Source of the DNA: Candidatus Scatovivens sp.
GTDB taxonomy: Bacteria > Bacillota > Clostridia > TANB77 > CAG-508
Assembly (NCBI GenBank): GCA_045646345.1
Contig: JAZRKN010000015.1
Span: 96,001 to 160,000 of the forward strand
Length of the DNA stretch: 64,000 bases
Direction of reading: 5' to 3'
Shown: piece by piece, positions 1-64,000 of the stretch
Layout: each line of letters opens with the position of its first letter
How positions within the stretch are numbered: position 1 is the first letter of the stretch
The notes under the pieces: generated by a model
What the model was told of the DNA's origin: nothing
The model's input: the letters and a program-made list of their open reading frames with translations, nothing else
Databases searched by the model: none
Made by a program: the position numbers and the translations under genes

Positions 1-1156
1 CATCTCTATTCAAACTCAATTCGTTTGTTTCTGAGTCTAAACCATCGAAATAAAATTCTTCTCTATTTGAATCTTGAGCAATTGTTCCAACAGGATTTAT
101 TGTAACTACAGGTATTCTATTTGTTTCTTGTGATCCTTCTTCAGGTTCTGTTTGTATATCTTCTGGTGTTATACTTGGAGTTACTTGTGGTTCATTTTCA
201 GTTTCTGATATTTCTGGTTCTTCAGTCTCTGGTTCTTCATTTTGTTCTTCTTGAACATTTTCCTCTGGTATAATTTCTGATTCTATAACAGGCAATTGAG
301 TTTCAGGATTAGATTCTTCTGGTTCTTCTGATTCAATTTTACCTGCAAATTCTTTTAAAAATTCTTCATCATCTTTTAATGTATTTAAAAGATGTTTTAT
401 TAAATTATTTGTCTCATCTTTATTTAATGTTACAGTATAAGCTGTAACATCTACTGATTCTTCTGCTTTTTGTATTACTATATTTTCTTGAACAGAAAAT
501 TTTTCTTCTGGTATATTTTCCATTATTTTTGATAAATATTTTTCAAAATATTTATTTTTTTCTTCTTCATTTATATCAATATTATCAATATCTTTTAATT
601 TTTTTAAATCATTATTATATGAAATATTTAATGTTTGTTTTAAATTTTCATAATTGCATCCAATATATTTATCTTGTATTTCATTTGAAAAAATTGCTAC
701 AGCATTTTCATTTGATAATGCTTTTAATTTAAATACTTCATTTTCTGCGTATTTTAATTTTGCTTCACTAAAAGATTTTGAATTATCAACATCATTTTCA
801 TTTAAAACCTCTAGAGTTATCTTACTTACATCAACATTTTTTAATTCTTCATTCTTTAAAGTCGTTGTAAAACTAACATTTGTTTCTGTTTCAAAATCTT
901 TTGTTTCTATTTTATCAATAATATTTGTATAAATATCTTTTTGAAATAGCGCTTTAAAATTTGTTTTAGAAATATTAGTTATAAATAATTCTTTTGAAGA
1001 TATTTTATTCATATTTGTTAAATAATAATATGCGCCTATAAAAAGAGCAAGAACAATTATTAAAAGAAATATAACAACCTTAATTCCATTGTTCTTTTTC
1101 TTCTTTGTTTCATAGCCTCTTTCTATTAATATATCTTCAATTCCACCACTTTTCAT
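1..1156 (-). CDS. Membrane-anchored hypothetical protein with Glu/Pro-rich linker (runs off left edge)
   Basis: Not in the ORF track because it is truncated. ATG at 1156 follows AAGGAG; reads MKSGGIEDILIERGYETKKKKNNGIKVVIFLLIIVLALFIGAYYYL (basic patch plus TM helix), later EPETEEPEISE-type low complexity. Confidence 0.75.
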   Translation of the reverse strand, partial: MKSGGIEDILIERGYETKKKKNNGIKVVIFLLIIVLALFIGAYYYLTNMNKISSKELFITNISKTNFKALFQKDIYTNIIDKIETKDFETETNVSFTTTLKNEELKNVDVSKITLEVLNENDVDNSKSFSEAKLKYAENEVFKLKALSNENAVAIFSNEIQDKYIGCNYENLKQTLNISYNNDLKKLKDIDNIDINEEEKNKYFEKYLSKIMENIPEEKFSVQENIVIQKAEESVDVTAYTVTLNKDETNNLIKHLLNTLKDDEEFLKEFAGKIESEEPEESNPETQLPVIESEIIPEENVQEEQNEEPETEEPEISETENEPQVTPSITPEDIQTEPEEGSQETNRIPVVTINPVGTIAQDSNREEFYFDGLDSETNELSLNRD

Positions 1157-1263
1157 AACACTTCTCCTTATTTATGTTATTATATATATAAATCAAAAAA
1201 ATAACAATATAAATTTCGATTTTTAACGGGTGTTTTTTACAAAAAATACATATTTTTTACAAC

Positions 1264-1292
1264 AAAAAAAGCGTTACATGATAACGCTTTTT
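1264..1292 (-). terminator. Intrinsic terminator after spoVG
   Basis: AAAAAGCGTTA-loop-TAACGCTTTTT stem flanked by A/T runs, just past the spoVG stop. Confidence 0.8.
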
Positions 1293-1306
1293 CAAACTAT
1301 TTAAAA

Positions 1307-1585
1307 TTATTCTGCTGATTCAGCTGTTTCAGCTTCTGGAGCTTCATAAGCTTCTAAAATAGCTTTTTGAATTTTTTCTCTAGTTTCAGCATTAATTGGA
1401 TGAGCTATATCTTTGAATTCTCCGTTTGGAGTTTTTTTGCTTGGCATAGCTATGAATAATCCATTTTGACTTTCAATAACTTTGATATCGTGAATTACGA
1501 ATTCACCATCGAATGTTACAGAAGCAACTGCTTTCATTCTGTTTTCTAAATTTACTTTTCTTAAACGTACATCTGTTATTTGCAT
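1307..1585 (-). CDS. spoVG: Septation/sporulation regulator SpoVG
   Basis: [11 protein letters not shown]...[10 protein letters not shown]...[10 protein letters not shown]...FKDIAHPIN, canonical SpoVG. Confidence 0.97.
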
Positions 1586-1797
1586 TTTTTAAGCACCTCT
1601 TTCTTATCGTTTTAATACATATAAATAAATCTATGTATCACTACTTCTATTATTCTACAAAAAAACTTTTTTTCCTTCTTTTTTTCTATATTTTTTTTGT
1701 ATTTTTTTATTATTTTTAATATACATTCATAACTCTAAAAATATTTTTTTGTATCGAATTTTGCCAAGTTCTGTAGTCCGTTTTTTAATCAATTTAC

Positions 1798-1826
1798 TTG
1801 AAATTATATGTTTATAATAGTATAAT
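1798..1826 (+). promoter_or_regulatory. Sigma-A type promoter of murC
   Basis: TTGAAA-17 bp-TATAAT, followed by AGGAGG RBS and ATG at 1852. Confidence 0.7.
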
Positions 1827-1851
1827 GACTTTAATATTTTAGGAGGATTAT

Positions 1852-3240
1852 ATGGATTTAGAAATAACAGATTTAAAACAATATAAACATATTCATCTTA
1901 TCGGAATTGGTGGAATTAGTATGAGTGCTATTGCAGAAAGATTAAAAGCATGGAACTATACTGTTACTGGTTCTGATTTAAATCAAAGCAAAATCACCGA
2001 CAATTTAAATGCACATGGAATTAAAACAACAATAGGTCATGATTTAGAAAACTCTAAAAAAGCTGATCTTATTGTTTATTCTGCTGCAATAAATGAACAA
2101 GATCCTGAAATGATTATTGCAAAAGAAAATAACATTCCACTTGTTGGTAGAGGTGAATTTGTAGGATATTTAACCAAACTTTATAAAGAAACAATCTGTA
2201 TTTCAGGAACTCATGGAAAAACAACAACAACATCTATGATTTCAATTTGTTTCGTAAATGCCGAAAAAGATCCTACAATCGAAGTTGGTGCTTTATTAAA
2301 AAACATTGGTGGAAATTATAGAGTTGGAAATAGCGATTATTTTATTTTAGAATCATGTGAATATAAAGGAAATTTCTTAAAATTCTTCCCTAAAACAGAA
2401 GTAATTCTAAATATAGATAATGACCATTTAGATTATTATAAAACATTTGATAATATAGTAAAAACATTTAAGGACTTCTCTCTTCTTTTAGATTCTGATG
2501 GTCTTTTAGTTACAAATGCTGATGATGAAAATTGTTATAATTTAAAAAATATTGTAAAATCAAAATTCATTTCTTATGGAATTGAAAATGAAAATGCAGA
2601 TTTTCTTGCAAAAAATATTTCTTATGATGATAATGGTTTTGCTATATTTGATATTTATAAATCAGGCAATTATTTTACAACAATTGAACTTTCTGTAGCT
2701 GGAAAACACAATATTTTAAATGCATTAGCATGTACTGCCGTTTGTGATTTCTATGGTATTGAAAAAGATATTATAAAAACATCTTTAAAAGAATTTACAG
2801 GAGCTGAACGTAGACTTGAATTTAAAGGAAAATTAAACAACACTATTTCTATTTTTGATGACTATGCTCATCATCCAACAGAAATAACAGCAACAGCAAA
2901 TGCAATAAAAAACAAAAAATTTAATGAATCTTGGGTTATATTCCAACCACATACATTTAGCAGAACAAAATTATTATTAGATGATTTTGCAGAATCTGTT
3001 TCAAAATTTGATAATATAATAATTTTAGATATCTATGCTGCTAGAGAAACAAATACTTATAATATAACATCAGAAGATCTAGTTCAAAAAATAAATGATT
3101 TAGGAAAAAAAGCAATTCATATATCTAATTTTGAAGATGTTATAAAACACATAAAATCTAATGTACAAGATAAAGATATTATAATAACATTAGGAGCTGG
3201 AACGGTTACAAAATTAGGTCCAATGCTTCTAGAAAATTAA
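1852..3240 (+). CDS. murC: UDP-N-acetylmuramate--L-alanine ligase
   Basis: HLIGIGGISMS, GTHGKTTTTSM, DDYAHHPTEI, FQPHTFSRT motifs. Confidence 0.97.
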   Translation: MDLEITDLKQYKHIHLIGIGGISMSAIAERLKAWNYTVTGSDLNQSKITDNLNAHGIKTTIGHDLENSKKADLIVYSAAINEQDPEMIIAKENNIPLVGRGEFVGYLTKLYKETICISGTHGKTTTTSMISICFVNAEKDPTIEVGALLKNIGGNYRVGNSDYFILESCEYKGNFLKFFPKTEVILNIDNDHLDYYKTFDNIVKTFKDFSLLLDSDGLLVTNADDENCYNLKNIVKSKFISYGIENENADFLAKNISYDDNGFAIFDIYKSGNYFTTIELSVAGKHNILNALACTAVCDFYGIEKDIIKTSLKEFTGAERRLEFKGKLNNTISIFDDYAHHPTEITATANAIKNKKFNESWVIFQPHTFSRTKLLLDDFAESVSKFDNIIILDIYAARETNTYNITSEDLVQKINDLGKKAIHISNFEDVIKHIKSNVQDKDIIITLGAGTVTKLGPMLLEN

Positions 3241-3263
3241 TTAAAAACACCAATAATTTAGTC

Positions 3264-3296
3264 AAAAAAAGAAACGATTTGAATCGTTTCTTTTTT
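3264..3296. terminator. Bidirectional intrinsic terminator
   Basis: AAAAAAGAAACGATT-TG-AATCGTTTCTTTTTT between convergent genes. Confidence 0.85.
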
Positions 3297-3304
3297 ATTT
3301 GCTA

Positions 3305-4765
3305 TTATTTTACTTTCTCATATAATGAAAATATATCATCTTGATATACTTTTTTCCAATTTGGGTCATCGGAAATGTATACATTTATAGTCTCTGAATT
3401 ATAAAGTAATGCGTGAGTTATGTCATATTCATCAAATATTACTTTATAATGAATACTTCCAGATGTTACTGAAATCCAATCATCTAAAATTGTAACACCA
3501 GGATTAAATTCTTCTGTAAAAATTCCTGACCTTGAATCTATAAATGGTTTTATTCCTTTTAATTCTAGATAACTTCCAAAATTAAAATGATTAAAAATTC
3601 TCATATTTTCTGTATCTACATTATTCAATATATAATTTGTTGCATTAACAGGATATATTAATGTATCAATATAATCATCAATTAAATTAGAATATAATTC
3701 ATTTAATGATAATAATATGACTATAACATATAGCATAATTATAAATATAATTTTTATTTTATCATTTATATACTTGCATTCAATTTTATTCTCAACAACA
3801 AATTCATTACAAAATCTAGTTATACATATAGTTGAAATAAAATAAAAGAAAAATACACATCTATATGTATTAAGCGACATTAGTGCAAATCCAAAAATAA
3901 ATAATCCATCAACAATTTTTATCTTTGTTTTTGTAAACATCATTATAAACATTGATAAGAATATTAAAGCCCAAAAATACAATTCACTTGTTATATTTAT
4001 TGGCTCCAATTCAGAAATAATTTCTGCTGATATTCCTCCCATTGCTTTAAACATATCAGTATATGGAGATACACCTTTAGGTGTACAAAAACTAAATATA
4101 ATACCAATTATCAAAGCTATAACTAATTTTTTTATATTTCTATCCTCAATTGTTACATCATCACTTAAATTTATTTTTAATTTTGCTAAAATAAATTCCG
4201 CTATATATGGCATAAAAAACACAAAATACATTGGAAATACAGAAGCATGCATATTTACTAGGACTATTGGCATTATTGCAAGAATACACAAATATCTATT
4301 TTTATTTGTTTCTAGTAATTTTTCAATTGTCCAAAATTCTATTAAAAATAATAAAAATGAAACTATTTGTGATCTAGCAGTAATAACATTTCTAGAAATA
4401 TGCATTATAAATAATGTTATTAAAAATGATATTAATTTATTTTTTGTTATTTTATTTATTATGAAATAATATAAAACAGCTTGCAAAGATGCAATAATAA
4501 TTACAAATATGTATATACCTACATATCCAAAATTATTATTTATTGTAGCTATTATTATATCAAATAACCATCTTGAATTTGTATATTCCAAATCTTCATG
4601 CCAAACATATTGTTCTTCATTCTCAACTCCATGTTCCAAAACCCTATTACCTATTGGAATTGTAAAAAAAGTATCATTTTGCATTGCTTTTGGGGTTATT
4701 GACGCAATAAATAATATAATTAATAAAACTTGTATTACATGTATTATTATATTTTTTCTTTTCAT
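3305..4765 (-). CDS. Polytopic membrane protein, probable GT-C-fold glycosyltransferase-like
   Basis: About 10-11 hydrophobic segments; acidic motif after TM1 (QNDTFF), NMH and GSYL...FIDSR motifs, soluble C-terminal domain. The function is inferred. Confidence 0.55.
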   Translation of the reverse strand: MKRKNIIIHVIQVLLIILFIASITPKAMQNDTFFTIPIGNRVLEHGVENEEQYVWHEDLEYTNSRWLFDIIIATINNNFGYVGIYIFVIIIASLQAVLYYFIINKITKNKLISFLITLFIMHISRNVITARSQIVSFLLFLIEFWTIEKLLETNKNRYLCILAIMPIVLVNMHASVFPMYFVFFMPYIAEFILAKLKINLSDDVTIEDRNIKKLVIALIIGIIFSFCTPKGVSPYTDMFKAMGGISAEIISELEPINITSELYFWALIFLSMFIMMFTKTKIKIVDGLFIFGFALMSLNTYRCVFFFYFISTICITRFCNEFVVENKIECKYINDKIKIIFIIMLYVIVILLSLNELYSNLIDDYIDTLIYPVNATNYILNNVDTENMRIFNHFNFGSYLELKGIKPFIDSRSGIFTEEFNPGVTILDDWISVTSGSIHYKVIFDEYDITHALLYNSETINVYISDDPNWKKVYQDDIFSLYEKVK

Positions 4766-4799
4766 TGTAGTATTTATTAGAAATTAATCTAATTCCTTT

Positions 4800-5840
4800 C
4801 TATTTATATAATATAGTTCTGAAGGCTAATTTAGTTGTATTGGTAAAAAAGTTTTCATTCTCTTTTATTGAAAATCTATCAAAATTATTTATATTATATC
4901 CATAATCTACTGGTAAATCTTCTAATGATTCGAATGAGGCACCTCTTATTATTACATTTGAATATGTTGTTTCAGAAGTAATTTCCATTACATTATCCAT
5001 AATATCATATATGTTCTTATGTGACATTCTTCCAGAAATAACCTTTTTATCAAAATTTATCATATCAACTTTAATATCATTATTTTTTAAAATCCAACTT
5101 AAAGTTGTATCAAATGCATATCCATTCATTAATTCACAATTTATATTATCATACATTGATTTTACTATATTATTTGCTTCATCTCTTGTAACATCTGTCC
5201 ACACTTCTGTATCTTTTTTTGATACTGGCTTCTCATTTTCTTTTCCTATTTCAAATCTAGAGATATAAAATCCACCGTTTTCTAAAGCGCTTTGAATAAA
5301 ATCTTCGTATTCATCATTATTGCAAAGATCTTTGCTGATAAATGCTTGTTCTGATAAGTTCTTTCTTTCTAGTTTTGGAACATCTCTATTATCTAAATTT
5401 GTACAAGGAACCCATACATATTGATTTTGATTCTCATCTTGAATTACAAAACCAGAATTCCAATCTCCTTCAAAAAAAGAAAAACCTTCCGGAATATATG
5501 GTTCATCAAACCTTTCATTTTCATAATTTAAATTAATTTTTTCATTATAATATTTGCTTTCTTTGGCAATTAATTCATCATATTTTTCATACATCAAATC
5601 ATTTGCTTTTGATGTTTTATACCATTCAAAGTTTTTAGTTAATAATTTTATTTGACTATTAACAAAATAAACAAAGTAAATACAAATTACAATTAAGATT
5701 ATATAAAAAATATATTTTATAATTTTCTTTTCTTTATATTTTTCTATTAATTTAACAATTTCTTTTATGTTTTTTATTGCGTATATAAAAATTAAAATTC
5801 CAACTATTGCAATCCCTATTTTTATTATTTGATTATCCAT
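4800..5840 (-). CDS. Membrane-anchored protein with FGE-sulfatase/C-lectin-like extracellular domain
   Basis: Two N-terminal TM helices; PYIPEGF..GFVIQD..NQYVWVP, GGFYISRFE, NIYDIMDNVMEIT, IIRGAS, LAFRTILY resemble FGE-sulfatase-type motifs. Confidence 0.6.
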   Translation of the reverse strand: MDNQIIKIGIAIVGILIFIYAIKNIKEIVKLIEKYKEKKIIKYIFYIILIVICIYFVYFVNSQIKLLTKNFEWYKTSKANDLMYEKYDELIAKESKYYNEKINLNYENERFDEPYIPEGFSFFEGDWNSGFVIQDENQNQYVWVPCTNLDNRDVPKLERKNLSEQAFISKDLCNNDEYEDFIQSALENGGFYISRFEIGKENEKPVSKKDTEVWTDVTRDEANNIVKSMYDNINCELMNGYAFDTTLSWILKNNDIKVDMINFDKKVISGRMSHKNIYDIMDNVMEITSETTYSNVIIRGASFESLEDLPVDYGYNINNFDRFSIKENENFFTNTTKLAFRTILYK

Positions 5841-5909
5841 ATTTACCTCTTACATTTGTTTATTTAAGCTATTTTCACGATTTAGATAATTATATAAATA
5901 TATATTTTT

Positions 5910-7112
5910 TTAGTCAATAGATTTGTTTAATTCTTTAATCATCAAATCCGCAAAAATAGCATAACCAACGCTTGGATCAGATACTAATACATTAGTTATC
6001 GCTCCTATGAATTTTCCATTTTGAATAATTGGTGCTCCCGATAACCCTCGTATAATTCCACCAGTTTCATTTAATAGATTCTCATCAGTAATTTTTATTA
6101 ACATACTTTTATTATTAAAATCATTATCTTTATATATTTTTTCTATTTTAACATCATATTCTTTAGCAATATTATTATCTTTAAATGCACATAAAACACT
6201 TGCCTTTCCCACTTCTATCTCATTTCTCAAAGCAATTTCCATTGTTTTAGAAGTATCTATATTTAATGCCGTTATATTATTTAATATTCCATATACACCA
6301 AAAGGTGTATTTTTTCTAATATCACCAATTGTTTGACTATTTATTATAGTTCCTTTTATTTCACCTGGAAATCCACATTCTGCTTTTTTTAGAGATAATA
6401 TCTTAGCAGTAACTAATTCTCCAGAATCAATATTTATTAAATTATTGGTATCAGTATCTGTAATTCCATGTCCTAATATTCCATATTCTTTTGTTTGAGG
6501 TATATAAAAACTCATTGTCCCAACACCAGTTGCAGCATCTTTTACCCATAAACCAATTTTATATTGATTATCTTCAATTTGAATTGGCTTTATATCTGTA
6601 TTTATTATTGAGCCATTTCTAAAAATTGTAAGATTTAATTTTTTTCCATTAGACTCATTTACTATTCTTTTTAAACTTTCTATATTTTCGACAATCTCTT
6701 CATTTATCTTTAATATGGTATCTCCTGACTTTATATCAGAATCTTCATAAGATTTACTAAAAACGTTATTACAATCTTCTATTTCAGACATTCCTACAAC
6801 TAAAACACCGTTTGTATACATTTTTAAACCAATTATTTTTCCTACCGGAACAACTTTGGTTGCTTTCATTTTAGTTACATATATATTTTTTAAATTTACT
6901 TTACCTAGTAATTTTATTTCTAATTTACTAGAATTTATATTCTCATTCGATGCTTCTAGCACTTCTATAACATCAATTCCAAACATTTCTTTTATTTTTG
7001 GTATTTCACCTTCTAATAAAACTAAATTATCTGGCAATAACGTTATAAATGATACATAAATATATACAATTAACAATAAAAAAAAGGTTAATATAAATTT
7101 TATTTTTTTCAT
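5910..7112 (-). CDS. spoIVB: SpoIVB peptidase (S55, PDZ)
   Basis: VVPVGKIIGLK, PDZ segment, GLWVKD..TGVGTMSF, LGHGITD, TGGIIRGLSGAPIIQNGK. Confidence 0.93.
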   Translation of the reverse strand: MKKIKFILTFFLLLIVYIYVSFITLLPDNLVLLEGEIPKIKEMFGIDVIEVLEASNENINSSKLEIKLLGKVNLKNIYVTKMKATKVVPVGKIIGLKMYTNGVLVVGMSEIEDCNNVFSKSYEDSDIKSGDTILKINEEIVENIESLKRIVNESNGKKLNLTIFRNGSIINTDIKPIQIEDNQYKIGLWVKDAATGVGTMSFYIPQTKEYGILGHGITDTDTNNLINIDSGELVTAKILSLKKAECGFPGEIKGTIINSQTIGDIRKNTPFGVYGILNNITALNIDTSKTMEIALRNEIEVGKASVLCAFKDNNIAKEYDVKIEKIYKDNDFNNKSMLIKITDENLLNETGGIIRGLSGAPIIQNGKFIGAITNVLVSDPSVGYAIFADLMIKELNKSID

Positions 7113-7136
7113 AAAATTATATTAACCATTTTTATT

Positions 7137-9764
7137 TTATTTATAAATAATTCTTATATATTTTATTGCATTTTTGAAAACTTCATTTTGATCTGTAATT
7201 TTGTCTTCTACTCCATCACCATCGGCATCACTTCCAGTTCCAACATATGCTGTTGTACCATCAGCTAAATTATCGAAATATAAATTTATTGATGTACCAT
7301 CTATTTTTTGTGTATCATCTTGAGTTATAGTTAAGTTAGGATCTAATCTTACTACTATAGTATTCTCAACAGTTACATTTGATGAAATTGCATAAATTTC
7401 ATTTGTTAATAAATTTGAATTATTGATAAATCCAACTTGATATTGAAGTACAGATTCTTGTGGGTTTGTAGTCTTTATCGTTCCTAATACAATCTCAACA
7501 GCTTTTACATTTTTTAATGGTAATGTCGATAATTCTGCAATTTTATTTTTTTCATATATTATTTCGTATCCTTGTGGTATTGAAACAGCATTCATTTTAT
7601 ATAAGTTATTTCTACATTTTCCAATTCCTATATAGTACTCTCTTAGTAAATCTTTACAAACAGGAATATCCGCAGAATCTGCTGCTTCTATCATTCCATT
7701 TGATTGTATCACAACTCCAGTTGCTTTTTCAAAAAATTGATTTTCCTCATAATTCCCATCATTTATACAATCATAACAAGCAAAATTTTTATGATCATAT
7801 CTATAAGATAATAAAGAATTATGTTTATTATATACTTTGTCATATTTTGCATCTTTTGACGCAAAACCAATTTGTTCAGGAACCCCTCCAGCTAAACCTT
7901 TTCTTAGAAGTTTTGGACAATCTATTTTATGATATTCTGATAATTCATTTGAAAAATCAGCTTTATCAACAAAATATAAATCCTCTGCTGAAACAGAAAT
8001 TTCATTATTAGTGCTTGATACTATCATATAGTTATTATATGTTTTTAAACCACAGTGATATCCTTGTAAGAATGATACGATAGAAGGATTTGTCAACACT
8101 TTAATCCACTCTTCTTCTTCCATAATAGGCATTGCATATGTACTTCTTCCAGTTGTCATTGTATTATATGTTGACATCGCTAAGTTTAAATTATATTGTA
8201 TAGAATTTCTTATTACATTTAATTTATGTGTTGCAAATATTGAGTCAATAGGTACTTCTGTTATTCCTATTTCTGTTTGTCCCTCAATAGCAAATATCGG
8301 ATCATCAGACTCTTCAAAATTGTATGTTAACAATTGACTTCCATTTACTGATCTATATTCTTGTCCAGCAATTTCAACCAAATCTTTTTCAAGAACACCA
8401 CCTAAATTTGCTTGAACCCATTCTGTAAAAATTATTCCAGAAACATAATATGTCATTGCAGAAATTTTATCTAATTCATATTGCAAATTATTTCTTTCTT
8501 CTCTTGTAAGTGTTACAATTTCATCAAGTTTCCCAATTGTATCTGTACTTGTAAGTGTTAACCCTGTTTTTGTTATAAAATCAGTTATTTCTGCAGTGCC
8601 TTCAGGCATTGCTCCAACTTGAATCGCTAATTTATAATAATGAGCGTTATCAATTCTAGTATTACATACAGTAATCTGTCTACTTAATTCATCATAAGAA
8701 CCATGTCCACCTGAAGTAAGTTTAATATAATCCGTAGTTCCTTGTACGATTTTATCTTTGTAACCTTGATTTTTATCATTTATATCATAGCCAACAGTAG
8801 CACTCCAATTTGGATTTGCAATCTCTAGTTCTATTACTTTTCCTGATTCTACCTGTTTTTTTGCATCTTCTTGACTATATTTCATTAAATCAATAATATC
8901 TGCACCAGTAGCATTATAGCAATCATTTGGTAATAAATACCCTGATTTTGTATAATAAATATCACCTATAGTTCCTTCTATAGTGATAAAATTATCTAAT
9001 GTATAAACAACTGAAATATCAAAACTTCCCGTTCTTTTATATCTTGCTGAATATGGCATATATGATTTTAAAACATTTTTGGTTTTTAATTCAGCATCAG
9101 CAATATTTGTAGTATATACTGTTGGGTCTGATGGATTGGCTTTTTTCTTTTGATATAAAATTTGACCATAATCTTGTTTTACAAAACCAGGATCATTTTT
9201 TCTTAAATAATTACCAACATCCGAATAATTTGCATATTTAATATGCCCACTTCCTCCAGCCTTACATTCAGCACATTCATCCTCAGATGCTTGAGTTGGA
9301 TGAGCAACTGTATATGTATAATCAGAACCATTTATTTTTACACCAGAATCTCCAACGGCAACAGCATTACCATCTGAATCTGTAAGCACTATAGGAACTC
9401 TCGTTGGTGCATATATATAATAACCATCATATAACGTATACAATAATGATGGTACATATGGTTCTATATAGTTTTTACTAGCATTAGACATACCTAAATT
9501 TGTAGCTAAAGTATTAATAAAGACATTTGAAGATGCCTCTATTATTGTACGCAAAGAATCAGACACGGTCGATAAATCCTCATTTGCTGTATTAATTTCA
9601 AATGCGGATAATGCATCACGTGTCGAATTCAATAATTTTGCGTCATATTGATTTTGTAAATTTATTGTTTCTACTTGCAATCTTATGTAATACGATAATA
9701 CTAATATTAATGGTAATACAATCAATGCAAATAGTACACTAACACCTTGTAATTTCATTAACAA
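7137..9764 (-). CDS. Large pilin-like/TadG-like accessory protein
   Basis: Single N-terminal hydrophobic helix then a large extracellular region; YHKIDC...ACYDC metal-binding-like motif and DADGDG Ca-loop-like motif; last of the pilin-like run. Confidence 0.55.
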   Translation of the reverse strand: MLMKLQGVSVLFALIVLPLILVLSYYIRLQVETINLQNQYDAKLLNSTRDALSAFEINTANEDLSTVSDSLRTIIEASSNVFINTLATNLGMSNASKNYIEPYVPSLLYTLYDGYYIYAPTRVPIVLTDSDGNAVAVGDSGVKINGSDYTYTVAHPTQASEDECAECKAGGSGHIKYANYSDVGNYLRKNDPGFVKQDYGQILYQKKKANPSDPTVYTTNIADAELKTKNVLKSYMPYSARYKRTGSFDISVVYTLDNFITIEGTIGDIYYTKSGYLLPNDCYNATGADIIDLMKYSQEDAKKQVESGKVIELEIANPNWSATVGYDINDKNQGYKDKIVQGTTDYIKLTSGGHGSYDELSRQITVCNTRIDNAHYYKLAIQVGAMPEGTAEITDFITKTGLTLTSTDTIGKLDEIVTLTREERNNLQYELDKISAMTYYVSGIIFTEWVQANLGGVLEKDLVEIAGQEYRSVNGSQLLTYNFEESDDPIFAIEGQTEIGITEVPIDSIFATHKLNVIRNSIQYNLNLAMSTYNTMTTGRSTYAMPIMEEEEWIKVLTNPSIVSFLQGYHCGLKTYNNYMIVSSTNNEISVSAEDLYFVDKADFSNELSEYHKIDCPKLLRKGLAGGVPEQIGFASKDAKYDKVYNKHNSLLSYRYDHKNFACYDCINDGNYEENQFFEKATGVVIQSNGMIEAADSADIPVCKDLLREYYIGIGKCRNNLYKMNAVSIPQGYEIIYEKNKIAELSTLPLKNVKAVEIVLGTIKTTNPQESVLQYQVGFINNSNLLTNEIYAISSNVTVENTIVVRLDPNLTITQDDTQKIDGTSINLYFDNLADGTTAYVGTGSDADGDGVEDKITDQNEVFKNAIKYIRIIYK

Positions 9765-9775
9765 CTTCCTTTATA

Positions 9776-10321
9776 TTAATAAGATCCATTTGCTGTTACA
9801 ACACCAGAATGTTGCGCTGCAATTGTATATACATCGCTTCCTGAAATTGAGTAAAATACTCCTCTAATAGTTTGAGATAATGTTTTGTTAGTATTTTTTA
9901 CGCTAACTGAAAAAATATCTCCTTCTTTCATTTTATAAACTCCGTTTGAGTTATATGTTCCAGCTCTATCTTCTAAAACTTCAACAATTTGAGAAGTATA
10001 TACAGAGTAATAAACATTTTCACCAATTACTGTACCTTGTGTCCAAGCAGATTTTTTACCAATGTTTTCATCCAAAATTTTTACTTCCATTTCTACATCG
10101 TATGAATTTCCTGTAGCAGCAATTGTTGTAACTAATTTTGTATAATTATCCATTGTTATTTTTCCTATTGTTCTTGAATTATCAACAAATTCAGCTGTTG
10201 CAGTTTGTACTGATAATTGTGATATATCATCACTTCTTTCAGATACTGATAATAATGGGAAAATAAACATTAAAACAGTTGCAAGTAATATAGCAACAAT
10301 TGTAATTAATGTATCACTCAT
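9776..10321 (-). CDS. Pilin-like (TadE-like) protein
   Basis: N-terminal hydrophobic helix followed by QTATAEFVDNSRTIGKIT; located in the Tad-like locus. Confidence 0.6.
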   Translation of the reverse strand: MSDTLITIVAILLATVLMFIFPLLSVSERSDDISQLSVQTATAEFVDNSRTIGKITMDNYTKLVTTIAATGNSYDVEMEVKILDENIGKKSAWTQGTVIGENVYYSVYTSQIVEVLEDRAGTYNSNGVYKMKEGDIFSVSVKNTNKTLSQTIRGVFYSISGSDVYTIAAQHSGVVTANGSY

Positions 10322-10364
10322 ATAATTTTTCCTCCTTAAATTTTTTTATTATATTATTTATTTT

Positions 10365-11157
10365 TTACGGTATCAATGTATAAATTATTATAGTCTTATC
10401 TTTAGCATTTGCTCCTACAACTAATTCGTCACCTTCTTCAGTTTCAAGAGTTTGTCCAGTATATGAATAATTTATAAATTCTTCTTTAAACATATTTCCA
10501 TATTTTATTGCTTGGCAAAATTTATTATTTGTATAGTCTAAATATTTGTTATTTATATATCCTGCTTGTCCATTAATAAATAAATCTACTCTTAATTTTA
10601 CTAGTTCTGGGTTACCTAACCATGGTGCTCCGTTTAAGTAATAATTTTTACATGCAGCAGTTATGTTATCACCAAAAATAGCATTATATGCTTCATTTTG
10701 AATCATTGAAACAGTTAATGCCCCTTCATTAAGACTTCTATCGCCTACTGCTCCATTTGCTTTACCTTCTAAGTATACATCAAATAGTTGTATAACATCT
10801 CCGGCCTTCATCACAGATTTTAACACAGAAATTTTCTTTATAATATCTATATAATGTAGGGATAATTGTCTCTGCTGATACAATTCTTGATGTTCCTATT
10901 GCAAGTGAATCTTCAGAATCAGTAAATAAAGAACCACAAGAATCACAATATTTATTCTTTGATGGATTTTTTACTCCACAACTACATGCCTTTAGTAATT
11001 CCACATTGTCATAATACGCAGTTGAATCAGAATAAAATACTAAAGTTTCTGCTGTTGTAGCAACCATTGAAAGCATAAAGATTGCTAGAGATAATGCAAT
11101 TACTAATACAAAAACGGCAAACGCCATATTAACCGCGGTGGTTGCATTCTCGTCCAT
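10365..11157 (-). CDS. Pilin-like protein with zinc ribbon, split by a +1 frameshift at a CGG codon (about 263 aa when joined)
   Basis: ORFs 10780-11157 and 10365-10883 overlap. Minus strand reads GAT GAA GGC C|GGA GAT GTT ATA CAA; skipping the C at 10803 gives CVKICDEG-GDVIQLFD. MDENATTA N-terminus resembles its neighbours. Confidence 0.7.
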
Positions 11158-11193
11158 ATTTTTTCCCTTTCTTATATATTCTTATATTAAAGT

Positions 11194-11228
11194 AAAGTGG
11201 TATATAAGTATAAAATATATACCACTTT
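11194..11228 (-). terminator. Intra-operon hairpin (terminator or mRNA-stabilising stem)
   Basis: AAAGTGGTATATA-loop-TATATACCACTTT just downstream of the 11244-11726 stop. Confidence 0.6.
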
Positions 11229-11243
11229 TATTTACTTATTTAA

Positions 11244-11726
11244 TTATTTTCTTAATATTGGTTCCATCTTATCTGTTTTGCTGTAAGATACATTAATGTA
11301 ATCTATTAAGCCATTATCTTGATAAGATATCTCAACCCAATATTTATGTTTTGCATCTATAGCTGTTTTAATTTTTTCTAATTCTTTAATATAAACAGAA
11401 TTATTATCAGCTTCTGGTATTCCAGAATCCAATGTTTTATCTGATGTTTCTAAAATAACACCAGGAATTTTTGTTACTTCTGCTTTATTTACATTAGAAT
11501 TAGATATTAATGTCACTATTAATGCTTTTAGATTTGCTCCTGATTGTTCTCCTTCATACATAGTAAACTTTAGATTGAACGCATCAATTTCTTGCGTAGA
11601 CATTGAAAGCATTGCACTATCTACAGTTCCTTTTGATGAATTAGTTATATAAATTCCTGAAGCAATTATTAATACTACAACTAATATAGCTCCAGCTATT
11701 AATAGAGCTTTTGAAGTATTTTCCAT
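11244..11726 (-). CDS. Pilin-like protein (paralog of 11743-12246)
   Basis: MENTSKALLIAGAILVVVLII..SMSTQEIDAFN..F..YEG.Q.G, clearly similar to the upstream gene. Confidence 0.7.
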   Translation of the reverse strand: MENTSKALLIAGAILVVVLIIASGIYITNSSKGTVDSAMLSMSTQEIDAFNLKFTMYEGEQSGANLKALIVTLISNSNVNKAEVTKIPGVILETSDKTLDSGIPEADNNSVYIKELEKIKTAIDAKHKYWVEISYQDNGLIDYINVSYSKTDKMEPILRK

Positions 11727-11742
11727 AATTTATTTTCCTTTA

Positions 11743-12246
11743 TTATCTTGTGTGATTATCTGGATTTTCTTTTACGTTTGCATCATAAGAAATTACTAAA
11801 TAATCGATAATACCATTGTCTTGGAAGTTAATTTCAATCCAATATTCATGTTTTGTTTCAACACTATTTCTAATTTTTCCTAATGTTGTAATATAGTTTT
11901 GTGGCATACCAGCATCGTTAGCGCCGAATTTTGCTTCCATATTATTTCTTTTTGTGTTGCTTAATTGGTTAATATAAACTTGAGGAACTTTTGCTGGTTC
12001 ATCTCTATATGTATCAGCATTAGCTATTAATCTTCCCATTAAAGCTTTAACGTTTGATCCTGTTTGAGCACCTTCATATCCTGTAAATTGGTTGTTGAAA
12101 GCGTCGATTTCTTGTGTTGACATTGATGTTAATGAATCTGTAATTGTACTTGATGCACTATTGTAAATAAACATACCAATAGCGATAATCAAAATACATA
12201 ATAAAATTGCACCTGCTATTAAAAGTGCCTTTGAAGCATTCTCCAT
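11743..12246 (-). CDS. Pilin-like protein, candidate major subunit
   Basis: MENASKALLIAGAILLCILIIAIG..SMSTQEIDAFNNQFTGYEGAQTG; strong AAGGAGG RBS. Confidence 0.7.
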   Translation of the reverse strand: MENASKALLIAGAILLCILIIAIGMFIYNSASSTITDSLTSMSTQEIDAFNNQFTGYEGAQTGSNVKALMGRLIANADTYRDEPAKVPQVYINQLSNTKRNNMEAKFGANDAGMPQNYITTLGKIRNSVETKHEYWIEINFQDNGIIDYLVISYDANVKENPDNHTR

Positions 12247-12322
12247 AACTTCATCCTCCTTAAAATTGTATATTTTATTTAAAATTAACTAGAAAACATT
12301 GTCTAGTATAACATTAAAAACT

Positions 12323-12757
12323 TTAGTATTCTTCGGCAATAAATGTCATTGTTGCAACTCTTCCTGTTTTTTCATGATATGTTATTTCTGAGCATTTAAA
12401 GTCGATTTCTCCAAAATGTCTTACAAAATTTGCTATATCAGATGATACAATTCTTTCCATACCTAACGTAATTTCATCTAGAGCTAATGTAACATAAATC
12501 TCTATACTAAATTCATCATCTAATACATATAAATTTTTCTCATCCTTTGTGATTGAATATTTTTCATTATTACTTGTTGCTTTATTTATAACTGAAATTA
12601 CATCTAAACCATTTATATCTTCTTTATTATACATTTCATATTGAGCATTAAATGATTCTATTTCTCTTTTCTTTGTTTGATATTCTTTATATTCAAAGAA
12701 AACTACAGCTGAAATTGCAATTACAATAATAACAATTACAAGAAAAAATTTTTTCAT
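12323..12757 (-). CDS. Pilin-like protein
   Basis: N-terminal TM then EIESFNAQYEMY...GLDVISVINKA, and C-terminal FKC..I.Y...TGRV shared with 13648-14499. Confidence 0.6.
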   Translation of the reverse strand: MKKFFLVIVIIVIAISAVVFFEYKEYQTKKREIESFNAQYEMYNKEDINGLDVISVINKATSNNEKYSITKDEKNLYVLDDEFSIEIYVTLALDEITLGMERIVSSDIANFVRHFGEIDFKCSEITYHEKTGRVATMTFIAEEY

Positions 12758-12883
12758 TTATAAAACCTACTTTTCTTTATGTTTTTATTTCATATGTCTG
12801 GTTGTATTTTATCTAATTATTCTTTTTTTTTCAATATCTATTAGTCAAAAAAATACATTTTTTATTAATACATTTTTATACTA

Positions 12884-13627
12884 TTATTTTTCAATTTTAT
12901 CCATATATTCAGGATTTATATATAGCTTTAACTTAATATACTTTACTTTTCCTGATATTTCATAATATGTAAATTCATCAGCAGATTCACATACAAAAAT
13001 ATATTTATACACTCTTCTGTTATTAGGAAGTAATCCTGATTGTGATAATGTTTCTATTTCAGTATTTATTGTTTGAGATTCTGGCACTGGCGGTGTTGGT
13101 CTATTTAAATCATTATATTCATCTGCACCATACACATCCAGAGTTATTTGTTGTCCTGCTATATCTTCTAATGTCTTTAATCTATTTATAGGACAATTTA
13201 ATAAATCATATGTCGAAACTACTTTTTTTGTAGCTCCACTTTCTAATAACATTGTATTTCTTTTGGTCAAGTATTTTTTTTCTTCTGGCTTAATTTTATT
13301 TGCATCTTTATAGTCACTTGGTATTGAATAAATTGTTCCTCCAATATCAACCTCCAATTGTACCGCCACATCTTTTGAATACTCAACAGCTTCATTTGTA
13401 CTATAAACCAAATTTGCTAATGTTACAACATCTGTTATCGTATTTGTAGTAGAATCAAAAATTTCAAATTGGCTATTATATTTTTCTAATTGTAAATTTA
13501 TATGCTGTTCATCATGAACTCTTGAAACATTTCCTCCAGCTCTAAACATAATAATCATTATTGTTAAAAGAAATACTCCAAGTAGTACTGTAGCAGCCAT
13601 TATCAACGCTCTTGAGCCATTTTCCAT
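12884..13627 (-). CDS. Pilin-like protein
   Basis: MENGSRALIMAATVLLG; LEKYNSQFEIF...DVVTLAN; C-terminal FVC..Y..SGKV. Confidence 0.65.
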   Translation of the reverse strand: MENGSRALIMAATVLLGVFLLTIMIIMFRAGGNVSRVHDEQHINLQLEKYNSQFEIFDSTTNTITDVVTLANLVYSTNEAVEYSKDVAVQLEVDIGGTIYSIPSDYKDANKIKPEEKKYLTKRNTMLLESGATKKVVSTYDLLNCPINRLKTLEDIAGQQITLDVYGADEYNDLNRPTPPVPESQTINTEIETLSQSGLLPNNRRVYKYIFVCESADEFTYYEISGKVKYIKLKLYINPEYMDKIEK

Positions 13628-13647
13628 AGATTACCTACTCCTATATT

Positions 13648-14499
13648 TTATATTTCTGAAAAGTATATTTCATTAACTCTTCCTGTTACATCACTATATT
13701 TTATATCATCACATTGAAAGCGTCTAGTTTTAAAATCATATAACGCTGTAGTCCAAACTGCAGTACTCCATTTTTTTAATTCATTTTGATCTCCATAATT
13801 AGTAACAGTTTGTTTCATATTTGTACTAGCTAAACTAACTAAATTTTGAAGCGCTGTTGCAGGTGTTAATTTATTATCTTTAAATAAACTATTAGCATAA
13901 GTTCCTGGACTAGCAGTAACTGCTAAAGGCTCTAGCCCTCCTAATTGCCCCGAACTTGATATTTCAACATATTTAGTTCCTAGGGAAGTAGTTTTATCAA
14001 AAGATGAATATGATTTTGCAGATCCAGCAACGTCTTTAGAATTAAATACAAAACCAACGTCTCCCATCGTTATTGAATTTAAATCTGGTCTTGTTTCTGA
14101 TTCCAATAACATTTTTTGTTTATTAAATCCAGAAGCATTTTCATCAAAGTAATAAATTTCTAAAGATTCTTCTAAATTTGAATTAATATTTACATAAACA
14201 TTAATCCAATATGTTTGACCATATTTATTTCCTGTTAAATATTTTCCACCTTCAACATATTTCTCATTATTACTTTGAGCCTTCGTTAAGCAAGATATAA
14301 CATCTGCTCCATACATTGCCTTTTTATCATAAACTTCATATTCTAAATTAAATTTTGATAATTGCTCTGCTGTTTCCATTGAGTCTTCTTCCAACGGCCA
14401 TAATCTAACCGTTGAAAAGAAGTAAGCAATAAGAGACATTATTAATACAGCAACTAAAACTCCAGCTGCTATTTCTATGGCTTTCGCAGCATTTTCCAT
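13648..14499 (-). CDS. Pilin-like protein
   Basis: MENAAKAIEIAAGVLVA; LSKFNLEYEVY...GADVISCLTKA; C-terminal FQC..IKY..TGRV. Confidence 0.65.
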   Translation of the reverse strand: MENAAKAIEIAAGVLVAVLIMSLIAYFFSTVRLWPLEEDSMETAEQLSKFNLEYEVYDKKAMYGADVISCLTKAQSNNEKYVEGGKYLTGNKYGQTYWINVYVNINSNLEESLEIYYFDENASGFNKQKMLLESETRPDLNSITMGDVGFVFNSKDVAGSAKSYSSFDKTTSLGTKYVEISSSGQLGGLEPLAVTASPGTYANSLFKDNKLTPATALQNLVSLASTNMKQTVTNYGDQNELKKWSTAVWTTALYDFKTRRFQCDDIKYSDVTGRVNEIYFSEI

Positions 14500-14518
14500 A
14501 TTAATTTACCTTTCTTTA

Positions 14519-16591
14519 TTACATTGACATTGAAGACATTGTAGAGAATGCTTCTGTCATACTTGTCATACCGATTACACACATTGGTACAATTAAGTAA
14601 CCAACAAATAGTATTACCATCGGTGCAAAACCAATTGCAGTTCCTATTTTTGATTTTCTTGCAATTAATCTTTCGTTTGACTCTTTTCTCTTTTCTTGAT
14701 GGTAAGCTCTTTCTGTGTCTAACTCGTCAAAAGCTTCTCTGATTGGTATTTGTTCAACTGCAGCTTGTAAGCTTTCTACGATTCTTATTAATTGTTGGAA
14801 TGATATATCGTTTTTCAATTCCTCTAATGCTTCCCATGGTCCACTTTCGTAGTTGTTTACACACTTACTGATTGGTTCTCTAAATATATTAGAATATCTC
14901 TCTAACCATTCAAGAATCATCTCAACGTTAACCCTTTCAATTTTCATAAGCATTAAGATAATTGTTTGGAATTGCATTACTTCATTTTCCATATCCATTT
15001 GTCTCATGATTTTTTGGAATATTAAAAGCCACACAGGTCCTTGATATGAAATTACCATTATAACCAATGCAATTAATACTTCAAACCATTTGATATATTC
15101 AGATTGAACAATTTGTAATTTTCCCCAAATTCTTGTTTTAATTGTTTCTAATTCTTCTGCAGAACTCATTCCATATTGATCTGATTCTGCAATTGCTTCT
15201 AATAATTTTTCTTCAGTTATATCATAGTCATTTTGATATTTTTCCAAAAAATAATTATCTTTTTCTGTTGTTTCTCTAGCTTTCTTTTCTTGAGACTCTG
15301 ACATTGTTCCAAGTAAGTTATAATCAGCTGTTGGCTCAGTAAATTGATAATTTATTGCCATTTTATGTGCTGCAAACATTATTATAATACCTAAAATGAA
15401 ACCTAAAACAGCAATCCCAAGTCTATTTATGTATAACCATTCAATTTTTAATTTTGACGCTGAGTCTTTTAATAATTGAACTATTTTTCTAAAATCTTTA
15501 GATCCTTGTTTTGGTATAAACAAATCAACAAATTTTTTAACATATGGCTTTTTATATAATTTTGCTTGCCATGGATTTTCCATATTTTTCGCTGTGTTTA
15601 CACTACCGTTATCTTTTAATTTTCTTACTATTATAAATGATAAGAATGTTAAAATAATAAGTCCTACTTGAACCAAGAATCCTAAAGTTCCATTGTAGAA
15701 TTGTCTTGTAAATGCGAACTGTCCAATAGCCCAGTTCTTTACAACATCCAAGAATAATATTGGTACTGCAGAAATCATTGATAGAGATTGGAATGTATAA
15801 TCTAATTTATCTCTTTTCATAATTTCTATTTGCATCTCTTGAGTAATATTGTTTAAGTTCTTCAAATATAAAGATGCACCGTCTTTATCTTTTCTATCAC
15901 CAAACTCTTTTGTTAAGTATGATACTCCGGCAAACTCTTTTAAGTAACTATTTGGTGATATATCATAATATTTTTCAAGTTCAGTTTCTGGATCATCAGA
16001 AATTAAAACTTCATATATTTTTTCAGCTTGTCTTGATACTTCTTTTTCATCATCTTGTGATACTTCATAAATCGCTTCTTCAACCATGTTATATTCGTGA
16101 TAAGCATGTCTGATTTCAGCAAAGAAATCTAATTGTTCTCTTAATAATTTATTGTCAATTCCATCAACCATACCTTCTAAAAGAGATTCAAGGAAGAACA
16201 ACTCAAATAACAATAGTGAACTTAATAATAGGTAGTTTGAATGTGTCATGTAAATTACAAAACCAGTTAAAGGTACTACTAATACAACTGCTTTAAACAT
16301 AATTTTAGCAACTTGTTTTCTTGTAATGTACTCATCTTCTAAGTTGATAATCTCTAATCTTCTTCTTAATTTTAGAGTATATCTTCTTAAGAATGGTAAA
16401 TTAACACATTTAATATAGAATTTTTGATAAAAAACATCCATACTAAATGAAGACTTTTTAGTTCCTTCAACTAATTGTTTTACATATTTAGTATTCTTGT
16501 TTTGCATTTTGCTACTCATTATCACATATGCAAGAACAAGAATCCCCAATAAGCCACCTACAATAGCTATTAATAATACTGGTAAACTCAT
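14519..16591 (-). CDS. Fused TadB/TadC-like pilus platform membrane protein
   Basis: Two repeats of a TM-cytoplasmic-TM T2SSF-like arrangement, directly downstream of the TadA-like ATPase. Confidence 0.65.
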   Translation of the reverse strand: MSLPVLLIAIVGGLLGILVLAYVIMSSKMQNKNTKYVKQLVEGTKKSSFSMDVFYQKFYIKCVNLPFLRRYTLKLRRRLEIINLEDEYITRKQVAKIMFKAVVLVVPLTGFVIYMTHSNYLLLSSLLLFELFFLESLLEGMVDGIDNKLLREQLDFFAEIRHAYHEYNMVEEAIYEVSQDDEKEVSRQAEKIYEVLISDDPETELEKYYDISPNSYLKEFAGVSYLTKEFGDRKDKDGASLYLKNLNNITQEMQIEIMKRDKLDYTFQSLSMISAVPILFLDVVKNWAIGQFAFTRQFYNGTLGFLVQVGLIILTFLSFIIVRKLKDNGSVNTAKNMENPWQAKLYKKPYVKKFVDLFIPKQGSKDFRKIVQLLKDSASKLKIEWLYINRLGIAVLGFILGIIIMFAAHKMAINYQFTEPTADYNLLGTMSESQEKKARETTEKDNYFLEKYQNDYDITEEKLLEAIAESDQYGMSSAEELETIKTRIWGKLQIVQSEYIKWFEVLIALVIMVISYQGPVWLLIFQKIMRQMDMENEVMQFQTIILMLMKIERVNVEMILEWLERYSNIFREPISKCVNNYESGPWEALEELKNDISFQQLIRIVESLQAAVEQIPIREAFDELDTERAYHQEKRKESNERLIARKSKIGTAIGFAPMVILFVGYLIVPMCVIGMTSMTEAFSTMSSMSM

Positions 16592-16635
16592 TTAGTTGCT
16601 TCCTCTCTTTCTAAAGTTTATAGTCTTTATCTTTT

Positions 16636-18747
16636 TTATACTGTTGGTTTATTTTGATTTTGTGTAGCAGTTCCTGATTTTGGTTTTTGTGTTGCTTGTG
16701 CATTAGATGTAGTTGTTACAGGTCTTTGTTTTACTGCATTTGCCCCTTGTGGTTGATTTGGTCTTGGAACCTTTTTAACTTCTGGTGCAACTTCTTTTTT
16801 CTCTTCTGTTTTTGGTTCCTCTTTTATTTCGTTTCCATTTTCATCATATTTTGGTAATTTTGGAGGTTTAATTCCCCAGTTTCTTTCTAAGAACGCATCA
16901 AATGCAACAACGTCTGTGTCATTCATGTTTTCTCTCATACCTCTAATATTCTCAGGAGATATTGGATTTGTTAAAACATAAGCATCGTCAGCAAACTCTA
17001 ATACGTTATGATATTTATATAACTCTCTGTTTGTTTGTTTTGTAAAGAATACAGTACAGTTATCGAAAAATTTATCAAATTTTCCTTCTAATGTTTTTTC
17101 ATTTCTATGGTCGAATGTATATTCATTTTTTTCTTCTACAGGCACACACTCTGTTACTCTTTCGATGTAACGTCTACCTCTAAAGTCTTTAACTAAGTGA
17201 ATGTTAAAGTTTAAAACTTGAACAACTTGCTCTGCAGCTGTTTGTTCGTCTTTGAAAACACCAGCTCTTAACATTGAGTTACGAAGAGCTGTAACTAAGT
17301 TAGGGAATGTTTTAGCGTGGTGAGTAAACAATGTAAACTTAGAAGCAACTTGGGCAGATTGGATCATCCAAGATGCAACGGGGTCAGTAGCAACCTCACC
17401 GATGATGTTAACAGAACCGTCAGTTTTCTTTTGAACGTCTAGACAGTCTTGTCCAGAAATTGTTTCAGTTTCACGCATTGATACGATATTTCTTGTTGGA
17501 TAAATTTTTCTTAAGTGAAGCTCGAACGCAGTTTCTGTGATACGAAGGTTCATTGTTTCGTATATATTTTCGATCATCGCCATAAGCATTGTTGTTTTAC
17601 CACAACCTTGCTCTCCTGTTAGGGCTATAATTCTAGCACCTTTAACTAGGAATTTTAATAATTCAATTGTTTCTTCTTTTCCTTCAAATTTAATGATTTG
17701 TTCTAGAGTAGCTCTTTTAACGTCGAACTTTCTTACGAAGAATGCCCAAGTTTCGCACATTGATGGTCTAACAACAACGACACGAGAACCGTCTTTCATT
17801 TCATTAATTTTGAATCCATTTGTGTCAGATAACTGACCAGGGTTATTATATTTATAAATATTTTGACATACTCTTTTTAATTCAGCTTCTGTACCAAAAG
17901 ATAAGAATGCTAAACGAATAGATTTACCTTGGAAGAATATCCATATAGCATCACAGGCTCTTGGTATTTTTGATTCCATAGCTTGTTTTAAATAGTCTCC
18001 ATCAGTTTGAGCAACTTGGCTTAAGAATGATTCTGGAAGACCAGAAGTACCACCTGATACACCGTCTATGTTCATATCTCTGATTTCATCTATACTACTG
18101 AAACCTTTATATTTTTGATAAATTCTTTGAACTACAACTTCTAGTTTATCTGGAAAGTCTAGATGGATTTGCTCTTGTTCATAAATATCATCAATCTCTT
18201 CTTTTGTTATAACATAACAAGGTTTAGATTCACCTTCTACATATTTTAAAGCAGCTAAGTTATATTTTTTAATAATCTCAGTTAGAGCTTCATATGAGAA
18301 TGTTTTTTTGTATTCATGAATTAAAATATCAAATTTATCTTGAGCAGTTAATAAAGATGGAGTATCAAATGGAATTGCTTTAGAAATATTTGTTTCATCA
18401 ACACCATATTCTTTTGATAATAAGTCATATATTAATTCTTTAACATATTTCTTATCATTAACGTCTCCATATGTACAACCTTTAAGAGCTTTCTTTAATT
18501 CATATTTTTTCGCTCTTCTTCTTTTTAATTCTTCTTCTGATAAACCTATATCATATAAGTTTATTTTTGTAATTTCATCTAATCTTTGTTTAACGAACTT
18601 AACCATTTTATCCATTGTAAAAGTTTTGTCGTCAACTTCAATTGATTCTTCTATTTCAGCATTTTGATTTTTCTTAATCAAATAAACAACTAATGATATA
18701 AAACCAACAATTGCAACAAAGATTAAAGCTAAATTTGGTATATCCAT
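16636..18747 (-). CDS. tadA: TadA/CpaF-family pilus assembly ATPase with N-terminal TM helix
   Basis: DGSRVVVVRP..FFVRKF, Walker A GEQGCGKT, Asp box ETAFEL, Walker B IIGEV, His box FTHHA. Confidence 0.85.
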   Translation of the reverse strand: MDIPNLALIFVAIVGFISLVVYLIKKNQNAEIEESIEVDDKTFTMDKMVKFVKQRLDEITKINLYDIGLSEEELKRRRAKKYELKKALKGCTYGDVNDKKYVKELIYDLLSKEYGVDETNISKAIPFDTPSLLTAQDKFDILIHEYKKTFSYEALTEIIKKYNLAALKYVEGESKPCYVITKEEIDDIYEQEQIHLDFPDKLEVVVQRIYQKYKGFSSIDEIRDMNIDGVSGGTSGLPESFLSQVAQTDGDYLKQAMESKIPRACDAIWIFFQGKSIRLAFLSFGTEAELKRVCQNIYKYNNPGQLSDTNGFKINEMKDGSRVVVVRPSMCETWAFFVRKFDVKRATLEQIIKFEGKEETIELLKFLVKGARIIALTGEQGCGKTTMLMAMIENIYETMNLRITETAFELHLRKIYPTRNIVSMRETETISGQDCLDVQKKTDGSVNIIGEVATDPVASWMIQSAQVASKFTLFTHHAKTFPNLVTALRNSMLRAGVFKDEQTAAEQVVQVLNFNIHLVKDFRGRRYIERVTECVPVEEKNEYTFDHRNEKTLEGKFDKFFDNCTVFFTKQTNRELYKYHNVLEFADDAYVLTNPISPENIRGMRENMNDTDVVAFDAFLERNWGIKPPKLPKYDENGNEIKEEPKTEEKKEVAPEVKKVPRPNQPQGANAVKQRPVTTTSNAQATQKPKSGTATQNQNKPTV

Positions 18748-18774
18748 CTAAAGGTCCCCTTCCTTTAAAACTTA

Positions 18775-19635
18775 TTATGTTTTTAAATTTAATTCTTTTA
18801 GTTTTTCTATTATTCTCTTGCATGCATTTTCTACTGCATCAGCAAATTCTGCATTTTTATCATTTAACTTACCAGCTAATCTTGTAGTTAAGAAAAATTG
18901 AGCTACTCCAGCTTCACAAATATTTTTTACAAATGATGCATTGTATGGTATCGCAACAATTTCTCTTTTTTCATTTATATATCTTGTATAATTTTTTGGA
19001 TTATACACAGTATTTTCATCTGAATTTGAAAGTAATGGAATTACTTTTTCTTTTTTCAGTAAATCTGGAAATTTTTTCATAACCTCCAAATATTCATCTG
19101 CTTGTCTTAAATTTTTTGTAAAATTATATATTATTATGTGTGATGTTTCTAATAAAGTTCTTGTTGTTTCAGCACTCAGAGTTTTTTCTAAATCTACAAA
19201 AACTAAATCATAGTATTTATCAGCTGCTTTCAACAAATCTTTATATAACATTACTGATTTTATATAATCTTCTCTTACTTTTGTTTTTAGTCCACAAACA
19301 ACATCTAGTCTATTTTTAAACACAACTCTTGTAAAATTTGTTATAACTTCTGGAGTAGCTTTATTACTTGCAACAGCACTTACTAAACCTTCTGCTCCAG
19401 ATGAAATATCCATTTTTCCTTTGTTTAATTGTTTTGCAATGTCTTTTTTGGCATTTGTATTTACATTCCAAAAACATCTTTCCAATGTATCATCATCAAA
19501 AGTTGCATCTATTAATAATATCTTGTAATTGTGTTCTATCGCCATTTGTGTAGCTATGGAAGCAATTGAAACTGTTTGACCAGACTCTTTTTTGCTACCA
19601 CTCCAAAAACCAATTATCGCCATATTTTCCTCCAA
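18775..19635 (-). CDS. MinD/ParA-like (TadZ/CpaE-like) protein
   Basis: IIGFWSGSKKESGQT deviant P-loop, KILLIDA, YDLVFVDL. Confidence 0.7.
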   Translation of the reverse strand: MEENMAIIGFWSGSKKESGQTVSIASIATQMAIEHNYKILLIDATFDDDTLERCFWNVNTNAKKDIAKQLNKGKMDISSGAEGLVSAVASNKATPEVITNFTRVVFKNRLDVVCGLKTKVREDYIKSVMLYKDLLKAADKYYDLVFVDLEKTLSAETTRTLLETSHIIIYNFTKNLRQADEYLEVMKKFPDLLKKEKVIPLLSNSDENTVYNPKNYTRYINEKREIVAIPYNASFVKNICEAGVAQFFLTTRLAGKLNDKNAEFADAVENACKRIIEKLKELNLKT

Positions 19636-19638
19636 ATA

Positions 19639-20319
19639 TTAATTTCTTTCAATCATTTTTACGGCTTTCTTTATATTTCCATTAGACTCTCCGCTAATTT
19701 CTTCAGCCATAAATGATATTCCATCTACATATTGGATACTTACTCCTTTTAATTGTATTCTTCCTGAACGTTGATTTGCAAATATAGCATTTTGATCTGC
19801 AAGATCAAATGGGAAATATAGCACATCTTTTGCCCATTTAATTTTCAAGCCTTTCGCCAAATAATTTAAGTACTTATCTTCTTCTGGTAACATATCTTTT
19901 GTAAACAAAACTTTAGTTACTTCTATTGGTTCTTCTATTTTCTTGAAAACTTGTAACCCTCTTCTCAAACTGTATACATCAAACGAAGTAATAAAATATT
20001 TTTTATCTTCTGTTTTTATTTGATAATAATAATATCCTCTGTATGAATCTATATCTATTAAAGCATAATCATAATCAAGAGCTCCACCTTTGAACTCTTG
20101 AATTTGATTAAAATTTTCGAATCCGATTGCAATATCTATTTTTTCGAATGTAGTAATATATTGTTTAAGCGCTTTCATAGTAGGTACGATATATCTAGTT
20201 TTTTGTGTAACTGTAGAGTCCACTACTAGTACTTTTTTTCCTAGATTAACTAGTGTTTTCGCTATATATATAATCATATCAGCTTTATCATAACTTCCTA
20301 TAAAAGCGACCTTTTTCAT
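19639..20319 (-). CDS. Degenerate MinD/ParA-like protein
   Basis: VAFIGSYDK..GKKVLVVDST..YDYALIDID; P-loop eroded. Confidence 0.6.
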   Translation of the reverse strand: MKKVAFIGSYDKADMIIYIAKTLVNLGKKVLVVDSTVTQKTRYIVPTMKALKQYITTFEKIDIAIGFENFNQIQEFKGGALDYDYALIDIDSYRGYYYYQIKTEDKKYFITSFDVYSLRRGLQVFKKIEEPIEVTKVLFTKDMLPEEDKYLNYLAKGLKIKWAKDVLYFPFDLADQNAIFANQRSGRIQLKGVSIQYVDGISFMAEEISGESNGNIKKAVKMIERN

Positions 20320-20334
20320 ACATTCCTCCTAATT

Positions 20335-21300
20335 TTATCTTGTGAATCCTATATCTTCAGTTCCTGCTAATGATTCAACATAAGCTTGTCTAGCAGCTTG
20401 AACTCTTCCTGCTTCTTCTTGTGTTTTTGATTGAACAATACTGTTTATTGAATCTCTGTATTTATCTAATAATGTTTCTATATTTGTTGTTCTTCCTACA
20501 GAATCATATCTTAACCATAAATTATCTTTAGCTTCTTGTGTAATGTTAGGGCTGTTTTGAATCATTGTTAGAACAGCACCACTAACTGTATATGTAGCTT
20601 CTGAAGCTTTTTGCATTCCTGGATCTGTATATTGTGTTGCATATAATTTAGAACCAGCAATTACATAAGACTCAACAATAGCATTGTTAATAGTTAACAT
20701 TTCTTCTTCATCCATATAGAACCATATTCCTGTTGCATCTGTTCCTAAAACTTTCTTTTTACCTAAAACAACATAATCTTGTCCTGTTGGTAAAGATAAT
20801 CTTATATCAACATAGTCACCATTTTTTAATTGTGATGGTAATAGAATCATATTATATTCTTGAATTCTTTCAGTATTAGATACTTCTTCATCAGCTTCTA
20901 TAAACATGTCTTTTGTTACAAAAGCTCCAGCTGGAACATCAACTCTCATAACTAATTCTTTATATTTTTGAGTACCATCCTCATTATATCTAACTTCAAT
21001 ATTTCCTTCTGAATCAAAATATTCATAATCATCTTGAGAAATCAATGTAGATTGGTCTATTGTTGTTTGAACAGTAGCCATTGTAAAGTCTTCTTCTAAT
21101 GTTATTGTTTCTCCTGATTCTAAATCATCAGCTGCTACATAACATTGTACTTGTAAAGCTTTTAACGCTTCTTTTTCTTCGTTAATTGTTTTTATTCTCA
21201 TTGATAAAGCAATTACAACAAAAGACATTATTATCAATGTTAATAAAACTCCTATAAAAAACGAATTTCTTGCTCTTCTTTGCATTGGATTCATTGCCAT
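20335..21300 (-). CDS. SAF-domain CpaB/RcpC-like pilus assembly protein
   Basis: N-terminal TM, YVAADDLESGETIT (SAF-like), LKNGDYVDIRL..GQDYVVL; first gene of the Tad-like operon. Confidence 0.7.
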   Translation of the reverse strand: MAMNPMQRRARNSFFIGVLLTLIIMSFVVIALSMRIKTINEEKEALKALQVQCYVAADDLESGETITLEEDFTMATVQTTIDQSTLISQDDYEYFDSEGNIEVRYNEDGTQKYKELVMRVDVPAGAFVTKDMFIEADEEVSNTERIQEYNMILLPSQLKNGDYVDIRLSLPTGQDYVVLGKKKVLGTDATGIWFYMDEEEMLTINNAIVESYVIAGSKLYATQYTDPGMQKASEATYTVSGAVLTMIQNSPNITQEAKDNLWLRYDSVGRTTNIETLLDKYRDSINSIVQSKTQEEAGRVQAARQAYVESLAGTEDIGFTR

Positions 21301-21461
21301 GTTAAGTTCCTCCCTTTATTACATGTATAATTTATAAAATCTCATTTTTACAATATTCTCACAGAATATCATTTTCTTTATTCTACAACAATTTCGGTCT
21401 AAAATCAACGAAACCAGACATTGTAATACAAACTTATTTTGTTTGTAATACATTTGTAAAA

Positions 21462-22337
21462 TTACTTCAAAACGTACTTATTTATAGCTTCTAAGACTCC
21501 CTCTGAATTATTATCTGCAACTATTTTATCTGCAATTTCTTTCATTTTCGGATTGCTATTTCCCATTACAACTCCAAGTCCTGCTTCTTCAATCATTTCT
21601 TTATCATTTACATTATCTCCAATAGTAATAACTTCCTCTTTTGCTATATTAAGTTTATCTAAAAGAAATTCTATAGCAGTCCATTTATTAACATTTTCAT
21701 TTGTTATTTCTGTATAGTAATATTGAATATCAATATCTTCTGTTCCTGATTTTATTTTTTTCTTAGACATATATGCTACTTCTAAAACATCAATTCCATC
21801 TATAGCTTTTAATCTTTTCATTATACTATTAAATATAAATTGTGATTCATCACACACTGTAATTTTCAAAAATTTTTCTTTTCCAGATTGTTCAATATAT
21901 TCAGCTATATTTTGTACAACATTTATATGAGTTCTTCTTTCTTCTATTTTTTTTACATTTTCTTTATGATAAAAAAGAACATTGTAATTAAGAGAACTAG
22001 CAATTACTTCATCCTCTGTATATACATTATAAAAAAAACTATTTTCTTCACACATTTTTGCAATATTTAAAACTTGTTCTTTGCTCAAAAATCTATCATA
22101 TAAAATTTTTTGATTTTTTATATCATAAACCGCCGCACCATTCCCTGAAATCAAAAAATTATCAACACCTAGTTCTATTGCCAAACTTTCTGTCGAACTA
22201 ATAGGTCTTCCTGAAGCAAGCACTATTTCTGTTCCTTGTTCTTTAGCTTTTTTCAAAGCCAATCTCGTTTCTTCAGAAACTTCTCCTAATGAATTAAGCA
22301 AAGTTCCATCTAAATCAATTGCCATTAATTTATACAT
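21462..22337 (-). CDS. Cof-type HAD-IIB hydrolase
   Basis: AIDLDGTLL, LASGR, GDNVNDKEM motifs. Confidence 0.93.
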   Translation of the reverse strand: MYKLMAIDLDGTLLNSLGEVSEETRLALKKAKEQGTEIVLASGRPISSTESLAIELGVDNFLISGNGAAVYDIKNQKILYDRFLSKEQVLNIAKMCEENSFFYNVYTEDEVIASSLNYNVLFYHKENVKKIEERRTHINVVQNIAEYIEQSGKEKFLKITVCDESQFIFNSIMKRLKAIDGIDVLEVAYMSKKKIKSGTEDIDIQYYYTEITNENVNKWTAIEFLLDKLNIAKEEVITIGDNVNDKEMIEEAGLGVVMGNSNPKMKEIADKIVADNNSEGVLEAINKYVLK

Positions 22338-22491
22338 ATTTTTCTCCTTCGTCTCCTTTAATAAAGTTATTATATCATTAAAACTTTTTTTGACAATATT
22401 ATTTAATATACAAATTATTCATACATATTTTACTTCACTTCTTTCCCTTTTATGATATAATATTTTATATTTTATCAACAAAGGAGGAAAA

Positions 22492-24076
22492 ATGAAAACA
22501 AAAAAAATCTCACCAATCGTGTTACTTTTCTCAATTCTTTTATCATTTGCAATTATTATTGGAAACAAAATTGTATTTTGTGGAAAAGTTTACGAAAACA
22601 ATTATTTAAAAAACAATTATTCATTGTTAGATCTTTTTTTATTTTTATTAATTATAGTAATAAGTTATATATCAATATTTTTTGTAAAAAAATTATATTT
22701 AAATTTTTATGATAAACTTTTAAGTTATAAAGCCAAAAGTAAATTTAATTTTTGTTTTTTTGCAATTGTACTTTTTTCTTTTGTATACTTTATATATTTT
22801 CTAACATTTTATCCAGGTGGAATATATACAGACACTCACACGTCGTATTTTATGATGAAAGGAATTGTACCTTTTACAAGCCACCATCCGGTTTTATATA
22901 CATTATTCACTTATATACTTACATTATTTAGACCATTTGAAATTGCAGTTGTAATATTTGCATTGTTACAACTATTATTTATGATTTCTACGCTTATTTA
23001 TTTTATTTATTGGTTATTAAACAAAGGATTAAACAAATATTTAGTTCTTTCCATTATATTTTTCTTAGCAATATTTAAACTTTATCCACTGTACAGCATT
23101 TCGCTTTGGAAAGACACACCATTTTCTTTAGCCTTATTCCTTTATACATTAACTTTTATAGATTTAATAATCGAATGTTTTTCTAAACAAGTGAAAACTT
23201 CAACAATAGTAAAATTAAATATATTTTCTATACTTGTTATATTTTTAAGAAACAATCGGTATTTTTATAACATTCATTAGTTTATTACTTTTATTTATTG
23301 TAAACTTTAAATACATTATAAAATCCAGAAAATCTATTCTTACAGGCTTTATCACAATATTAATCTCTTGGATAATTATGTCTTTATTCCCTTTAATGGG
23401 AATACCTGCCGCAAGTATTTGTGAATCTCTAGGAGTCCCAATTCAACAGGTCGCTTATGTTGTTGCTAATGATAAAAATGTAACACCAGAACAATTAGAA
23501 TTAATTGAAAGAGTTATGCCTGTCGCTGCAATAAAAAAATTTCATTACAATATGATTGTCGACCCACTAAAATGGTCATATTACTTTGATGATATATATT
23601 TAGAAGAACATTTATCTGAATATTTTAAACTATATGTTCAACTATTTTTCCAAAATCCAATAGAATATCTTGAAGCTTTTCTATTAGAAAACGCTGGGTT
23701 TTGGTCATTCACTGTAAATGGAAACGAAGCTTATATTTGTACTGAAAATTGGCATACTTATCGTTATTTTCATAATAAAGATTTAATATGCGAAGCTACT
23801 AATTTTTCTTTAAAAAACATTTTAAATCCAACAATTTATTTTAGCGGAGGACTGTTCTTCTGGATAACAGCAGCAAGCTTTGTTATTACTTCTCAAATTG
23901 CAAATAAAAAATTTTTACTTGGCTATTTACCATTATTAATTCTTTGGGGAACAATTATGATAGCAACACCACTTGCTGTAAGCTTAAGATATGTTTTCGC
24001 TTTAGTACTAGCTCTTCCTATTAATTTGACCTATCCGATTATTGCAAAAAAATATAGTGAATTAAAAACTGATTAA
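22492..24076 (+). CDS. Polytopic membrane protein (DUF6020/GT-C-like), split by a +1 frameshift at a CGG codon (about 527 aa when joined)
   Basis: FYPG..TD, HHPVLYTL, WKDTPFS motifs. AGA AAC AAT C|GGT ATT: skipping C23257 gives LRNNGIF and an open frame, with two more hydrophobic segments, into ORF 23378-24076. Confidence 0.75.
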
Positions 24077-24081
24077 TTAAC

Positions 24082-24122
24082 AAAACAAAAAGAAGTAGGA
24101 TCACCTACTTCTTTTTTGTTTT
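24082..24122. terminator. Bidirectional intrinsic terminator
   Basis: AAAAAGAAGTAGG-ATCA-CCTACTTCTTTTT between convergent genes. Confidence 0.85.
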
Positions 24123-24141
24123 AAAAAAAATCTAATTTTAC

Positions 24142-24342
24142 TTATTTGTTAGCCATTTGATTTTCAGCTTGTTCTATCATTTTTTTAACCATGTTACCAC
24201 CGATTCTACCAGCATCTCTTGCAGATATATTTCCGTTATAACCATTTTTTAAATTAACTCCAACTTCACTAGCAACTTCATATTTAAATCTTTCTAATGA
24301 ATCCATTGCTTCTGGAACTACATTTTTATTACTTCTTGCCAT
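24142..24342 (-). CDS. Alpha/beta-type small acid-soluble spore protein
   Basis: VVPEA..LERFKYEVASEVGV...ARDAGRIGGNMVKKMI; GGAGGTG RBS favours the ATG at 24342. Confidence 0.95.
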   Translation of the reverse strand: MARSNKNVVPEAMDSLERFKYEVASEVGVNLKNGYNGNISARDAGRIGGNMVKKMIEQAENQMANK

Positions 24343-24474
24343 TTTATTCACCTCCGAAATTTACTGTGTCTTTTACACTTATAAAAAAACTTTAAATTAA
24401 ATAATAATTTAATAATTTTTCTAACTATATATTGCGCATTTATTAAAAAAATAAACAAGTAAATTTTGGAAAAC

Positions 24475-24504
24475 AAAAAAAGTGCTACAGAAAATTGTAG
24501 CACT
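24475..24504 (-). terminator. Intrinsic terminator after hpf
   Basis: AGTGCTACA-loop-TGTAGCACT with an adjacent A7 run (U-tract on the minus strand). Confidence 0.75.
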
Positions 24505-24526
24505 ACACTATATACTTATTTAATTA

Positions 24527-25063
24527 TTATGCTTCTGGTTCTACTAAACCATAATTGTTTGAATCTTTTAATTTAAAGATTACATTTACTTTTCCAGTAT
24601 CTACATTTACGAATGTATAGAAAATGTTTCCTTTTCTTTCTTCTAATTTAATTTTTGCATCTTCTACTGAAATTGGTTTTAAATCATAAGAAATTGATTT
24701 TACTATTTCATCTTCAACTTTAACTTCAGCAACTCCTGCTAAGTTCATTTGTTTTATAGATGAATCTTTCATCATTTTTTCTCTTTTAGCTTTAGCTTTT
24801 CTTATTTGTCCTTCTAGAATATCTATATCTTTATCAATTGAAGCGTATAAGTCTTTATCTTCAGTAACTGCTTTGTAAGACATTCCTTTTACAGAAACAT
24901 ACATTTCTGCAATTTCAGATGTTACATTTTCTTTTTTGATTGTTACTGTTACATCAATTTCTTCTTCTCCAAAATATTTTTCTATTCTTGTTAGTTTTTT
25001 CTCAGCGTAATCTTTAATTGCTTCTGTAGCTTTTAGTTCTTTTCCTGTTATTGTTATATTCAT
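24527..25063 (-). CDS. hpf: Ribosome hibernation promoting factor, long form (HPF/RaiA)
   Basis: MNITITGKELKATEAIKDYAEKKL..DLYASID; C-terminal LKPISVEDA..VNVIFK..YGLVEP. Confidence 0.93.
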   Translation of the reverse strand: MNITITGKELKATEAIKDYAEKKLTRIEKYFGEEEIDVTVTIKKENVTSEIAEMYVSVKGMSYKAVTEDKDLYASIDKDIDILEGQIRKAKAKREKMMKDSSIKQMNLAGVAEVKVEDEIVKSISYDLKPISVEDAKIKLEERKGNIFYTFVNVDTGKVNVIFKLKDSNNYGLVEPEA

Positions 25064-25164
25064 AATAACCACTCCTTCTCTTTAAGTATATTTGCATAAT
25101 CATTATATAAGTAATTTGTCTATTTTGCAAGTGAAATTTTCATGTCTACAATATTTTTTAGTCA

Positions 25165-25893
25165 TTAAAACAACTTTTCTAATTTATATTCTTTTTCTAA
25201 TTTTTCATTCAAATAAATATTAGCAATTAACTCTAATTCTTTTCTACAATTCTCAGACAATTCAAAGGAGAAAATCTTTTTTGGATCTGCAGTCATAATA
25301 TATGTTATTGCATTTTTTGTAGGATCACTCATTGCAATACTTCCTGTATCTTGCTTCCCACAAGCAGAACATTTAAATCCATTGTCTATAATACTAAAAT
25401 GTTTTAAATTTTCTTTACACTTGCACGAAACACATTCTCTTACATTCGGTGCAAATCCTAATATCTTAAGCATTCTTAGTTTAAATACAGATGTTATAAA
25501 ATCTAAATCTTTATCCGTCTCCGAAATCATATATAATGTATTTAAAAACAGCTTTAATGTATTAAATGAATTCTGATTTTCTGTCGTTACATCATTAATT
25601 ATTTTTGTTATGTAAGATGCATAAGTTAATTTATCCAAATCAGTTCTAATATTATAAAACATTTCAATTGTTTCACACGAATTCATTGTATAATGTTCTG
25701 AACCTTTAAAAAGCATATATTCACCAAAACACAAAAATTGAGTGCCGCTAAGCAGAAGGCTCTTCGGTCTCCTCGAGCCTTTTGCACTGCACCCAATCTT
25801 TCCTAAATTGGGAGTTAAGATAGTAAGCATTTTATCAAAATCTCCCATATTATTTTCAGCAATTATTATCCCATTTACCTTTACATTCTTCAT
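25165..25893 (-). CDS. recO: DNA repair protein RecO
   Basis: GIII..GDFDKMLTILT..GKI..AKGSRRPKS; CxxC...CxxC zinc finger; downstream of era. Confidence 0.95.
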   Translation of the reverse strand: MKNVKVNGIIIAENNMGDFDKMLTILTPNLGKIGCSAKGSRRPKSLLLSGTQFLCFGEYMLFKGSEHYTMNSCETIEMFYNIRTDLDKLTYASYITKIINDVTTENQNSFNTLKLFLNTLYMISETDKDLDFITSVFKLRMLKILGFAPNVRECVSCKCKENLKHFSIIDNGFKCSACGKQDTGSIAMSDPTKNAITYIMTADPKKIFSFELSENCRKELELIANIYLNEKLEKEYKLEKLF

Positions 25894-26002
25894 CTATTGT
25901 TACCTTCATATTTTCTTCCATATTTTTTACTTCTCTAAATTCAAGGTAAGAATTAATATCTCCAGTTTGCTTAAATGTATTCCACGCAATGTTTTTTATC
26001 AT
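25856..26002 (-). CDS. yqzL: YqzL-like small protein (48 aa)
   Basis: Read by hand: MIKNIAWNTFKQTGDINSYLEFREV..., matching the YqzL WxxFxxTGxIxxYL motif, at the usual era-recO position. Confidence 0.85.
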   Translation of the reverse strand: MIKNIAWNTFKQTGDINSYLEFREVKNMEENMKVTIDEECKGKWDNNC

Positions 26003-26061
26003 AACGCATCCCACCCTTTCTTTTATATCTTTTGTAAATTTTAGAAGATTATTCAGTAATT

Positions 26062-26964
26062 TTATTTCAACTTAAATTTATTAACAATACTATCTTTTTC
26101 TTGCCAATCTTCTTTTACTTTAACCCAAACTTTTAAGTTTACTTTGGTTCCAAGCATTTCTTCTATATCTTGTCTCGCTGTAGATGCAATTTTCTTTAAA
26201 AGATTTCCACCTTTTCCTATTATTATTCCTTTATGAGATTCTCTCAAACAATATATCGTTGCATCTATATCATGAATATCTTCACCTTTTGAAGTTTTTC
26301 TTTCTTTAAATTTTTCTATCTCAATATAAACACCATGAGGTACTTCATCATTTAAAAACTTCAATGCTTTTTCTCTAATTATTTCTTCTGCTATTTGTCT
26401 AACAGTTTGATCTGTATATTCATCATCAGAATAATATTTAGGTCCTTCTGGTAATAATTTTACTATTTCACTAATGATAGAATCTACACCATCTTCTTTA
26501 GTCGCAGATATTGGTACTACCGCTTTAAATTCATATTCATCATTATAAATTTTAATTAGATTCAACAATTTTTCTCTTCTTACTAAATCAATTTTATTTA
26601 TAACTAAAATACATGGTTTCTTGCTTTCTTTTATTCTATCTAATATTAATTTGTCTCCTCTACCAATTTCTGTAGAATCAGCTTCAATTAAAAATAATAT
26701 TACATCCACTTCTGAAAACATTGTAAATGCTGTTGATACCATTGTTTCACCAAGCTTTGTTTTTGGTTTATGTATTCCTGGTGTATCAGTTATTATTATT
26801 TGATAATTATCATCATTTAAAATTGCTTTTATTGCTGTTCTTGTAGTTTGAACTTTATTTGCTGTAATAGCAATTTTTTCTTTTACTAAAGAATTAAGCA
26901 ATGTTGATTTTCCTACATTAGTTCTTCCAACTAGCGTTACAAAACCCGATTTAAATTCTCCCAT
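26062..26964 (-). CDS. era: GTPase Era
   Basis: GRTNVGKST, DTPGIHKP, NKID, KH domain with GIIIGKGG. Confidence 0.97.
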   Translation of the reverse strand: MGEFKSGFVTLVGRTNVGKSTLLNSLVKEKIAITANKVQTTRTAIKAILNDDNYQIIITDTPGIHKPKTKLGETMVSTAFTMFSEVDVILFLIEADSTEIGRGDKLILDRIKESKKPCILVINKIDLVRREKLLNLIKIYNDEYEFKAVVPISATKEDGVDSIISEIVKLLPEGPKYYSDDEYTDQTVRQIAEEIIREKALKFLNDEVPHGVYIEIEKFKERKTSKGEDIHDIDATIYCLRESHKGIIIGKGGNLLKKIASTARQDIEEMLGTKVNLKVWVKVKEDWQEKDSIVNKFKLK

Positions 26965-26976
26965 ATTTTATACTTC

Positions 26977-28068
26977 CTATTCTATTCCTGTAAATGTTAC
27001 ATCTGAATCTATTGGACATACATTAACCCATGTATTTCCATCATTTACTTTTATTTCTTCTCCATTTAAATCAACATATACAGTTTGTTCACGTCTAGAT
27101 TCCTTATTACATTTAATTTTTATTGCTTTACCATTTGTTATATAATATCCATCTAAACTTCCAACTGTTATTACATCTTGTCTTCCTTTGTTTTCTCCAT
27201 CATCTAAAGTATAGTTTTCTGCAAATGTTATAATCAAATTTTTTGTTGTTACTGGTTCATTTGTCATTTCATCATACATCATTTTGCCTTTTGACCATCT
27301 TGTATATCTTCCAGTTTCACTATCGTATTTATATTCAACAGTATGTCCTTTTGCATAAGGAATTTTTACAGATTCTACTGAAAATGCATCTTCTGATTCT
27401 AAATTAACTTCTTCAGCACTATAATTTAATACACTTTCTTTATCTGATGTTTTTCTCCATCCATATCCATTAGCAACTTTTAAGATTGCATCTGTATTTG
27501 TATAAGCATTATGTGGAGCTTTTTTATGAGTAGCTCTCCAATATAAAGAATCTTCTGTTCTAGCTTTTCCAGTATCATATATTTGTCCATTTATATGTTC
27601 TATACAAAATTCTTGAAAAGCAGCTTGTGCCTGAGGACTCATCCCTAAGTGAGCATATAAAGCATCGTTTTCCATTGCATAATCAATAAAATAATGTCTT
27701 GCACTTCTTATTGGACCTACTTGATCAGCTACAGTCCCTTTAAATAAAGCCATTAATCTTGATTCTCCTCCTTCAACAATAATTTCATAAACCATATATG
27801 TTGAATTTAAAGAAGCTTGTGGTTGTGCATTTTTATTATTATCAATCATAAATGCAATTGGTCTATCATTTCCGTTAAATATTTTTATTTCTGGTTCTTT
27901 TTCTTCTACAACTTCTTCTTTTTTATTTTTTAATTCGTTGTCTTCAGCAACTTCTACAATCTCATCCATGTCTTCGACTTTATTAAAATCTGTGAAATAC
28001 CAATAAACACCATATCCAATTCCTACAATTAAAATTAATGCAATTAATACTTTAAAAAAATTTTTCAT
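26977..28068 (-). CDS. DUF3048 (YerB-like) membrane-anchored protein
   Basis: RPIAFMIDN..AQPQ..VYE..VEGGESRL..GPIRSARHY..APHNAY; GGAGG RBS favours ATG at 28068. Confidence 0.85.
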   Translation of the reverse strand: MKNFFKVLIALILIVGIGYGVYWYFTDFNKVEDMDEIVEVAEDNELKNKKEEVVEEKEPEIKIFNGNDRPIAFMIDNNKNAQPQASLNSTYMVYEIIVEGGESRLMALFKGTVADQVGPIRSARHYFIDYAMENDALYAHLGMSPQAQAAFQEFCIEHINGQIYDTGKARTEDSLYWRATHKKAPHNAYTNTDAILKVANGYGWRKTSDKESVLNYSAEEVNLESEDAFSVESVKIPYAKGHTVEYKYDSETGRYTRWSKGKMMYDEMTNEPVTTKNLIITFAENYTLDDGENKGRQDVITVGSLDGYYITNGKAIKIKCNKESRREQTVYVDLNGEEIKVNDGNTWVNVCPIDSDVTFTGIE

Positions 28069-28087
28069 ATGAATCCTCCGTATATTA

Positions 28088-28387
28088 TTACTTATTATTT
28101 TTATTATATTCATCTTCCCAATCTTTTATTGTTAAGAATAAACTATCATATGCTTCATCTTCTGTTTTATAAAATCCTATATTTTCAACAATTCCTCTTT
28201 CTGAATCTGTAAAAAATATTACGTATTCTTCATCTTTTTCATGGAAATAGCATCCATATAAATTATCTCTTTTATTATCTTTGTAAAGTTCTTTTTGATT
28301 TTTAGAATATGTTTGAATTTTTCCATTACGATGAATTTTTTCTAATTTTAATTCTTTAATTTTTTTCTCAAATTCTGCTTTTTTCAT
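28088..28387 (-). CDS. Small hypothetical protein, Imm59-like immunity fold possible
   Basis: YVIFFTDSERG...YKTEDEAYD resembles the Imm59 pattern; recognised from memory only. Confidence 0.45.
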   Translation of the reverse strand: MKKAEFEKKIKELKLEKIHRNGKIQTYSKNQKELYKDNKRDNLYGCYFHEKDEEYVIFFTDSERGIVENIGFYKTEDEAYDSLFLTIKDWEDEYNKNNK

Positions 28388-28397
28388 TTTTATTTCC

Positions 28398-28778
28398 TTA
28401 TCTTCCTATTAAATTTATTATTTTAGGCAAAAATAATATTATTCCAATTATTACTGACATAATTGCAGATAGAGTAACCGCTCCTGCTGATACATCTTTC
28501 ACAATTCTTGCAATTTCATTATATTCTAAAGTATATAAATCCACTGTTTTTTCAATTGCTGTGTTTATAACTTCGCAAATCAATACTACAAATATAGTTA
28601 AAGTTAATATTCCTAATTCTATTAACGAAATTTTTAATAAAAATCCTAATATTATTGCAAGTATTGCAAATATCATTTGAATTTTTATATTACTTCCATA
28701 TTTCCAAACAAATTTGATACCATTTAATGCATTTTTTAAGCTTTGAAAAAAATTTTTATTTTTCCACTTATTTTCCAT
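28398..28778 (-). CDS. dgkA: Diacylglycerol/undecaprenol kinase
   Basis: SLKNALNGI, EVINTAIEKTVDL, KDVSAGAV; three TM helices. Confidence 0.92.
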   Translation of the reverse strand: MENKWKNKNFFQSLKNALNGIKFVWKYGSNIKIQMIFAILAIILGFLLKISLIELGILTLTIFVVLICEVINTAIEKTVDLYTLEYNEIARIVKDVSAGAVTLSAIMSVIIGIILFLPKIINLIGR

Positions 28779-28791
28779 ATATCCTCTAAAA

Positions 28792-29268
28792 TTATTCTTC
28801 TCTCAATATTTTTAATCTGTTTAGTACGTTTTCTTCTTTTTCTCTCATTACTATTTTATCAGATTCTTCAATATGATCTTCTCCCATTAAATGGTAAAAC
28901 CCATGAACTACCATATAAGCAAGTTCTCTTTCAAAACTATGCCCATATTCTACAGCTTGTTCTTTCACTCTTTCGATAGATATTACTATATCTCCTAAAG
29001 CTTCTTCGTATTGGCAATTTTTCATTTCATGGATTTCATCTTTTTCAAACATTGGAAATGAAAGCACATCGGTTTCTTTGTCTATATTTCTATATTCATT
29101 GTTTAGTTTTCTTATGTTTTCAGGATTTGTTAGAGTTATGCTTATGTATAACTTTGAATCTAACATTTCTTCCACCAAAAAACATTCATTTAAAACTTTA
29201 TTAATTACTTCTTCATATTCTTCATTTGTTTCAAAATCTAAATATTCTATTTCAGCAATTTTTTTCAT
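28792..29268 (-). CDS. ybeY: rRNA maturation endoribonuclease YbeY
   Basis: TDVLSFP, LGDIVIS, HGFYHLMGEDH. Confidence 0.96.
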   Translation of the reverse strand: MKKIAEIEYLDFETNEEYEEVINKVLNECFLVEEMLDSKLYISITLTNPENIRKLNNEYRNIDKETDVLSFPMFEKDEIHEMKNCQYEEALGDIVISIERVKEQAVEYGHSFERELAYMVVHGFYHLMGEDHIEESDKIVMREKEENVLNRLKILREE

Positions 29269-29283
29269 AAATATTCCTCTATT

Positions 29284-30468
29284 TTATAATTTTGTAAAAA
29301 AACCTTTTCTTGTTTTACATGTTGATTTTTTGATTTTTTTCATTACGCCTAATTCAACCAATTTATCTTTATAGAATTGTCTTACTTCTGCATATTTTTC
29401 ATATTCATCTGCTGTTTCATATAATTCTCTTCTTAAAGATAATATCTCTTTTTCTTCTGAAGATCCTGTTTTGCTATATGCATCCCAGAATTTTTTGTAA
29501 GCATCTCTTTCTTGTGGCTTATCCCAATATACTTTTGTTGATAATAGTTTTACATTATAGTCTTCTATTAATTCTAAAAGCATTCTATAAGTTGTCTCTC
29601 TTTTTTCTGTTACTTTTGTACTAACTATTAAATTTCTTGTATCTTTTAATAATTTTTTATAGCATTGTTCTGCAGCAACTAAAGGTAAGCTGTGAGTAAA
29701 TAAAACTCTACTCAAACCAAGTAATATCATATTCTTCTCTAAGAAATCTTTTTCATCCAATTTCCCAACAGAGAACTTTTCATATTCATCATATTCTTGA
29801 AGAATTTTGCTATATTTTTCTTCGCCTTCAATTCTGATTTTTATAGGTAGCATATTTTTTATATAATCTTCTAATGTTTCAAAAATCTTTTTATATAAAT
29901 CTGCTTGATTTACAACTTTTGCTCTAATTCCATCTGCTAATTTTACAGAATAATTTTTTAATATTCCTTTATATATTGTATCTATTTTTTCAATATATAT
30001 AGGTTCATATTTCACTAAAACCTTATCTTTTCCTGTAGCTGTTAAACTTTCATGATCTAAATCTAATAAAAATTTTTGTTTCCTGTATTTATACTCTAAG
30101 TATTCATTATCTTTTAAATGAACTATTGTATAATAATTTGCAAGAGCATCTTTCTCATAGTTTGATGCAGTATTATTTTTTACTTTTTTATAAATAGAAT
30201 CCATTATATGTTTATCAATTGATTCTAGATATAAAGTATAACTTTCATCATATCTATTTTGTAGTTGTTCTTTTTTAGAAACATCATTATTAGCTGTAGC
30301 TACTTTTAATTGTTCATAATTTTTAATAGCTGCAGTTCTTTTTATATTAATCATCATTCCATTAATACCAATTTTTGTTGGTATTAATAATTTTGTTAAA
30401 GTGTTAGAAACTTTATTAAAAAAAGTTGTATTATTCGAAAGTACTTTTAAACTTCTCTCTTCTACCAT
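29284..30468 (-). CDS. Hypothetical helical cytoplasmic protein
   Basis: 394-aa ORF with AAAGGA RBS; no motif recognised. Confidence 0.7.
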   Translation of the reverse strand: MVEERSLKVLSNNTTFFNKVSNTLTKLLIPTKIGINGMMINIKRTAAIKNYEQLKVATANNDVSKKEQLQNRYDESYTLYLESIDKHIMDSIYKKVKNNTASNYEKDALANYYTIVHLKDNEYLEYKYRKQKFLLDLDHESLTATGKDKVLVKYEPIYIEKIDTIYKGILKNYSVKLADGIRAKVVNQADLYKKIFETLEDYIKNMLPIKIRIEGEEKYSKILQEYDEYEKFSVGKLDEKDFLEKNMILLGLSRVLFTHSLPLVAAEQCYKKLLKDTRNLIVSTKVTEKRETTYRMLLELIEDYNVKLLSTKVYWDKPQERDAYKKFWDAYSKTGSSEEKEILSLRRELYETADEYEKYAEVRQFYKDKLVELGVMKKIKKSTCKTRKGFFTKL

Positions 30469-30507
30469 ATAAATCCCATCCTTTCAAAACCATTAATAAG
30501 TCTGAAA

Positions 30508-31713
30508 TTATTCTGGACTTATTTGTCTTTCGTCTTTTATTCCAATCTTTTGTTTAACTTCATATACTAATGTTACTGTAATTCCATCATCTTCAATCTT
30601 AGTATATAAATCTCTTTTTTTATATTTATCTTCGTATTTTGATATTTCGAATTCTGATTCCATTTCTTTTTCGAGCTCTTCTTCAATTTTAAAAATCAGC
30701 TCATCATTTGAGAATTTTTTTTGTTTCATTTCATATTCTATATAGGTCGTATTTTTTATCTCAAATGGTAAATAAAAATCAGCAAAAATCCTTATCTTTT
30801 TTCTTGTGCTTATTGTATCATAATTTTCAAAATTTAAAAGCCTTTTATTGAAATTTATTGCAAAATTATTTATACAAATTTCTTTTTTTTCTAACTTTTT
30901 TCCAGTTTCTATTTTTTCATTTTGGACAAAAAATTCTTTCCTTTCTTTTGAATATATTTTTTGTCCAAAAACATCTGCATCTGCATAAACATTTCTTGTT
31001 CCAGTATTAGCTCCTTCCATAACTCCTTCAACCAAAATATCACCTTTTTTTACAATATCACCAACCTTTACTCGTGCTGTACCACTTCTGACTATGATTT
31101 TCGAAATAACAGAATCTTCCATTGCAATAATATTGTTTATTTCTTTCTTATTTATAATCTCAGGAACTTTTATACTTTCTTCAACAGTAACAATAACATT
31201 AGTCCCACTAACACTTATTCCAATCCAAGATATATCTTCTCTTCTTAATCTTATTGAATTACTTATTTTTTCTGTATTAATTCCATTTTTTAATTTTCCT
31301 TTTTCAATACCATGTTCAAGAAGAAGTTCCATTATATCTTCAATTGGAATACTTGTATTTCCAATTATTTCTATATTCCAAATAAATTTAGTTAAAACAA
31401 AAATAAAAATTGCAATTACTACTATAGCAATTGCAAATACTTTTCTTTTTCTATATCTATTTATAAAAAATGGAACTCCTCGCTTTTTCTCAATATTTAG
31501 TTTACACTTTGATTTTTTTGCTATATGTCTAATGGTTTTAAAATCTGATTTTAAAACTTTTACTTTTATATATGTACCATTTTCAAATTTTTCTAAATCT
31601 TTTAAAAAAATTTCTTTCTGCCTGCACAAATTAAGAAAACGTTCTATAAAAAATCCTTCAACTACAATATTTAAGTAACCTGCCAAAAACATATATATTA
31701 ATTTTATAAACAT
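30508..31713 (-). CDS. yqfD: Sporulation protein YqfD
   Basis: ERFLNLC, GVPFF, FIWNIEIIGN, VKKGDILVEG; follows yqfC. Confidence 0.9.
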   Translation of the reverse strand: MFIKLIYMFLAGYLNIVVEGFFIERFLNLCRQKEIFLKDLEKFENGTYIKVKVLKSDFKTIRHIAKKSKCKLNIEKKRGVPFFINRYRKRKVFAIAIVVIAIFIFVLTKFIWNIEIIGNTSIPIEDIMELLLEHGIEKGKLKNGINTEKISNSIRLRREDISWIGISVSGTNVIVTVEESIKVPEIINKKEINNIIAMEDSVISKIIVRSGTARVKVGDIVKKGDILVEGVMEGANTGTRNVYADADVFGQKIYSKERKEFFVQNEKIETGKKLEKKEICINNFAINFNKRLLNFENYDTISTRKKIRIFADFYLPFEIKNTTYIEYEMKQKKFSNDELIFKIEEELEKEMESEFEISKYEDKYKKRDLYTKIEDDGITVTLVYEVKQKIGIKDERQISPE

Positions 31714-31716
31714 TGA

Positions 31717-31989
31717 TTATTCACCTTTACTTTCAAAATCTAGATTTTCTATTTTACCAGTAACTAAAATATCATTATCTGTCATTTGATTTAATTTTAG
31801 ATTAAATCCATTAATATTTATATTTCCGACTGATGTACTTATTCTAACAAAAAAATCTTCATATTCTAAAATTCCTTTGAAATTCTCAATAAAAATTTCA
31901 TCGAATCCTGTAACAGTTATTTTAGGAATATCACTAATAACTTCTCTTGGAATCTCTAAAAATTTACTAACTCTACTATAATCTCTCAT
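31717..31989 (-). CDS. yqfC: Sporulation protein YqfC (YabP family)
   Basis: LEIPREVISDIPKITVTG..IENFKGILEY; true start MRDYSRV at 31989 after AGAGAGG. Confidence 0.88.
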   Translation of the reverse strand: MRDYSRVSKFLEIPREVISDIPKITVTGFDEIFIENFKGILEYEDFFVRISTSVGNININGFNLKLNQMTDNDILVTGKIENLDFESKGE

Positions 31990-32081
31990 ATATATACCTC
32001 TCTTTAAAGAATATATATTCAAAATAATAAAGTTTATACCTATAAAAAAACACAAATAGAATAATCTATTTGTGCTTCTTT

Positions 32082-32612
32082 TTATTCTTCTATTAATGCT
32101 TTTAAATCTTGATCTTCTTGAAGTCTTGGTGAAATATATTCCCAAACTTTTTTCTTAGCTTTACCCACAGCCGCAAGAGCAATATCTTTATCATCTCTCA
32201 TCTTAAAACTAGCATATTTTAAAATAATCGGCTTTTGAGAAACTGCCGCTAAAACAACATCTTTATCATCTCTAAGTTCTTGACTTGCAAAATATAAAGC
32301 TTGCCCATCAACTTTAGATGCTGCCAGTAAAACATCTTTATCTCCTTTTAATTTTTCACTAGCATAGCAACAAGTCCAACCAGCTTGAGAAACAGATTTC
32401 AAAATAACATCTTTATCATTTTTTAATCTATCACTTGCAAATTCTAAAGCCCCTCCATCAATAGCTACAGCTTTTAATAAAATTTCTTTATCGTCTTTAA
32501 TTTCCTCATTTGCCCATTCAATTAATGATGGATTTTCTAAAACTACTTTTGAAAAATATTCTTTATCATTTGTTCTTTCTCTAGCTTCAATTACTTCTGG
32601 ACTATCTGCCAT
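32082..32612 (-). CDS. DUF4116 repeat protein
   Basis: Tandem ALEFASDRLKNDKDVILxAV-type repeats. Confidence 0.85.
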   Translation of the reverse strand: MADSPEVIEARERTNDKEYFSKVVLENPSLIEWANEEIKDDKEILLKAVAIDGGALEFASDRLKNDKDVILKSVSQAGWTCCYASEKLKGDKDVLLAASKVDGQALYFASQELRDDKDVVLAAVSQKPIILKYASFKMRDDKDIALAAVGKAKKKVWEYISPRLQEDQDLKALIEE

Positions 32613-32628
32613 TTTTCTCTCCTATAAT

Positions 32629-33240
32629 TTAAAAATAAAAATCTGATTTTTTTTCATATTTTTCTCTTACTAGTTTTCTGTCTAGCATTCTCTTCTTTAG
32701 TTTACTATCATAATATATAATTCCAACTAACATTATTATACAAAAACTAAAAAAGATCTTATTTTTTAGAAGTTTCATTACTAAACCAAACCTTGGCATT
32801 GTATATACTACTTTTCCGATTATATTGCCATATTTAACAATTTCCTCATCATTAACTTCATTATTATCACCTTTAGTGATAAACGCCTTTTGTAAATCAG
32901 TATTTATAGTTTCTGAAATTCTGTGAGTTATAATTTCACCTTTTGCATTTTTAAATGTTATTATATTTCCTACTTTATATTCTTTATTTTCATAGCCTTT
33001 TTTTACTATTATAATATCATTTATATTAAGTCTCGGAGACATACTTTCTGATGTTACCGTATAAATTTCTATATTTAAAGAACTAGGAAATATTCCTGAA
33101 TTCCCTAGTTCTAATAATATTACTAATAAACTAAATAAAATTGTAGGAATCAACATTATATATAGCATTATAATTAAAATCTTTTTTATCTTTTGATTTC
33201 GTTTTATATTTTTAGATATAACATCTGATTCATATCTCAT
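32629..33240 (-). CDS. sipW: Signal peptidase I, SipW/ER-type (S26B)
   Basis: VTSESMSP (Ser), ITHRI (His), TKGDNN..D; TM helices on both sides. Confidence 0.85.
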   Translation of the reverse strand: MRYESDVISKNIKRNQKIKKILIIMLYIMLIPTILFSLLVILLELGNSGIFPSSLNIEIYTVTSESMSPRLNINDIIIVKKGYENKEYKVGNIITFKNAKGEIITHRISETINTDLQKAFITKGDNNEVNDEEIVKYGNIIGKVVYTMPRFGLVMKLLKNKIFFSFCIIMLVGIIYYDSKLKKRMLDRKLVREKYEKKSDFYF

Positions 33241-33253
33241 ATTTAATCACCTA

Positions 33254-34867
33254 TTAATTTTTATTTTTCATAATTGCAGGTTTCATTTTTTCAACAAAAG
33301 CTATGTCTTCTAAATTCAATCCACTTCTATTAATATTGTGATAATTAACTATTTTTCCAACATCTTCTATTAAACTTTCAATATTTTCTGGTTCTAAATG
33401 CTCTTTTTCTATATTGATATTTAATATTTTATATCTATTTGCGATTATTGATGTGATATCAGGTTCTTCTGCAAGTTTTATATTATTAAGCATTACTTTA
33501 TATGGTTGATTTATAAAATCAATCAAATCTTGAAGCTCTTTTGTTACATCCATTTCCATATCATCTGCATATTTTTCTTTTATTAATTTATAAGCATATG
33601 AATAGAATGAAACAGCAATTTTAAACATGTATTTTATTGAACAATTATCATCAACAAACTCTGCAATTCTTAAATTTACAGCTTCTTCATCTAATTCCAA
33701 ATACATTTTTTGTAATTCTTTTATTTGAGTATTAGAAGATACTGGAAATTCATATATTTTACGTTCTAATTTCTTTTTAAAGAATCTAAATAAAGGATTG
33801 CTTGTTTGTTTTATCATCGCAAGATGTTTTTTATTTTCTTTTAATAAAGCTTGTTCTTTTTTTCTTAACTCTTTATTTTTCTTATCATAAGCATCTTTAA
33901 ATGCATCTTTATTTTTTTGTTTTTCTTTTAAATTTTCTATAATATATTGATATCTTACAAATACACTATATTCTTCAAGAGTATTCAATAATTTACCAAA
34001 ATTTTTATTAATTTCTTCTTGTTTTTCTGGTGTTTCATCAAAATATTTTCCAACATATAATCTGTCGTAAAGAACGCTCATTTCTTTTTCACTAAAATCT
34101 TTGATTTTCCACTCATCATTCAAGAATTTTCCTAATATTTCTTTGCCATCTTTTCTTCTTGCTTTTATTAAATCTTTATTTAATTCAAAGAATGTTTTAA
34201 CAAAACCATTCTTATCTAGTTGCATTGCATTCAATACTTTAGAATTTCTATCATTTAATTCTTTTTCTATTTTTTTAGAATTAATATAATATAAATATCT
34301 CATATTTAATTCTATATGTATAACAATATCAGGACATTGCCAATATATTTTCTCAAAAGTCTTTTTAAGTTTTTCTGAATTAAAATTACCGTTTTCTAGT
34401 TCCTCCATAAATACACTAATATATTCATTAGTGTATTGGCTGTAATTAAAATCATCTTTTGTTAAAATAATTCCAAAATCTTTAAATTTATCTAAAAACA
34501 ATTTTATATTGTTATTTACTAAACTTAAATCTCCCTCAAAGAAACTACTTAAACTATGAGCAATTCTATCAATTCCTAATTTTTCAAATGGTGTATTTAA
34601 TTCATTTAATACTTCTATATTTTCAAAACCTTTAATAGTTTTCTCAAGCTCAGCAATTTTGGTATCTTCTCTAACATCAGTTATTCTTTCATATCTGTCT
34701 TGAATTTCATTCCAAACTACTTTTCTAATTTTTAACGCAGCTTCTTCAAATTCTTGAACTTTTTCAACATATTTACTTTTGTTTTTCTTTGTGTTTATTG
34801 GCAAAACACTTAATACGTCTTTATTACTTGATATATATTTATCAAATTCCACTAATATATCGTTCAT
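33254..34867 (-). CDS. Hypothetical coiled-coil-rich protein
   Basis: 537-aa ORF; no motif recognised. Confidence 0.7.
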   Translation of the reverse strand: MNDILVEFDKYISSNKDVLSVLPINTKKNKSKYVEKVQEFEEAALKIRKVVWNEIQDRYERITDVREDTKIAELEKTIKGFENIEVLNELNTPFEKLGIDRIAHSLSSFFEGDLSLVNNNIKLFLDKFKDFGIILTKDDFNYSQYTNEYISVFMEELENGNFNSEKLKKTFEKIYWQCPDIVIHIELNMRYLYYINSKKIEKELNDRNSKVLNAMQLDKNGFVKTFFELNKDLIKARRKDGKEILGKFLNDEWKIKDFSEKEMSVLYDRLYVGKYFDETPEKQEEINKNFGKLLNTLEEYSVFVRYQYIIENLKEKQKNKDAFKDAYDKKNKELRKKEQALLKENKKHLAMIKQTSNPLFRFFKKKLERKIYEFPVSSNTQIKELQKMYLELDEEAVNLRIAEFVDDNCSIKYMFKIAVSFYSYAYKLIKEKYADDMEMDVTKELQDLIDFINQPYKVMLNNIKLAEEPDITSIIANRYKILNINIEKEHLEPENIESLIEDVGKIVNYHNINRSGLNLEDIAFVEKMKPAIMKNKN

Positions 34868-34990
34868 TTATGCTTCCGTACCTTTCATACTTTTTTCTTT
34901 TTCTAAATAAGCTATATAATCTTCTACTTTCTTATATAACTCCATTAGATCTTCGTTGCTTAATTTCGATAATTCAAAATCTTTTTCCAT
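34868..34990 (-). CDS. Small 40-aa helical protein (below ORF-track cutoff)
   Basis: GAAAGGA RBS; MEKDFELSKLSNEDLMELYKKVEDYIAYLEKEKSMKGTEA; its TAA directly abuts the ATG of the next gene. Confidence 0.7.
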   Translation of the reverse strand: MEKDFELSKLSNEDLMELYKKVEDYIAYLEKEKSMKGTEA

Positions 34991-35113
34991 TGTACAAATT
35001 TCCTTTCAAGAAATCATCCTACTATTATATTCAATATTATATATTAATCATAATCTCAAGTCTATATCTTTTTTATAATATTTTTTTACTTTTTGTTTAC
35101 AATTTATAGATTC

Positions 35114-35135
35114 AAGGGGAAGTTTTCTTCCCCTT
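35114..35135 (-). terminator. Hairpin terminator after the giant adhesin gene
   Basis: AAGGGGAAG-TTTT-CTTCCCCTT just past the stop; weak U-tract. Confidence 0.6.
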
Positions 35136-35144
35136 AGATCTTTA

Positions 35145-38100
35145 TTACTTAATTATTATATAAGAGAATGTATCTCCAATGTACATATATTCTGTTATAT
35201 CAAATGGTATTTGCGTTGATTCTCCTTTATCATTTGTTTCTTCTTTATAAACAATCTCATCACTTGCATCGTATAATGTGAACACTACTTTGTAAGTTCC
35301 TGATTTCAAATCTTGTTTTAACGTATAGTCTGCATTTAAAGTAATTGAAATTGTATTATCAATTACTGCTGCTTTTATCGTTTGAGTATCAATAGCTGTA
35401 TATTCTTTTTCAAATTGTTTTATTGAATCTAAAAATTCTTGATATTCTTCATCATATACTTGATTTACTTCAACAGGAAGTTCTAGTTCATTAGTTACGT
35501 ATTCTGTCAAATCAACTTTTTCATAATCATTTTGATATGGATTATTCATTGATTCATCATATTCTCTTCTATATAGAGCAACTGTTATATATGGATTATT
35601 TAAACCAGATAAATATTCAATATCAAAGTTAAGCATATTATTACCCACTTCATTCATTTTTCCTGTTGCTGCATCTAATGTATATCCAGTTGCTTTATCT
35701 ATAATAACTTGTTCTACTGGAAGTGTTGAGTTTAATCCATATACATCATTGATTAATTCTAAGCTTACCCAAGTTGTTGCAGAAGCTTCAACTCCATAAT
35801 AAATACCATCAGCAGAACCAAAACTTTCTATCTTAATTTGATATTCACCTGTTGCCAGAGCACTGTTTTCAGTTCCTATTTTTATTGATGATGATGCATT
35901 TGAAACAAGTTCTGCAATTTTTATTCTAGTCGTTCCATCGGCTCTCGGATAATATTTTTCATTATTTAACTCAAAATATGTACCAAGCAAGTTAGCTCCA
36001 TTTACAACCTCATACTCATCTGTAACGTCATTTTTCTTATAAAATGTTAATTTTACACCAAGTTTTTTATCAAAATATCTTGTATCGTAAATTGTAACAG
36101 ATTGTTCACCTTTTTTAACATCATATACTGTATTTACCTTTAATAAAACATCATTTCCTAAAAACACCCTCGATTTACTCAAAGACGCATTTACATCTAT
36201 TGTTGATTCATCATCATAAATACCATAAACAATACTGTCAATTTGATCATCTAATAATCCAAATAATATTTCTTCTCTTCCATCAATCGTTGCTTTCAAG
36301 TACATCCTAAAATGCTGATCTTTAACAATTGCCGTTTGCCCCTCTGGGAGTTCTGGGAATTCAGCATTTTCAAAGTTAGCAATAAATATAAAGTTTTCAT
36401 ATTCATAATCCAGATTATTTTCTGTTATATGATAATTTTCCCTTACACTTTTTTCATTAAATTTTTCATTTGAACTTCCCATTACTTTAAATTCATCTAA
36501 TCTAAATTCAACTCTTCCATACTCATCATCAGTTATATCTAAATAATAGTAAGCAGGATTATTTTTATCCCATCTGTCAATCATTGTAATTGTTGTTCCT
36601 ATTGGGAATGGATATTCAGTTGTTATTACTCTATAAGAATCATCATAGTAATTTCTAATATTTTCTATTTGAGAAAAGTTTTCTTGTGCAAACTCAAAAT
36701 ATGTTGAAAAACTACTCTCTGTTGTAATGTTTGTTACTGTGTTAGCAAATAAATCATAATGTGTACCTGGAGCAATAGCACCGTTGTAACCGGTATCGTC
36801 ATATACTTCTGATAATAAAATTGCATCTATAATTATCCTTGCACTACCACGATTTAACGCATCTCTCCAATAAGATAATCCCATATTAAATTGCACCGTT
36901 CCAAGTTCTTTCGCTTCTGTAATGTTGTTTGAGTGATATAAGAAAAATACGAAAGCTGGTGTTGTTTTTAAGTTTTCAATAATATATTTATTGGTTCCAT
37001 CATAAGAAGTATTATTTGTATGATTTATATCTGTAATAGCATCAGCATAAACATCAGTATTACCACTCATACTCCAACCAGAAGTACTGGTTTTCATCGT
37101 TAATCCAAAATTATTATTAGCAGCTCTTTGATCTGTATTAATATTTGGAATATCATTTTTATTATATAACCCTACTCCATTTACTAATGAAGCGTCTACA
37201 CCTGTAAGTGTTAATACAGCATTCTCATAAGAAATACCTAATAATGACAATTCTTTTGTACCAAATGTTGAGTGTTTAGATGCTGTTAAAATAAATGAAT
37301 AATAAAATACTTCATCATCTGGTCCAGCATACCACATATAATAAACGTCATCTTTTGGTGTTGGAGTTATATAACTTGTATAAGAAGTAGGACTAAAAGA
37401 TGCATAATTTTCTGCATTTAAGATATCATCTTCATCTAATTCAACACCCATTTTTTCATATACAGTATAGAATCCATCTTTAGTAATATCTTGCTCAGGA
37501 TTTCTTTCGTGCAATCCTAATACATATGAACGGTTAAAGTCTCTTTCATTCCAACTTAATGTTCCTCCAGTAGTATAACTTGGATCATACATACCCATGT
37601 AAACGCTATTAGCATCATTTCCCGGTTGTCCTTCTCCACCATCACTACTTCTAAAGATTCCAAAGAAAGTCATTCCTTTAACATCACCATATTTTGATGT
37701 TACTTCTTCGTCATCTGATATATTTAAATTTCTACCAGAATACATATAAATTCTATTATCTGTATTTCTATTTATTGTTGTTGCATTTTGAATTGTTGCA
37801 ATCTTTGTTATTTCTATATCTTCACCAATACCTGTTGTATTTGGTTCGAAAATAGCTCCATTTGAAACATAATATTCAAGATTTCCACGTCCATCATAAA
37901 TCTTTCCGTTTATAACTTGATATGATGTTCCGTTTTCTCCAACAACTGTATCAATAATTTGTGCAGTTGCATATTCTTCATTACCGTCTTCTCCAACCAT
38001 ACTTGAATAATGAGCTAGCAAGTTAGCACCATTTACTAAATATAGTGTTGTATTATTTTTAGATTTCAAATGTGTAATACGGTTTAATGCAAATAATCCT

Positions 38101-41100
38101 TCTGGGTGGGCTGATGTACTATCTGTTGTACCATTTAATAGTATAGAAGCATTATCCATAACTACATTTGTTGCCCTTTGGATAGAAATTCCTCTTTTTG
38201 GTACTTCTCTAGTTCCATAGTTTCTAATATTTATATCACCATTAGTATTAGCACTAGATGCGTTACCAGAACCAAATACACTTTCATAGAAATTAAATGT
38301 ATTAGTATCTGTTGCTGAAGTTTCATATCCTTCACCATCTATATTTATAAGAATTGTTTTTGTAACACTTATTGTATCATAGTTGAATTCTTTTGTAGGG
38401 TCCATTTGCTCACCACCACCAAAGATAGTTCCACCAATATCAACTTTTCCTCTTACAAAGCTTCTTGCAGCTTGATTAGTAGATGCATAATAATCATTTA
38501 TCGCTTCTAAACCTATATTGATTACTGTACTACCGTATATAACTGATGAATTCGCTCCACCATATACATTTTCTCCAATCACAGCACCAGCAATATCTAC
38601 GATTACTAAAGCATCTCCTGTTTCTTTTCCTGTTGCCCCATCTATGTATTTATTTCCTGTTTCAGCAGCATTACCACCACCAAAAGCACTTTTTGCTATA
38701 GTTGTATTTCCATCAACACCTAGGTAAGATGAAATATCAACTAAAGCTGTAACACCGTTTCCAGCAGCATAAGCATTTCCACCTATATTTCCTGATGAAA
38801 TATATAATGAAGTTGCACCTTTTACTGGTCCATTATCTCCTCCACCATAGATGTCATCACCTGTTGAACTATTTCCATAAAAATCAACTTGAGTATTAGC
38901 ACCTACTTCTGCTGTTATACCTTCTCCTGCTCCAAATACTCTGTTTTGAATTACAGAATTGTTACTTATTTCAACGCTACAAGAACCTTTTACTTGTCCT
39001 GGTAGTGTTGCATCAGCACTTCCGTCAGCACCTTTACCACCACCATATACACTATTTTCTATTGTAGAATCTTCAATTTCAACAACAGTTCCATATTCTA
39101 CTTCTCCGTACTCTCCACCACCATATACGTTTTGAGCTTGAGTTTTATTTTGTATAATAACTGTAGTTCCATTTACATTAGCAGCTCTACCACCACCATA
39201 TACCGAACCACCAATATCAGATGTAATTGTTTGATTTGTGTTATCTACAGTATCTGAAATCGTTACCGAAGTGCTCTCCGTAACTTCACCTTGGTTTCCT
39301 CCACCATAGATATTTTTATCTATAATAGTTCCTAAAGCTGAAATAGCAGTTGTTCCATCAACATTTCCTGCATTACCACCACCATAAATAGAAAATGCAC
39401 TAGAATTTTCTACAGCTATACTTGTGTTTCCACCCAAATCAGCTTGGTTTCCTCCACCAAATATATTGTTAGTAATTGTTGATGAATTTAGTATTGAAAT
39501 TACAGACCCTCCAGATACTAAACCTCTATCACCACCACCAAATACATTTCCATTTGTAGCAGGTGTTTCTGCATCCATATTTTCTTTATCACCAATAACA
39601 TTAGATCCATCTATTGTTACAAAAGTAATATTTGATACAGTTGCCGGCTCACCTTTACCACCACCAAATACGTTTTGGGCTTGTGAACCTGCTAACATAT
39701 ATACATCTGTGCTCTTATTGTTTACATTTCCGATTACGGCACCGTTTTCTCCACCACCGTAAATGTTATTTGTTACAATCGAATTTTCTATATTGATATC
39801 TGTTGTAGCAACGCTAGCTTCTTTTCCTCCACCATATAAAGAATCGTTGATGTTTGAATTTGTTACATTAACAATTGTATTTCCAGTTACTTGCCCTTGG
39901 CTTCCACCACCATAAGCAGAACCCGTTATAGTAGAACCGATAACATCCAAAAGTGTATTTCCGTTAATTTGTGCTTCTGTTCCTAATCCTCCACCAAAAG
40001 CATTTCCAATTATTGCATTATTTTTTACATAAACAAATGTAGCTTGTAATTGACCTGATTCATTAGAACCACCATATAAATTACCTACTGTACCACCATT
40101 AACTGTTATTTTTCTTGGCACTTGTGCATTGGTTCCTGCAATTCCTGCTTGATTTCCACCATTAAATGCATTTACAACATTTGCATTACTAAATATGTCT
40201 ACTTGTACACCATTTGAATTAGTTGTTACTGCAGCTCGGTTACCTGATCCAAACACATTGTCAACTGTAGTTGGATACGTTTTTCCAATTTCAACAAGAA
40301 TTTTTCCACTTATATCTCCATTTACGTTACAACCACCAAATACAGATATTCCTGGATATGTTCCACCATCTACAATTACAGTTGTATCACCATTCGTAGT
40401 AGCAGGATCATTTTCTGCTCCCTTACCACCACCATATATATTTCCTGTAATTAAAATTGTATTCGCTGGCGATACTGAATCCGATACTGTTATTTTAGAA
40501 TCTCCTGAAACAGTTCCAGCTTCGCTTCCTCCATAAATATTTCCATTTAAAACAATAGTCCCATTTGAGTCTGTTATATTTATTGTAGCATCACCATTAA
40601 CAGAAGTTGAGTTTCCTAAACCACCACCGAAAATAACATCTTCTGAGAAATCTCCTGTAGCACCTATTGTTCCACCATTTATATAAATATATGTATCTTG
40701 TGTTATATCTCCATCTTGATTAGATCCACCATATATTGCACCATTTATTGTTCCTGCATATGTTTTAACAGTTGAAGAACCTACAATATCACTTTGATTT
40801 GAACCACCATAAATATTTTTATTTACTTTTCCACCATGCATTTCAATTGTTACAGCGGTTACTTCTTCTTGTTCTTCATCATCCGGCTTTTCTATTTCAA
40901 CAGCTTTTAAAAATCTAAATGATGTAGCATTAGAAGTACTTGTAGTTGTTCCTGTTATTGTTGATCCATTTATTCTGAGATATCTATTAGAACCATTTCT
41001 TACAAAATAAAATCTTATTCCGTTATTAACTACTGATGCAGTAAAAGTTCTCGAATTTCCTGATAATGTAAGGTTATTTCTATCATTATTTAAATATCTC

Positions 41101-44100
41101 TGTTGTCCAATATTATAAAAAGAATACTCATTCCCATTTTTGGTTACTCTCCATAAGTTATTATTAGTTGGCATTTGAGTATTAGATAAATATGATCCTG
41201 TTAACGTACCATTATTTACATTGAATATTCTAGAAGAATTTGGCGTAGTTCCATTAGCAATAATATATACTTCTCCAGACACAATATTATTTGTATGATC
41301 TTCAAAAGTACACACTGGCTCTCCATTATCATCGTCATCATCATTTGCAGATGAATTTACAACCCCATAATTTCCACCACCATATACAGAATTGTTTATA
41401 GTTGCATTTCCATCTATAATTATATGTGAAGATAAAACTCTTCCTGCAATTCCCATAAGTCGTGGATCATCATTTCCGTTTCCAGCACCTAATACGCATC
41501 CTGCTTCTGTTCCATATAGCGTAGCAACCCCTTGAGCATTTCGATCAGCATTATTGGTTAGTGTATCTTCTGCTCCAATTACAGCGTTTCCTCCAATATA
41601 TAGTTTTGTACTTCCATTTAGAGTACCGTTATCACTTGTTGTCGAAGCAACACCATTAGACCCTCCATTGACGCTATATAATATCGTTCCATCTGTAACT
41701 TGTATTACTCTATTTCCATAAGTTGGAGATCTACCCGCACCACCAACAATATTTACTATAGTTCCACCTTTTATGTATATAAATGATCTAGCATCATCAC
41801 CATCATACGATGCAAGTCCACCAATTACGTTGCAAATTAATCCACCTTCAACAGTTAAAATTCTATCACCATTGTCATGAGCCCCAGTAGATCCATGACC
41901 ACCTACATATATTCCAGAATATGGTTTATTATCATCTGTATCTTTAAAACAATCAAGACCAATTCTTCCACTTTTTACTCTCATATCAAATATAGGAACC
42001 CCAGCATATAAGGTATCAAGGGTTGCAGCACCTGTTCTTGAAGAGAATTTTGTATATATATTTAAATCATCATTCTTATTTCTAACTCTATCAAAATCAT
42101 TTCCAATAATAGCTGTTGCTGCTATTTTATGCCCAGTAAACGATCCAGCTCTCGCTACTTGTACATTCAAATATTTTCCAGTTTCTATAACTAATCTATA
42201 TTCTGCATTAGCATTACCAGAAGCACCTCCTTGGATTTGTGTAAATGTTGCTTCTGTTTCATCTGTATTATCAGGCATCATTCCTCTACCAATTCTAAAA
42301 TTAAATGCATTAGCTTTTACCCAAGTTCCTAAATCTGCCGTAGCACTTTCGTGATCAGTATTCCATCCCATACCAGAATTATTATTGTAATTTGCTGGTC
42401 CATCAACTGTTAAAAACGCTAATTGAGCATCTTGTTTTAAAGTAATTGTAGAACTAACTTGAAATGTTGCATTTTCTCTATAATCTTGGCCACCATATAT
42501 ACTTGTAATTGTATAAGCCGAATTAGCAGTTTCATATAGGTTTGATAAAGTTCCGTTCTTAAGAACAATTATATTTAACTCTCTATCAGATGCTGTATCT
42601 GTTTCTTCATTGTATGCTGCAGCTAATCTAGAATTAATTCCAACCCAGTTATTTACTGGAGTTGTCATACTTCCATCATTTGTTTGCGCACCTGCAGTTG
42701 TATCAACAAATATAACATTTGCATCTTGCCAATCCGCATATAAGTTAATTGTTACTTTTCTATCTGCTCCTACGTTTGTCGATACAGTTTGAACATATGT
42801 CTTTGCATTCGTTGTAATTGTATGGGTTGCATCAGTATCTGCTGAAAGCCAACCATTAAATCCTGCTCCTCCTGGTCTATCCATATATGGATTATCTATT
42901 AATTCTACTGATACTTTACCTCCAGAAATTGGAACTGCGTGAGTATAAGTCATTAATGTTTGTCTTTCTCCATTACTCGTTGCTGTTGGCTGTATCGTTG
43001 ATATGTATCCAATTAATAATCTTTCTGTTCCTGTAACCTTAAAACCATAAGTATTAATTCCTGAAAAAGTTGCTACAGTACCTGTTCCAGTATATGCCAA
43101 ATCGATATCTAATGTATATTTTTTATAAGTATTTTGTGTCCAAGAATTCCAATTGTTTCCAGTTACAGTCACTATTTGAGTAGTAGCATTATACGTAATC
43201 GTTATATCGTTATTAGTTGTATCATTAGCAGTTGCTGTTGCATTAAATCTATCTGGAACTGGAGCTTTAAATTGCATAGTCCAAGGTTTTGTTGTGTCAA
43301 CATATTGATCATTTCCAAAAGTTGCTGCTATATCTAGATTTACAATTCTATTTCCTCCAGCTGAACCTGCATCACTTCTTGTCCAAGAAACAGTACTTGT
43401 TTCAATTTGATTCATTTCTGTTTTATTTGTGTTATAACTATAGTAATTTACAGTTACTTCTGCCATATCATTCTCTGTATATGGTGTTTTTCTTCCGTCA
43501 AAGTCTTCTGTATAATTCAATCCCATATAATAATTATAATCATTATCATAATTATTAACTAAAACTTTATTTGGAGTAATTTCATCTTCTTTTATAACTG
43601 CATAACGTGAAAACTCATTTGTTACACATTCAACTGTATCTATTGTTTTATTTGATACGTTTATTTTTTCAAATAAAATTTCATCTTCACTTTCATTAAT
43701 GTGTAATACTTCAATAGATTTCCCTATTAAGTTATCTTTGAATTTTTCTACTGAAGTTATTGCAACATTTACAGTTTGATAATAATCTTTTGGTTGATAT
43801 TCCAATTCACCATTTAGAATTTTTATATCATATGCAGCTAAAACTGTCGTATCTTTTAATTCTTCAACATCTGCTTTTAACTCTTCAATTTCATTAATAT
43901 CTTCTGCTTTTACATTTAAACCGTATCCAACAGGTACATATCCAGTTACTACAATTTTTGCTTCAGCTGATTCTGAAACTAATTCTTGATTGTATAGTTT
44001 TACACCATTAATCTCTATTGTTTGATATTCTGCCAAAACGTTTAAATCTTCTTTTTCAAGTTGTTCTTCAGTTAAATAAACTTTATCTCCTGGTAAATAT

Positions 44101-44957
44101 TCTTTTAAAACCTTTTCTTCTACAACTTGATTTTCATCTATTATATTTTCTAAATTACTTGTTGTATTTTCAACAACTTTATTTTCTACGCCTTCATTTA
44201 TCGTAGTGTTTGTAACTTCATTTTTTATTTCTTCTACTGTTGTATTAGAAATTGTGTTGTTGTTTTCCACAACTGTGTTTGTTGTGACTTTATTTTCAAC
44301 TATATTTTCCACAATTTTGTTTTCGGTTGTAGAATTTGTGTTTTCTTCTACAATTATATTTTCAACAATAGTATTTGTATTATCTTCTATCGTATCAACT
44401 TCATTTGATATCTCTGCTTTATCTTCAACAATTGTATTTTCAATTGTATTTGTTATTTCTTCTTTCTCTTCTTTTTCTTGAGTTTCATTTACAATTGTAT
44501 TTGTATTATTTAATTCATTATTAGGAGTTTGATTCACATCATTATCATCAATTGTATTTGTAGGAGTAGAATCGTCATTAACTACAACATTTTCGTTGCT
44601 TGTATTACTTTCATCTTTTTGTTTTTTTAGTTCTTCTAAATCAACAATCTCATCTGAATATATATAATATTTTTTTGCTATATATCCATTTACATTTTCA
44701 GGTAATTCAATATATGAATTATTATTTTCATCAGTTAAAAGCTCCAAATCTGCATTCATTGAATTCTCTGTTCCATATTCAATAAATTTTACATTTGTTG
44801 TAATAACTTCTTCTGACTTTGTTAAAAATTCAAATTTGTGCATTACTAATAAACAGATAGCTATTAAAACCACCGTTATTACAAGTTTTGCTCGATTTGT
44901 TATTTTTTTCTTACTTTTTCTAGACATCCTAGTACTCCCATTCTTAATATAATACAC
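35145..44957 (-). CDS. Giant (about 3270 aa) surface protein with Gly-rich beta-helix-like repeats
   Basis: N-terminal basic patch plus TM (likely start MSRK at 44927), N/E/T-rich stalk, dozens of (N/S)(V/I)(Y/F)GGG repeats, beta-rich C-terminus, no LPXTG seen. Confidence 0.85.
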   Translation of the reverse strand: MYYIKNGSTRMSRKSKKKITNRAKLVITVVLIAICLLVMHKFEFLTKSEEVITTNVKFIEYGTENSMNADLELLTDENNNSYIELPENVNGYIAKKYYIYSDEIVDLEELKKQKDESNTSNENVVVNDDSTPTNTIDDNDVNQTPNNELNNTNTIVNETQEKEEKEEITNTIENTIVEDKAEISNEVDTIEDNTNTIVENIIVEENTNSTTENKIVENIVENKVTTNTVVENNNTISNTTVEEIKNEVTNTTINEGVENKVVENTTSNLENIIDENQVVEEKVLKEYLPGDKVYLTEEQLEKEDLNVLAEYQTIEINGVKLYNQELVSESAEAKIVVTGYVPVGYGLNVKAEDINEIEELKADVEELKDTTVLAAYDIKILNGELEYQPKDYYQTVNVAITSVEKFKDNLIGKSIEVLHINESEDEILFEKINVSNKTIDTVECVTNEFSRYAVIKEDEITPNKVLVNNYDNDYNYYMGLNYTEDFDGRKTPYTENDMAEVTVNYYSYNTNKTEMNQIETSTVSWTRSDAGSAGGNRIVNLDIAATFGNDQYVDTTKPWTMQFKAPVPDRFNATATANDTTNNDITITYNATTQIVTVTGNNWNSWTQNTYKKYTLDIDLAYTGTGTVATFSGINTYGFKVTGTERLLIGYISTIQPTATSNGERQTLMTYTHAVPISGGKVSVELIDNPYMDRPGGAGFNGWLSADTDATHTITTNAKTYVQTVSTNVGADRKVTINLYADWQDANVIFVDTTAGAQTNDGSMTTPVNNWVGINSRLAAAYNEETDTASDRELNIIVLKNGTLSNLYETANSAYTITSIYGGQDYRENATFQVSSTITLKQDAQLAFLTVDGPANYNNNSGMGWNTDHESATADLGTWVKANAFNFRIGRGMMPDNTDETEATFTQIQGGASGNANAEYRLVIETGKYLNVQVARAGSFTGHKIAATAIIGNDFDRVRNKNDDLNIYTKFSSRTGAATLDTLYAGVPIFDMRVKSGRIGLDCFKDTDDNKPYSGIYVGGHGSTGAHDNGDRILTVEGGLICNVIGGLASYDGDDARSFIYIKGGTIVNIVGGAGRSPTYGNRVIQVTDGTILYSVNGGSNGVASTTSDNGTLNGSTKLYIGGNAVIGAEDTLTNNADRNAQGVATLYGTEAGCVLGAGNGNDDPRLMGIAGRVLSSHIIIDGNATINNSVYGGGNYGVVNSSANDDDDDNGEPVCTFEDHTNNIVSGEVYIIANGTTPNSSRIFNVNNGTLTGSYLSNTQMPTNNNLWRVTKNGNEYSFYNIGQQRYLNNDRNNLTLSGNSRTFTASVVNNGIRFYFVRNGSNRYLRINGSTITGTTTSTSNATSFRFLKAVEIEKPDDEEQEEVTAVTIEMHGGKVNKNIYGGSNQSDIVGSSTVKTYAGTINGAIYGGSNQDGDITQDTYIYINGGTIGATGDFSEDVIFGGGLGNSTSVNGDATINITDSNGTIVLNGNIYGGSEAGTVSGDSKITVSDSVSPANTILITGNIYGGGKGAENDPATTNGDTTVIVDGGTYPGISVFGGCNVNGDISGKILVEIGKTYPTTVDNVFGSGNRAAVTTNSNGVQVDIFSNANVVNAFNGGNQAGIAGTNAQVPRKITVNGGTVGNLYGGSNESGQLQATFVYVKNNAIIGNAFGGGLGTEAQINGNTLLDVIGSTITGSAYGGGSQGQVTGNTIVNVTNSNINDSLYGGGKEASVATTDINIENSIVTNNIYGGGENGAVIGNVNNKSTDVYMLAGSQAQNVFGGGKGEPATVSNITFVTIDGSNVIGDKENMDAETPATNGNVFGGGDRGLVSGGSVISILNSSTITNNIFGGGNQADLGGNTSIAVENSSAFSIYGGGNAGNVDGTTAISALGTIIDKNIYGGGNQGEVTESTSVTISDTVDNTNQTITSDIGGSVYGGGRAANVNGTTVIIQNKTQAQNVYGGGEYGEVEYGTVVEIEDSTIENSVYGGGKGADGSADATLPGQVKGSCSVEISNNSVIQNRVFGAGEGITAEVGANTQVDFYGNSSTGDDIYGGGDNGPVKGATSLYISSGNIGGNAYAAGNGVTALVDISSYLGVDGNTTIAKSAFGGGNAAETGNKYIDGATGKETGDALVIVDIAGAVIGENVYGGANSSVIYGSTVINIGLEAINDYYASTNQAARSFVRGKVDIGGTIFGGGEQMDPTKEFNYDTISVTKTILINIDGEGYETSATDTNTFNFYESVFGSGNASSANTNGDINIRNYGTREVPKRGISIQRATNVVMDNASILLNGTTDSTSAHPEGLFALNRITHLKSKNNTTLYLVNGANLLAHYSSMVGEDGNEEYATAQIIDTVVGENGTSYQVINGKIYDGRGNLEYYVSNGAIFEPNTTGIGEDIEITKIATIQNATTINRNTDNRIYMYSGRNLNISDDEEVTSKYGDVKGMTFFGIFRSSDGGEGQPGNDANSVYMGMYDPSYTTGGTLSWNERDFNRSYVLGLHERNPEQDITKDGFYTVYEKMGVELDEDDILNAENYASFSPTSYTSYITPTPKDDVYYMWYAGPDDEVFYYSFILTASKHSTFGTKELSLLGISYENAVLTLTGVDASLVNGVGLYNKNDIPNINTDQRAANNNFGLTMKTSTSGWSMSGNTDVYADAITDINHTNNTSYDGTNKYIIENLKTTPAFVFFLYHSNNITEAKELGTVQFNMGLSYWRDALNRGSARIIIDAILLSEVYDDTGYNGAIAPGTHYDLFANTVTNITTESSFSTYFEFAQENFSQIENIRNYYDDSYRVITTEYPFPIGTTITMIDRWDKNNPAYYYLDITDDEYGRVEFRLDEFKVMGSSNEKFNEKSVRENYHITENNLDYEYENFIFIANFENAEFPELPEGQTAIVKDQHFRMYLKATIDGREEILFGLLDDQIDSIVYGIYDDESTIDVNASLSKSRVFLGNDVLLKVNTVYDVKKGEQSVTIYDTRYFDKKLGVKLTFYKKNDVTDEYEVVNGANLLGTYFELNNEKYYPRADGTTRIKIAELVSNASSSIKIGTENSALATGEYQIKIESFGSADGIYYGVEASATTWVSLELINDVYGLNSTLPVEQVIIDKATGYTLDAATGKMNEVGNNMLNFDIEYLSGLNNPYITVALYRREYDESMNNPYQNDYEKVDLTEYVTNELELPVEVNQVYDEEYQEFLDSIKQFEKEYTAIDTQTIKAAVIDNTISITLNADYTLKQDLKSGTYKVVFTLYDASDEIVYKEETNDKGESTQIPFDITEYMYIGDTFSYIIIK

Positions 44958-45128
44958 TCATATTCTATCATAGAACCCTCTAAAATTAAAGTATTTTTGC
45001 ATTTTGTAACATAAATGAAAAATAACTCAAAATATGCTATTTTGAGCCATTTTATGTCAATTTTTTATTTGTTTTTTTTAACCTTTTTTACATTATTTTA
45101 CCATCTTTTTCTATATTATTTCATAAGC

Positions 45129-45162
45129 AAAAAAAGCGATAGAAAATTCTATCGCTTTTTTT
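45129..45162 (-). terminator. Intrinsic terminator after the candidate major fibre subunit
   Basis: AAAAAAAGCGATAGAA-AA-TTCTATCGCTTTTTTT. Confidence 0.85.
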
Positions 45163-45169
45163 ATTTATT

Positions 45170-46201
45170 TTAACTAATTGGATCTAAACTAAAGCTTAAA
45201 TCATATTGGATATCTGTACCAGATGCGTTGTTTTCACAGTCAACATCTTGTCCTTCAACCCATAAATAAATTCTATATTTTGTAATACCAGCAGCTAATC
45301 CTCCATTCATTTCCATGTTTGGAATTCCAGAATTTGGTGTAGCCCAAGTTGGTTCAACAGCTTGGAATGAATTTGAATCATTAGCAGCAGTTGCATCTCC
45401 TAAAACAACACCAGTTACTTCAGCTTTAACAGCATCATATTCAATTGTAGGATTTCCAGCACCTGCAGTGATTGTTGCCCATCCTAAAGCGGCTGCGTTA
45501 TTAACACCGTTTTGAGTATGTGTATCAGCATTTGGTTCCCACATCATAACAGTTCCACCAGCAGTTGGTAACGCTTGAACTGTATTTGCATCAGCATCTG
45601 TAGCAGCTGTATTTGGTCCTTTTATTAAAGCAACACGAGCTGCATTTGCTAAACCTTTAACTGTATTTGGTTCTGTTACTGCACCTGACATATATAATTT
45701 ATCAGATTCTGTTTCAACTTTTAGAAATACATCGAATGCCATGTAATATCCTTTGTCGAACTCACCTGTTGTTGTAACTTCATCAGAAGCAACATCATTT
45801 TGTAATGTTGTAGTTAACAAATATTCACCATAGTTTGCACTACCTGTATCCATTTCAGCTTTTACATTACCATAGAACATTTTTAAATGTCCATTGTTAT
45901 CTAACTCTAATGCACTAGAAACTGGTGCCATTATTGTTGGTAATTGGTTTACTGAAGATGCATATGTATCATATGCATTAAATACATCATCTTTTGTTAA
46001 TACAGTTTTCCAAGTAATACCGTCAGCAGAAATTTGTAAACCACTTGATGTAGCAACTGTAACATCAATAGCATCGATGTTAACTGTTCTGTTGGCTGTA
46101 AACCAAGCGTATGTTGACATGATTAAAAGTACGGCTGTTAATAACAAAATCATAAGTAAATTGTTTAATCTTTGTTTACTTGCTTTTGTTTTTTTCTTCA
46201 T
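45170..46201 (-). CDS. SipW-class signal peptide protein (TasA/camelysin-like fibre subunit), candidate major subunit
   Basis: LLIMSTYAWFT signal end; ARVAL and IYLWVEGQDVDC C-terminal motif; AAGGAGG RBS favours ATG at 46201. Confidence 0.8.
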   Translation of the reverse strand: MKKKTKASKQRLNNLLMILLLTAVLLIMSTYAWFTANRTVNIDAIDVTVATSSGLQISADGITWKTVLTKDDVFNAYDTYASSVNQLPTIMAPVSSALELDNNGHLKMFYGNVKAEMDTGSANYGEYLLTTTLQNDVASDEVTTTGEFDKGYYMAFDVFLKVETESDKLYMSGAVTEPNTVKGLANAARVALIKGPNTAATDADANTVQALPTAGGTVMMWEPNADTHTQNGVNNAAALGWATITAGAGNPTIEYDAVKAEVTGVVLGDATAANDSNSFQAVEPTWATPNSGIPNMEMNGGLAAGITKYRIYLWVEGQDVDCENNASGTDIQYDLSFSLDPIS

Positions 46202-46215
46202 AATATCCTCCTTCA

Positions 46216-46914
46216 TTAATCAATATGCTCTTCTGTAATGTCCATATGCATTTTCATCTCGCCACCTAGAAGTGCATTCGTACAATCAGGGTCATCCCCT
46301 TCAATAAATATTACTATTGTAAACTTATCAATAGATCCAGGCGCGAAATTTTGTCTTGATTCTAGCATTACAGTATCCTCAGAATAAAAAGCTTTTGTAC
46401 CTTCTTCTGGAGCCTCAGTATGACCATTTAATTTGCCATAAACAGTTTGTTCTCCATTAAGGTATACCATAACTCTTATCGCTTCATCTACATTTAGAAT
46501 AACATCATCAACTAAAATTGAATACCAGTAGTTGATACTTTCTTTGCCTTCATTTTCAACATAAAAGGTATATGCTATATAGTTTTCCCCATTATGAGAA
46601 CCTTCTCCGGCTGTATCAAGGTCTTCTGGCAACCATTTAATTGAGATATTATCCATACCATCCATTCCAGTAGCCTCCAACCTTTTTGACACCACTTTTT
46701 CACTTAATCTTTCGTATATTACTATTCCTTTTTCCCAGCTTAAATTTTGATCCAAAATAACAGTAAAGTTACCTGCATCATAAATCATTGATAAAATAAA
46801 ATATAGTAAAATAAGAAATAGAAGCAAAATCAGTAGTGCCAATCTAATCAATCTTATTCTAAAATCGCGCTTATAAATTTTGTTAGAGGTTGTTTTAAAT
46901 TCAAACTTTGTCAT
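46216..46914 (-). CDS. Membrane-anchored TasA-like accessory subunit
   Basis: N-terminal TM; AIRVMVY and IVIFIEGDDPDC match the C-terminal motif of the adjacent subunit. Confidence 0.65.
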   Translation of the reverse strand: MTKFEFKTTSNKIYKRDFRIRLIRLALLILLLFLILLYFILSMIYDAGNFTVILDQNLSWEKGIVIYERLSEKVVSKRLEATGMDGMDNISIKWLPEDLDTAGEGSHNGENYIAYTFYVENEGKESINYWYSILVDDVILNVDEAIRVMVYLNGEQTVYGKLNGHTEAPEEGTKAFYSEDTVMLESRQNFAPGSIDKFTIVIFIEGDDPDCTNALLGGEMKMHMDITEEHID

Positions 46915-47025
46915 TTGAACAACCTCACCTCCTAAGATTAAGCTATTATAGATTAGACATACATATTGAATTTTGCATATTCTCTAATTTATACTAATTT
47001 TAACACAATCATTTTCCATACTCAA

Positions 47026-47205
47026 TTACATTATTTTTACATTTTTTTCACATATTTGTTACATTTCTTTTGCTAATTGACTTGATTTTTCCAATATGAT
47101 AAAATCAAGAAAAATACACATGTTTGATTGATTTTCTAGTTACATTTTCTTACATATTTTACTATCATTACATCTATTCTTTTTGTTACATTAATGTAAC
47201 AAAAA
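47026..47205. promoter_or_regulatory. Phased TTACA repeats plus 26-bp perfect palindrome (putative operator) in a divergent promoter region
   Basis: TTACA at 47026, 47037, 47059, 47140, 47150, 47168, 47186; TTTTTGTTACATTAATGTAACAAAAA at 47180-47205. Confidence 0.6.
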
Positions 47206-47233
47206 TCATTCAAATAATTATGGAGTTTTAATT

Positions 47234-48181
47234 ATGAAAAAAAAGAAAATTTTCAGAATAATTTTGTTAATATTAATTTTAATTTTAGCATTTTTAACAA
47301 TACGAGATACATATTCAAAATATATAACTCAAGCAGGAAATTCTTCTACTTTAAATATCTCTAAATGGAAAATTTTATTAAACGATCAAGACATTCGAAA
47401 TAATGCTGATTTTACACAAGATATTGCAATTGAATATGAAAACAACGAACATATAGCTGATGGATTTGTAGCTCCTACAACAAAAGGAAAATTCAATTTA
47501 TCATTAGAATCAACTGGAACATCATTACCATATGAATATGAAATCCAACTAACAGATGATAAACCTTATGAGGCATCGCTAAATGGAATCACTTTTGGTG
47601 ATGGTACAAATCCTTATTTATATGAAGTATTTTTAAAAGTTACCAATATACTCTCTGATTTTGATACTTGGGAAATGGAAATTGAAGTGCCAGACAATAT
47701 TATAGAAGCTAGTTCAAACTTTAGTATAGATAATTCAACTTATAATGAAACCTATACAGTTGAAAATAATATTTTAAAAATAAATTCATCTGAATCATTA
47801 TCTCAAAATGCAGAATTATCACTAAAACTTGTATTTGCATTTACAGATGATATTGATTTTGAACTTAGTAATATACGTATAAATGACGAACTTTTATACA
47901 ATCCAACAGATAGAATTGCAGACTTCAGAATCACATCATATACCATAAATGGAATAAATCGTAAAGTACCAGCACACACAAGTAAAATAACAGGACTTGT
48001 TACACCACCAGATGATTTATCTCAAGAAGTCAAGTATGATTTTTCTTTTACTGTAGAATGGTATGATGGAGATAATAATGTATATGACAATTTTAATGAT
48101 GTAGCAGCTATAAAGCAACTTTTACCAGCTACTATTCCAATTACATTGTCAGTTACTCAAGTTTTGGAGGACGCACCATAA
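47234..48181 (+). CDS. SipW-class signal peptide protein (opposite strand)
   Basis: IRDTYSKYIT signal end; ISKWKILLND, VAPTTKG, VEW..D motifs shared with 55812-56480. Confidence 0.75.
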   Translation: MKKKKIFRIILLILILILAFLTIRDTYSKYITQAGNSSTLNISKWKILLNDQDIRNNADFTQDIAIEYENNEHIADGFVAPTTKGKFNLSLESTGTSLPYEYEIQLTDDKPYEASLNGITFGDGTNPYLYEVFLKVTNILSDFDTWEMEIEVPDNIIEASSNFSIDNSTYNETYTVENNILKINSSESLSQNAELSLKLVFAFTDDIDFELSNIRINDELLYNPTDRIADFRITSYTINGINRKVPAHTSKITGLVTPPDDLSQEVKYDFSFTVEWYDGDNNVYDNFNDVAAIKQLLPATIPITLSVTQVLEDAP

Positions 48182-48201
48182 AATATAAAAAAATAATAAA
48201 C

Positions 48202-48236
48202 AAAAAGAAGTAGATTTTAAATCTACTTCTTTTTTT
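48202..48236. terminator. Bidirectional intrinsic terminator
   Basis: AAAAAGAAGTAGATTT-T-AAATCTACTTCTTTTT between convergent genes. Confidence 0.85.
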
Positions 48237-48253
48237 ACTTTCTAATATTCTTA

Positions 48254-49063
48254 TTATGGATTTTCTTGACTTTGAACAGCTCTTATCTTTACTTCTATCT
48301 CTATACCATATTCTCCTGGATGGTTTTGATCAAAATCATAAGCTTTATTTCCCCAATATGTATCAATCTCATCTGCAGCATCTATTACAGTTTGATCATC
48401 ACTATCTACTTCATAATCCCAATTAACTTTAAACTTTAATTCAACATCCTCACTTCCAACTTCCATTGGTACTGGTGTTCCATTATATAAAGTATCATCT
48501 ATATATATTTCTATTTTAAATGGATAAGTTTTTAATAATTCAAATAATTTTTCTGAACTATATATTTCTTGAACACCTCCATTATCGTAGGTTGTCTCTC
48601 CAGCTATATATTCATCTTCAAAAATTCTCATTGATAAAATATCACAAGAAAGTTCTGCTTCTGTTTCTCCATTATTTTTTGCATTAATTAATTGAACTTT
48701 TTCTGTCATACCTGGAAAAATTTCTCCAACCTCAAAAAGAAAATTTTCTGTTTGGTCTCCACTTGATAACTCAAAACTCCAGTTTTTTACGTGCATTGAG
48801 ATATCCATTGATACAGTTGATATATATATAAACCACGCATAAGTATTAGCAATCAATGTTAAAAGTAAAATTAAAACTGTTCTTATTTTTAATCCTGAAT
48901 TCAACATTGAGCTATATCTTTTTCGTTTTTTCTTTTTTGAACTATTTAGAGTTTTTTCTGGCTTGTTTTCATCTTCATTTTCAATTGTTTCTTCTATTGC
49001 ACTATATAAAATTTCATTTTCGATATCTTCATATAGTATAGACTCTAAATCTTGAAAATCCAT
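48254..49063 (-). CDS. SipW-class signal peptide protein with long acidic/basic N-terminal extension
   Basis: LLTLIANTYAWF after about 60 cytoplasmic residues; IFPG, VNWDYE..D..DTYWG; GAAGGAG RBS before ATG at 49063. Confidence 0.75.
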   Translation of the reverse strand: MDFQDLESILYEDIENEILYSAIEETIENEDENKPEKTLNSSKKKKRKRYSSMLNSGLKIRTVLILLLTLIANTYAWFIYISTVSMDISMHVKNWSFELSSGDQTENFLFEVGEIFPGMTEKVQLINAKNNGETEAELSCDILSMRIFEDEYIAGETTYDNGGVQEIYSSEKLFELLKTYPFKIEIYIDDTLYNGTPVPMEVGSEDVELKFKVNWDYEVDSDDQTVIDAADEIDTYWGNKAYDFDQNHPGEYGIEIEVKIRAVQSQENP

Positions 49064-49099
49064 AATAGCTCCTTCCATTTATAATATTAGAATTTATTT

Positions 49100-49771
49100 T
49101 TATTCTTCATCATCTTCGTCGTCTTCATCATCTTCGTCATCTTCGTCGTCTTCATCATCTTCGTCATCTTCGTCGTCTTCTTCATCTTCTTCATCTTCGT
49201 CTTCTTCGTCTTCTTCATCTTCTTCTAGTTCTTCATTTTCATCTCTACCAGATTTTAATTGCAAGAAGAATAATACCGCAAAAGGAATAAAGAATACAAC
49301 ATAAAATGCTGTCATATTATTCATCAATTTTGTCAATAAACTTATCAAAACGCATTTATATATTACTTTTCCATAAATTTGATCACCTGTAATAGTAGGA
49401 TCTTCAGCAGGATTTGCTATACCTTTTGTATGGAAAACTCTTCCTCCAATAGATTCTTCTATTTCAATAATTTGGTGTGTTACAACTCTCCCAGCAAAAG
49501 AACCATGTTCGCCTAAATAAGTTATATCATCTCCTACTTTTAGAGTATTTGGATCTTGTTCTTTTACAATTAAAACATCTCCAACTTGATATTTTGGAAT
49601 CATACTTCCTGTTGCAACATTAAATACTCTAAAACCACCAATTGTTTTTTCATTATTTGAAAATCTTTGCAATGCAAGAACTGCAATTATTATTATTAAA
49701 AAAATCGCACATAAATATTTAATAATTGAAATTATCATACCTAGTGGTTTTAAATTTAACTTTTTCTTCAT
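49100..49771 (-). CDS. sipW: Signal peptidase I, SipW-type, with poly-Asp/Glu tail
   Basis: VATGSMIP, VTHQI, TKGIAN..ED; C-terminal run of about 45 D/E residues. Confidence 0.85.
   Translation of the reverse strand: MKKKLNLKPLGMIISIIKYLCAIFLIIIIAVLALQRFSNNEKTIGGFRVFNVATGSMIPKYQVGDVLIVKEQDPNTLKVGDDITYLGEHGSFAGRVVTHQIIEIEESIGGRVFHTKGIANPAEDPTITGDQIYGKVIYKCVLISLLTKLMNNMTAFYVVFFIPFAVLFFLQLKSGRDENEELEEDEEDEEDEDEEDEEDDEDDEDDEDDEDDEDDEDDEDDEE
49103..49225 (-). repeat. Imperfect 9-bp tandem repeat encoding (EDD)n
   Basis: TCTTCGTCG/TCTTCATCA/TCTTCGTCA units in tandem. Confidence 0.85.
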
Positions 49772-49816
49772 TATACTTCCTTTAAAATTTATTTAGGATT
49801 ATGGCCCTATCACCAT

Positions 49817-50935
49817 TTATTCTCTATTAATTTGTTGAACATATTTTCCAATATGTTTTTTAAATATAGCTTGAATTTCTTTATTTGTAACTTGCTTTTT
49901 GTATTTTACTATCGTAAATTGCTTACTAACCAAATTTCTCAATTGGTCTTCCGTTATTTGATCATTAACATCAATAACTCTTTCAACAATATTAGCAATT
50001 AATTGTTCTATTATTTCTTTTTTACGTTTTTTTCTAAGTTCTGGATTCTCAACATTTTGTAAGATCAAATAATCTAATAAGAAAGTTTCATCAGCATATT
50101 TTTTTGATTTTCCTCTTTCTTTATATTCCCTTACTTTGTTGTCCATTTCCCCTTTAGATTTTACATCCATTTCATTAATAAGGAAATCCCAAAGTTTAAC
50201 TGCATATTGGAAATTAACATTTTTTAATATCATGTTTGTTTTCTTAAGAGGTGGAGTTATTAGTGTTACGTGAGCTGCTTCTAGTTCTTGATAAGTAGGA
50301 GAAAATGTTAAAGCAATAACTTCTCTTTCTAACATTTTTATTCTATCTAATAGTTCATTTCTTTCATCTTGCGCTGTTGTATTTTCAGAAGCAGATGTCA
50401 AAAGTACTTGGATATCTACTTTATTTTTTCCATTATACGAACTTCCAACATAGTCCATCTTTTTGAACTCGTTAGAACTTACAGATTTATCTTCTAATAT
50501 TTTCTTTTTTTGTTGTCTTATAATAAACAACATTCTTTGAATCAATGTATAAATAAATCTGTTCTCATAAGTATTAAATGTTTCTTCTTTAAAAACATTT
50601 AGCATTTTTCCTGGTTGAACATCACCTTCTTCAGTAACATCTTCAATAAAACCAGCATTTTTTGATAAATGTTTTATCGCTTCTACTGTAACTTTTTTTA
50701 TTTTTTCAATTTTAACAACTTCTTCTTCATTTATAATAAGCCTCATAGGGTTTCTTAAAATATTGTCTAAATACTCAATAGTATCTTCCATTTTTTCTAC
50801 CCAAAGTTCTTGATTTTTTGGCTTATCTGTTTCAACTCTAACAGTCATTTTTGAAGATAGTTTGCTATTAAATGCATTAATTTTTCTAGAATCAGTATCT
50901 GCATATAATTCAAAAACATCCAAAATTTTATCCAC
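49817..50935 (-). CDS. DUF2357 (McrC N-terminal-like) protein, no nuclease domain evident
   Basis: EETFNTYENRFIYTL and TNMILKNVNF..AVKLW motifs; directly downstream of the McrB-like gene; GTG start with AAGGAGG. Confidence 0.7.
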   Translation of the reverse strand: MDKILDVFELYADTDSRKINAFNSKLSSKMTVRVETDKPKNQELWVEKMEDTIEYLDNILRNPMRLIINEEEVVKIEKIKKVTVEAIKHLSKNAGFIEDVTEEGDVQPGKMLNVFKEETFNTYENRFIYTLIQRMLFIIRQQKKKILEDKSVSSNEFKKMDYVGSSYNGKNKVDIQVLLTSASENTTAQDERNELLDRIKMLEREVIALTFSPTYQELEAAHVTLITPPLKKTNMILKNVNFQYAVKLWDFLINEMDVKSKGEMDNKVREYKERGKSKKYADETFLLDYLILQNVENPELRKKRKKEIIEQLIANIVERVIDVNDQITEDQLRNLVSKQFTIVKYKKQVTNKEIQAIFKKHIGKYVQQINRE

Positions 50936-50954
50936 TGTTTCCTCCTTAGAATTA

Positions 50955-52505
50955 CTATCCTAATTTCTTTAGTCTCAAAACGTATTCAATACATTCTTTC
51001 ATTTTGCCTTTTCCAAATGTTTTATCTAAGAATGTAACAAATCCATCAATTTCATCTTTAATATAAGCAATATTTAATTGTTCGAATTTTCTTAAAATCT
51101 TTTTAGCTATGAAGTAATCTATTCCTTCAACTTCATCTCCACCACAAGCAACATACGCTGAAACGAATTTTCCTAAGTGACTAACAATACGGTTACCAAA
51201 TGCAACTCTAAAATGTTGTATTACGTAATCATCCATTTCATTAATCTTTTTCCAATTATCTTCAGAAACTTCATGTTCTGCTCTAGCTTGCATAAATAAT
51301 TTATCTAAATAACTGAAGTTAATATCCATTGGTGGTGTATCTTCAGCTTCAAATACTTGTCCTTTATCGTTAATATCTATAGGCATCGCTCTATCGTAAA
51401 CCTTATCAGTTACCATAAATGTAGAGTCGTCATTGTTGATTGTTCCGATATACCAAGTATTTGCTGGTATCTTAATTCTACCATTTGTTATATGTTTTGG
51501 GTCATTTTCCCAAGGACTAGCTACAACCTCAATAATCCACTCATCTCTATTTGGCATCTCTAGAATAGATAACATTTCAGCGAAATAGTATTCAACACGA
51601 GCAAGGTTCATCTCGTCTAGGATTACTGTATATACATCATCTGTATATGTAGCTGTATATAAACATTCTAATAATTGTGTCTCATTAAATTTCTTTGTGA
51701 ACTCGTTGAAATATCCAAACAACTCTGTTCTATCTCTCCAAGACGGTTGTACAGATACAACGCAAGAGTCATGTTTTAAGAATTTTCCCCAAGCATAAGC
51801 AAGAGATGTTTTACCTGTACCAGAGATACCTTGTAGAATAACAAGTTTTGTTGATGCAAGACCAGCTATAAATATACGAATTAATGGTAATGCATAATAT
51901 AAATGTAATCTTGATGCAGCAAATTGTCTAAATGTTTCACAAAGCTCTTCAAGTGTAAAATCATTATTATAATTTTGAACTTTATATTTAGCAAACTTTT
52001 TATCAACAATTGAAAGTCTTGTAAATCTTACACCATCACCTGGATCTAATTCATCTTCTTTTTTCTTATCTCCATCAGCAGCTTTTGTTTTATCTACTGG
52101 AAGTTTTGAAGATTCATTTGGACTTAATCCTAATTGTGAAACTTTCATAGCAAGAATTTCTTCTCTTTCTTTTGTCATTGTTTCAACTCTTTTATTTAAG
52201 TCAGCAACTTCTTTTAACATAGTTTCTTGTTCTACTACTGTTTTTCTAAATCTAATATACTTTCTTAATATTAAATATACTAAAACAACTGTTAATATAA
52301 GTATTGCAGCAACTGCTAATACTGCTATAGCCACAAGTATCCATTCTTGTACAGAAAAATCATTCTTATATTCTTTAATTAAATGTATGTAAGCTGGAAT
52401 ATCAAATAATTGTCCAATTCCAGTTACTAATCCTGTTAATATTGTTTTTAATCCAGTGAAAAACGCGTCTAAAAATTCATATAAGAATCTTACATATGTA
52501 TCCAT
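50955..52505 (-). CDS. Membrane-anchored McrB-like AAA+ NTPase
   Basis: Walker A GISGTGKT, VQPSW.D..ELFGYFN, Walker B ILDEMNLARVEYY, GTINNDDST, DKVYDRA; N-terminal hydrophobic helices plus coiled coil. Confidence 0.85.
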   Translation of the reverse strand: MDTYVRFLYEFLDAFFTGLKTILTGLVTGIGQLFDIPAYIHLIKEYKNDFSVQEWILVAIAVLAVAAILILTVVLVYLILRKYIRFRKTVVEQETMLKEVADLNKRVETMTKEREEILAMKVSQLGLSPNESSKLPVDKTKAADGDKKKEDELDPGDGVRFTRLSIVDKKFAKYKVQNYNNDFTLEELCETFRQFAASRLHLYYALPLIRIFIAGLASTKLVILQGISGTGKTSLAYAWGKFLKHDSCVVSVQPSWRDRTELFGYFNEFTKKFNETQLLECLYTATYTDDVYTVILDEMNLARVEYYFAEMLSILEMPNRDEWIIEVVASPWENDPKHITNGRIKIPANTWYIGTINNDDSTFMVTDKVYDRAMPIDINDKGQVFEAEDTPPMDINFSYLDKLFMQARAEHEVSEDNWKKINEMDDYVIQHFRVAFGNRIVSHLGKFVSAYVACGGDEVEGIDYFIAKKILRKFEQLNIAYIKDEIDGFVTFLDKTFGKGKMKECIEYVLRLKKLG

Positions 52506-52519
52506 TTTTTACCCTTCCT

Positions 52520-53515
52520 TTATCCTTCTAAAATTTTTGTTTTTTTGTATTGTTTTTTATTTACATCTTTAGTACTTACTATAATACGATCAAAAATTTC
52601 TAACATCTTAATTTCTTCTTTAGAAAGTTTTGGCATATCATCATTTGTTTTTACACAGAATCTAAATCCTTTTCTTATAACTTCAAATAATTTTTCTTTG
52701 TTTCTTACAAAATCATCATACTCTATTTCAAACAAAATTTTATCTTGAGCAGCTTGATTTTCTAATATTCCTAATAATTGATCTAATTTTTTCTTCTTAT
52801 TTAATAATTCTGGTGCAAAATCGCAAACATACATCTTATTAAAATTACCAACAATAACATCTTTTAAAGCTACAACTGCTGCCATTGGATATTCAACAAA
52901 CAATTTATCTTCACTTGTTATGTCAGAATTAAAAACTTCTTCTACAATTTCTTTACTATAAATTTCTGGAAATTCAAAAAAGTATTTTAATTTTACTCTA
53001 TAATAATTTGGATTTTTTGAATTTATTTTTCTAATATCCAAATCAAAATCTTCTGAATAATGCATGTCTAGAAAATCATCAACTTGCTCTAAATCCTTAA
53101 TTATTAAATCTAAAAATTCTTGTTTAAAATTGTCATCGTCAGAAGCTTTTATATTAAATTTTGTTACTCTTTTTTCTGCTATAGCATCTACAACATCATC
53201 TAATTCCATATTATATCTTACATTATCAAAGTAAAAATAATATTGAAATAAAGATAGATGATCTAATATTTGATCTGTACTTCTTGGAGTTTTTTTCATT
53301 AGCTTTTCGCTTTTTTTCTTAACAGCATCATATATTCTTCTGTAAAATATTCTAATAGAATTATCTACTCCATAATTATAGTATCTTGCATCAATATAAG
53401 TTTGGATTAATTCTTCAGAAATATTTTTATCATATCTACTTTTCAAAATTAAACTCATATATTTTTTAAGTCTTTTTTGTGTAGCATTAATATGCTTTTC
53501 AAAAATATTATTCAT
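52520..53515 (-). CDS. Hypothetical protein, C-terminus resembles a degenerate EAL barrel
   Basis: KILFEIEY..F....L...GFRF pattern; no EAL/DDFG catalytic motifs. The ORF is solid, the fold call is weak. Confidence 0.45.
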   Translation of the reverse strand: MNNIFEKHINATQKRLKKYMSLILKSRYDKNISEELIQTYIDARYYNYGVDNSIRIFYRRIYDAVKKKSEKLMKKTPRSTDQILDHLSLFQYYFYFDNVRYNMELDDVVDAIAEKRVTKFNIKASDDDNFKQEFLDLIIKDLEQVDDFLDMHYSEDFDLDIRKINSKNPNYYRVKLKYFFEFPEIYSKEIVEEVFNSDITSEDKLFVEYPMAAVVALKDVIVGNFNKMYVCDFAPELLNKKKKLDQLLGILENQAAQDKILFEIEYDDFVRNKEKLFEVIRKGFRFCVKTNDDMPKLSKEEIKMLEIFDRIIVSTKDVNKKQYKKTKILEG

Positions 53516-53532
53516 TAAACACTCTCCCTATT

Positions 53533-54591
53533 TTATATGTATGATACATCCACAACTGGTGGCGTGTTATTCATATTTGGATATGTATAATTTTCAGATG
53601 CATTTACTTTATAAAATTTAATTACCTTACTTTCTTCTGCATTCATCTTAAATTTAATCTGTTTAACATATTCATATCCCGGGTCAGTTCCTATAATTTC
53701 ATATTCTAAATCATCATCTTTATCAGCAGCTATATAAACACCTGCTGTTGTATCTAGTCTAAGAACACTAGAATCAAAAGCAAGTGTTATAATCATTGAA
53801 TGGCATTTTTCTTTCTCTGCTTCTGACAATCCCAAATAATCATTTATTGTTATTGAAGTTCCTGCAGGAAAAATTCCAACAGCTTCTTCAGTTATATAAT
53901 AATCTAATGTATTTGTTACAACAACTTCACAGTATGGGTCATATTCTTTATCTTCTATTTTATAACTCATACCTAAAGTTCCTATTTTAATATTGAATTC
54001 ACCAATCAATTCTGCAACATATGGTGAAGTCGATGTTGCTGTTATTTTTACATATATATAATCATTATTTTGTAAATTTGATGTTGTCTTTGGTTTTACA
54101 GAAAATTCAAAACTATCTTGGTTATTTGAAGATTGAAAAATCGTTCTTGAAAGAACATCTCCTTGATTTAAATTTTCTATACCTGTTATATAAAAATCTA
54201 TAATATCATCAGAATATTTAGTCCCATCACTTTTATAAACATCATATTCATATTCAATATTATAATTAATATCTACTTTAGAAACTTCACTAACATTTTT
54301 TCTACTATTCATGTTTACAGTAACTCTATATTCTTCAACCCCAGACCAGTTGTCAGACTCAAAATGCGCTATATTTGAAGACAATTTATCACTATTAAAA
54401 TAAAACTCTTTAGAAGTTAAATAATAGTTTCTAATTGATTTATAAACATATCTAGACAAAGTAACAGAGCCAGGCACTATTACTTTTACTAGCATATATA
54501 TTATTATGAATAATAGTATAAGCAAAAATAGCATTTTCTTTATACCACCATTTTTTCTCCTGATTCTTGTTTTAACTTTTCTTTCTTTCAA
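53533..54591 (-). CDS. SipW-class signal peptide protein
   Basis: Basic N-terminus, hydrophobic helix, GSVTLSRYVY, then FYFNSDKL; TTG start. Confidence 0.65.
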   Translation of the reverse strand: MKERKVKTRIRRKNGGIKKMLFLLILLFIIIYMLVKVIVPGSVTLSRYVYKSIRNYYLTSKEFYFNSDKLSSNIAHFESDNWSGVEEYRVTVNMNSRKNVSEVSKVDINYNIEYEYDVYKSDGTKYSDDIIDFYITGIENLNQGDVLSRTIFQSSNNQDSFEFSVKPKTTSNLQNNDYIYVKITATSTSPYVAELIGEFNIKIGTLGMSYKIEDKEYDPYCEVVVTNTLDYYITEEAVGIFPAGTSITINDYLGLSEAEKEKCHSMIITLAFDSSVLRLDTTAGVYIAADKDDDLEYEIIGTDPGYEYVKQIKFKMNAEESKVIKFYKVNASENYTYPNMNNTPPVVDVSYI

Positions 54592-54609
54592 TTTAACCTC
54601 ACATCTTTA

Positions 54610-55287
54610 TTAAGTATTAGGAACATCGATTCTTTGTTCAGAATCAACAGTTATTTCTATACATTCAATTACATTTTGATATTGAACTGAATTATACCTT
54701 GCTGGTAATGTTACTTCTAATATATATGTATTAGTTTCAGGTGTTGTATAATAAAATTCATCAGAATCAGTTATACCTTCAGCTTTTTTATCAGCAGATT
54801 GACTAGCAAACACTAAATGCTTAAATATAGTATTATCTTCATCTAAATACATATTTTGATTTTGAACAGTTTCTATTTCTAATATGTTTGTAAGATTTTC
54901 AACATCCATTCCTTGATTTTTATACATTTTGTATTCTAAAGGTAAATTTGTTGTTGTTCTTATTTTCAAATCATAAAGCATATCAGTTTCTGTTGTTACA
55001 TTTTCTCCCGCATCATCTACATAGTAGTTTGAAACAGTAAATGCTATTCTTCTTGTTTCACCTGGAATCATCTCTTCTATTGAAATAACATTTGTTAAGT
55101 ACTCATCCTCTAGAGTATAAAAAGCAACATCTATATCAGCTGTAGAGCTTGCTTCTGACTCATATAATGAATAAGAACTAAATAAAATTCTATGTAACAT
55201 ACACACAATTAATATAGCAAGTAGAAATTTAATTCTACGTCTTGCTCTTATTGCTTTCCTTTCTCTTAAGTATTTTCCTCTAATCAT
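54610..55287 (-). CDS. SipW-class signal peptide protein
   Basis: FSSYSLYESEASSTADIDVA, MIPGE..FTVSN motif. Confidence 0.7.
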   Translation of the reverse strand: MIRGKYLRERKAIRARRRIKFLLAILIVCMLHRILFSSYSLYESEASSTADIDVAFYTLEDEYLTNVISIEEMIPGETRRIAFTVSNYYVDDAGENVTTETDMLYDLKIRTTTNLPLEYKMYKNQGMDVENLTNILEIETVQNQNMYLDEDNTIFKHLVFASQSADKKAEGITDSDEFYYTTPETNTYILEVTLPARYNSVQYQNVIECIEITVDSEQRIDVPNT

Positions 55288-55305
55288 ATAATCCTCTTTC
55301 GAAAT

Positions 55306-55791
55306 TTATTTTTCTTGCTTTGGTTTTTTAAATAAAAGCCATATTGCAATAATTGTTATTAATATTGCAATTATTACTTGTGGAGATTTTAGCACTTCAA
55401 ACCATATAGCCACATTCGCTATTATAAAAACTACTTTTCCTACTATATCTTTTTGTGTTATAGGATCGTCTTTTGAAGTATTAGCATCTCCTTTTGTTAT
55501 TATTTCATCTTCATTTATTTCTATAACTCTATGAGTTACAAAATCTTCTTTATATCTATAAGTTATAATGTCATTTTCTTTTACATCATCTGTAAGTTTT
55601 ACTATAACAATATCATTTATCTTTATTGTATCTTCCATACTTCCTGTTATAACTTGAAATATTGTATAACCACAAAAGTTAATATAATCATAATTAAATA
55701 TTTTTAGTTGTGCATAACAGTATGAAGCAATAATAAAAATAATCACTAATATAATCGTTATAAAATCTATCTTTTTTAGAAATTCTTTCAT
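55306..55791 (-). CDS. sipW: Signal peptidase I, SipW-type
   Basis: VITGSMEDTI, VTHRV, TKGDAN..DD. Confidence 0.9.
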   Translation of the reverse strand: MKEFLKKIDFITIILVIIFIIASYCYAQLKIFNYDYINFCGYTIFQVITGSMEDTIKINDIVIVKLTDDVKENDIITYRYKEDFVTHRVIEINEDEIITKGDANTSKDDPITQKDIVGKVVFIIANVAIWFEVLKSPQVIIAILITIIAIWLLFKKPKQEK

Positions 55792-55811
55792 TCATACCCC
55801 ATTTAGTGAAT

Positions 55812-56480
55812 TTATTCACCAGTCCATTGAATTACATCTACTTTTATTGGAAGCTTAATTAAATTATTTGCTATAGACCCAATTTTTGAATCTATATCAT
55901 TATTTGCTTCGTTATCTTCCCATGTAACTTTAATTTCCAATTCATCAATTCTATCTGTTTCTCTTTCAGACATAATATCGTCTAATTCTTTAATTTTACT
56001 TATAACAATATTTCCTTCATCATCTCTTGGCAATTCAATATCTACACCATTTTCTTTTATGCCTGTTATTTTCAAATTTATTCTATCAGCTAAATTTTCT
56101 CCTGTAACCCCGACAGATTCTAGCATTTCTGCTATTTTCGAATCATCAATGGTTATTGAATATTTCACTGATACTTGTGTTCCTGTTGGATCTACTTTTA
56201 ATTTAAAATAACCACTCATTCCAGGTGCAACTTTGGGAGGTTTTACATTGGGTGCTGACTCCCAGTCCCATGTAAAATCATCAATTTCAAAAACACCTAT
56301 TTCTCCATTTTCATCTGGTACAGTTATATCTTTATCATTAATTTTTATAGACCAATTTGCTGCCGTTTCATTTATCACACCAGACGCTTTGTTGGTATAT
56401 TTTGAATATGTTGAACTAATTATTAACGCTAGTAAAATTAAGATTGCTATAAGAATAACTATTCTTATTTTTTTATTCAT
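55812..56480 (-). CDS. SipW-class signal peptide protein
   Basis: ISSTYSKYTN, AANWSIKIND, KVAPGMSG, VTWED..D..IG. Confidence 0.78.
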   Translation of the reverse strand: MNKKIRIVILIAILILLALIISSTYSKYTNKASGVINETAANWSIKINDKDITVPDENGEIGVFEIDDFTWDWESAPNVKPPKVAPGMSGYFKLKVDPTGTQVSVKYSITIDDSKIAEMLESVGVTGENLADRINLKITGIKENGVDIELPRDDEGNIVISKIKELDDIMSERETDRIDELEIKVTWEDNEANNDIDSKIGSIANNLIKLPIKVDVIQWTGE

Positions 56481-56485
56481 TATTT

Positions 56486-57622
56486 TTACTCACCTTTTTT
56501 ATTTTTTTCAGCTTCTAGTTTTTTCTTTTTAGCTTCTATTAAAGCTTTCTTTTCTTCTGGTGTCATTGATTTTAATTTTGCTTCAATTAGAGCTCTTTTT
56601 TCTTCTTCTGTCATCGATTTCATTTTTGCTTCAATAGCAGCTTTTTTCTTTTGTTCTTCTGTTTGTTCTTGTTTTGGTTCTTCCTTAGTTTCAATTTTCA
56701 CTTCAGTAACTTCTGTTTTTACTTCAGCTTTTATTTCAACTTTTTCTGGAACTACCGAAACAACTTCTTCTTTTTTCTCTTCAACCTTCACTTCAGTTTC
56801 ATTTTTTTCTTCAACTTCAATTTTTACTTCCGTTACTGGTTCTTCTTTTTCTACTTGAACCACAACAGCTTTATTTTCTTCTATCTCAACTTTTACAGGT
56901 TCTGTTACAATTTCTACTTTTGGTTCTTCTGTTTTCTTTTGTTCTTCTACAATCTCTTCAACCATTTCTTTTATTGTTTCATCTTTTTTTACATTTTCTA
57001 CTTTATCAGATTTTGTAGATGTTGATTTTTTCTTTTTCTTCTTTTTCTTTTTCTTTTTCTTTTCAGCTTCTTTTGTTTCACGAACTTCTATTACAACATA
57101 ATTTAGAGTATATATAAAAGCAACCAAAGAAGGAAATACACCTAAGAATAAGAATCCCCATTTAGATTCTAATATGCTCAACACTTTACCTACATTAGGA
57201 ATTACTGTTGCATTTTCTGCATTTCCTATGTAGTATGAACTTGAAAATCTATAATCTCCTTCAACTGTATAAGTAAACTCTGTATCTGTTACTCTTTCAG
57301 CTTTAATAACCTTGGCATAGTTTATAGTAGTCACTCCATAAGTTGTTCTATAAAAGAAGATTACATCTCCTTCTTCAACTCGAGCTAAACTTCCTTTTGA
57401 CACAATAACTAAATCTCCAACCGTATAATCAGGTTCTAGATCTTCATCAATGATTGGTATAAGAGTACTTTTACCAAATTCTGTTACCTTATATTCATTA
57501 AAAGATAGCAAACAAATTGTGACAAATATTATCAACAAAATGTATGCAATTATTACGAAATTTTTAATAAATTCCCAAACTTTTTTCAAACTTTCCATCT
57601 CATCAGTCCTTTTAATCCACAT
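56486..57622 (-). CDS. Degenerate SipW-like protein with poly-Lys and Glu-rich cytoplasmic tail
   Basis: SipW scaffold (LEP.Y.VGDLVIV, EGDVIFF, IPNVGKVL) but DED in place of SGSM and no HR; K12 run; C-terminal MTxEEKxALIEAK repeats. Confidence 0.65.
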   Translation of the reverse strand: MWIKRTDEMESLKKVWEFIKNFVIIAYILLIIFVTICLLSFNEYKVTEFGKSTLIPIIDEDLEPDYTVGDLVIVSKGSLARVEEGDVIFFYRTTYGVTTINYAKVIKAERVTDTEFTYTVEGDYRFSSSYYIGNAENATVIPNVGKVLSILESKWGFLFLGVFPSLVAFIYTLNYVVIEVRETKEAEKKKKKKKKKKKKSTSTKSDKVENVKKDETIKEMVEEIVEEQKKTEEPKVEIVTEPVKVEIEENKAVVVQVEKEEPVTEVKIEVEEKNETEVKVEEKKEEVVSVVPEKVEIKAEVKTEVTEVKIETKEEPKQEQTEEQKKKAAIEAKMKSMTEEEKRALIEAKLKSMTPEEKKALIEAKKKKLEAEKNKKGE

Positions 57623-57835
57623 TTATACTTAAGAGTATATCATTATTTATTCTTATATTCAACAAGTTTTATATTTCATTTTTTTGTATTTTTGGTAATA
57701 TTTTTGTAACAAAAAAGTAATATTTTTTTGTCGCTTTTTGAAAGAAAATCCATTTACTTTTCCTTCCTCTTATATTATAATTATTCCTATAATGTAGGAT
57801 ATATTTTGAATTATTCTGCCAATATGGAGGTTGAA

Positions 57836-60800
57836 ATGGCAATAAAATCTGAAGAAGAAATAATTAAAAAGCCAACTGCATCTAGAGGAAGACCTAGAAA
57901 AGATGCTCAAGCTAGCAAAACAAAAAAATCTAGTAAAAGCAAAACAAAAAAGAAATCGACAAAAAAAGCTAGTTCTTCTAAAAAATCTACAAGCAAAAAA
58001 GTAAAAAGCACAACATTAAAAAATGTCGAAAATGTTGAGCTTATTAATGATGTTCAAATTGAAAACACTATTCCTCTTATCACTGTTTCAGAAGAAACTG
58101 TTTTAGAAGAAATAGTTGAAACATCACCTGTTGAAAACAATTTAATCGAAGATACTTTAAATTTAGTTATCGAAGAAGAATCAACAGAAGAAATCGAAAC
58201 AATTATTGCTGAAGACGAAATAATTAATTTAGATGCTCAAGAAATTGGTGAAGAATCGTTAATTGAAGAAGTTCCAGAAACTCAAGAACAAGTTGTAGAA
58301 GAAGACATCTCTTCTGCCGTTTGTGAAGAAGTAACTGAAAAGCCAAAGAAAAAACGTACAATTAAAAATCTTTCTATAAAACGTTCTATTCCTGTAGTTG
58401 AAGAAGTTATAGAATCCGAACCGGAAATTGAAGAAGAAATTATAGAAGAATCAATTGTTGAAGAACCTGTTATTGAAAAAATTATAGAACTTCCTGTAAG
58501 AGAAAAAAGAACTTTAAGATTAAATTTAGGTTCTAAAAAACAACAAGTTGAAGAACCAGTTTACAAAAAAGACGAATCTATCAATCAAAATTCTGCATTC
58601 TTTAACGAACCTTCAATATTTGCAAAATTTAATATAGATATCATCAGTACAGATGCTGATGATAATACAGAAATCCAAGATGAAATAATTGAAGAATCTT
58701 CTACTTCAGAGGAAGAAGCTTTAAATGACATCGAAATCATAGACGAAACAATCGTATTGCCAAATGATCAAATTGATGAATTAATTTGCGAAACAATTGT
58801 AAACCAAATAATAGAAGAACCTACTTCTATTTCAGAAGAAGAAAATACTCTAGAAGACTTAAATGATGAACTTTTAGAACAAACAATTTTAGAAGAAATT
58901 TCAAAAAACATTTCAGAAGAAACCATTGAAGAAGAACTTGAAAATTCTGAAATTTTAAAAAGTGTTCGTTCAATCTTAGGTGGAAAACTTGGTTCTTTAG
59001 AAGAATTAACTCAAGACGAAGAAATTCTTCCACAAGATGAACAACAAGATTTGATTGATGAACAAGATAATGTTATACTTTTCAAAAATTTAGTTGAAGA
59101 TGAAGAAATAATTGACAATGATGATAATGAATTCTTACAAATTGATCAAGAAGAACCTGAAGTATTAAAAGAAGTTGCAGACACTATCATTTCTGATGAA
59201 CCAGTATCTGATAATTCTCCTATCGGAAAATTCTTTGATAGTTCTATTCCTTCTATGACATCAACTGTAAACAATACATTTTCTAAAATTAAAAAATCAA
59301 TTTTTTCAAATATCTCTCCTATCTTCAAAAAATTCACTTTTGAAGAAGCAACTTTAATGAAACATCAAGATGAATTTGAAAATAATTATAATGAATCAGA
59401 AAATAATTTATCAGACATCCAACAAGCTTTAGAAAACTTTACACCAAATGTTCAAGCAACAACTAATATAGTTGAGATGGATATTTTAGCAGAATCACCA
59501 GCAACAATGCCAGTTATAGATACAACAACATTAGTAACAACAAACAATGATGAAATGGTTTATGAAGGTCCAGAATTATCAATTCTTACTCCAGCATCAG
59601 AATCATCTTTTGACGAAGATAAAGAATTAGATGAATTTATCGAAAATGCTGAACAAGGAATTCTTGACGATATAGAAGAGCTTGAAAATTTTGAAGAACC
59701 TATCGATGAAATTGATGAAACTGATGAAGTAGAAAATATAATACCAGAAGAAATTATTGAAGAAGAATATGATGACGAAGAGTTCTCTATTGAATCATAT
59801 TTTGGATTAGACAATGTTACTCTTGATGAAAAAGATTTAAAAAGAATTAATGCAATTGAAGACAAAATTGAAGATGAAGTTGTTGAAATCGAAGAATATA
59901 CTTCTAATCCTGATGAATTTGTTGATAAATTCTTAGAAACAAATCCAATAATAGAAGGAATTCAAGAAGAAACTATCGAAGAAGAAGCTTTAGAAGAAAC
60001 AATTCAAGAAGAAACACTTTCAGTAGAATTAGAACCAGAACAATTTGTTGATAAACTTTTAGAAGATAACATCTCTCAAGAAGAAGTTATAACTGAAGAA
60101 AATTCATCAAAAGAAGTTATTTCTGAAGAAGTACCTGAAATTATTGAAGAACCAGTTATCGAAAACAAAGAATCAGAATTAGAAAAAGCATTAAAAGAAA
60201 AAAATGAAGAACTTTCTAGTTTATCAAAATTATTAGAAACATTTACACAAACAATATCTACTCTAACAAATAGAATTACAGATTTAGAAAACAGACAAGC
60301 AGCAGAACCAGTTGTTGAAGAACCAGAAAATCCAACTTCTGATATAATCGAAGATCTTATTGAGGAAAGTCAATCAGAAATCGAAGAAGAATTAAGTGTT
60401 GACGATATTGATATTAATGATTTAGATTTAGATGACTTAGATATCGAAGACCTAGAATTTTCTGAAGAAGAATTTGAAGAACCTTCTCTTCTATCTCAAG
60501 AAAACGATGTTGAAACAGAAATCGAAACTTCAGTTGAAGAAGATGAAAAATCCGTTGAAAGTATTTTATCTGAAGTACTATTATCTAAAGATTTAGATTC
60601 TGAATTAAAAGAAGAATTATTATCTGAAGTACTTTCTTATGAGGAAAACTTATCACCTGAAGATTTAGACGAATCGTTACTAGAAGCAGCACTTTTTGAT
60701 GAATTATCTGATGAAGAATTATTAGAATTAGATTCTCAAGAAGAAAAACTTCCAGAAGAAGAACCTTTATCAGACTTTTCAAAAATAATCGAATCTTTAA

Positions 60801-61732
60801 CAAAAGCAATTACAGAGTTAGAACAAACACCAGATATTAAAGAAGTAGAAAAAACAAAAAAAGTTGTACCTCTTGCCCCACTTCCAGCTGAGTTAACAAA
60901 TTATTCTGGCTCTGAAGATAAAGCAATAAACATTCTTATTAATAAAGATGATATCTTCTCAATTTCAATATTAAATGAAACTTATGAAATTGTTGCTGAT
61001 TTTGATGGTATATCTGTTCTTTCAGAAAACCTTCATATATCAACACCAAAAAATAACTTCTTCGTAAGAGTTGGAAATAAATATATTGAAATACACAACA
61101 AAAAAGATAACTTTATTTTAAATACTAACTTTGAAGATATCGAATTTGCAAATGCTATAAACAATATTGCTTTTGCTAAGAAAAATAATAAAATAGAATT
61201 AAATATTAAAGAAGCATTTAAGTTATCTTCTGTAAATAATAAGATAGAACTTTCAATGTTAAATAAAGCAATTGCAGATTTATCTACACCGACACAACAA
61301 GCTGAAACAAAAGATGAATCTTCAATCTGTGATAACAAAACTCTTCTAATCTCAGAGGAAACACAAAAAGTATATCTTCCATATACAATAGAAGATGTTA
61401 TGAAAAAATTAAAATCAGGTGACGAATATCAAACAGTTCAAGAAGTTGTTGATAACGAATATACATTACCACTTTCTACATTCAAAATGCCTATAATTTC
61501 TAGATTCAAAGAAGCTTATAGATTCATGAGAACAAAAGAAAATAGTTCTGTATATGCAGCTGTTGATTTAGCTTTAGAATTAATGTTTAATTCTAATTTA
61601 AACCCAGCAGTAATCAGAGCAGCTAAAGATATGAAAGAATTAAATATTTATTTAGATTGCTTATACGAAAATGAAGTTGAAAAATTTGATTGCTTCAAAA
61701 TAGTATATAAAGTATTACCAAAAATAAAATAA
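57836..61732 (+). CDS. Very large acidic low-complexity protein with N-terminal AT-hook-like motif
   Basis: GGAGG RBS before ATG at 57836; RGRPRK and K/S-rich N-terminus, about 1000 aa of E/D-rich sequence, short coiled coils, globular C-terminus. Confidence 0.8.
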   Translation: MAIKSEEEIIKKPTASRGRPRKDAQASKTKKSSKSKTKKKSTKKASSSKKSTSKKVKSTTLKNVENVELINDVQIENTIPLITVSEETVLEEIVETSPVENNLIEDTLNLVIEEESTEEIETIIAEDEIINLDAQEIGEESLIEEVPETQEQVVEEDISSAVCEEVTEKPKKKRTIKNLSIKRSIPVVEEVIESEPEIEEEIIEESIVEEPVIEKIIELPVREKRTLRLNLGSKKQQVEEPVYKKDESINQNSAFFNEPSIFAKFNIDIISTDADDNTEIQDEIIEESSTSEEEALNDIEIIDETIVLPNDQIDELICETIVNQIIEEPTSISEEENTLEDLNDELLEQTILEEISKNISEETIEEELENSEILKSVRSILGGKLGSLEELTQDEEILPQDEQQDLIDEQDNVILFKNLVEDEEIIDNDDNEFLQIDQEEPEVLKEVADTIISDEPVSDNSPIGKFFDSSIPSMTSTVNNTFSKIKKSIFSNISPIFKKFTFEEATLMKHQDEFENNYNESENNLSDIQQALENFTPNVQATTNIVEMDILAESPATMPVIDTTTLVTTNNDEMVYEGPELSILTPASESSFDEDKELDEFIENAEQGILDDIEELENFEEPIDEIDETDEVENIIPEEIIEEEYDDEEFSIESYFGLDNVTLDEKDLKRINAIEDKIEDEVVEIEEYTSNPDEFVDKFLETNPIIEGIQEETIEEEALEETIQEETLSVELEPEQFVDKLLEDNISQEEVITEENSSKEVISEEVPEIIEEPVIENKESELEKALKEKNEELSSLSKLLETFTQTISTLTNRITDLENRQAAEPVVEEPENPTSDIIEDLIEESQSEIEEELSVDDIDINDLDLDDLDIEDLEFSEEEFEEPSLLSQENDVETEIETSVEEDEKSVESILSEVLLSKDLDSELKEELLSEVLSYEENLSPEDLDESLLEAALFDELSDEELLELDSQEEKLPEEEPLSDFSKIIESLTKAITELEQTPDIKEVEKTKKVVPLAPLPAELTNYSGSEDKAINILINKDDIFSISILNETYEIVADFDGISVLSENLHISTPKNNFFVRVGNKYIEIHNKKDNFILNTNFEDIEFANAINNIAFAKKNNKIELNIKEAFKLSSVNNKIELSMLNKAIADLSTPTQQAETKDESSICDNKTLLISEETQKVYLPYTIEDVMKKLKSGDEYQTVQEVVDNEYTLPLSTFKMPIISRFKEAYRFMRTKENSSVYAAVDLALELMFNSNLNPAVIRAAKDMKELNIYLDCLYENEVEKFDCFKIVYKVLPKIK

Positions 61733-61735
61733 TAT

Positions 61736-61766
61736 AAAAAAGAGCTTTTAAAAAAAGCTCTTTTTT
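61736..61766 (+). terminator. Intrinsic terminator
   Basis: AAAAAAGAGCTTTT..AAAAGCTCTTTTTT right after the 61732 stop. Confidence 0.75.
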
Positions 61767-61805
61767 CTTTTAATTTTACTTACATTTTAACTTTATCGGT
61801 ATAAC

Positions 61806-61837
61806 AAAAAAAGATGCAGATTTTATCTGCATCTTTT
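61806..61837 (-). terminator. Intrinsic terminator of clpB
   Basis: AAAAGATGCAGAT-TTT-ATCTGCATCTTTT. Confidence 0.8.
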
Positions 61838-61841
61838 CTTA

Positions 61842-64000
61842 TTAATTTTCTGCATTTTTATTTTCTTGTTTTGGTTTCTCTGTTAATTGAGTTCCTTCTT
61901 CTGGTCTTTCAATTTTTGGTCTAATATTTAATCCAGAAATTCTTTTATCATAAAATACTTCTACTTTATCAGCTTCTTTCACTTCTCCTGAAATCAACTT
62001 TCTTGCAAGTAAAGTTTCAACTTGAGATTGTACAATTCTTTTTAATGGTCTAGCTCCAAATTCCATATCATATCCTTCTTCAACTAACCATTTTATAGAA
62101 GTCTTTGTAAAAGAAAGTTCTACTCCTCTTTCTTTTATTCTATTTATTACTCCTTTTAAAATTAATTCTACAATTCCATAAACTACATTTTTCTCTAACG
62201 CTTTAAAACATATTATTTCATCTAATCTATTCAAAAATTCTGGTCTGAAATGTTGTTTTAATACCTTATCTATGTTGTCTTTGGCTTCTTCTGTTATTTC
62301 TCCATTTTGAGCTATACTATCTAAAATAAAATGAGAACCTAAATTTGAAGTTAATATTATAACTGTATTTTTAAAGTCTATTAATCTTCCTTGAGAATCT
62401 GTTACTCTACCATCATCTAATATTTGCAAGAAAATATTGAATACATCTGGATGAGCTTTTTCAACCTCATCAAATAATACAACTGAATATGGTTTTCTTC
62501 TAACTGCTTCTGTTAATTGACCACCTTCTTCATATCCAACATATCCTGGAGGTGCACCAATCAATCTTGTTACACTGAATTTTTCCATATATTCAGACAT
62601 ATCAATTCTTATCATATTTTTTTCATCATCAAAAAGTGTTGCTGCTAATGTTTTACCAAGTTCTGTTTTACCAACACCAGTAGGTCCTAAGAATAAAAAT
62701 GATCCTATTGGTCTGTTTGGATTAGCAATTCCAGCTCTAGCTCTTATTATAGCTTCGCTTACTTTTTTAACAGCTTCATCTTGTCCAACAACTCTTTGGT
62801 GTAATATTTCTTCTAAGTGAAGTAATTTTTCTCTTTCACCTTCTGCAAGTTTTGAAACTGGTATTCCTGTCCATTTTGAAACTACAGTTGAAATCTCATC
62901 TTCTGTTACTTTATTTCTAAGAAGACTTTTTCCACCTTGAGTTTTCTCTATTTCTTTTTCTTCTTGCTCCAATAATTTTTTCAAATTTGGAAGTGTAGAA
63001 TATTTTAATTCAGCAGCTTTATTTAAGTCATAGTTTCTTTCTGCTTTTTCTATTTGAGCATTTACTTCATCAATTTTCTCTTTTAATTTTTGAATTTTTT
63101 CAATATTCTTTTTCTCTTCTTCCCATCTTAATTTCATATCTTGAAATTCTTGTCTTAATTTAGATAATTCATTTCTGATGTTTTGAAGTCTTTTTTGAAT
63201 TTTAGGATTTTCTTCTCCTTCTCTTTCTAGTGATCTTTCTTCAATTTCATATTGCATAATCTTTCTAGAAATAACATCAAGTTCAGTCGGCATAGATTCA
63301 ACTTCACTTCTAATCATAGCACAAGCTTCATCAATTAAATCTATTGCCTTATCTGGTAAAAATCTATCTGTTATATATCTATTTGCCAATGTAGCAGCGG
63401 CTATTAATGCTTGATCTTGAATTTTAACTCCATGGAATATCTCAAACTTTTCTTGTATACCTCTTAATATAGTTATACAGTCATCAACTGTTGGTTCTGG
63501 AACAAGAACTTGTTGAAAACGTCTTGTTAAAGCTGGATCTTGTTCTATATATTCTCTATATTCATCTAATGTTGTAGCACCAACGCAGTGAAGTTCTCCT
63601 CTTGCTAAACGAGGTTTTAGAAGGTTACTTGCATCCATAGAACCACCAGATTTTCCAGCACCAACTAAATTATGAATCTCATCAATAAATAAAATTATAT
63701 TTCCATCACTTTTATCTATTTCTTTTAAAATTGTTGTTAATCTTTCTTCAAACTCACCTTGGTATTTAGCACCTGCGATTAAAAGACCTAAATCTAATTC
63801 AAAAATTGTTTTTCCCTTTAAACTTGTTGGAACATCTCCTCTAACAATTCTTTGTGCTAAACCTTCAACAATTGCAGTTTTACCAACACCAGGCTCTCCT
63901 ATTAAAACAGGATTATTTTTGGTTTTACGTGATAAAATTCTAATAACATTTCTGATCTCATCATCTCTACCAATAACAGGATTTAGTTTGTTTTGTTTTG
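61842..64000 (-). CDS. clpB: Chaperone ClpB (5' end outside the window)
   Basis: Frame open to the window edge ([26 protein letters not shown]); long coiled-coil M domain; second [19 protein letters not shown]. Confidence 0.95.

Follow-up and report, generated by a model that had tools for sequence, protein, structure and literature searches.

A predicted surface-fibre locus of Candidatus Scatovivens sp. with dedicated signal peptidases and a membrane-anchored McrB-like GTPase

The question raised by this locus is what a McrB-like GTPase, its DUF2357 partner and an EAL-like protein are doing in the middle of a set of genes for exported fibre subunits. The window (the whole stretch of 64,000 nucleotides that was analysed) contains a predicted surface-fibre cluster of about 29 kb formed by these three genes, six cleaved subunit genes, signal peptidases and a giant protein (Table 1). 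Every gene reported in the preliminary description was confirmed at its coordinates, the signal-peptide ends TYAWF, TYSKY, SYSLY and TLSRY were found in the six proteins named, and the gaps around the trio, given there as 14-45 bp, were measured as 17, 14, 19 and 45 bp. The system extends beyond the bounds first drawn (35145..57622), reaching left to 32629 with the 537-aa protein and a fourth SipW, and its right-hand limit is probably 61732.

Table 1. Features of the fibre locus, in window coordinates.
Feature	Coordinates	Strand	Remarks
SipW4	32629..33240	-	TIGR02228 100.3 bits; Ser and His present; outside earlier bounds
537-aa protein	33254..34867	-	no membrane segment, no known family; outside earlier bounds
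Exported repeat protein, 3270 aa	35145..44957	-	one N-terminal hydrophobic segment; no LPxTG
Hairpin	45129..45162	.	in gap after subunit G
Subunit G, 348 aa, TYA/WF site	45170..46216	-	AF2 model; co-occurs with motor
Subunit F	46216..46914	-	hhalign to G 93% over C-terminal 40 columns
Subunit E, TYS/KY site	47234..48181	+	opposite strand; paralog of A
Hairpin	48202..48234	.	in gap between convergent genes D and E
Subunit D, TYA/WF site	48254..49078	-	hhalign to A 96% over 178 columns
SipW3	49100..49771	-	TIGR02228 76.9 bits; Ser/His intact; acidic tail
McrC N-terminal (DUF2357) partner, 372 aa	49817..50935	-	Pfam DUF2357 E 5.5e-12
McrB-family AAA+ GTPase, NxD type	50955..52505	-	N-terminal membrane segment 49-86
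EAL-like protein, 331 aa, cytoplasmic	52520..53515	-	E 0.003 against 8 EAL domains in hhalign, 129 columns
Subunit C, 352 aa, TLS/RY site	53533..54591	-	hhalign to B 92.5% over 79 columns
Subunit B, 225 aa, SYS/LY site	54610..55287	-	hhalign to E 96.9% over 147 columns
SipW2	55306..55791	-	TIGR02228 74.9 bits; catalytic Ser/His intact
Subunit A, 222 aa, TYS/KY site	55812..56480	-	hhalign to subunit E 99.9%
SipW1	56486..57622	-	TIGR02228 28.4 bits, under cut-off 51.85
Acidic protein, 1334 aa	57728..61732	+	conserved C-terminal domain; in 38/80 loci

Ten genes form a run from 57622 to 48254 with intergenic gaps of 5-45 bp, the last one being subunit D. The locus as a whole is not a single operon: the subunit E gene is opposed to the neighbouring subunit genes, an orientation kept in most relatives, and hairpins occupy the gaps, so that at least four transcription units are likely. 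The hairpin between D and E is likely a bidirectional terminator and the one following G likely ends the F-G transcript; since four hairpins were found where 2.4 +/- 1.8 are expected, the argument rests on their position and not on their number. An invertible switch around subunit E was considered and rejected, there being no convincing flanking inverted repeat and the orientation being conserved. A mobile-element origin is likewise unsupported by the flanks, which are the housekeeping genes YqfD, YbeY and ClpB, or by the G+C content (28.6% in the locus, 27.7% in the genome). LPxTG was identified in none of the locus proteins, in line with the first reading, which saw neither LPXTG nor sortase, and the nine sortase matches of the genome all lie outside the window; the LPxTG pilins and linked sortase of a sortase-dependent pilus were thus not found at the locus.

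The gene order is conserved far beyond chance. SipW and a subunit gene lie beside the McrB-like gene in 78 of the 80 related loci, the two exceptions being contigs of only 3.3 and 4.6 kb, and loci labelled Clostridia, Bacilli and Mollicutes share the same order. The arrangement F-G-SipW-McrB-DUF2357 is present in seven Clostridia genomes of other families (L082-L088). Among 151 genomes of the order, 20 have the motor, and all of these also have subunit G, which otherwise occurs in a single genome, as a broken fragment; one genus has each of them in 9 of its 27 genomes, a patchy distribution. The related genomes in these counts are kin and not independent. Subunit pairwise identities track those of McrB (rho 0.64-0.78). 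A phylum-wide sample of 301 genomes gave, besides this genome, two weak GTPase-domain matches (E about 1e-41), neither with subunit G, and the family search gave at least 8000 protein clusters from lineages mostly of uncultured gut bacteria. Some relatives are labelled Blautia and Ruminococcus (P0273, P0263), and a cultured host for genetics may therefore exist. The linkage and the co-occurrence support the earlier view that the fibre gene set is one conserved multi-subunit system to which the McrB/DUF2357/EAL-like trio belongs. In L089 and L090, a sister clade of membrane-anchored McrB, the motor has neither SipW nor subunit genes in its vicinity, and the genomes lack subunit G; the McrB tree is quick and unfinished, with long branches and a midpoint root, and was used only to call these two separate.

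The subunits are characterized by their signal site. In six subunit families (368 rows, less 5 gapped) the presumed cleavage site has a small residue at -1 in 360 of 363 rows and F or Y at +2 in 356, with alternating hydrophobic positions downstream. The donor strand of TasA, as described in PMC9674648, also opens with Phe at +2 (F29). TIGR04088 was matched in 28 of 54 relatives of subunit G at E<=0.1 (best 2.4e-4) and scored 17 bits on subunit G itself, the cut-off being 19; the other subunits have no TIGR04088 match, yet they have the common -1/+2 pattern. PF12389 (TasA/Peptidase_M73) matched none of the subunits, gave nothing in the whole genome at E<=10 and was not among the 25 families listed for 52 subunit-D relatives, and the Pfam, NCBIfam and PDB sequence searches with the subunits returned no family above cut-off. 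The proposed SipW-cognate signal peptide is thus indicated by weak profile matches in part of the G family; the Peptidase_M73/TasA family was not matched. Subunits B, C and D, present in 53, 64 and 71 of the 80 related loci, are likely minor pilins and G is likely the major pilin. Subunit F, which has a membrane segment without the TYAW-type cleavage motif and is kept beside G in distant Clostridia, is likely a base anchor or initiator.

Structure models cover two of the seven subunits, A and G. Subunit A (AF2 pLDDT 87.6) is predicted as a beta-sandwich with a free N-terminal arm, its mature residues 1-19 being without secondary structure. For subunit G (pLDDT 91.3) the six best fold rows are all donor-strand pilus subunits: the archaeal thread, FimA in four rows and the TasA fibre (Z 4.6-5.1). 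The TasA fibre (8aur) is also the longest fold alignment of A, with 151 residues starting at residue 1 (Z 5.5, rmsd 4.3), and it aligns with 134-140 residues of G (Z 4.9-5.0, rmsd 4.0-4.2); these scores are tied with other Ig-like and pilin folds. Overall the Z-scores of A and G are 4.6-6.4, where the trust level of the tool is about 8, and Foldseek with both models gave no match reaching E<=0.001. As to the expectation that the subunits would model as TasA-like, A and G model as beta-sandwiches resembling donor-strand pilins, at scores below the trust level; the TasA-type label stands for a weak and remote likeness and not for a family match. AbpA archaeal bundling pili, cannulae CanA and the archaeal thread recur in the top fold rows of A and G, all as weak matches; for the archaeal ABP operon, the available text of PMC9245690 reports no dedicated signal peptidase nearby and describes no motor.

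Four SipW-fold genes were identified. The three of the preliminary description are all present, with the qualification that one lacks the catalytic pair and that the fourth lies just outside the bounds then drawn. SipW1 has the SipW fold, two membrane segments and a long charged tail, with the catalytic Ser replaced by Asp and the His by Ala; in its family the His is kept in 1 of 64 rows and the Ser in 7. In contrast, the SipW2 family keeps Ser in 61/61 and His in 60/61, and the SipW3 family keeps both in 74/74. SipW1 is a pseudo-peptidase and likely a SipA-like assembly factor. SipA of Streptococcus pyogenes (PMC4049620), also encoded in a pilus locus, likewise combines a signal-peptidase fold with the loss of the catalytic residues: its two catalytic positions are Asp and Gly, and in the SipW1 family the commonest residues there are Asp or Lys and Gly or Ala; however, as described there, SipA belongs to sortase-built pili and has Ser/Lys-type ancestry, whereas SipW1 is of the Ser/His SipW type and lies beside active paralogs. 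In relatives, SipW genes come after the giant gene. Three more SipW-like genes are found elsewhere in the same genome.

The placing of a McrB-like gene and a DUF2357 gene in mid-locus was borne out. The GTPase profile has E. coli McrB as sole match in PDB (E 2e-6), and the partner scores above the Pfam cut-off. Walker A (GISGTGKT) is present in 78 of 82 rows, Walker B and KVYDRA in 81 each, and the N-N-D motif in 81 (one gapped), followed by D in 80 and by A in one; N-N-D is also found in all 32 rows of the GTPase tree. No other gene of the locus is as well conserved (mean pairwise identity 66%), and this genome has it in a single copy. Its hydrophobic segment is followed by a heptad-like helix (residues ~85-125, read by eye), both placed where McrB has its DNA-reading domain, and no modified-DNA specificity domain was seen there. 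It matches the PADLOC candidate defence model PDC-M26A (E 9.6e-38). The DUF2357 gene, present in 77 of 80 related loci, encodes a charged helix-like tail, far longer in relatives of 552-724 aa. The protein has no Pfam nuclease match and no PADLOC match; its family profile has no conserved PD-(D/E)xK motif, the pattern being found in 0 of 80 rows by a scan that read only the tails after a literal NVNF, and its PDB profile search gave chance rows only. The locus thus shares with McrBC of E. coli K-12 the AAA+ GTPase with Walker A/B and signature motif and the adjoining DUF2357 activator gene, and differs from it in the membrane anchor replacing the DNA-reading domain, in having no recognisable PD-(D/E)xK and in the NxD-type motif.

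The architecture of the locus matches the CoCoPALM type, and the system is therefore not undescribed as had been suggested: a single paragraph by Bell et al. (eLife 2024, PMC11090510) had already given motor plus peptidase this name, with the analysis deferred. The traits given there are an NxD-type McrB GTPase, the motif usually followed by E or D, with N-terminal transmembrane and coiled-coil helices (FtsB homology at HHpred E 1.2), a McrC homolog usually with a fused coiled coil, and neighbouring genes of the signal-peptidase family; two supplement rows list an FtsB-like domain and a SipA-like peptidase, and CoCoPALMs are described as a CoCoNuT-like clade. The present locus has the NxD GTPase, the N-terminal membrane segment and coiled-coil-like helix, the McrC partner and four signal-peptidase genes. 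The CoCoPALM representative RHC33375.1 was not among the cluster members listed. Within the literature covered, which excludes most subscription papers, the name occurs in the eLife paper and its preprint only, with no follow-up, and searches on SipW/McrB/pilus, on McrB/signal peptidase/TasA/Clostridia and on RF39/TANB77/SipW returned no paper on this system.

Two cytoplasmic proteins accompany the motor. Judging from remote sequence resemblance, the EAL-like protein likely has an EAL fold that has decayed and is no longer catalytic. The family scores 28.9 over 129 columns in hhalign, against at most 17.4 in 30 block shuffles, and one of five control profiles (an unrelated locus profile) reached 31.3 over 41 columns against EAL. 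PF00563 does not match the window protein; among 53 relatives, three match it at E<=1, the best at 0.012, so the name stands for the weak resemblance and not for membership of the family. At the aligned positions of the catalytic EAL motifs E-I-T-E and DDFG the protein has EIEY and TNDD, and its family shows no conservation there. The Atlas lead was 0.89, with EAL in 13% of members; hhalign to five locus-linked EAL proteins gave a probability of 0.5% (E 0.12), and the PDB profile search gave chance rows only. In the order sample of 151 genomes, 19 have the gene, and all but one of these (18) also carry the motor. SipW-EAL-like gene fusions lie directly upstream of McrB in five Bacilli loci (L037, L038, L042, L044 and L046), which ties this cytoplasmic module to the peptidase. 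True Pfam EAL domains were found upstream of F in all five distant loci tested, and locus L119, together with L082-L086, provides a positional bridge for the EAL resemblance. Two of those EAL loci carry a c-di-GMP-I riboswitch (2/7 loci scanned); none was identified in the window at the Rfam gathering score. The 537-aa protein, likely a cytoplasmic adaptor, was identified in 18 of 151 genomes, all motor-positive, and two genomes (G339 and G405) have two copies together with two motors each. The window protein has no Pfam match, and its family has no PDB profile match at E<=0.1.

The giant protein, a putative adhesin, contains 26 (V/I)YGGG-type repeats at residues 1191-2227 and a conserved C-terminal region, and is present in 55 of 80 related loci, flanking also L082, L083 and L088. 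It has no family match above cut-off in the Pfam, NCBIfam and PDB sequence searches, and its Atlas rows are all below 0.9. A pilin-like acceptor domain at its C-terminus was rejected, this region being unlike every subunit profile (probability <1%). The acidic protein at the right-hand end was identified in 36 of 151 genomes, of which 18 also have the motor; it is linked to the locus without being exclusive to it.

The explanation that we hold to be rather probable is a donor-strand, sortase-independent surface fibre whose assembly is under GTP-driven control by a membrane-anchored McrB/McrC serving no restriction function. The SipW peptidases, three with intact Ser/His, likely release the six exported subunits, and the N-terminal strand of one subunit is predicted to insert into the next after cleavage. 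G would form the shaft, with F, which is not cleaved, as its membrane base or initiator and A-E as minor subunits; the giant protein would be the adhesin. SipW1, its catalytic pair lost, may bind subunits as a SipA-like helper. By analogy with McrBC biochemistry, a McrB hexamer would lie under the membrane, stimulated by the DUF2357 partner; together with the 537-aa and EAL-like proteins this ring might set when and where subunits reach SipW and polymerise, a control likely tied ancestrally to c-di-GMP. The role of the motor in assembly is what we infer. One point against it is that CanA assembles by itself in vitro, with neither a chaperone nor a catalyst (PMC9245690), so that donor-strand fibres need no motor. 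The stronger form, in which the GTPase ring actively feeds, extends or withdraws a multi-subunit fibre bearing the 350-kDa adhesin, with c-di-GMP as the controlling signal in part of the lineages, is tentative and less likely than not. Further points against the favoured explanation are the low fold Z-scores, the unmatched PF12389, the motors of L089 and L090 without subunits, the PDC-M26A match, the weak EAL resemblance, the riboswitch-free window and the kinship of the genomes counted.

The motors without subunits bear on another explanation, in which McrB/McrC serves at the membrane as a general motor for the export or quality control of very large surface proteins, the fibre being one client and the giant maybe the main one. 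The sister clade indeed adjoins large membrane or exported proteins (730 and at least 1554 aa in L089, 1341 aa in L090), and giants flank many related loci. However, in L084 and L085 the 19-20 kb read contain motor, F, G and SipW but not a giant, motor and subunit G go exactly together in the order sample, and the gene fusions point to the peptidase, which leaves general export unlikely. The idea that an ordinary SipW/TasA-like cluster acquired the trio by insertion, as a mere passenger, is very improbable and largely refuted already by the exact co-occurrence, the order kept across distant groups, the gene fusion and the correlation with McrB, even though motor-free SipW clusters exist (sipW-bsaABC of C. 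perfringens, PMC11580942) and this genome has SipW-like genes outside the locus.

The ancestry of the motor suggests two further explanations. The fibre could catch DNA or a partner cell while a membrane McrB ring pulls the DNA across, in uptake or transfer. In favour are the DNA translocation with which McrB is credited (PMC11090510), the near-invariance of the catalytic motifs, the membrane tether of the ring and the patchy distribution; but, as far as family matches go, neither the locus nor the 80 neighbourhoods show a recurrent gene recognisable as a channel, relaxase, integrase or competence gene, and the housekeeping flanks and G+C content also argue against such a role, which appears improbable. 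A guard of the fibre against phage, where binding or injection triggers the GTPase and shuts down fibre or cell, would agree with the restriction-system ancestry, the PDC-M26A match and the CoCoNuT-like clade (PMC11090510). Against it, the locus has no gene recognised as a nuclease or HEPN-type effector, the DUF2357 protein had no PADLOC match and the EAL-like protein scored only E 0.096 there, and the motor is single-copy here, in a fixed gene order and the slowest-changing gene; such a guard is considered quite improbable.

The tapA-sipW-tasA fibres of B. subtilis (PMC9674648) and sipW-bsaABC of C. perfringens (PMC11580942) also have a dedicated SipW, beta-sandwich subunits and the +2 aromatic residue, and they polymerise without a pilin sortase, as predicted here. 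The present locus differs from them in its six cleaved and one uncleaved paralogs, four SipW-fold genes, GTPase module and 3270-aa protein, and in the missing PF12389 match, the structural likeness being at Z about 5.0-5.5. If the motor-driven reading is true, a restriction-enzyme motor has been recruited to energise a distinct Gram-positive class of donor-strand pilus, an NTPase-driven member, widespread in uncultured gut Clostridia and Bacilli, of a fibre type known to self-assemble, and a defence enzyme has turned into a surface-structure machine. CoCoPALM is so far a name, with no parts list or mechanism in the available text of PMC11090510, which gives no substrates, EAL-like protein, 537-aa partner, giant adhesin or pairing of pseudo- and active peptidases. 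The locus offers candidate substrates in its seven paralogous subunits, along with active and dead peptidases, a pair of dedicated partners in the cytoplasm and an exported giant, motor and subunit being co-inherited exactly.

A conserved pilus cluster has been reported for TANB77 (PMC11680825), likely the same order, and a matching layout is present in the window at 7137-21300. SipW and TasA are not mentioned in the available text of that source. Identity of the fibre locus with that pilus is ruled out, the published one being Tad-type; for these mostly uncultured gut lineages the fibre, if real, would be a second appendage beside it. The Tad-type pilus is reported in 122 of 129 species, whereas the fibre locus is separate and patchy (20/151).

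The locus is an elaborate variant of the CoCoPALM type, which is named but uncharacterised. This name was given by Bell et al. to NxD GTPases that carry a fused FtsB-like domain (membrane and coiled coil) and are linked to signal peptidases; their analysis is deferred there, and two rows of the supplement are devoted to them (PMC11090510). In a full-text search the only relevant matches to the term were this paper and its preprint. The assignment is by architecture and neighbourhood, since the NxD motif, the N-terminal membrane/coiled-coil helices and the association with signal-peptidase genes are shared by the locus and the paper. The proposal of an undescribed system type is therefore not supported. 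The present analysis itself brought out four points: motor and subunit co-occur exactly in the sample of the order, SipW1 is dead, a 537-aa protein is a dedicated partner, and a sister clade lacks pilins.

Features of the CoCoPALM-type locus and of other genes in the window
Feature	Position	Strand	Content
Ten-gene run	57622-48254	-	SipW1, A, SipW2, B, C, EAL-like, McrB, DUF2357, SipW3, D; gaps 5-45 bp
Subunit E	47234-48181	+	strand opposite to ten-gene run
Subunits F, G	46914-45170	-	followed by giant gene
Giant protein	35145-44957	-	3270 aa
537-aa gene	33254-34867	-	
SipW4	32629-33240		
Acidic protein	57728-61732	+	1334 aa
13-gene cluster	7137-21300	-	321, 226, 286, 703, 690, 283, 247, 144, 167, 160, 172, 181, 875 aa
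DUF6020 ORFs	22492-24076	+	profile 160-317 and 370-585
ClpB	61842-64000	-	cut by window end

All the genes listed in the preliminary description are present. Two hairpins were identified, one between D and E and another after G, in a number not above chance expectation; because both are intergenic, the locus probably comprises several transcription units. The reported lack of sortase and LPXTG also stands, as LPxTG occurs in no locus protein and the nine sortase matches of the genome are all outside the window.

The only PDB match of the GTPase profile is E. coli McrB. Its relatives show almost no variation in Walker A, Walker B, the N-N-D motif and KVYDRA, and this is the slowest-changing gene of the locus (mean identity 66%, against 33-52% for the others). 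Its N-terminus carries a membrane segment and a heptad-like helix where the DNA reader would stand. The following gene matches DUF2357, and no nuclease was found in its product by family matches, family profile or motif scan.

GTDB contigs were scanned with McrB and 131 relatives were confirmed, the closest named one (96%) being labelled Candidatus Scatovivens. Among the best 80 of the 131 loci, counted within 10 kb of McrB as far as contigs reach, the neighbours were DUF2357 (77), SipW3 and D (71 each), C and the EAL-like gene (64 each), F (56), the giant (55) and G (53). Gene order is mostly kept in these records, labelled Clostridia, Bacilli and Mollicutes, and 78 of the 80 contain SipW and a subunit gene, the exceptions being contigs of 3.3 and 4.6 kb; the predicted conservation of the gene set was thus borne out. 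In one sample of the order the motor was identified in 20 of 151 genomes, and subunit G in all 20 and in one other, as a fragment with two stops; in one genus both occur in 9 of 27 genomes. The 537-aa gene was present in 18 of the 151, every one motor-positive, and the EAL-like gene in 19, of which 18 are motor-positive too and one has a contig-edge fragment. These counts include kin genomes, which are not independent, hence no P-value is given. The locus is a real, strongly co-inherited single system.

Among 300 Clostridia genomes 12 have the motor. Ten of the 11 other loci were examined and eight contain SipW and G-family genes, seven of them, all from other families (L082-L088), keeping the core F-G-SipW-McrB-DUF2357; in L087 McrB is interrupted by a stop. 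L089 and L090 have neither SipW nor a G-family gene and adjoin large membrane or exported proteins; subunit G was not found in their genomes nor in that of the eleventh locus. Both (G222:C8, 8495-20000; G172:C80, 8145-17092) have a membrane-anchored NNDD McrB with DUF2357, in duplicate in L090, and form a branch apart, possibly a fibre-less subtype.

The three SipW-like genes first noticed are all present. SipW2 and SipW3, together with SipW4, are above the TIGR02228 cut-off and retain Ser and His, whereas SipW1 is below it and lacks both, His being found in 1 of 64 family rows and Ser in 7 of 64. There is a precedent in S. pyogenes SipA, which has a peptidase fold without catalytic residues and is essential to the assembly of the pilus (PMC4049620). 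The SipW immediately upstream of McrB is intact in six distant loci. In L055 (5680-6810) SipW2 and subunit B are fused in a 376-aa frame, a peptidase with its presumed substrate. Two more SipW-like genes lie elsewhere in the genome (G000:C9, about 21700-31600), near a copy of the acidic protein C-terminal domain, a group that may form a satellite cluster using the same machinery.

The subunits are related, A-E, A-D, B-E, B-C and F-G being linked at 92-99.9% in profile comparisons. At the presumed cleavage site of six families a small residue occupies -1 in 360 of 363 rows and F/Y occupies +2 in 356 of 363, followed by alternating hydrophobic positions; the donor strand of TasA begins likewise, at F29 (PMC9674648). 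Of the expected SipW-signal and TasA families, TIGR04088 matched weakly in 28 of 54 G relatives and PF12389 nowhere among subunits, relatives and genome. AlphaFold models of mature A (pLDDT 87.6, first 19 residues unstructured) and mature G (pLDDT 91.3, residues 8-17 a lower-confidence strand) are confident beta-sandwiches. Foldseek gave no match at E<=0.001 for either; the TasA fibre stood fourth in both rankings, CanA led that of A, and AbpA took third place in that of G. With VIA-align the TasA fibre was best for G against 48,161 chains (Z 4.9, tied) and the six best of G's Foldseek candidates were donor-strand pilins. For A the PapG pilin domain was best (Z 6.4) and the TasA fibre reached Z 5.5, with 151 residues aligned. 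All these scores are below the trust level of the tool. The label TasA-type thus stands for a weak remote resemblance and for no family match. Converging weak evidence suggests that the subunits work like donor-strand pilins. A role as base anchor would fit F, which lacks the cleavage motif and is still found next to G in distant loci; one as shaft subunit would fit G, the family that those loci have retained and multiplied.

The name EAL-like denotes a weak remote resemblance. The protein has no Pfam match. Its alignment with eight EAL domains (129 columns, E 0.003) outscored 30 shuffles, but one control profile scored no lower, and the catalytic motifs are not conserved in the protein. L082-L086 contain real but degenerate EAL genes upstream of F, a place occupied in L119 by the EAL-like family; G150, G199 and G014 have no EAL in the genome other than that of the locus, and in two loci a c-di-GMP-I riboswitch precedes the EAL. 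The window has no riboswitch; its genome encodes a single receiver-GGDEF protein, whose motif reads GGDDF, and no EAL matched by Pfam. Just upstream of McrB, five Bacilli-type loci have the EAL-like domain fused to SipW, the best sign that the cytoplasmic module works on the peptidase. In L083 (4154-5530) and L086 (1647-3104) an HD (HD_5) domain is joined to the locus-linked EAL.

In the reading favoured here, subunits released by SipW would form a donor-strand fibre on a base of F, and a McrB ring at the membrane, with its DUF2357 partner as activator, would control assembly through the EAL-like and 537-aa proteins. The whole is somewhat probable and the fibre itself quite likely, the job of the motor being the weak step. 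A general motor for the export of giant surface proteins, for which the pilin-less surroundings of L089 and L090 speak, is unlikely. Translocation of DNA by the motor is improbable, and phage defence, despite a PADLOC PDC-M26A match, slightly more so; that the McrB/DUF2357/EAL-like trio is a passenger is hardly credible.

The giant has a single hydrophobic segment, at the N-terminus, and 26 glycine-rich repeats; its C-terminal region is conserved and did not resemble the subunits. Its full-length relatives measure 2572-2905 aa and have signal regions that end in SKA or SRA and lack the +2 aromatic. From its size and export the giant is a putative adhesin. In L109, L111, L112, L113 and L118 the gene is in two frames (e.g. 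2572 + 137 aa; 1174 + 1691 aa), either real splits or assembly errors. The acidic protein ends in a domain of about 130 conserved residues, with no Pfam family and three more copies in the genome (G000 C9, C1); the long acidic N-terminus occurs in the closest relatives (about 940-1520 aa), most others having about 300 aa. The domain occurs in 36 of the 151 order genomes, so the protein is linked to the locus but not exclusive to it.

The 13-gene cluster has a weak T2SSE ATPase match and is alike in order and sizes to the conserved TANB77 Tad pilus cluster (PMC11680825, Table 1). From this shared layout the bacterium probably belongs to the order TANB77. It is 11 kb from the CoCoPALM locus, and the cell therefore likely has two appendage systems. 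The two successive DUF6020 ORFs are perhaps one split gene, and the ordinary ClpB gene has a frame that seems open upstream of the listed ORF.

Follow-up and report, generated by a model that had tools for sequence, protein, structure and literature searches.

Gene content and organization of the cluster

The DNA analysed here (the window) is a stretch of 64,000 nucleotides from a genome of the uncultured gut clostridium Candidatus Scatovivens sp. It contains a cluster of approximately 29 kb in which the genes for a McrB-family NTPase and a McrC/DUF2357 homologue (hereafter, the partner) lie together with genes for SipW-type signal peptidase paralogues, secreted proteins, and a giant protein (Table 1). 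A consensus scan for terminator-like hairpins, the only method applied, found none inside the ten-gene run from 57622 to 48254, and the single minus-strand hairpin, the two-way one listed in Table 1, is consistent with a ten-gene operon between these positions. Of 21 sequencing runs found for this region (48254-57622), 20 contain it, all recorded as DNA and taken from animal gut or manure, and no RNA run containing it is listed.

Table 1. Features of the cluster and its borders, with positions in the window.
Feature	Position	Strand	Basis or remark
SipW-type peptidase, type D (fourth)	32629..33240	-	far end of the cluster
537-aa protein	33254-34867	-	same cluster as the giant protein
Giant protein, 3270 aa	35145-44957	-	
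Exported protein, weak SipW-cognate signal match and TasA-family lead	45170-46216	-	
Exported protein, 232 aa	46216-46914	-	second most conserved of the cluster
Exported protein	47234-48181	+	
Two-way terminator-like hairpin	48202..48234	.	consensus scan only
Exported protein	48254-49078	-	
SipW-type signal peptidase, type A	49100..49771	-	directly downstream of the partner gene
McrC/DUF2357 homologue (partner), 372 aa, no nuclease domain detected	49817..50935	-	ORF coordinates confirmed
Partner aa 260-372, poorly conserved, mainly helical tail (one 9-residue strand, then three helices)	49820..50158	-	AF2 model
Partner aa 38-259, model aligns to McrC N-terminal domain (TYENRF, aa 122-127; long beta-hairpin, aa 154-185)	50159..50824	-	VIA, Foldseek
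McrB-family NTPase, 516 aa, predicted GTPase, NxD branch, membrane-anchored	50955..52505	-	ORF coordinates confirmed
NTPase core, aa 160-516 (Walker A, Walker B, NxD signature)	50958..52028	-	
NTPase aa 85-125, charged helical linker, putative short coiled coil	52131..52253	-	alignment
NTPase aa 55-80, predicted transmembrane helix, then RKYIRFRK	52266..52343	-	Kyte-Doolittle scan and alignment
NTPase aa 1-50, kept glycine-rich amphipathic/hydrophobic segment, G18 and G29 invariant	52356..52505	-	alignment
331-aa cytoplasmic protein, helical N-domain and EAL-fold C-domain without EAL sequence signature	52520..53515	-	
EAL-fold C-domain of the 331-aa protein, aa 154-331	52523-53056	-	model
Three exported proteins, N-terminal signal-anchor-like helices	53533-54591, 54610-55287, 55812-56480	-	interleaved with SipW type B
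SipW-type signal peptidase, type B	55306..55791	-	
Catalytically dead SipW homologue, type C	56486..57622	-	first gene of the operon
Acidic protein, 1334 aa	57728..61732	+	divergently transcribed

The SipW-type paralogues differ in their catalytic residues. Type A keeps Ser and His, with I, L, or V at the Asp position in 28/33 sequences and Asp in 1/33, and its C-terminus is a poly-D/E tail some 50 aa long. The Ser-His-Asp set is intact in type B (25/25) and in most sequences of type D (13/16), while type C lacks His in 25/25, has Ser in only 5/25, and ends in some 200 K/E-rich residues, a tail whose length differs greatly among loci (coverage only 0.43-0.47).

The three exported proteins interleaved with SipW type B had no family match. 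For the exported neighbours, the SipW-cognate signal model TIGR04088 reached E 0.097, which is under its cut-off, and an Atlas lead (0.84) pointed to a cluster with PF12389 in 26% of its members; no Pfam TasA or Peptidase_M73 match was found among the secreted proteins of the cluster. Because these proteins match no Pfam TasA model and show a sub-threshold signal and an Atlas lead, the fibre they would form is one that we infer. Conservation of the divergently transcribed acidic protein beside the cluster is limited to its C-terminal 130-250 aa.

The surroundings agreed with the preliminary description of this DNA, which had reported no methylase or other defence genes nearby. PADLOC, applied to 41 other ORFs of the window, gave only generic GTPase (Era) and generic AAA (Clp) matches, and Pfam assigned the flanking genes to sporulation and housekeeping functions. 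No nuclease, HEPN, other effector, or methylase gene was found in the 13 neighbours, the flanks, or the 41 scanned ORFs.

A membrane-anchored McrB-type NTPase

The intact McrB-type AAA+ core that had been described was recovered, with Walker A (GISGTGKT, residues 226-233), Walker B (ILDEMN, residues 295-300), and an NxD signature (N357-N-D359-D360). The protein matched the NCBIfam McrB model NF008457 (E 1.2e-6, far under the 637-bit cut-off of the model) and, over residues 157-378, the PDB McrB chains 6ut6_A, 7vsr_A, and 6hz4_A (E 1.9e-5 to 5.1e-5). The PADLOC model PDC-M26A matched at 9.6e-38, covering only the shared NTPase core, and Pfam AAA_5 at E 0.036 only. GISGTGKT, LDEMN, and GTINNDDST were identical across 26 aligned orthologues, and the residue preceding LDEMN was V in 1/26 and I in the others. 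Relatives of the NTPase show the pattern GT(V/I/A)NxD(E/D)(S/T)T, for example GTVNMDETT, and the NxD assignment follows this family-wide pattern, an ungapped pairing with the NTAD of E. coli being also possible. An NxD motif, usually followed by D or E, marks the NxD branch (Bell et al., eLife 2024).

The suggestion that hydrophobic helices and a coiled coil replace the N-terminal DNA-recognition domain held in part. Residues 1-156 contain no DNA-binding domain and consist instead of the amphipathic segment, which shows heptad-like periodicity, one strong transmembrane helix (Kyte-Doolittle hydrophobicity up to 3.3), the charged helical linker, and a variable acidic spacer reaching to about residue 156. 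The coiled coil, by comparison, was only borderline, since 5-9% of shuffles reached the heptad score observed for residues 85-125 in a crude, non-validated test. Five of the eight residues after the transmembrane helix are K or R, so the C-terminal side is predicted to be cytoplasmic. When compared with the membrane topology of FtsB, this charge distribution predicts the opposite orientation and argues against an FtsB-like reading; the NTPase had no FtsB or DivIC match in Pfam at E<=10, and homology of its N-terminus to FtsB was not adopted.

A McrC/DUF2357 partner without a detected nuclease

The partner matched DUF2357 (PF09823) at 5.5e-12 over residues 40-150 only, and the domain was matched in 63/63 members of its family. 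Y123, E124, and N125 of the TYENRF motif, which the preliminary description had singled out, are invariant in the 63 sequences. By sequence, the partner had no PDB match at E<=10; the sole PDB match of the 63-sequence profile, a designed protein (8uzp_M, E 0.0087), was taken as spurious. VIA aligned the partner model to the McrC chains 6ut5_G (Z 8.3, 140 aligned) and 6hz4_M (Z 7.8, 143 aligned, chain residues 31-189), and these McrC N-terminal domains gave some of the longest alignments in the list, with generic helical-bundle matches reaching Z 7-8.7, so that the McrC match is not clearly above them. In Foldseek, the same two chains had probabilities of 0.90 and 0.66 at E 0.05, and no PDB chain matched at E<=1e-3.

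Past residue 186, the AF2 model of the partner has one short strand and is otherwise helical. This tail had been described as having no visible PD-(D/E)xK motif, and we likewise detected neither a nuclease family nor a nuclease fold: no nuclease family was matched in the partner even at E<=10, in any of the 63 family members, or in 15 longer relatives, and no nuclease chain was among the 50 VIA matches listed, a search that barely covered the last 110 residues (residues 260-372). The heptad-versus-shuffle test, which is crude and non-validated, gave no signal in the helical tail. Longer relatives have E/K-rich tails, and McrC-SipW fusions were found neither in six long relatives scanned with NCBIfam nor in three read by eye. 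A complex of NTPase residues 160-516 and partner residues 1-300 was also predicted with the EAL-fold protein, which was the chain scored; the score of 0.00 gives no verdict either way on binding.

An EAL-fold protein encoded next to the NTPase

The gene for the 331-aa protein lies upstream of the NTPase gene and adjoins it in 24/28 related loci; it was not found in three complete loci that retain the NTPase-partner pair (L083, L086, and L087). According to its model (pLDDT 90.5), the protein has an EAL fold in residues 154-331. The best 50 VIA matches were all EAL domains, those of FimX, LapD, and YdiV among them (Z up to 13.2, rmsd 3.2 A, 165-171 aligned residues), and an Atlas lead (0.89) pointed to a cluster with EAL in 13% of its members. 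The degenerate EAL regulators FimX, LapD, and YdiV share the fold at Z 10.7-13.2 but only 4-12% sequence identity, and the protein studied here differs from them in having no similarity to EAL profiles and no GGDEF or PilZ partner. The PDB title of FimX names the regulation of type IV pilus biogenesis. PF00563 was not matched at E<=10, and hhalign against nine true EAL domains gave a probability of 0.05%. With the EAL sequence signature gone, binding of c-di-GMP by the 331-aa protein is unsupported. In the genome as a whole, GGDEF was matched twice, and neither a canonical EAL domain nor a PilZ domain was found.

Conservation and distribution of the cluster

We compared 28 related loci, eight from the genus and 20 from the order. 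The NTPase and partner genes are adjacent in 27/28 (19/20 at the order level), and in the exceptional order locus they lie 22 kb apart on the same contig. All eight genus loci have the gene order 331-aa protein, NTPase, partner, SipW, and SipW-like ORFs, 95 in total, are present in 28/28 loci, with types A and C both conserved beside the NTPase-partner module. In each of these 28 loci, the orthologous pair is situated inside a SipW cluster and not in a defence island. This outcome, like the failure to detect a nuclease in the C-terminus of the partner, favours the preliminary description, which had put forward both checks. Of the cluster proteins, the NTPase is the best conserved, with a median identity of 84% among the eight genus loci and 63% among 19 order loci, compared with 30-55% for the other cluster proteins.

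The cluster is accessory, being present in 9/24 genus genomes and 22/200 order genomes. Within the genus, the NTPase (9/24) and a fibre-cluster protein (10/24) agree in their presence or absence in 23/24 genomes. Gain or loss affects the cluster as one block, located between clp and yabP/yqfD, and an empty site, with a clp-yqfD spacing of about 1 kb, was seen in two of the five cluster-less genomes examined.

Relationship to known systems

The NTPase and its partner match the CoCoPALM class, which Bell et al. (eLife 2024) have already named in a single paragraph. The class as described there and the proteins studied here have in common an NxD-branch McrB-like GTPase with an N-terminal transmembrane region, a DUF2357 McrC homologue, and an association with the signal peptidase family. 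That paper describes the N-terminus of the CoCoPALM NTPase as a transmembrane and coiled-coil, FtsB-like region, a label that rests on an HHpred E of 1.2 in its own table, and a coiled coil as usually fused to the McrC homologue; in the proteins studied here, by contrast, coiled coils are weak or undetectable. Its class-level reading, in which signal-peptidase-family proteins are pilus assembly factors, is the same as ours. The CoCoPALM paragraph contains neither the EAL-fold third gene nor the four peptidase paralogues with differing catalytic states nor the block indel. Our literature search found no study of the class beyond Bell et al. and its preprint, and did not find the announced follow-up.

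Two better-known groups share parts of this architecture. As in the McrBC type IV restriction systems of E. coli and Thermococcus (6ut6, 6hz4, and 6ut5), the NTPase has a McrB core (E about 2e-5) and the partner model aligns to the McrC N-terminal domain. Unlike McrBC, however, the NTPase is membrane-anchored, lacks an N-terminal DNA-binding domain, and has NxD rather than NxxD, while the partner has no detected PD-(D/E)xK nuclease and there is no restriction-modification context. The CoCoNuTs belong to the same NxD GTPase branch, and their McrC homologues are often without an active nuclease, but as characterized in Bell et al. (2024) they always encode HEPN or other nucleases alongside, together with long coiled coils, none of which was found here.

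The products of the neighbouring genes recall systems for surface fibres. In C. perfringens (sipW-bsaABC), dedicated SipW-type peptidases are likewise encoded beside exported subunits; SipW-dependent oligomers of the TasA-like BsaA are described as being anchored in the membrane prior to cleavage and as needing pilus ATPase genes for efficient secretion (PMC11580942). The cluster studied here differs from such TasA-type systems in having four peptidase paralogues, at least nine exported proteins, and its own McrB-type NTPase, with no Pfam TasA match. The B. subtilis tapA-sipW-tasA operon also encodes a SipW-dependent, TasA-type matrix fibre system, for which no NTPase requirement is known. A further parallel is SipA, which is catalytically inactive. 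This signal peptidase homologue (PDB 4N31, in the supplement of Bell et al., 2024) is a pilus-polymerisation factor and thus offers a model of an assembly factor for the dead SipW type C, but it acts with sortase-built pili, and no sortase was seen in the cluster.

Proposed function and alternative explanations

Reading function from gene context, we suggest that the pair likely drives or controls the assembly of surface fibres. The preliminary description had proposed that a restriction motor was given a new, membrane-associated and non-nucleolytic role, for example in fibre assembly, and the gene context supports this. We put at about even the chances of a more definite reading, namely that the NTPase and its partner, in which no nuclease was detected, as fixed parts of the SipW/secreted-protein cluster, form a GTP-driven motor at the cytoplasmic face that helps to process, assemble, or extrude SipW-dependent surface-fibre proteins and does not cut nucleic acid. 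Hexamer formation, GTP specificity, and activation by the partner would carry over from McrBC. By analogy with McrBC, as generally understood and as Bell et al. (2024) describe it, the NTPase may assemble into a hexameric ring that six transmembrane helices tether beneath the membrane, and the N-terminal domain of the partner, with its long beta-hairpin, may plug this ring and stimulate GTP hydrolysis. Conformational work could then pass through the transmembrane helices and the conserved N-terminal segment to complexes of SipW peptidases and pseudo-peptidases that hold the signal-anchored subunits, where it would time subunit cleavage and feed the subunits into the growing fibre, with the EAL-fold protein perhaps acting as a regulatory subunit.

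The pair might instead be a regulatory GTPase switch or checkpoint that performs no mechanical work and gates SipW activity or operon output according to a signal that the EAL-fold protein senses in the cytoplasm, comparable to the control that degenerate EAL proteins exert over pili or flagella in other systems. The fold of the neighbour, its usual position next to the NTPase gene, and the presence in the genome of GGDEF matches but of neither canonical EAL nor PilZ domains all fit such a switch; the lost EAL sequence signature and the three complete pair-bearing loci in which the EAL-fold gene was not found speak against it, and an AAA+ ring with a McrC-type activator would seem built for repeated cycles of hydrolysis, not for two states. 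We regard this explanation as unlikely. The extraction or quality control of proteins, in which the ring would take hold of the long charged cytoplasmic tails of the SipW paralogues, or of signal anchors left behind, so that these are recycled out of the membrane, seems very improbable. Long charged tails do exist on SipW types A and C, both of which are conserved beside the module, but their length varies greatly among loci, and no McrB-family ring is known to thread polypeptides.

A membrane-sensing defence variant, which had been raised together with the fibre job, is the weaker of those two readings. In its explicit form, a membrane-linked defence or abortive-infection module would guard the fibre, a likely phage receptor, with another effector replacing the lost nuclease. 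Descent from McrBC restriction systems, NxD-branch GTPases as the closest sequence relatives, a patchy distribution, and a best PADLOC match to a defence-candidate model (PDC-M26A) are in keeping with this, although that match is limited to the shared NTPase core. Against it stand the lack of any nuclease, HEPN, other effector, or methylase gene in the window, the fixed place of the pair inside the fibre operon in 27/28 loci, and its gain and loss only with the entire cluster. Furthermore, the NTPase is the slowest-evolving protein of the cluster, and slow evolution is unlike typical defence genes. These results leave a defence module distinctly improbable.

The motor reading can also be taken further. 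The CoCoPALM ring could represent a novel type of motor for fibre assembly, with no relation to PilB-type ATPases, chaperone-usher systems, or sortases, in which a membrane-tethered GTPase hexamer derived from McrBC, with a nuclease-less McrC plug as its activator and a decayed EAL-fold protein as its tuner, couples GTP hydrolysis to SipW cleavage and drives both TasA-like subunits and a giant adhesin out through the Gram-positive wall. We offer this version tentatively, as possible but on the doubtful side.

Implications

The conserved three-gene core, comprising the EAL-fold protein, the NTPase, and the McrC-like partner, is a compact target for biochemistry and cryo-EM. If the proposed function is correct, a motor of nucleic acid restriction has come to power or control a surface-fibre pathway that is widespread in uncultured gut and rumen Firmicutes. 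This would add a new example of defence machinery put to use in cell-surface biogenesis and may define a new class of pilus motor, and it would explain how large SipW-dependent polymers cross the Gram-positive envelope.

Genomic context of the NTPase and its partner

The host, an uncultured gut Clostridia-type bacterium, has a genome of 1.79 Mb (96.7% complete), and the window is AT-rich (GC 0.23–0.35). The NTPase and partner ORFs are separated by 19 nt on the minus strand, at the positions that the preliminary description had assigned to them, and belong to a run of ten closely spaced, co-directional genes (57622 to 48254) in which no terminator-like hairpin was found; a two-way hairpin lies at the end of the run. 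Among 21 sequencing runs found for 48254–57622, none is listed as RNA; the 20 that contain it are recorded as DNA, from animal gut or manure. The larger cluster containing the pair holds four SipW-type signal peptidase paralogues and at least nine exported proteins, none with a family match, and is flanked by the sporulation genes yabP and yqfD at one end and by a Clp ATPase at the other. The pair does not lie in a defence island, in agreement with the earlier remark that no defence genes are nearby: a PADLOC scan of 41 other ORFs in the window gave generic matches on Era and Clp only.

Features of the cluster and segments of the NTPase
Feature	Position	Strand	Description
Cluster	~32.6–61.7 kb		Contains the NTPase/partner pair
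NTPase	50955–52505	-	516 aa, McrB family
NTPase N-segment	aa 1–50		Conserved glycine-rich amphipathic stretch; G18 and G29 invariant
NTPase helix	aa 55–80		One strongly hydrophobic helix
NTPase linker	after aa 80		RKYIRFRK, charged helical linker, then variable acidic spacer
Partner	49817–50935	-	372 aa, McrC/DUF2357 homologue
331-aa protein	52520–53515	-	Cytoplasmic; helical N-domain and EAL-fold C-domain
SipW type A	49100–49771	-	Directly after partner gene; Ser and His kept in 33/33
SipW type B	55306–55791	-	Ser-His-Asp kept in 25/25
SipW type C	56486–57622	-	His missing in 25/25; K/E tail of ~200 aa; catalytically dead
SipW type D	32629–33240	-	Far end of cluster; triad kept in 13/16
Giant protein	35145–44957	-	3270 aa; N-terminal hydrophobic helix; no Pfam family
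Acidic protein	57728–61732	+	1334 aa; very acidic, divergently transcribed; no family match
Exported protein with motif	45170–46216		
Exported protein with motif	47234–48181		
Exported protein with motif	48254–49078		
Exported protein with motif	55812–56480		

Each of the four peptidase paralogues represents a conserved type. In type A, which carries a poly-D/E acidic tail, the Asp position is occupied by I, L, or V in 28 sequences and Asp is kept in one. Two N-terminal motif types, (S/N)TYAWF and (S/D)TYSKY, directly follow the hydrophobic helix, are shared among the exported proteins, and resemble the ends of SipW-dependent signals; the one match pointing to this likeness, to TIGR04088, is sub-threshold. 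The 3270-aa protein is probably a giant surface protein of the cluster; it is partly kept in relatives (coverage of 23–30%). Conservation of the 1334-aa protein beside the cluster is limited to its last 130–250 residues (13 of 20 order-level loci and 6 of 8 genus-level loci).

A membrane-anchored McrB-family NTPase

On sequence, the NTPase clearly belongs to the McrB family. No Pfam family was found at E ≤ 0.01 (AAA_5 reached just 0.036), and the NCBIfam McrB model matched at 1.2e−6, far below its equivalog cut-off; three solved McrB chains in the PDB matched residues 157–378 (E of 1.9e−5 to 5.1e−5), and the PADLOC candidate model PDC-M26A matched at 9.6e−38. The Walker A motif GISGTGKT and the signature GTINNDDST are identical across 26 aligned orthologues, as is Walker B (ILDEMN) except for its first residue (V in one); the intact McrB-type AAA+ core of the preliminary description is confirmed. 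No DNA reader was found at the N-terminus. Of the hydrophobic helices and coiled coil claimed in its place, one strongly hydrophobic helix is present, and the coiled coil is borderline in a crude heptad test (residues 85–119). The charge distribution around the transmembrane helix predicts a cytoplasmic location for the linker and the NTPase domain, the orientation needed by an NTP-using domain; that of FtsB is the reverse. In 29 more distant relatives, the signature reads GT(V/I/A)NxD(E/D)(S/T)T, which fits the pattern given for the NxD branch by Bell et al. (PMC11090510), with E or another D coming right after NxD.

A DUF2357 partner without a detectable nuclease

The partner keeps the TYENRF/DUF2357 region attributed to it: DUF2357 covers residues 40–150 (5.5e−12), and the TYENRF residues Y123, E124, and N125, as well as N234 and W249, are invariant across 63 aligned family members. 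No other family was found even at E ≤ 10, and sequence-level searches against the PDB were empty. The AlphaFold model (pLDDT 78.3, pTM 0.49) combines an alpha/beta N-domain with a long helix and a beta-hairpin of 14+14 residues (154–185); beyond residue 186 it is helical apart from one short strand. Foldseek gave no match to this model at E ≤ 1e−3, and its high-probability rows were McrC chains only (6hz4_M, 0.90; 6ut6_G, 0.66). In VIA, an independent search, the partner aligned with Thermococcus McrC (6ut5_G; Z 8.3, rmsd 4.9 Å, 140 aligned residues) and E. coli McrC (6hz4_M; Z 7.8, 143 aligned, chain residues 31–189), rows that are among the longest alignments in the list and cover model residues 38–259. 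Because generic helical bundles score equally (Z 7–8.7), the McrC fold match alone is not decisive.

A helical end without PD-(D/E)xK had been proposed, and no family of this type was detected in the 63 family members or among 15 relatives of greater length; where three longer relatives were read, the additional sequence was E/K-rich or otherwise non-nuclease. Since conservation is poor over the last 110 residues, which were also barely covered by the fold search, the lack of a nuclease is well supported but not absolute. The tail was negative in the crude heptad test. In the long, distant DUF2357 relatives P0465, P0483, P0484, and P0502, repeated domains of ~100 aa flank DUF2357; one of these domains matches YjbR (Pfam), and none is a nuclease or a peptidase. 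Three partner orthologues (loci L051, L056, and L067 of genomes G488, G556, and G540) were each reported with a single in-frame stop codon (TAG or TAA) within the match; pseudogenes, start-site effects, and sequencing errors are all conceivable explanations.

An EAL-fold protein encoded upstream

The gene for the 331-aa protein adjoins the NTPase gene, on its upstream side, in 24 of 28 loci. The protein model is of high confidence (pLDDT 90.5, pTM 0.87), and for residues 154–331 the 50 best-ranking rows are all EAL domains, FimX, LapD, and YdiV among them (Z up to 13.2, rmsd 3.2 Å, 165–171 aligned). Every trace of the EAL sequence signature is gone in Pfam and profile comparison. The genome yielded two GGDEF matches but neither a canonical EAL nor a PilZ domain.

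Conservation and block inheritance of the cluster

Synteny of the entire cluster holds in the 8 loci fetched from the genus, out of 9 places. With the partner as the query, 20 order-level loci were fetched out of 24 places, and the NTPase adjoins the partner in 19 of them. SipW-like ORFs occur in all 28 loci (95 in total); the orthologous pairs lie within SipW clusters in these loci and not in defence islands, an outcome that favours the preliminary description. The sole split arrangement among the 28 (L083/L089) is in G544, a small genome (~1.0 Mb) of the family, where the NTPase lies 22 kb from the partner on the same contig (G544:C1). Of all proteins in the cluster, the NTPase evolves most slowly: its median identity is 84% among genus loci and 63% among order loci, whereas the rest have medians of 30–55% at the order level. 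Outside the order, matches were to the core domain only (30–44% identity), in 43 of 400 phylum genomes drawn.

The cluster is an accessory element. Of 24 other genomes in the genus, 9 gave a match to the NTPase and 10 to a conserved 232-aa protein of the cluster, and the partner turned up in 22 of 200 order genomes; the presence of the NTPase and that of the 232-aa protein agree in 23 of the 24, the exception being G020 (88% complete, 140 contigs). Among five cluster-less genomes, the distance between Clp and yqfD is ~1 kb in two and 12 kb in a third; a fourth has the two genes on separate contigs, and no match to yqfD was obtained in the remaining one. The cluster therefore behaves as one block of ~29 kb inserted or deleted between clp and yabP. 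The presence/absence block spans ~32100–61800, between clp and yabP/yqfD, and Pfam revealed no integrase or other mobility gene in the ORFs scanned.

Possible mechanism and relation to CoCoPALM

Beyond the architecture, context, and block inheritance established here, a mechanism can be proposed. By analogy with solved McrBC, the NTPase would form a hexameric ring, which the partner N-domain would plug and activate. Given the membrane anchor, the operon, and a conserved N-segment that would be extracytoplasmic or interfacial, the work or state of the ring may be passed to the peptidase and pseudo-peptidase complexes that hold signal-anchored subunits. A precedent is the C. perfringens system, for which a preprint (PMC11580942) describes SipW-dependent TasA-like oligomers that are membrane-anchored before cleavage and whose efficient secretion depends on pilus ATPase genes. 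We regard it as rather unlikely that the pair instead acts purely as a regulatory switch that is read via the EAL-fold protein. A defence role in which the pair guards the fibre is improbable, as no effector was found, the pair keeps a fixed place in the operon, and the NTPase evolves slowly; a tail-extraction machine is more improbable still.

The same arrangement is described in one paragraph by Bell, Makarova, Wolf and Koonin (eLife 2024, PMC11090510), who gave the class the name CoCoPALM and left its treatment for a later publication; no follow-up on CoCoPALM was found in the literature searched. That paragraph reports NxD GTPases fused to an FtsB-homologous domain, in close association with signal-peptidase-family proteins taken to be pilus assembly factors, with coiled coils usually on both the McrB and McrC homologues, and the main interpretation of the preliminary description, a restriction motor repurposed for a membrane-associated, non-nucleolytic job, agrees with it. 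The FtsB label is weak, given the HHpred E of 1.2 in the table of that paper, the lack of anything FtsB-like in the NTPase by Pfam, and the charge distribution. The coiled coils are short at best in this lineage. To the published account, our analysis adds this qualification of the FtsB label, the short coiled coils, the EAL-fold upstream gene, and the four conserved peptidase types. The interest lies in the biology of the class and in the extra parts described above; the pair is a real, well-conserved member of a named class whose function is putative.
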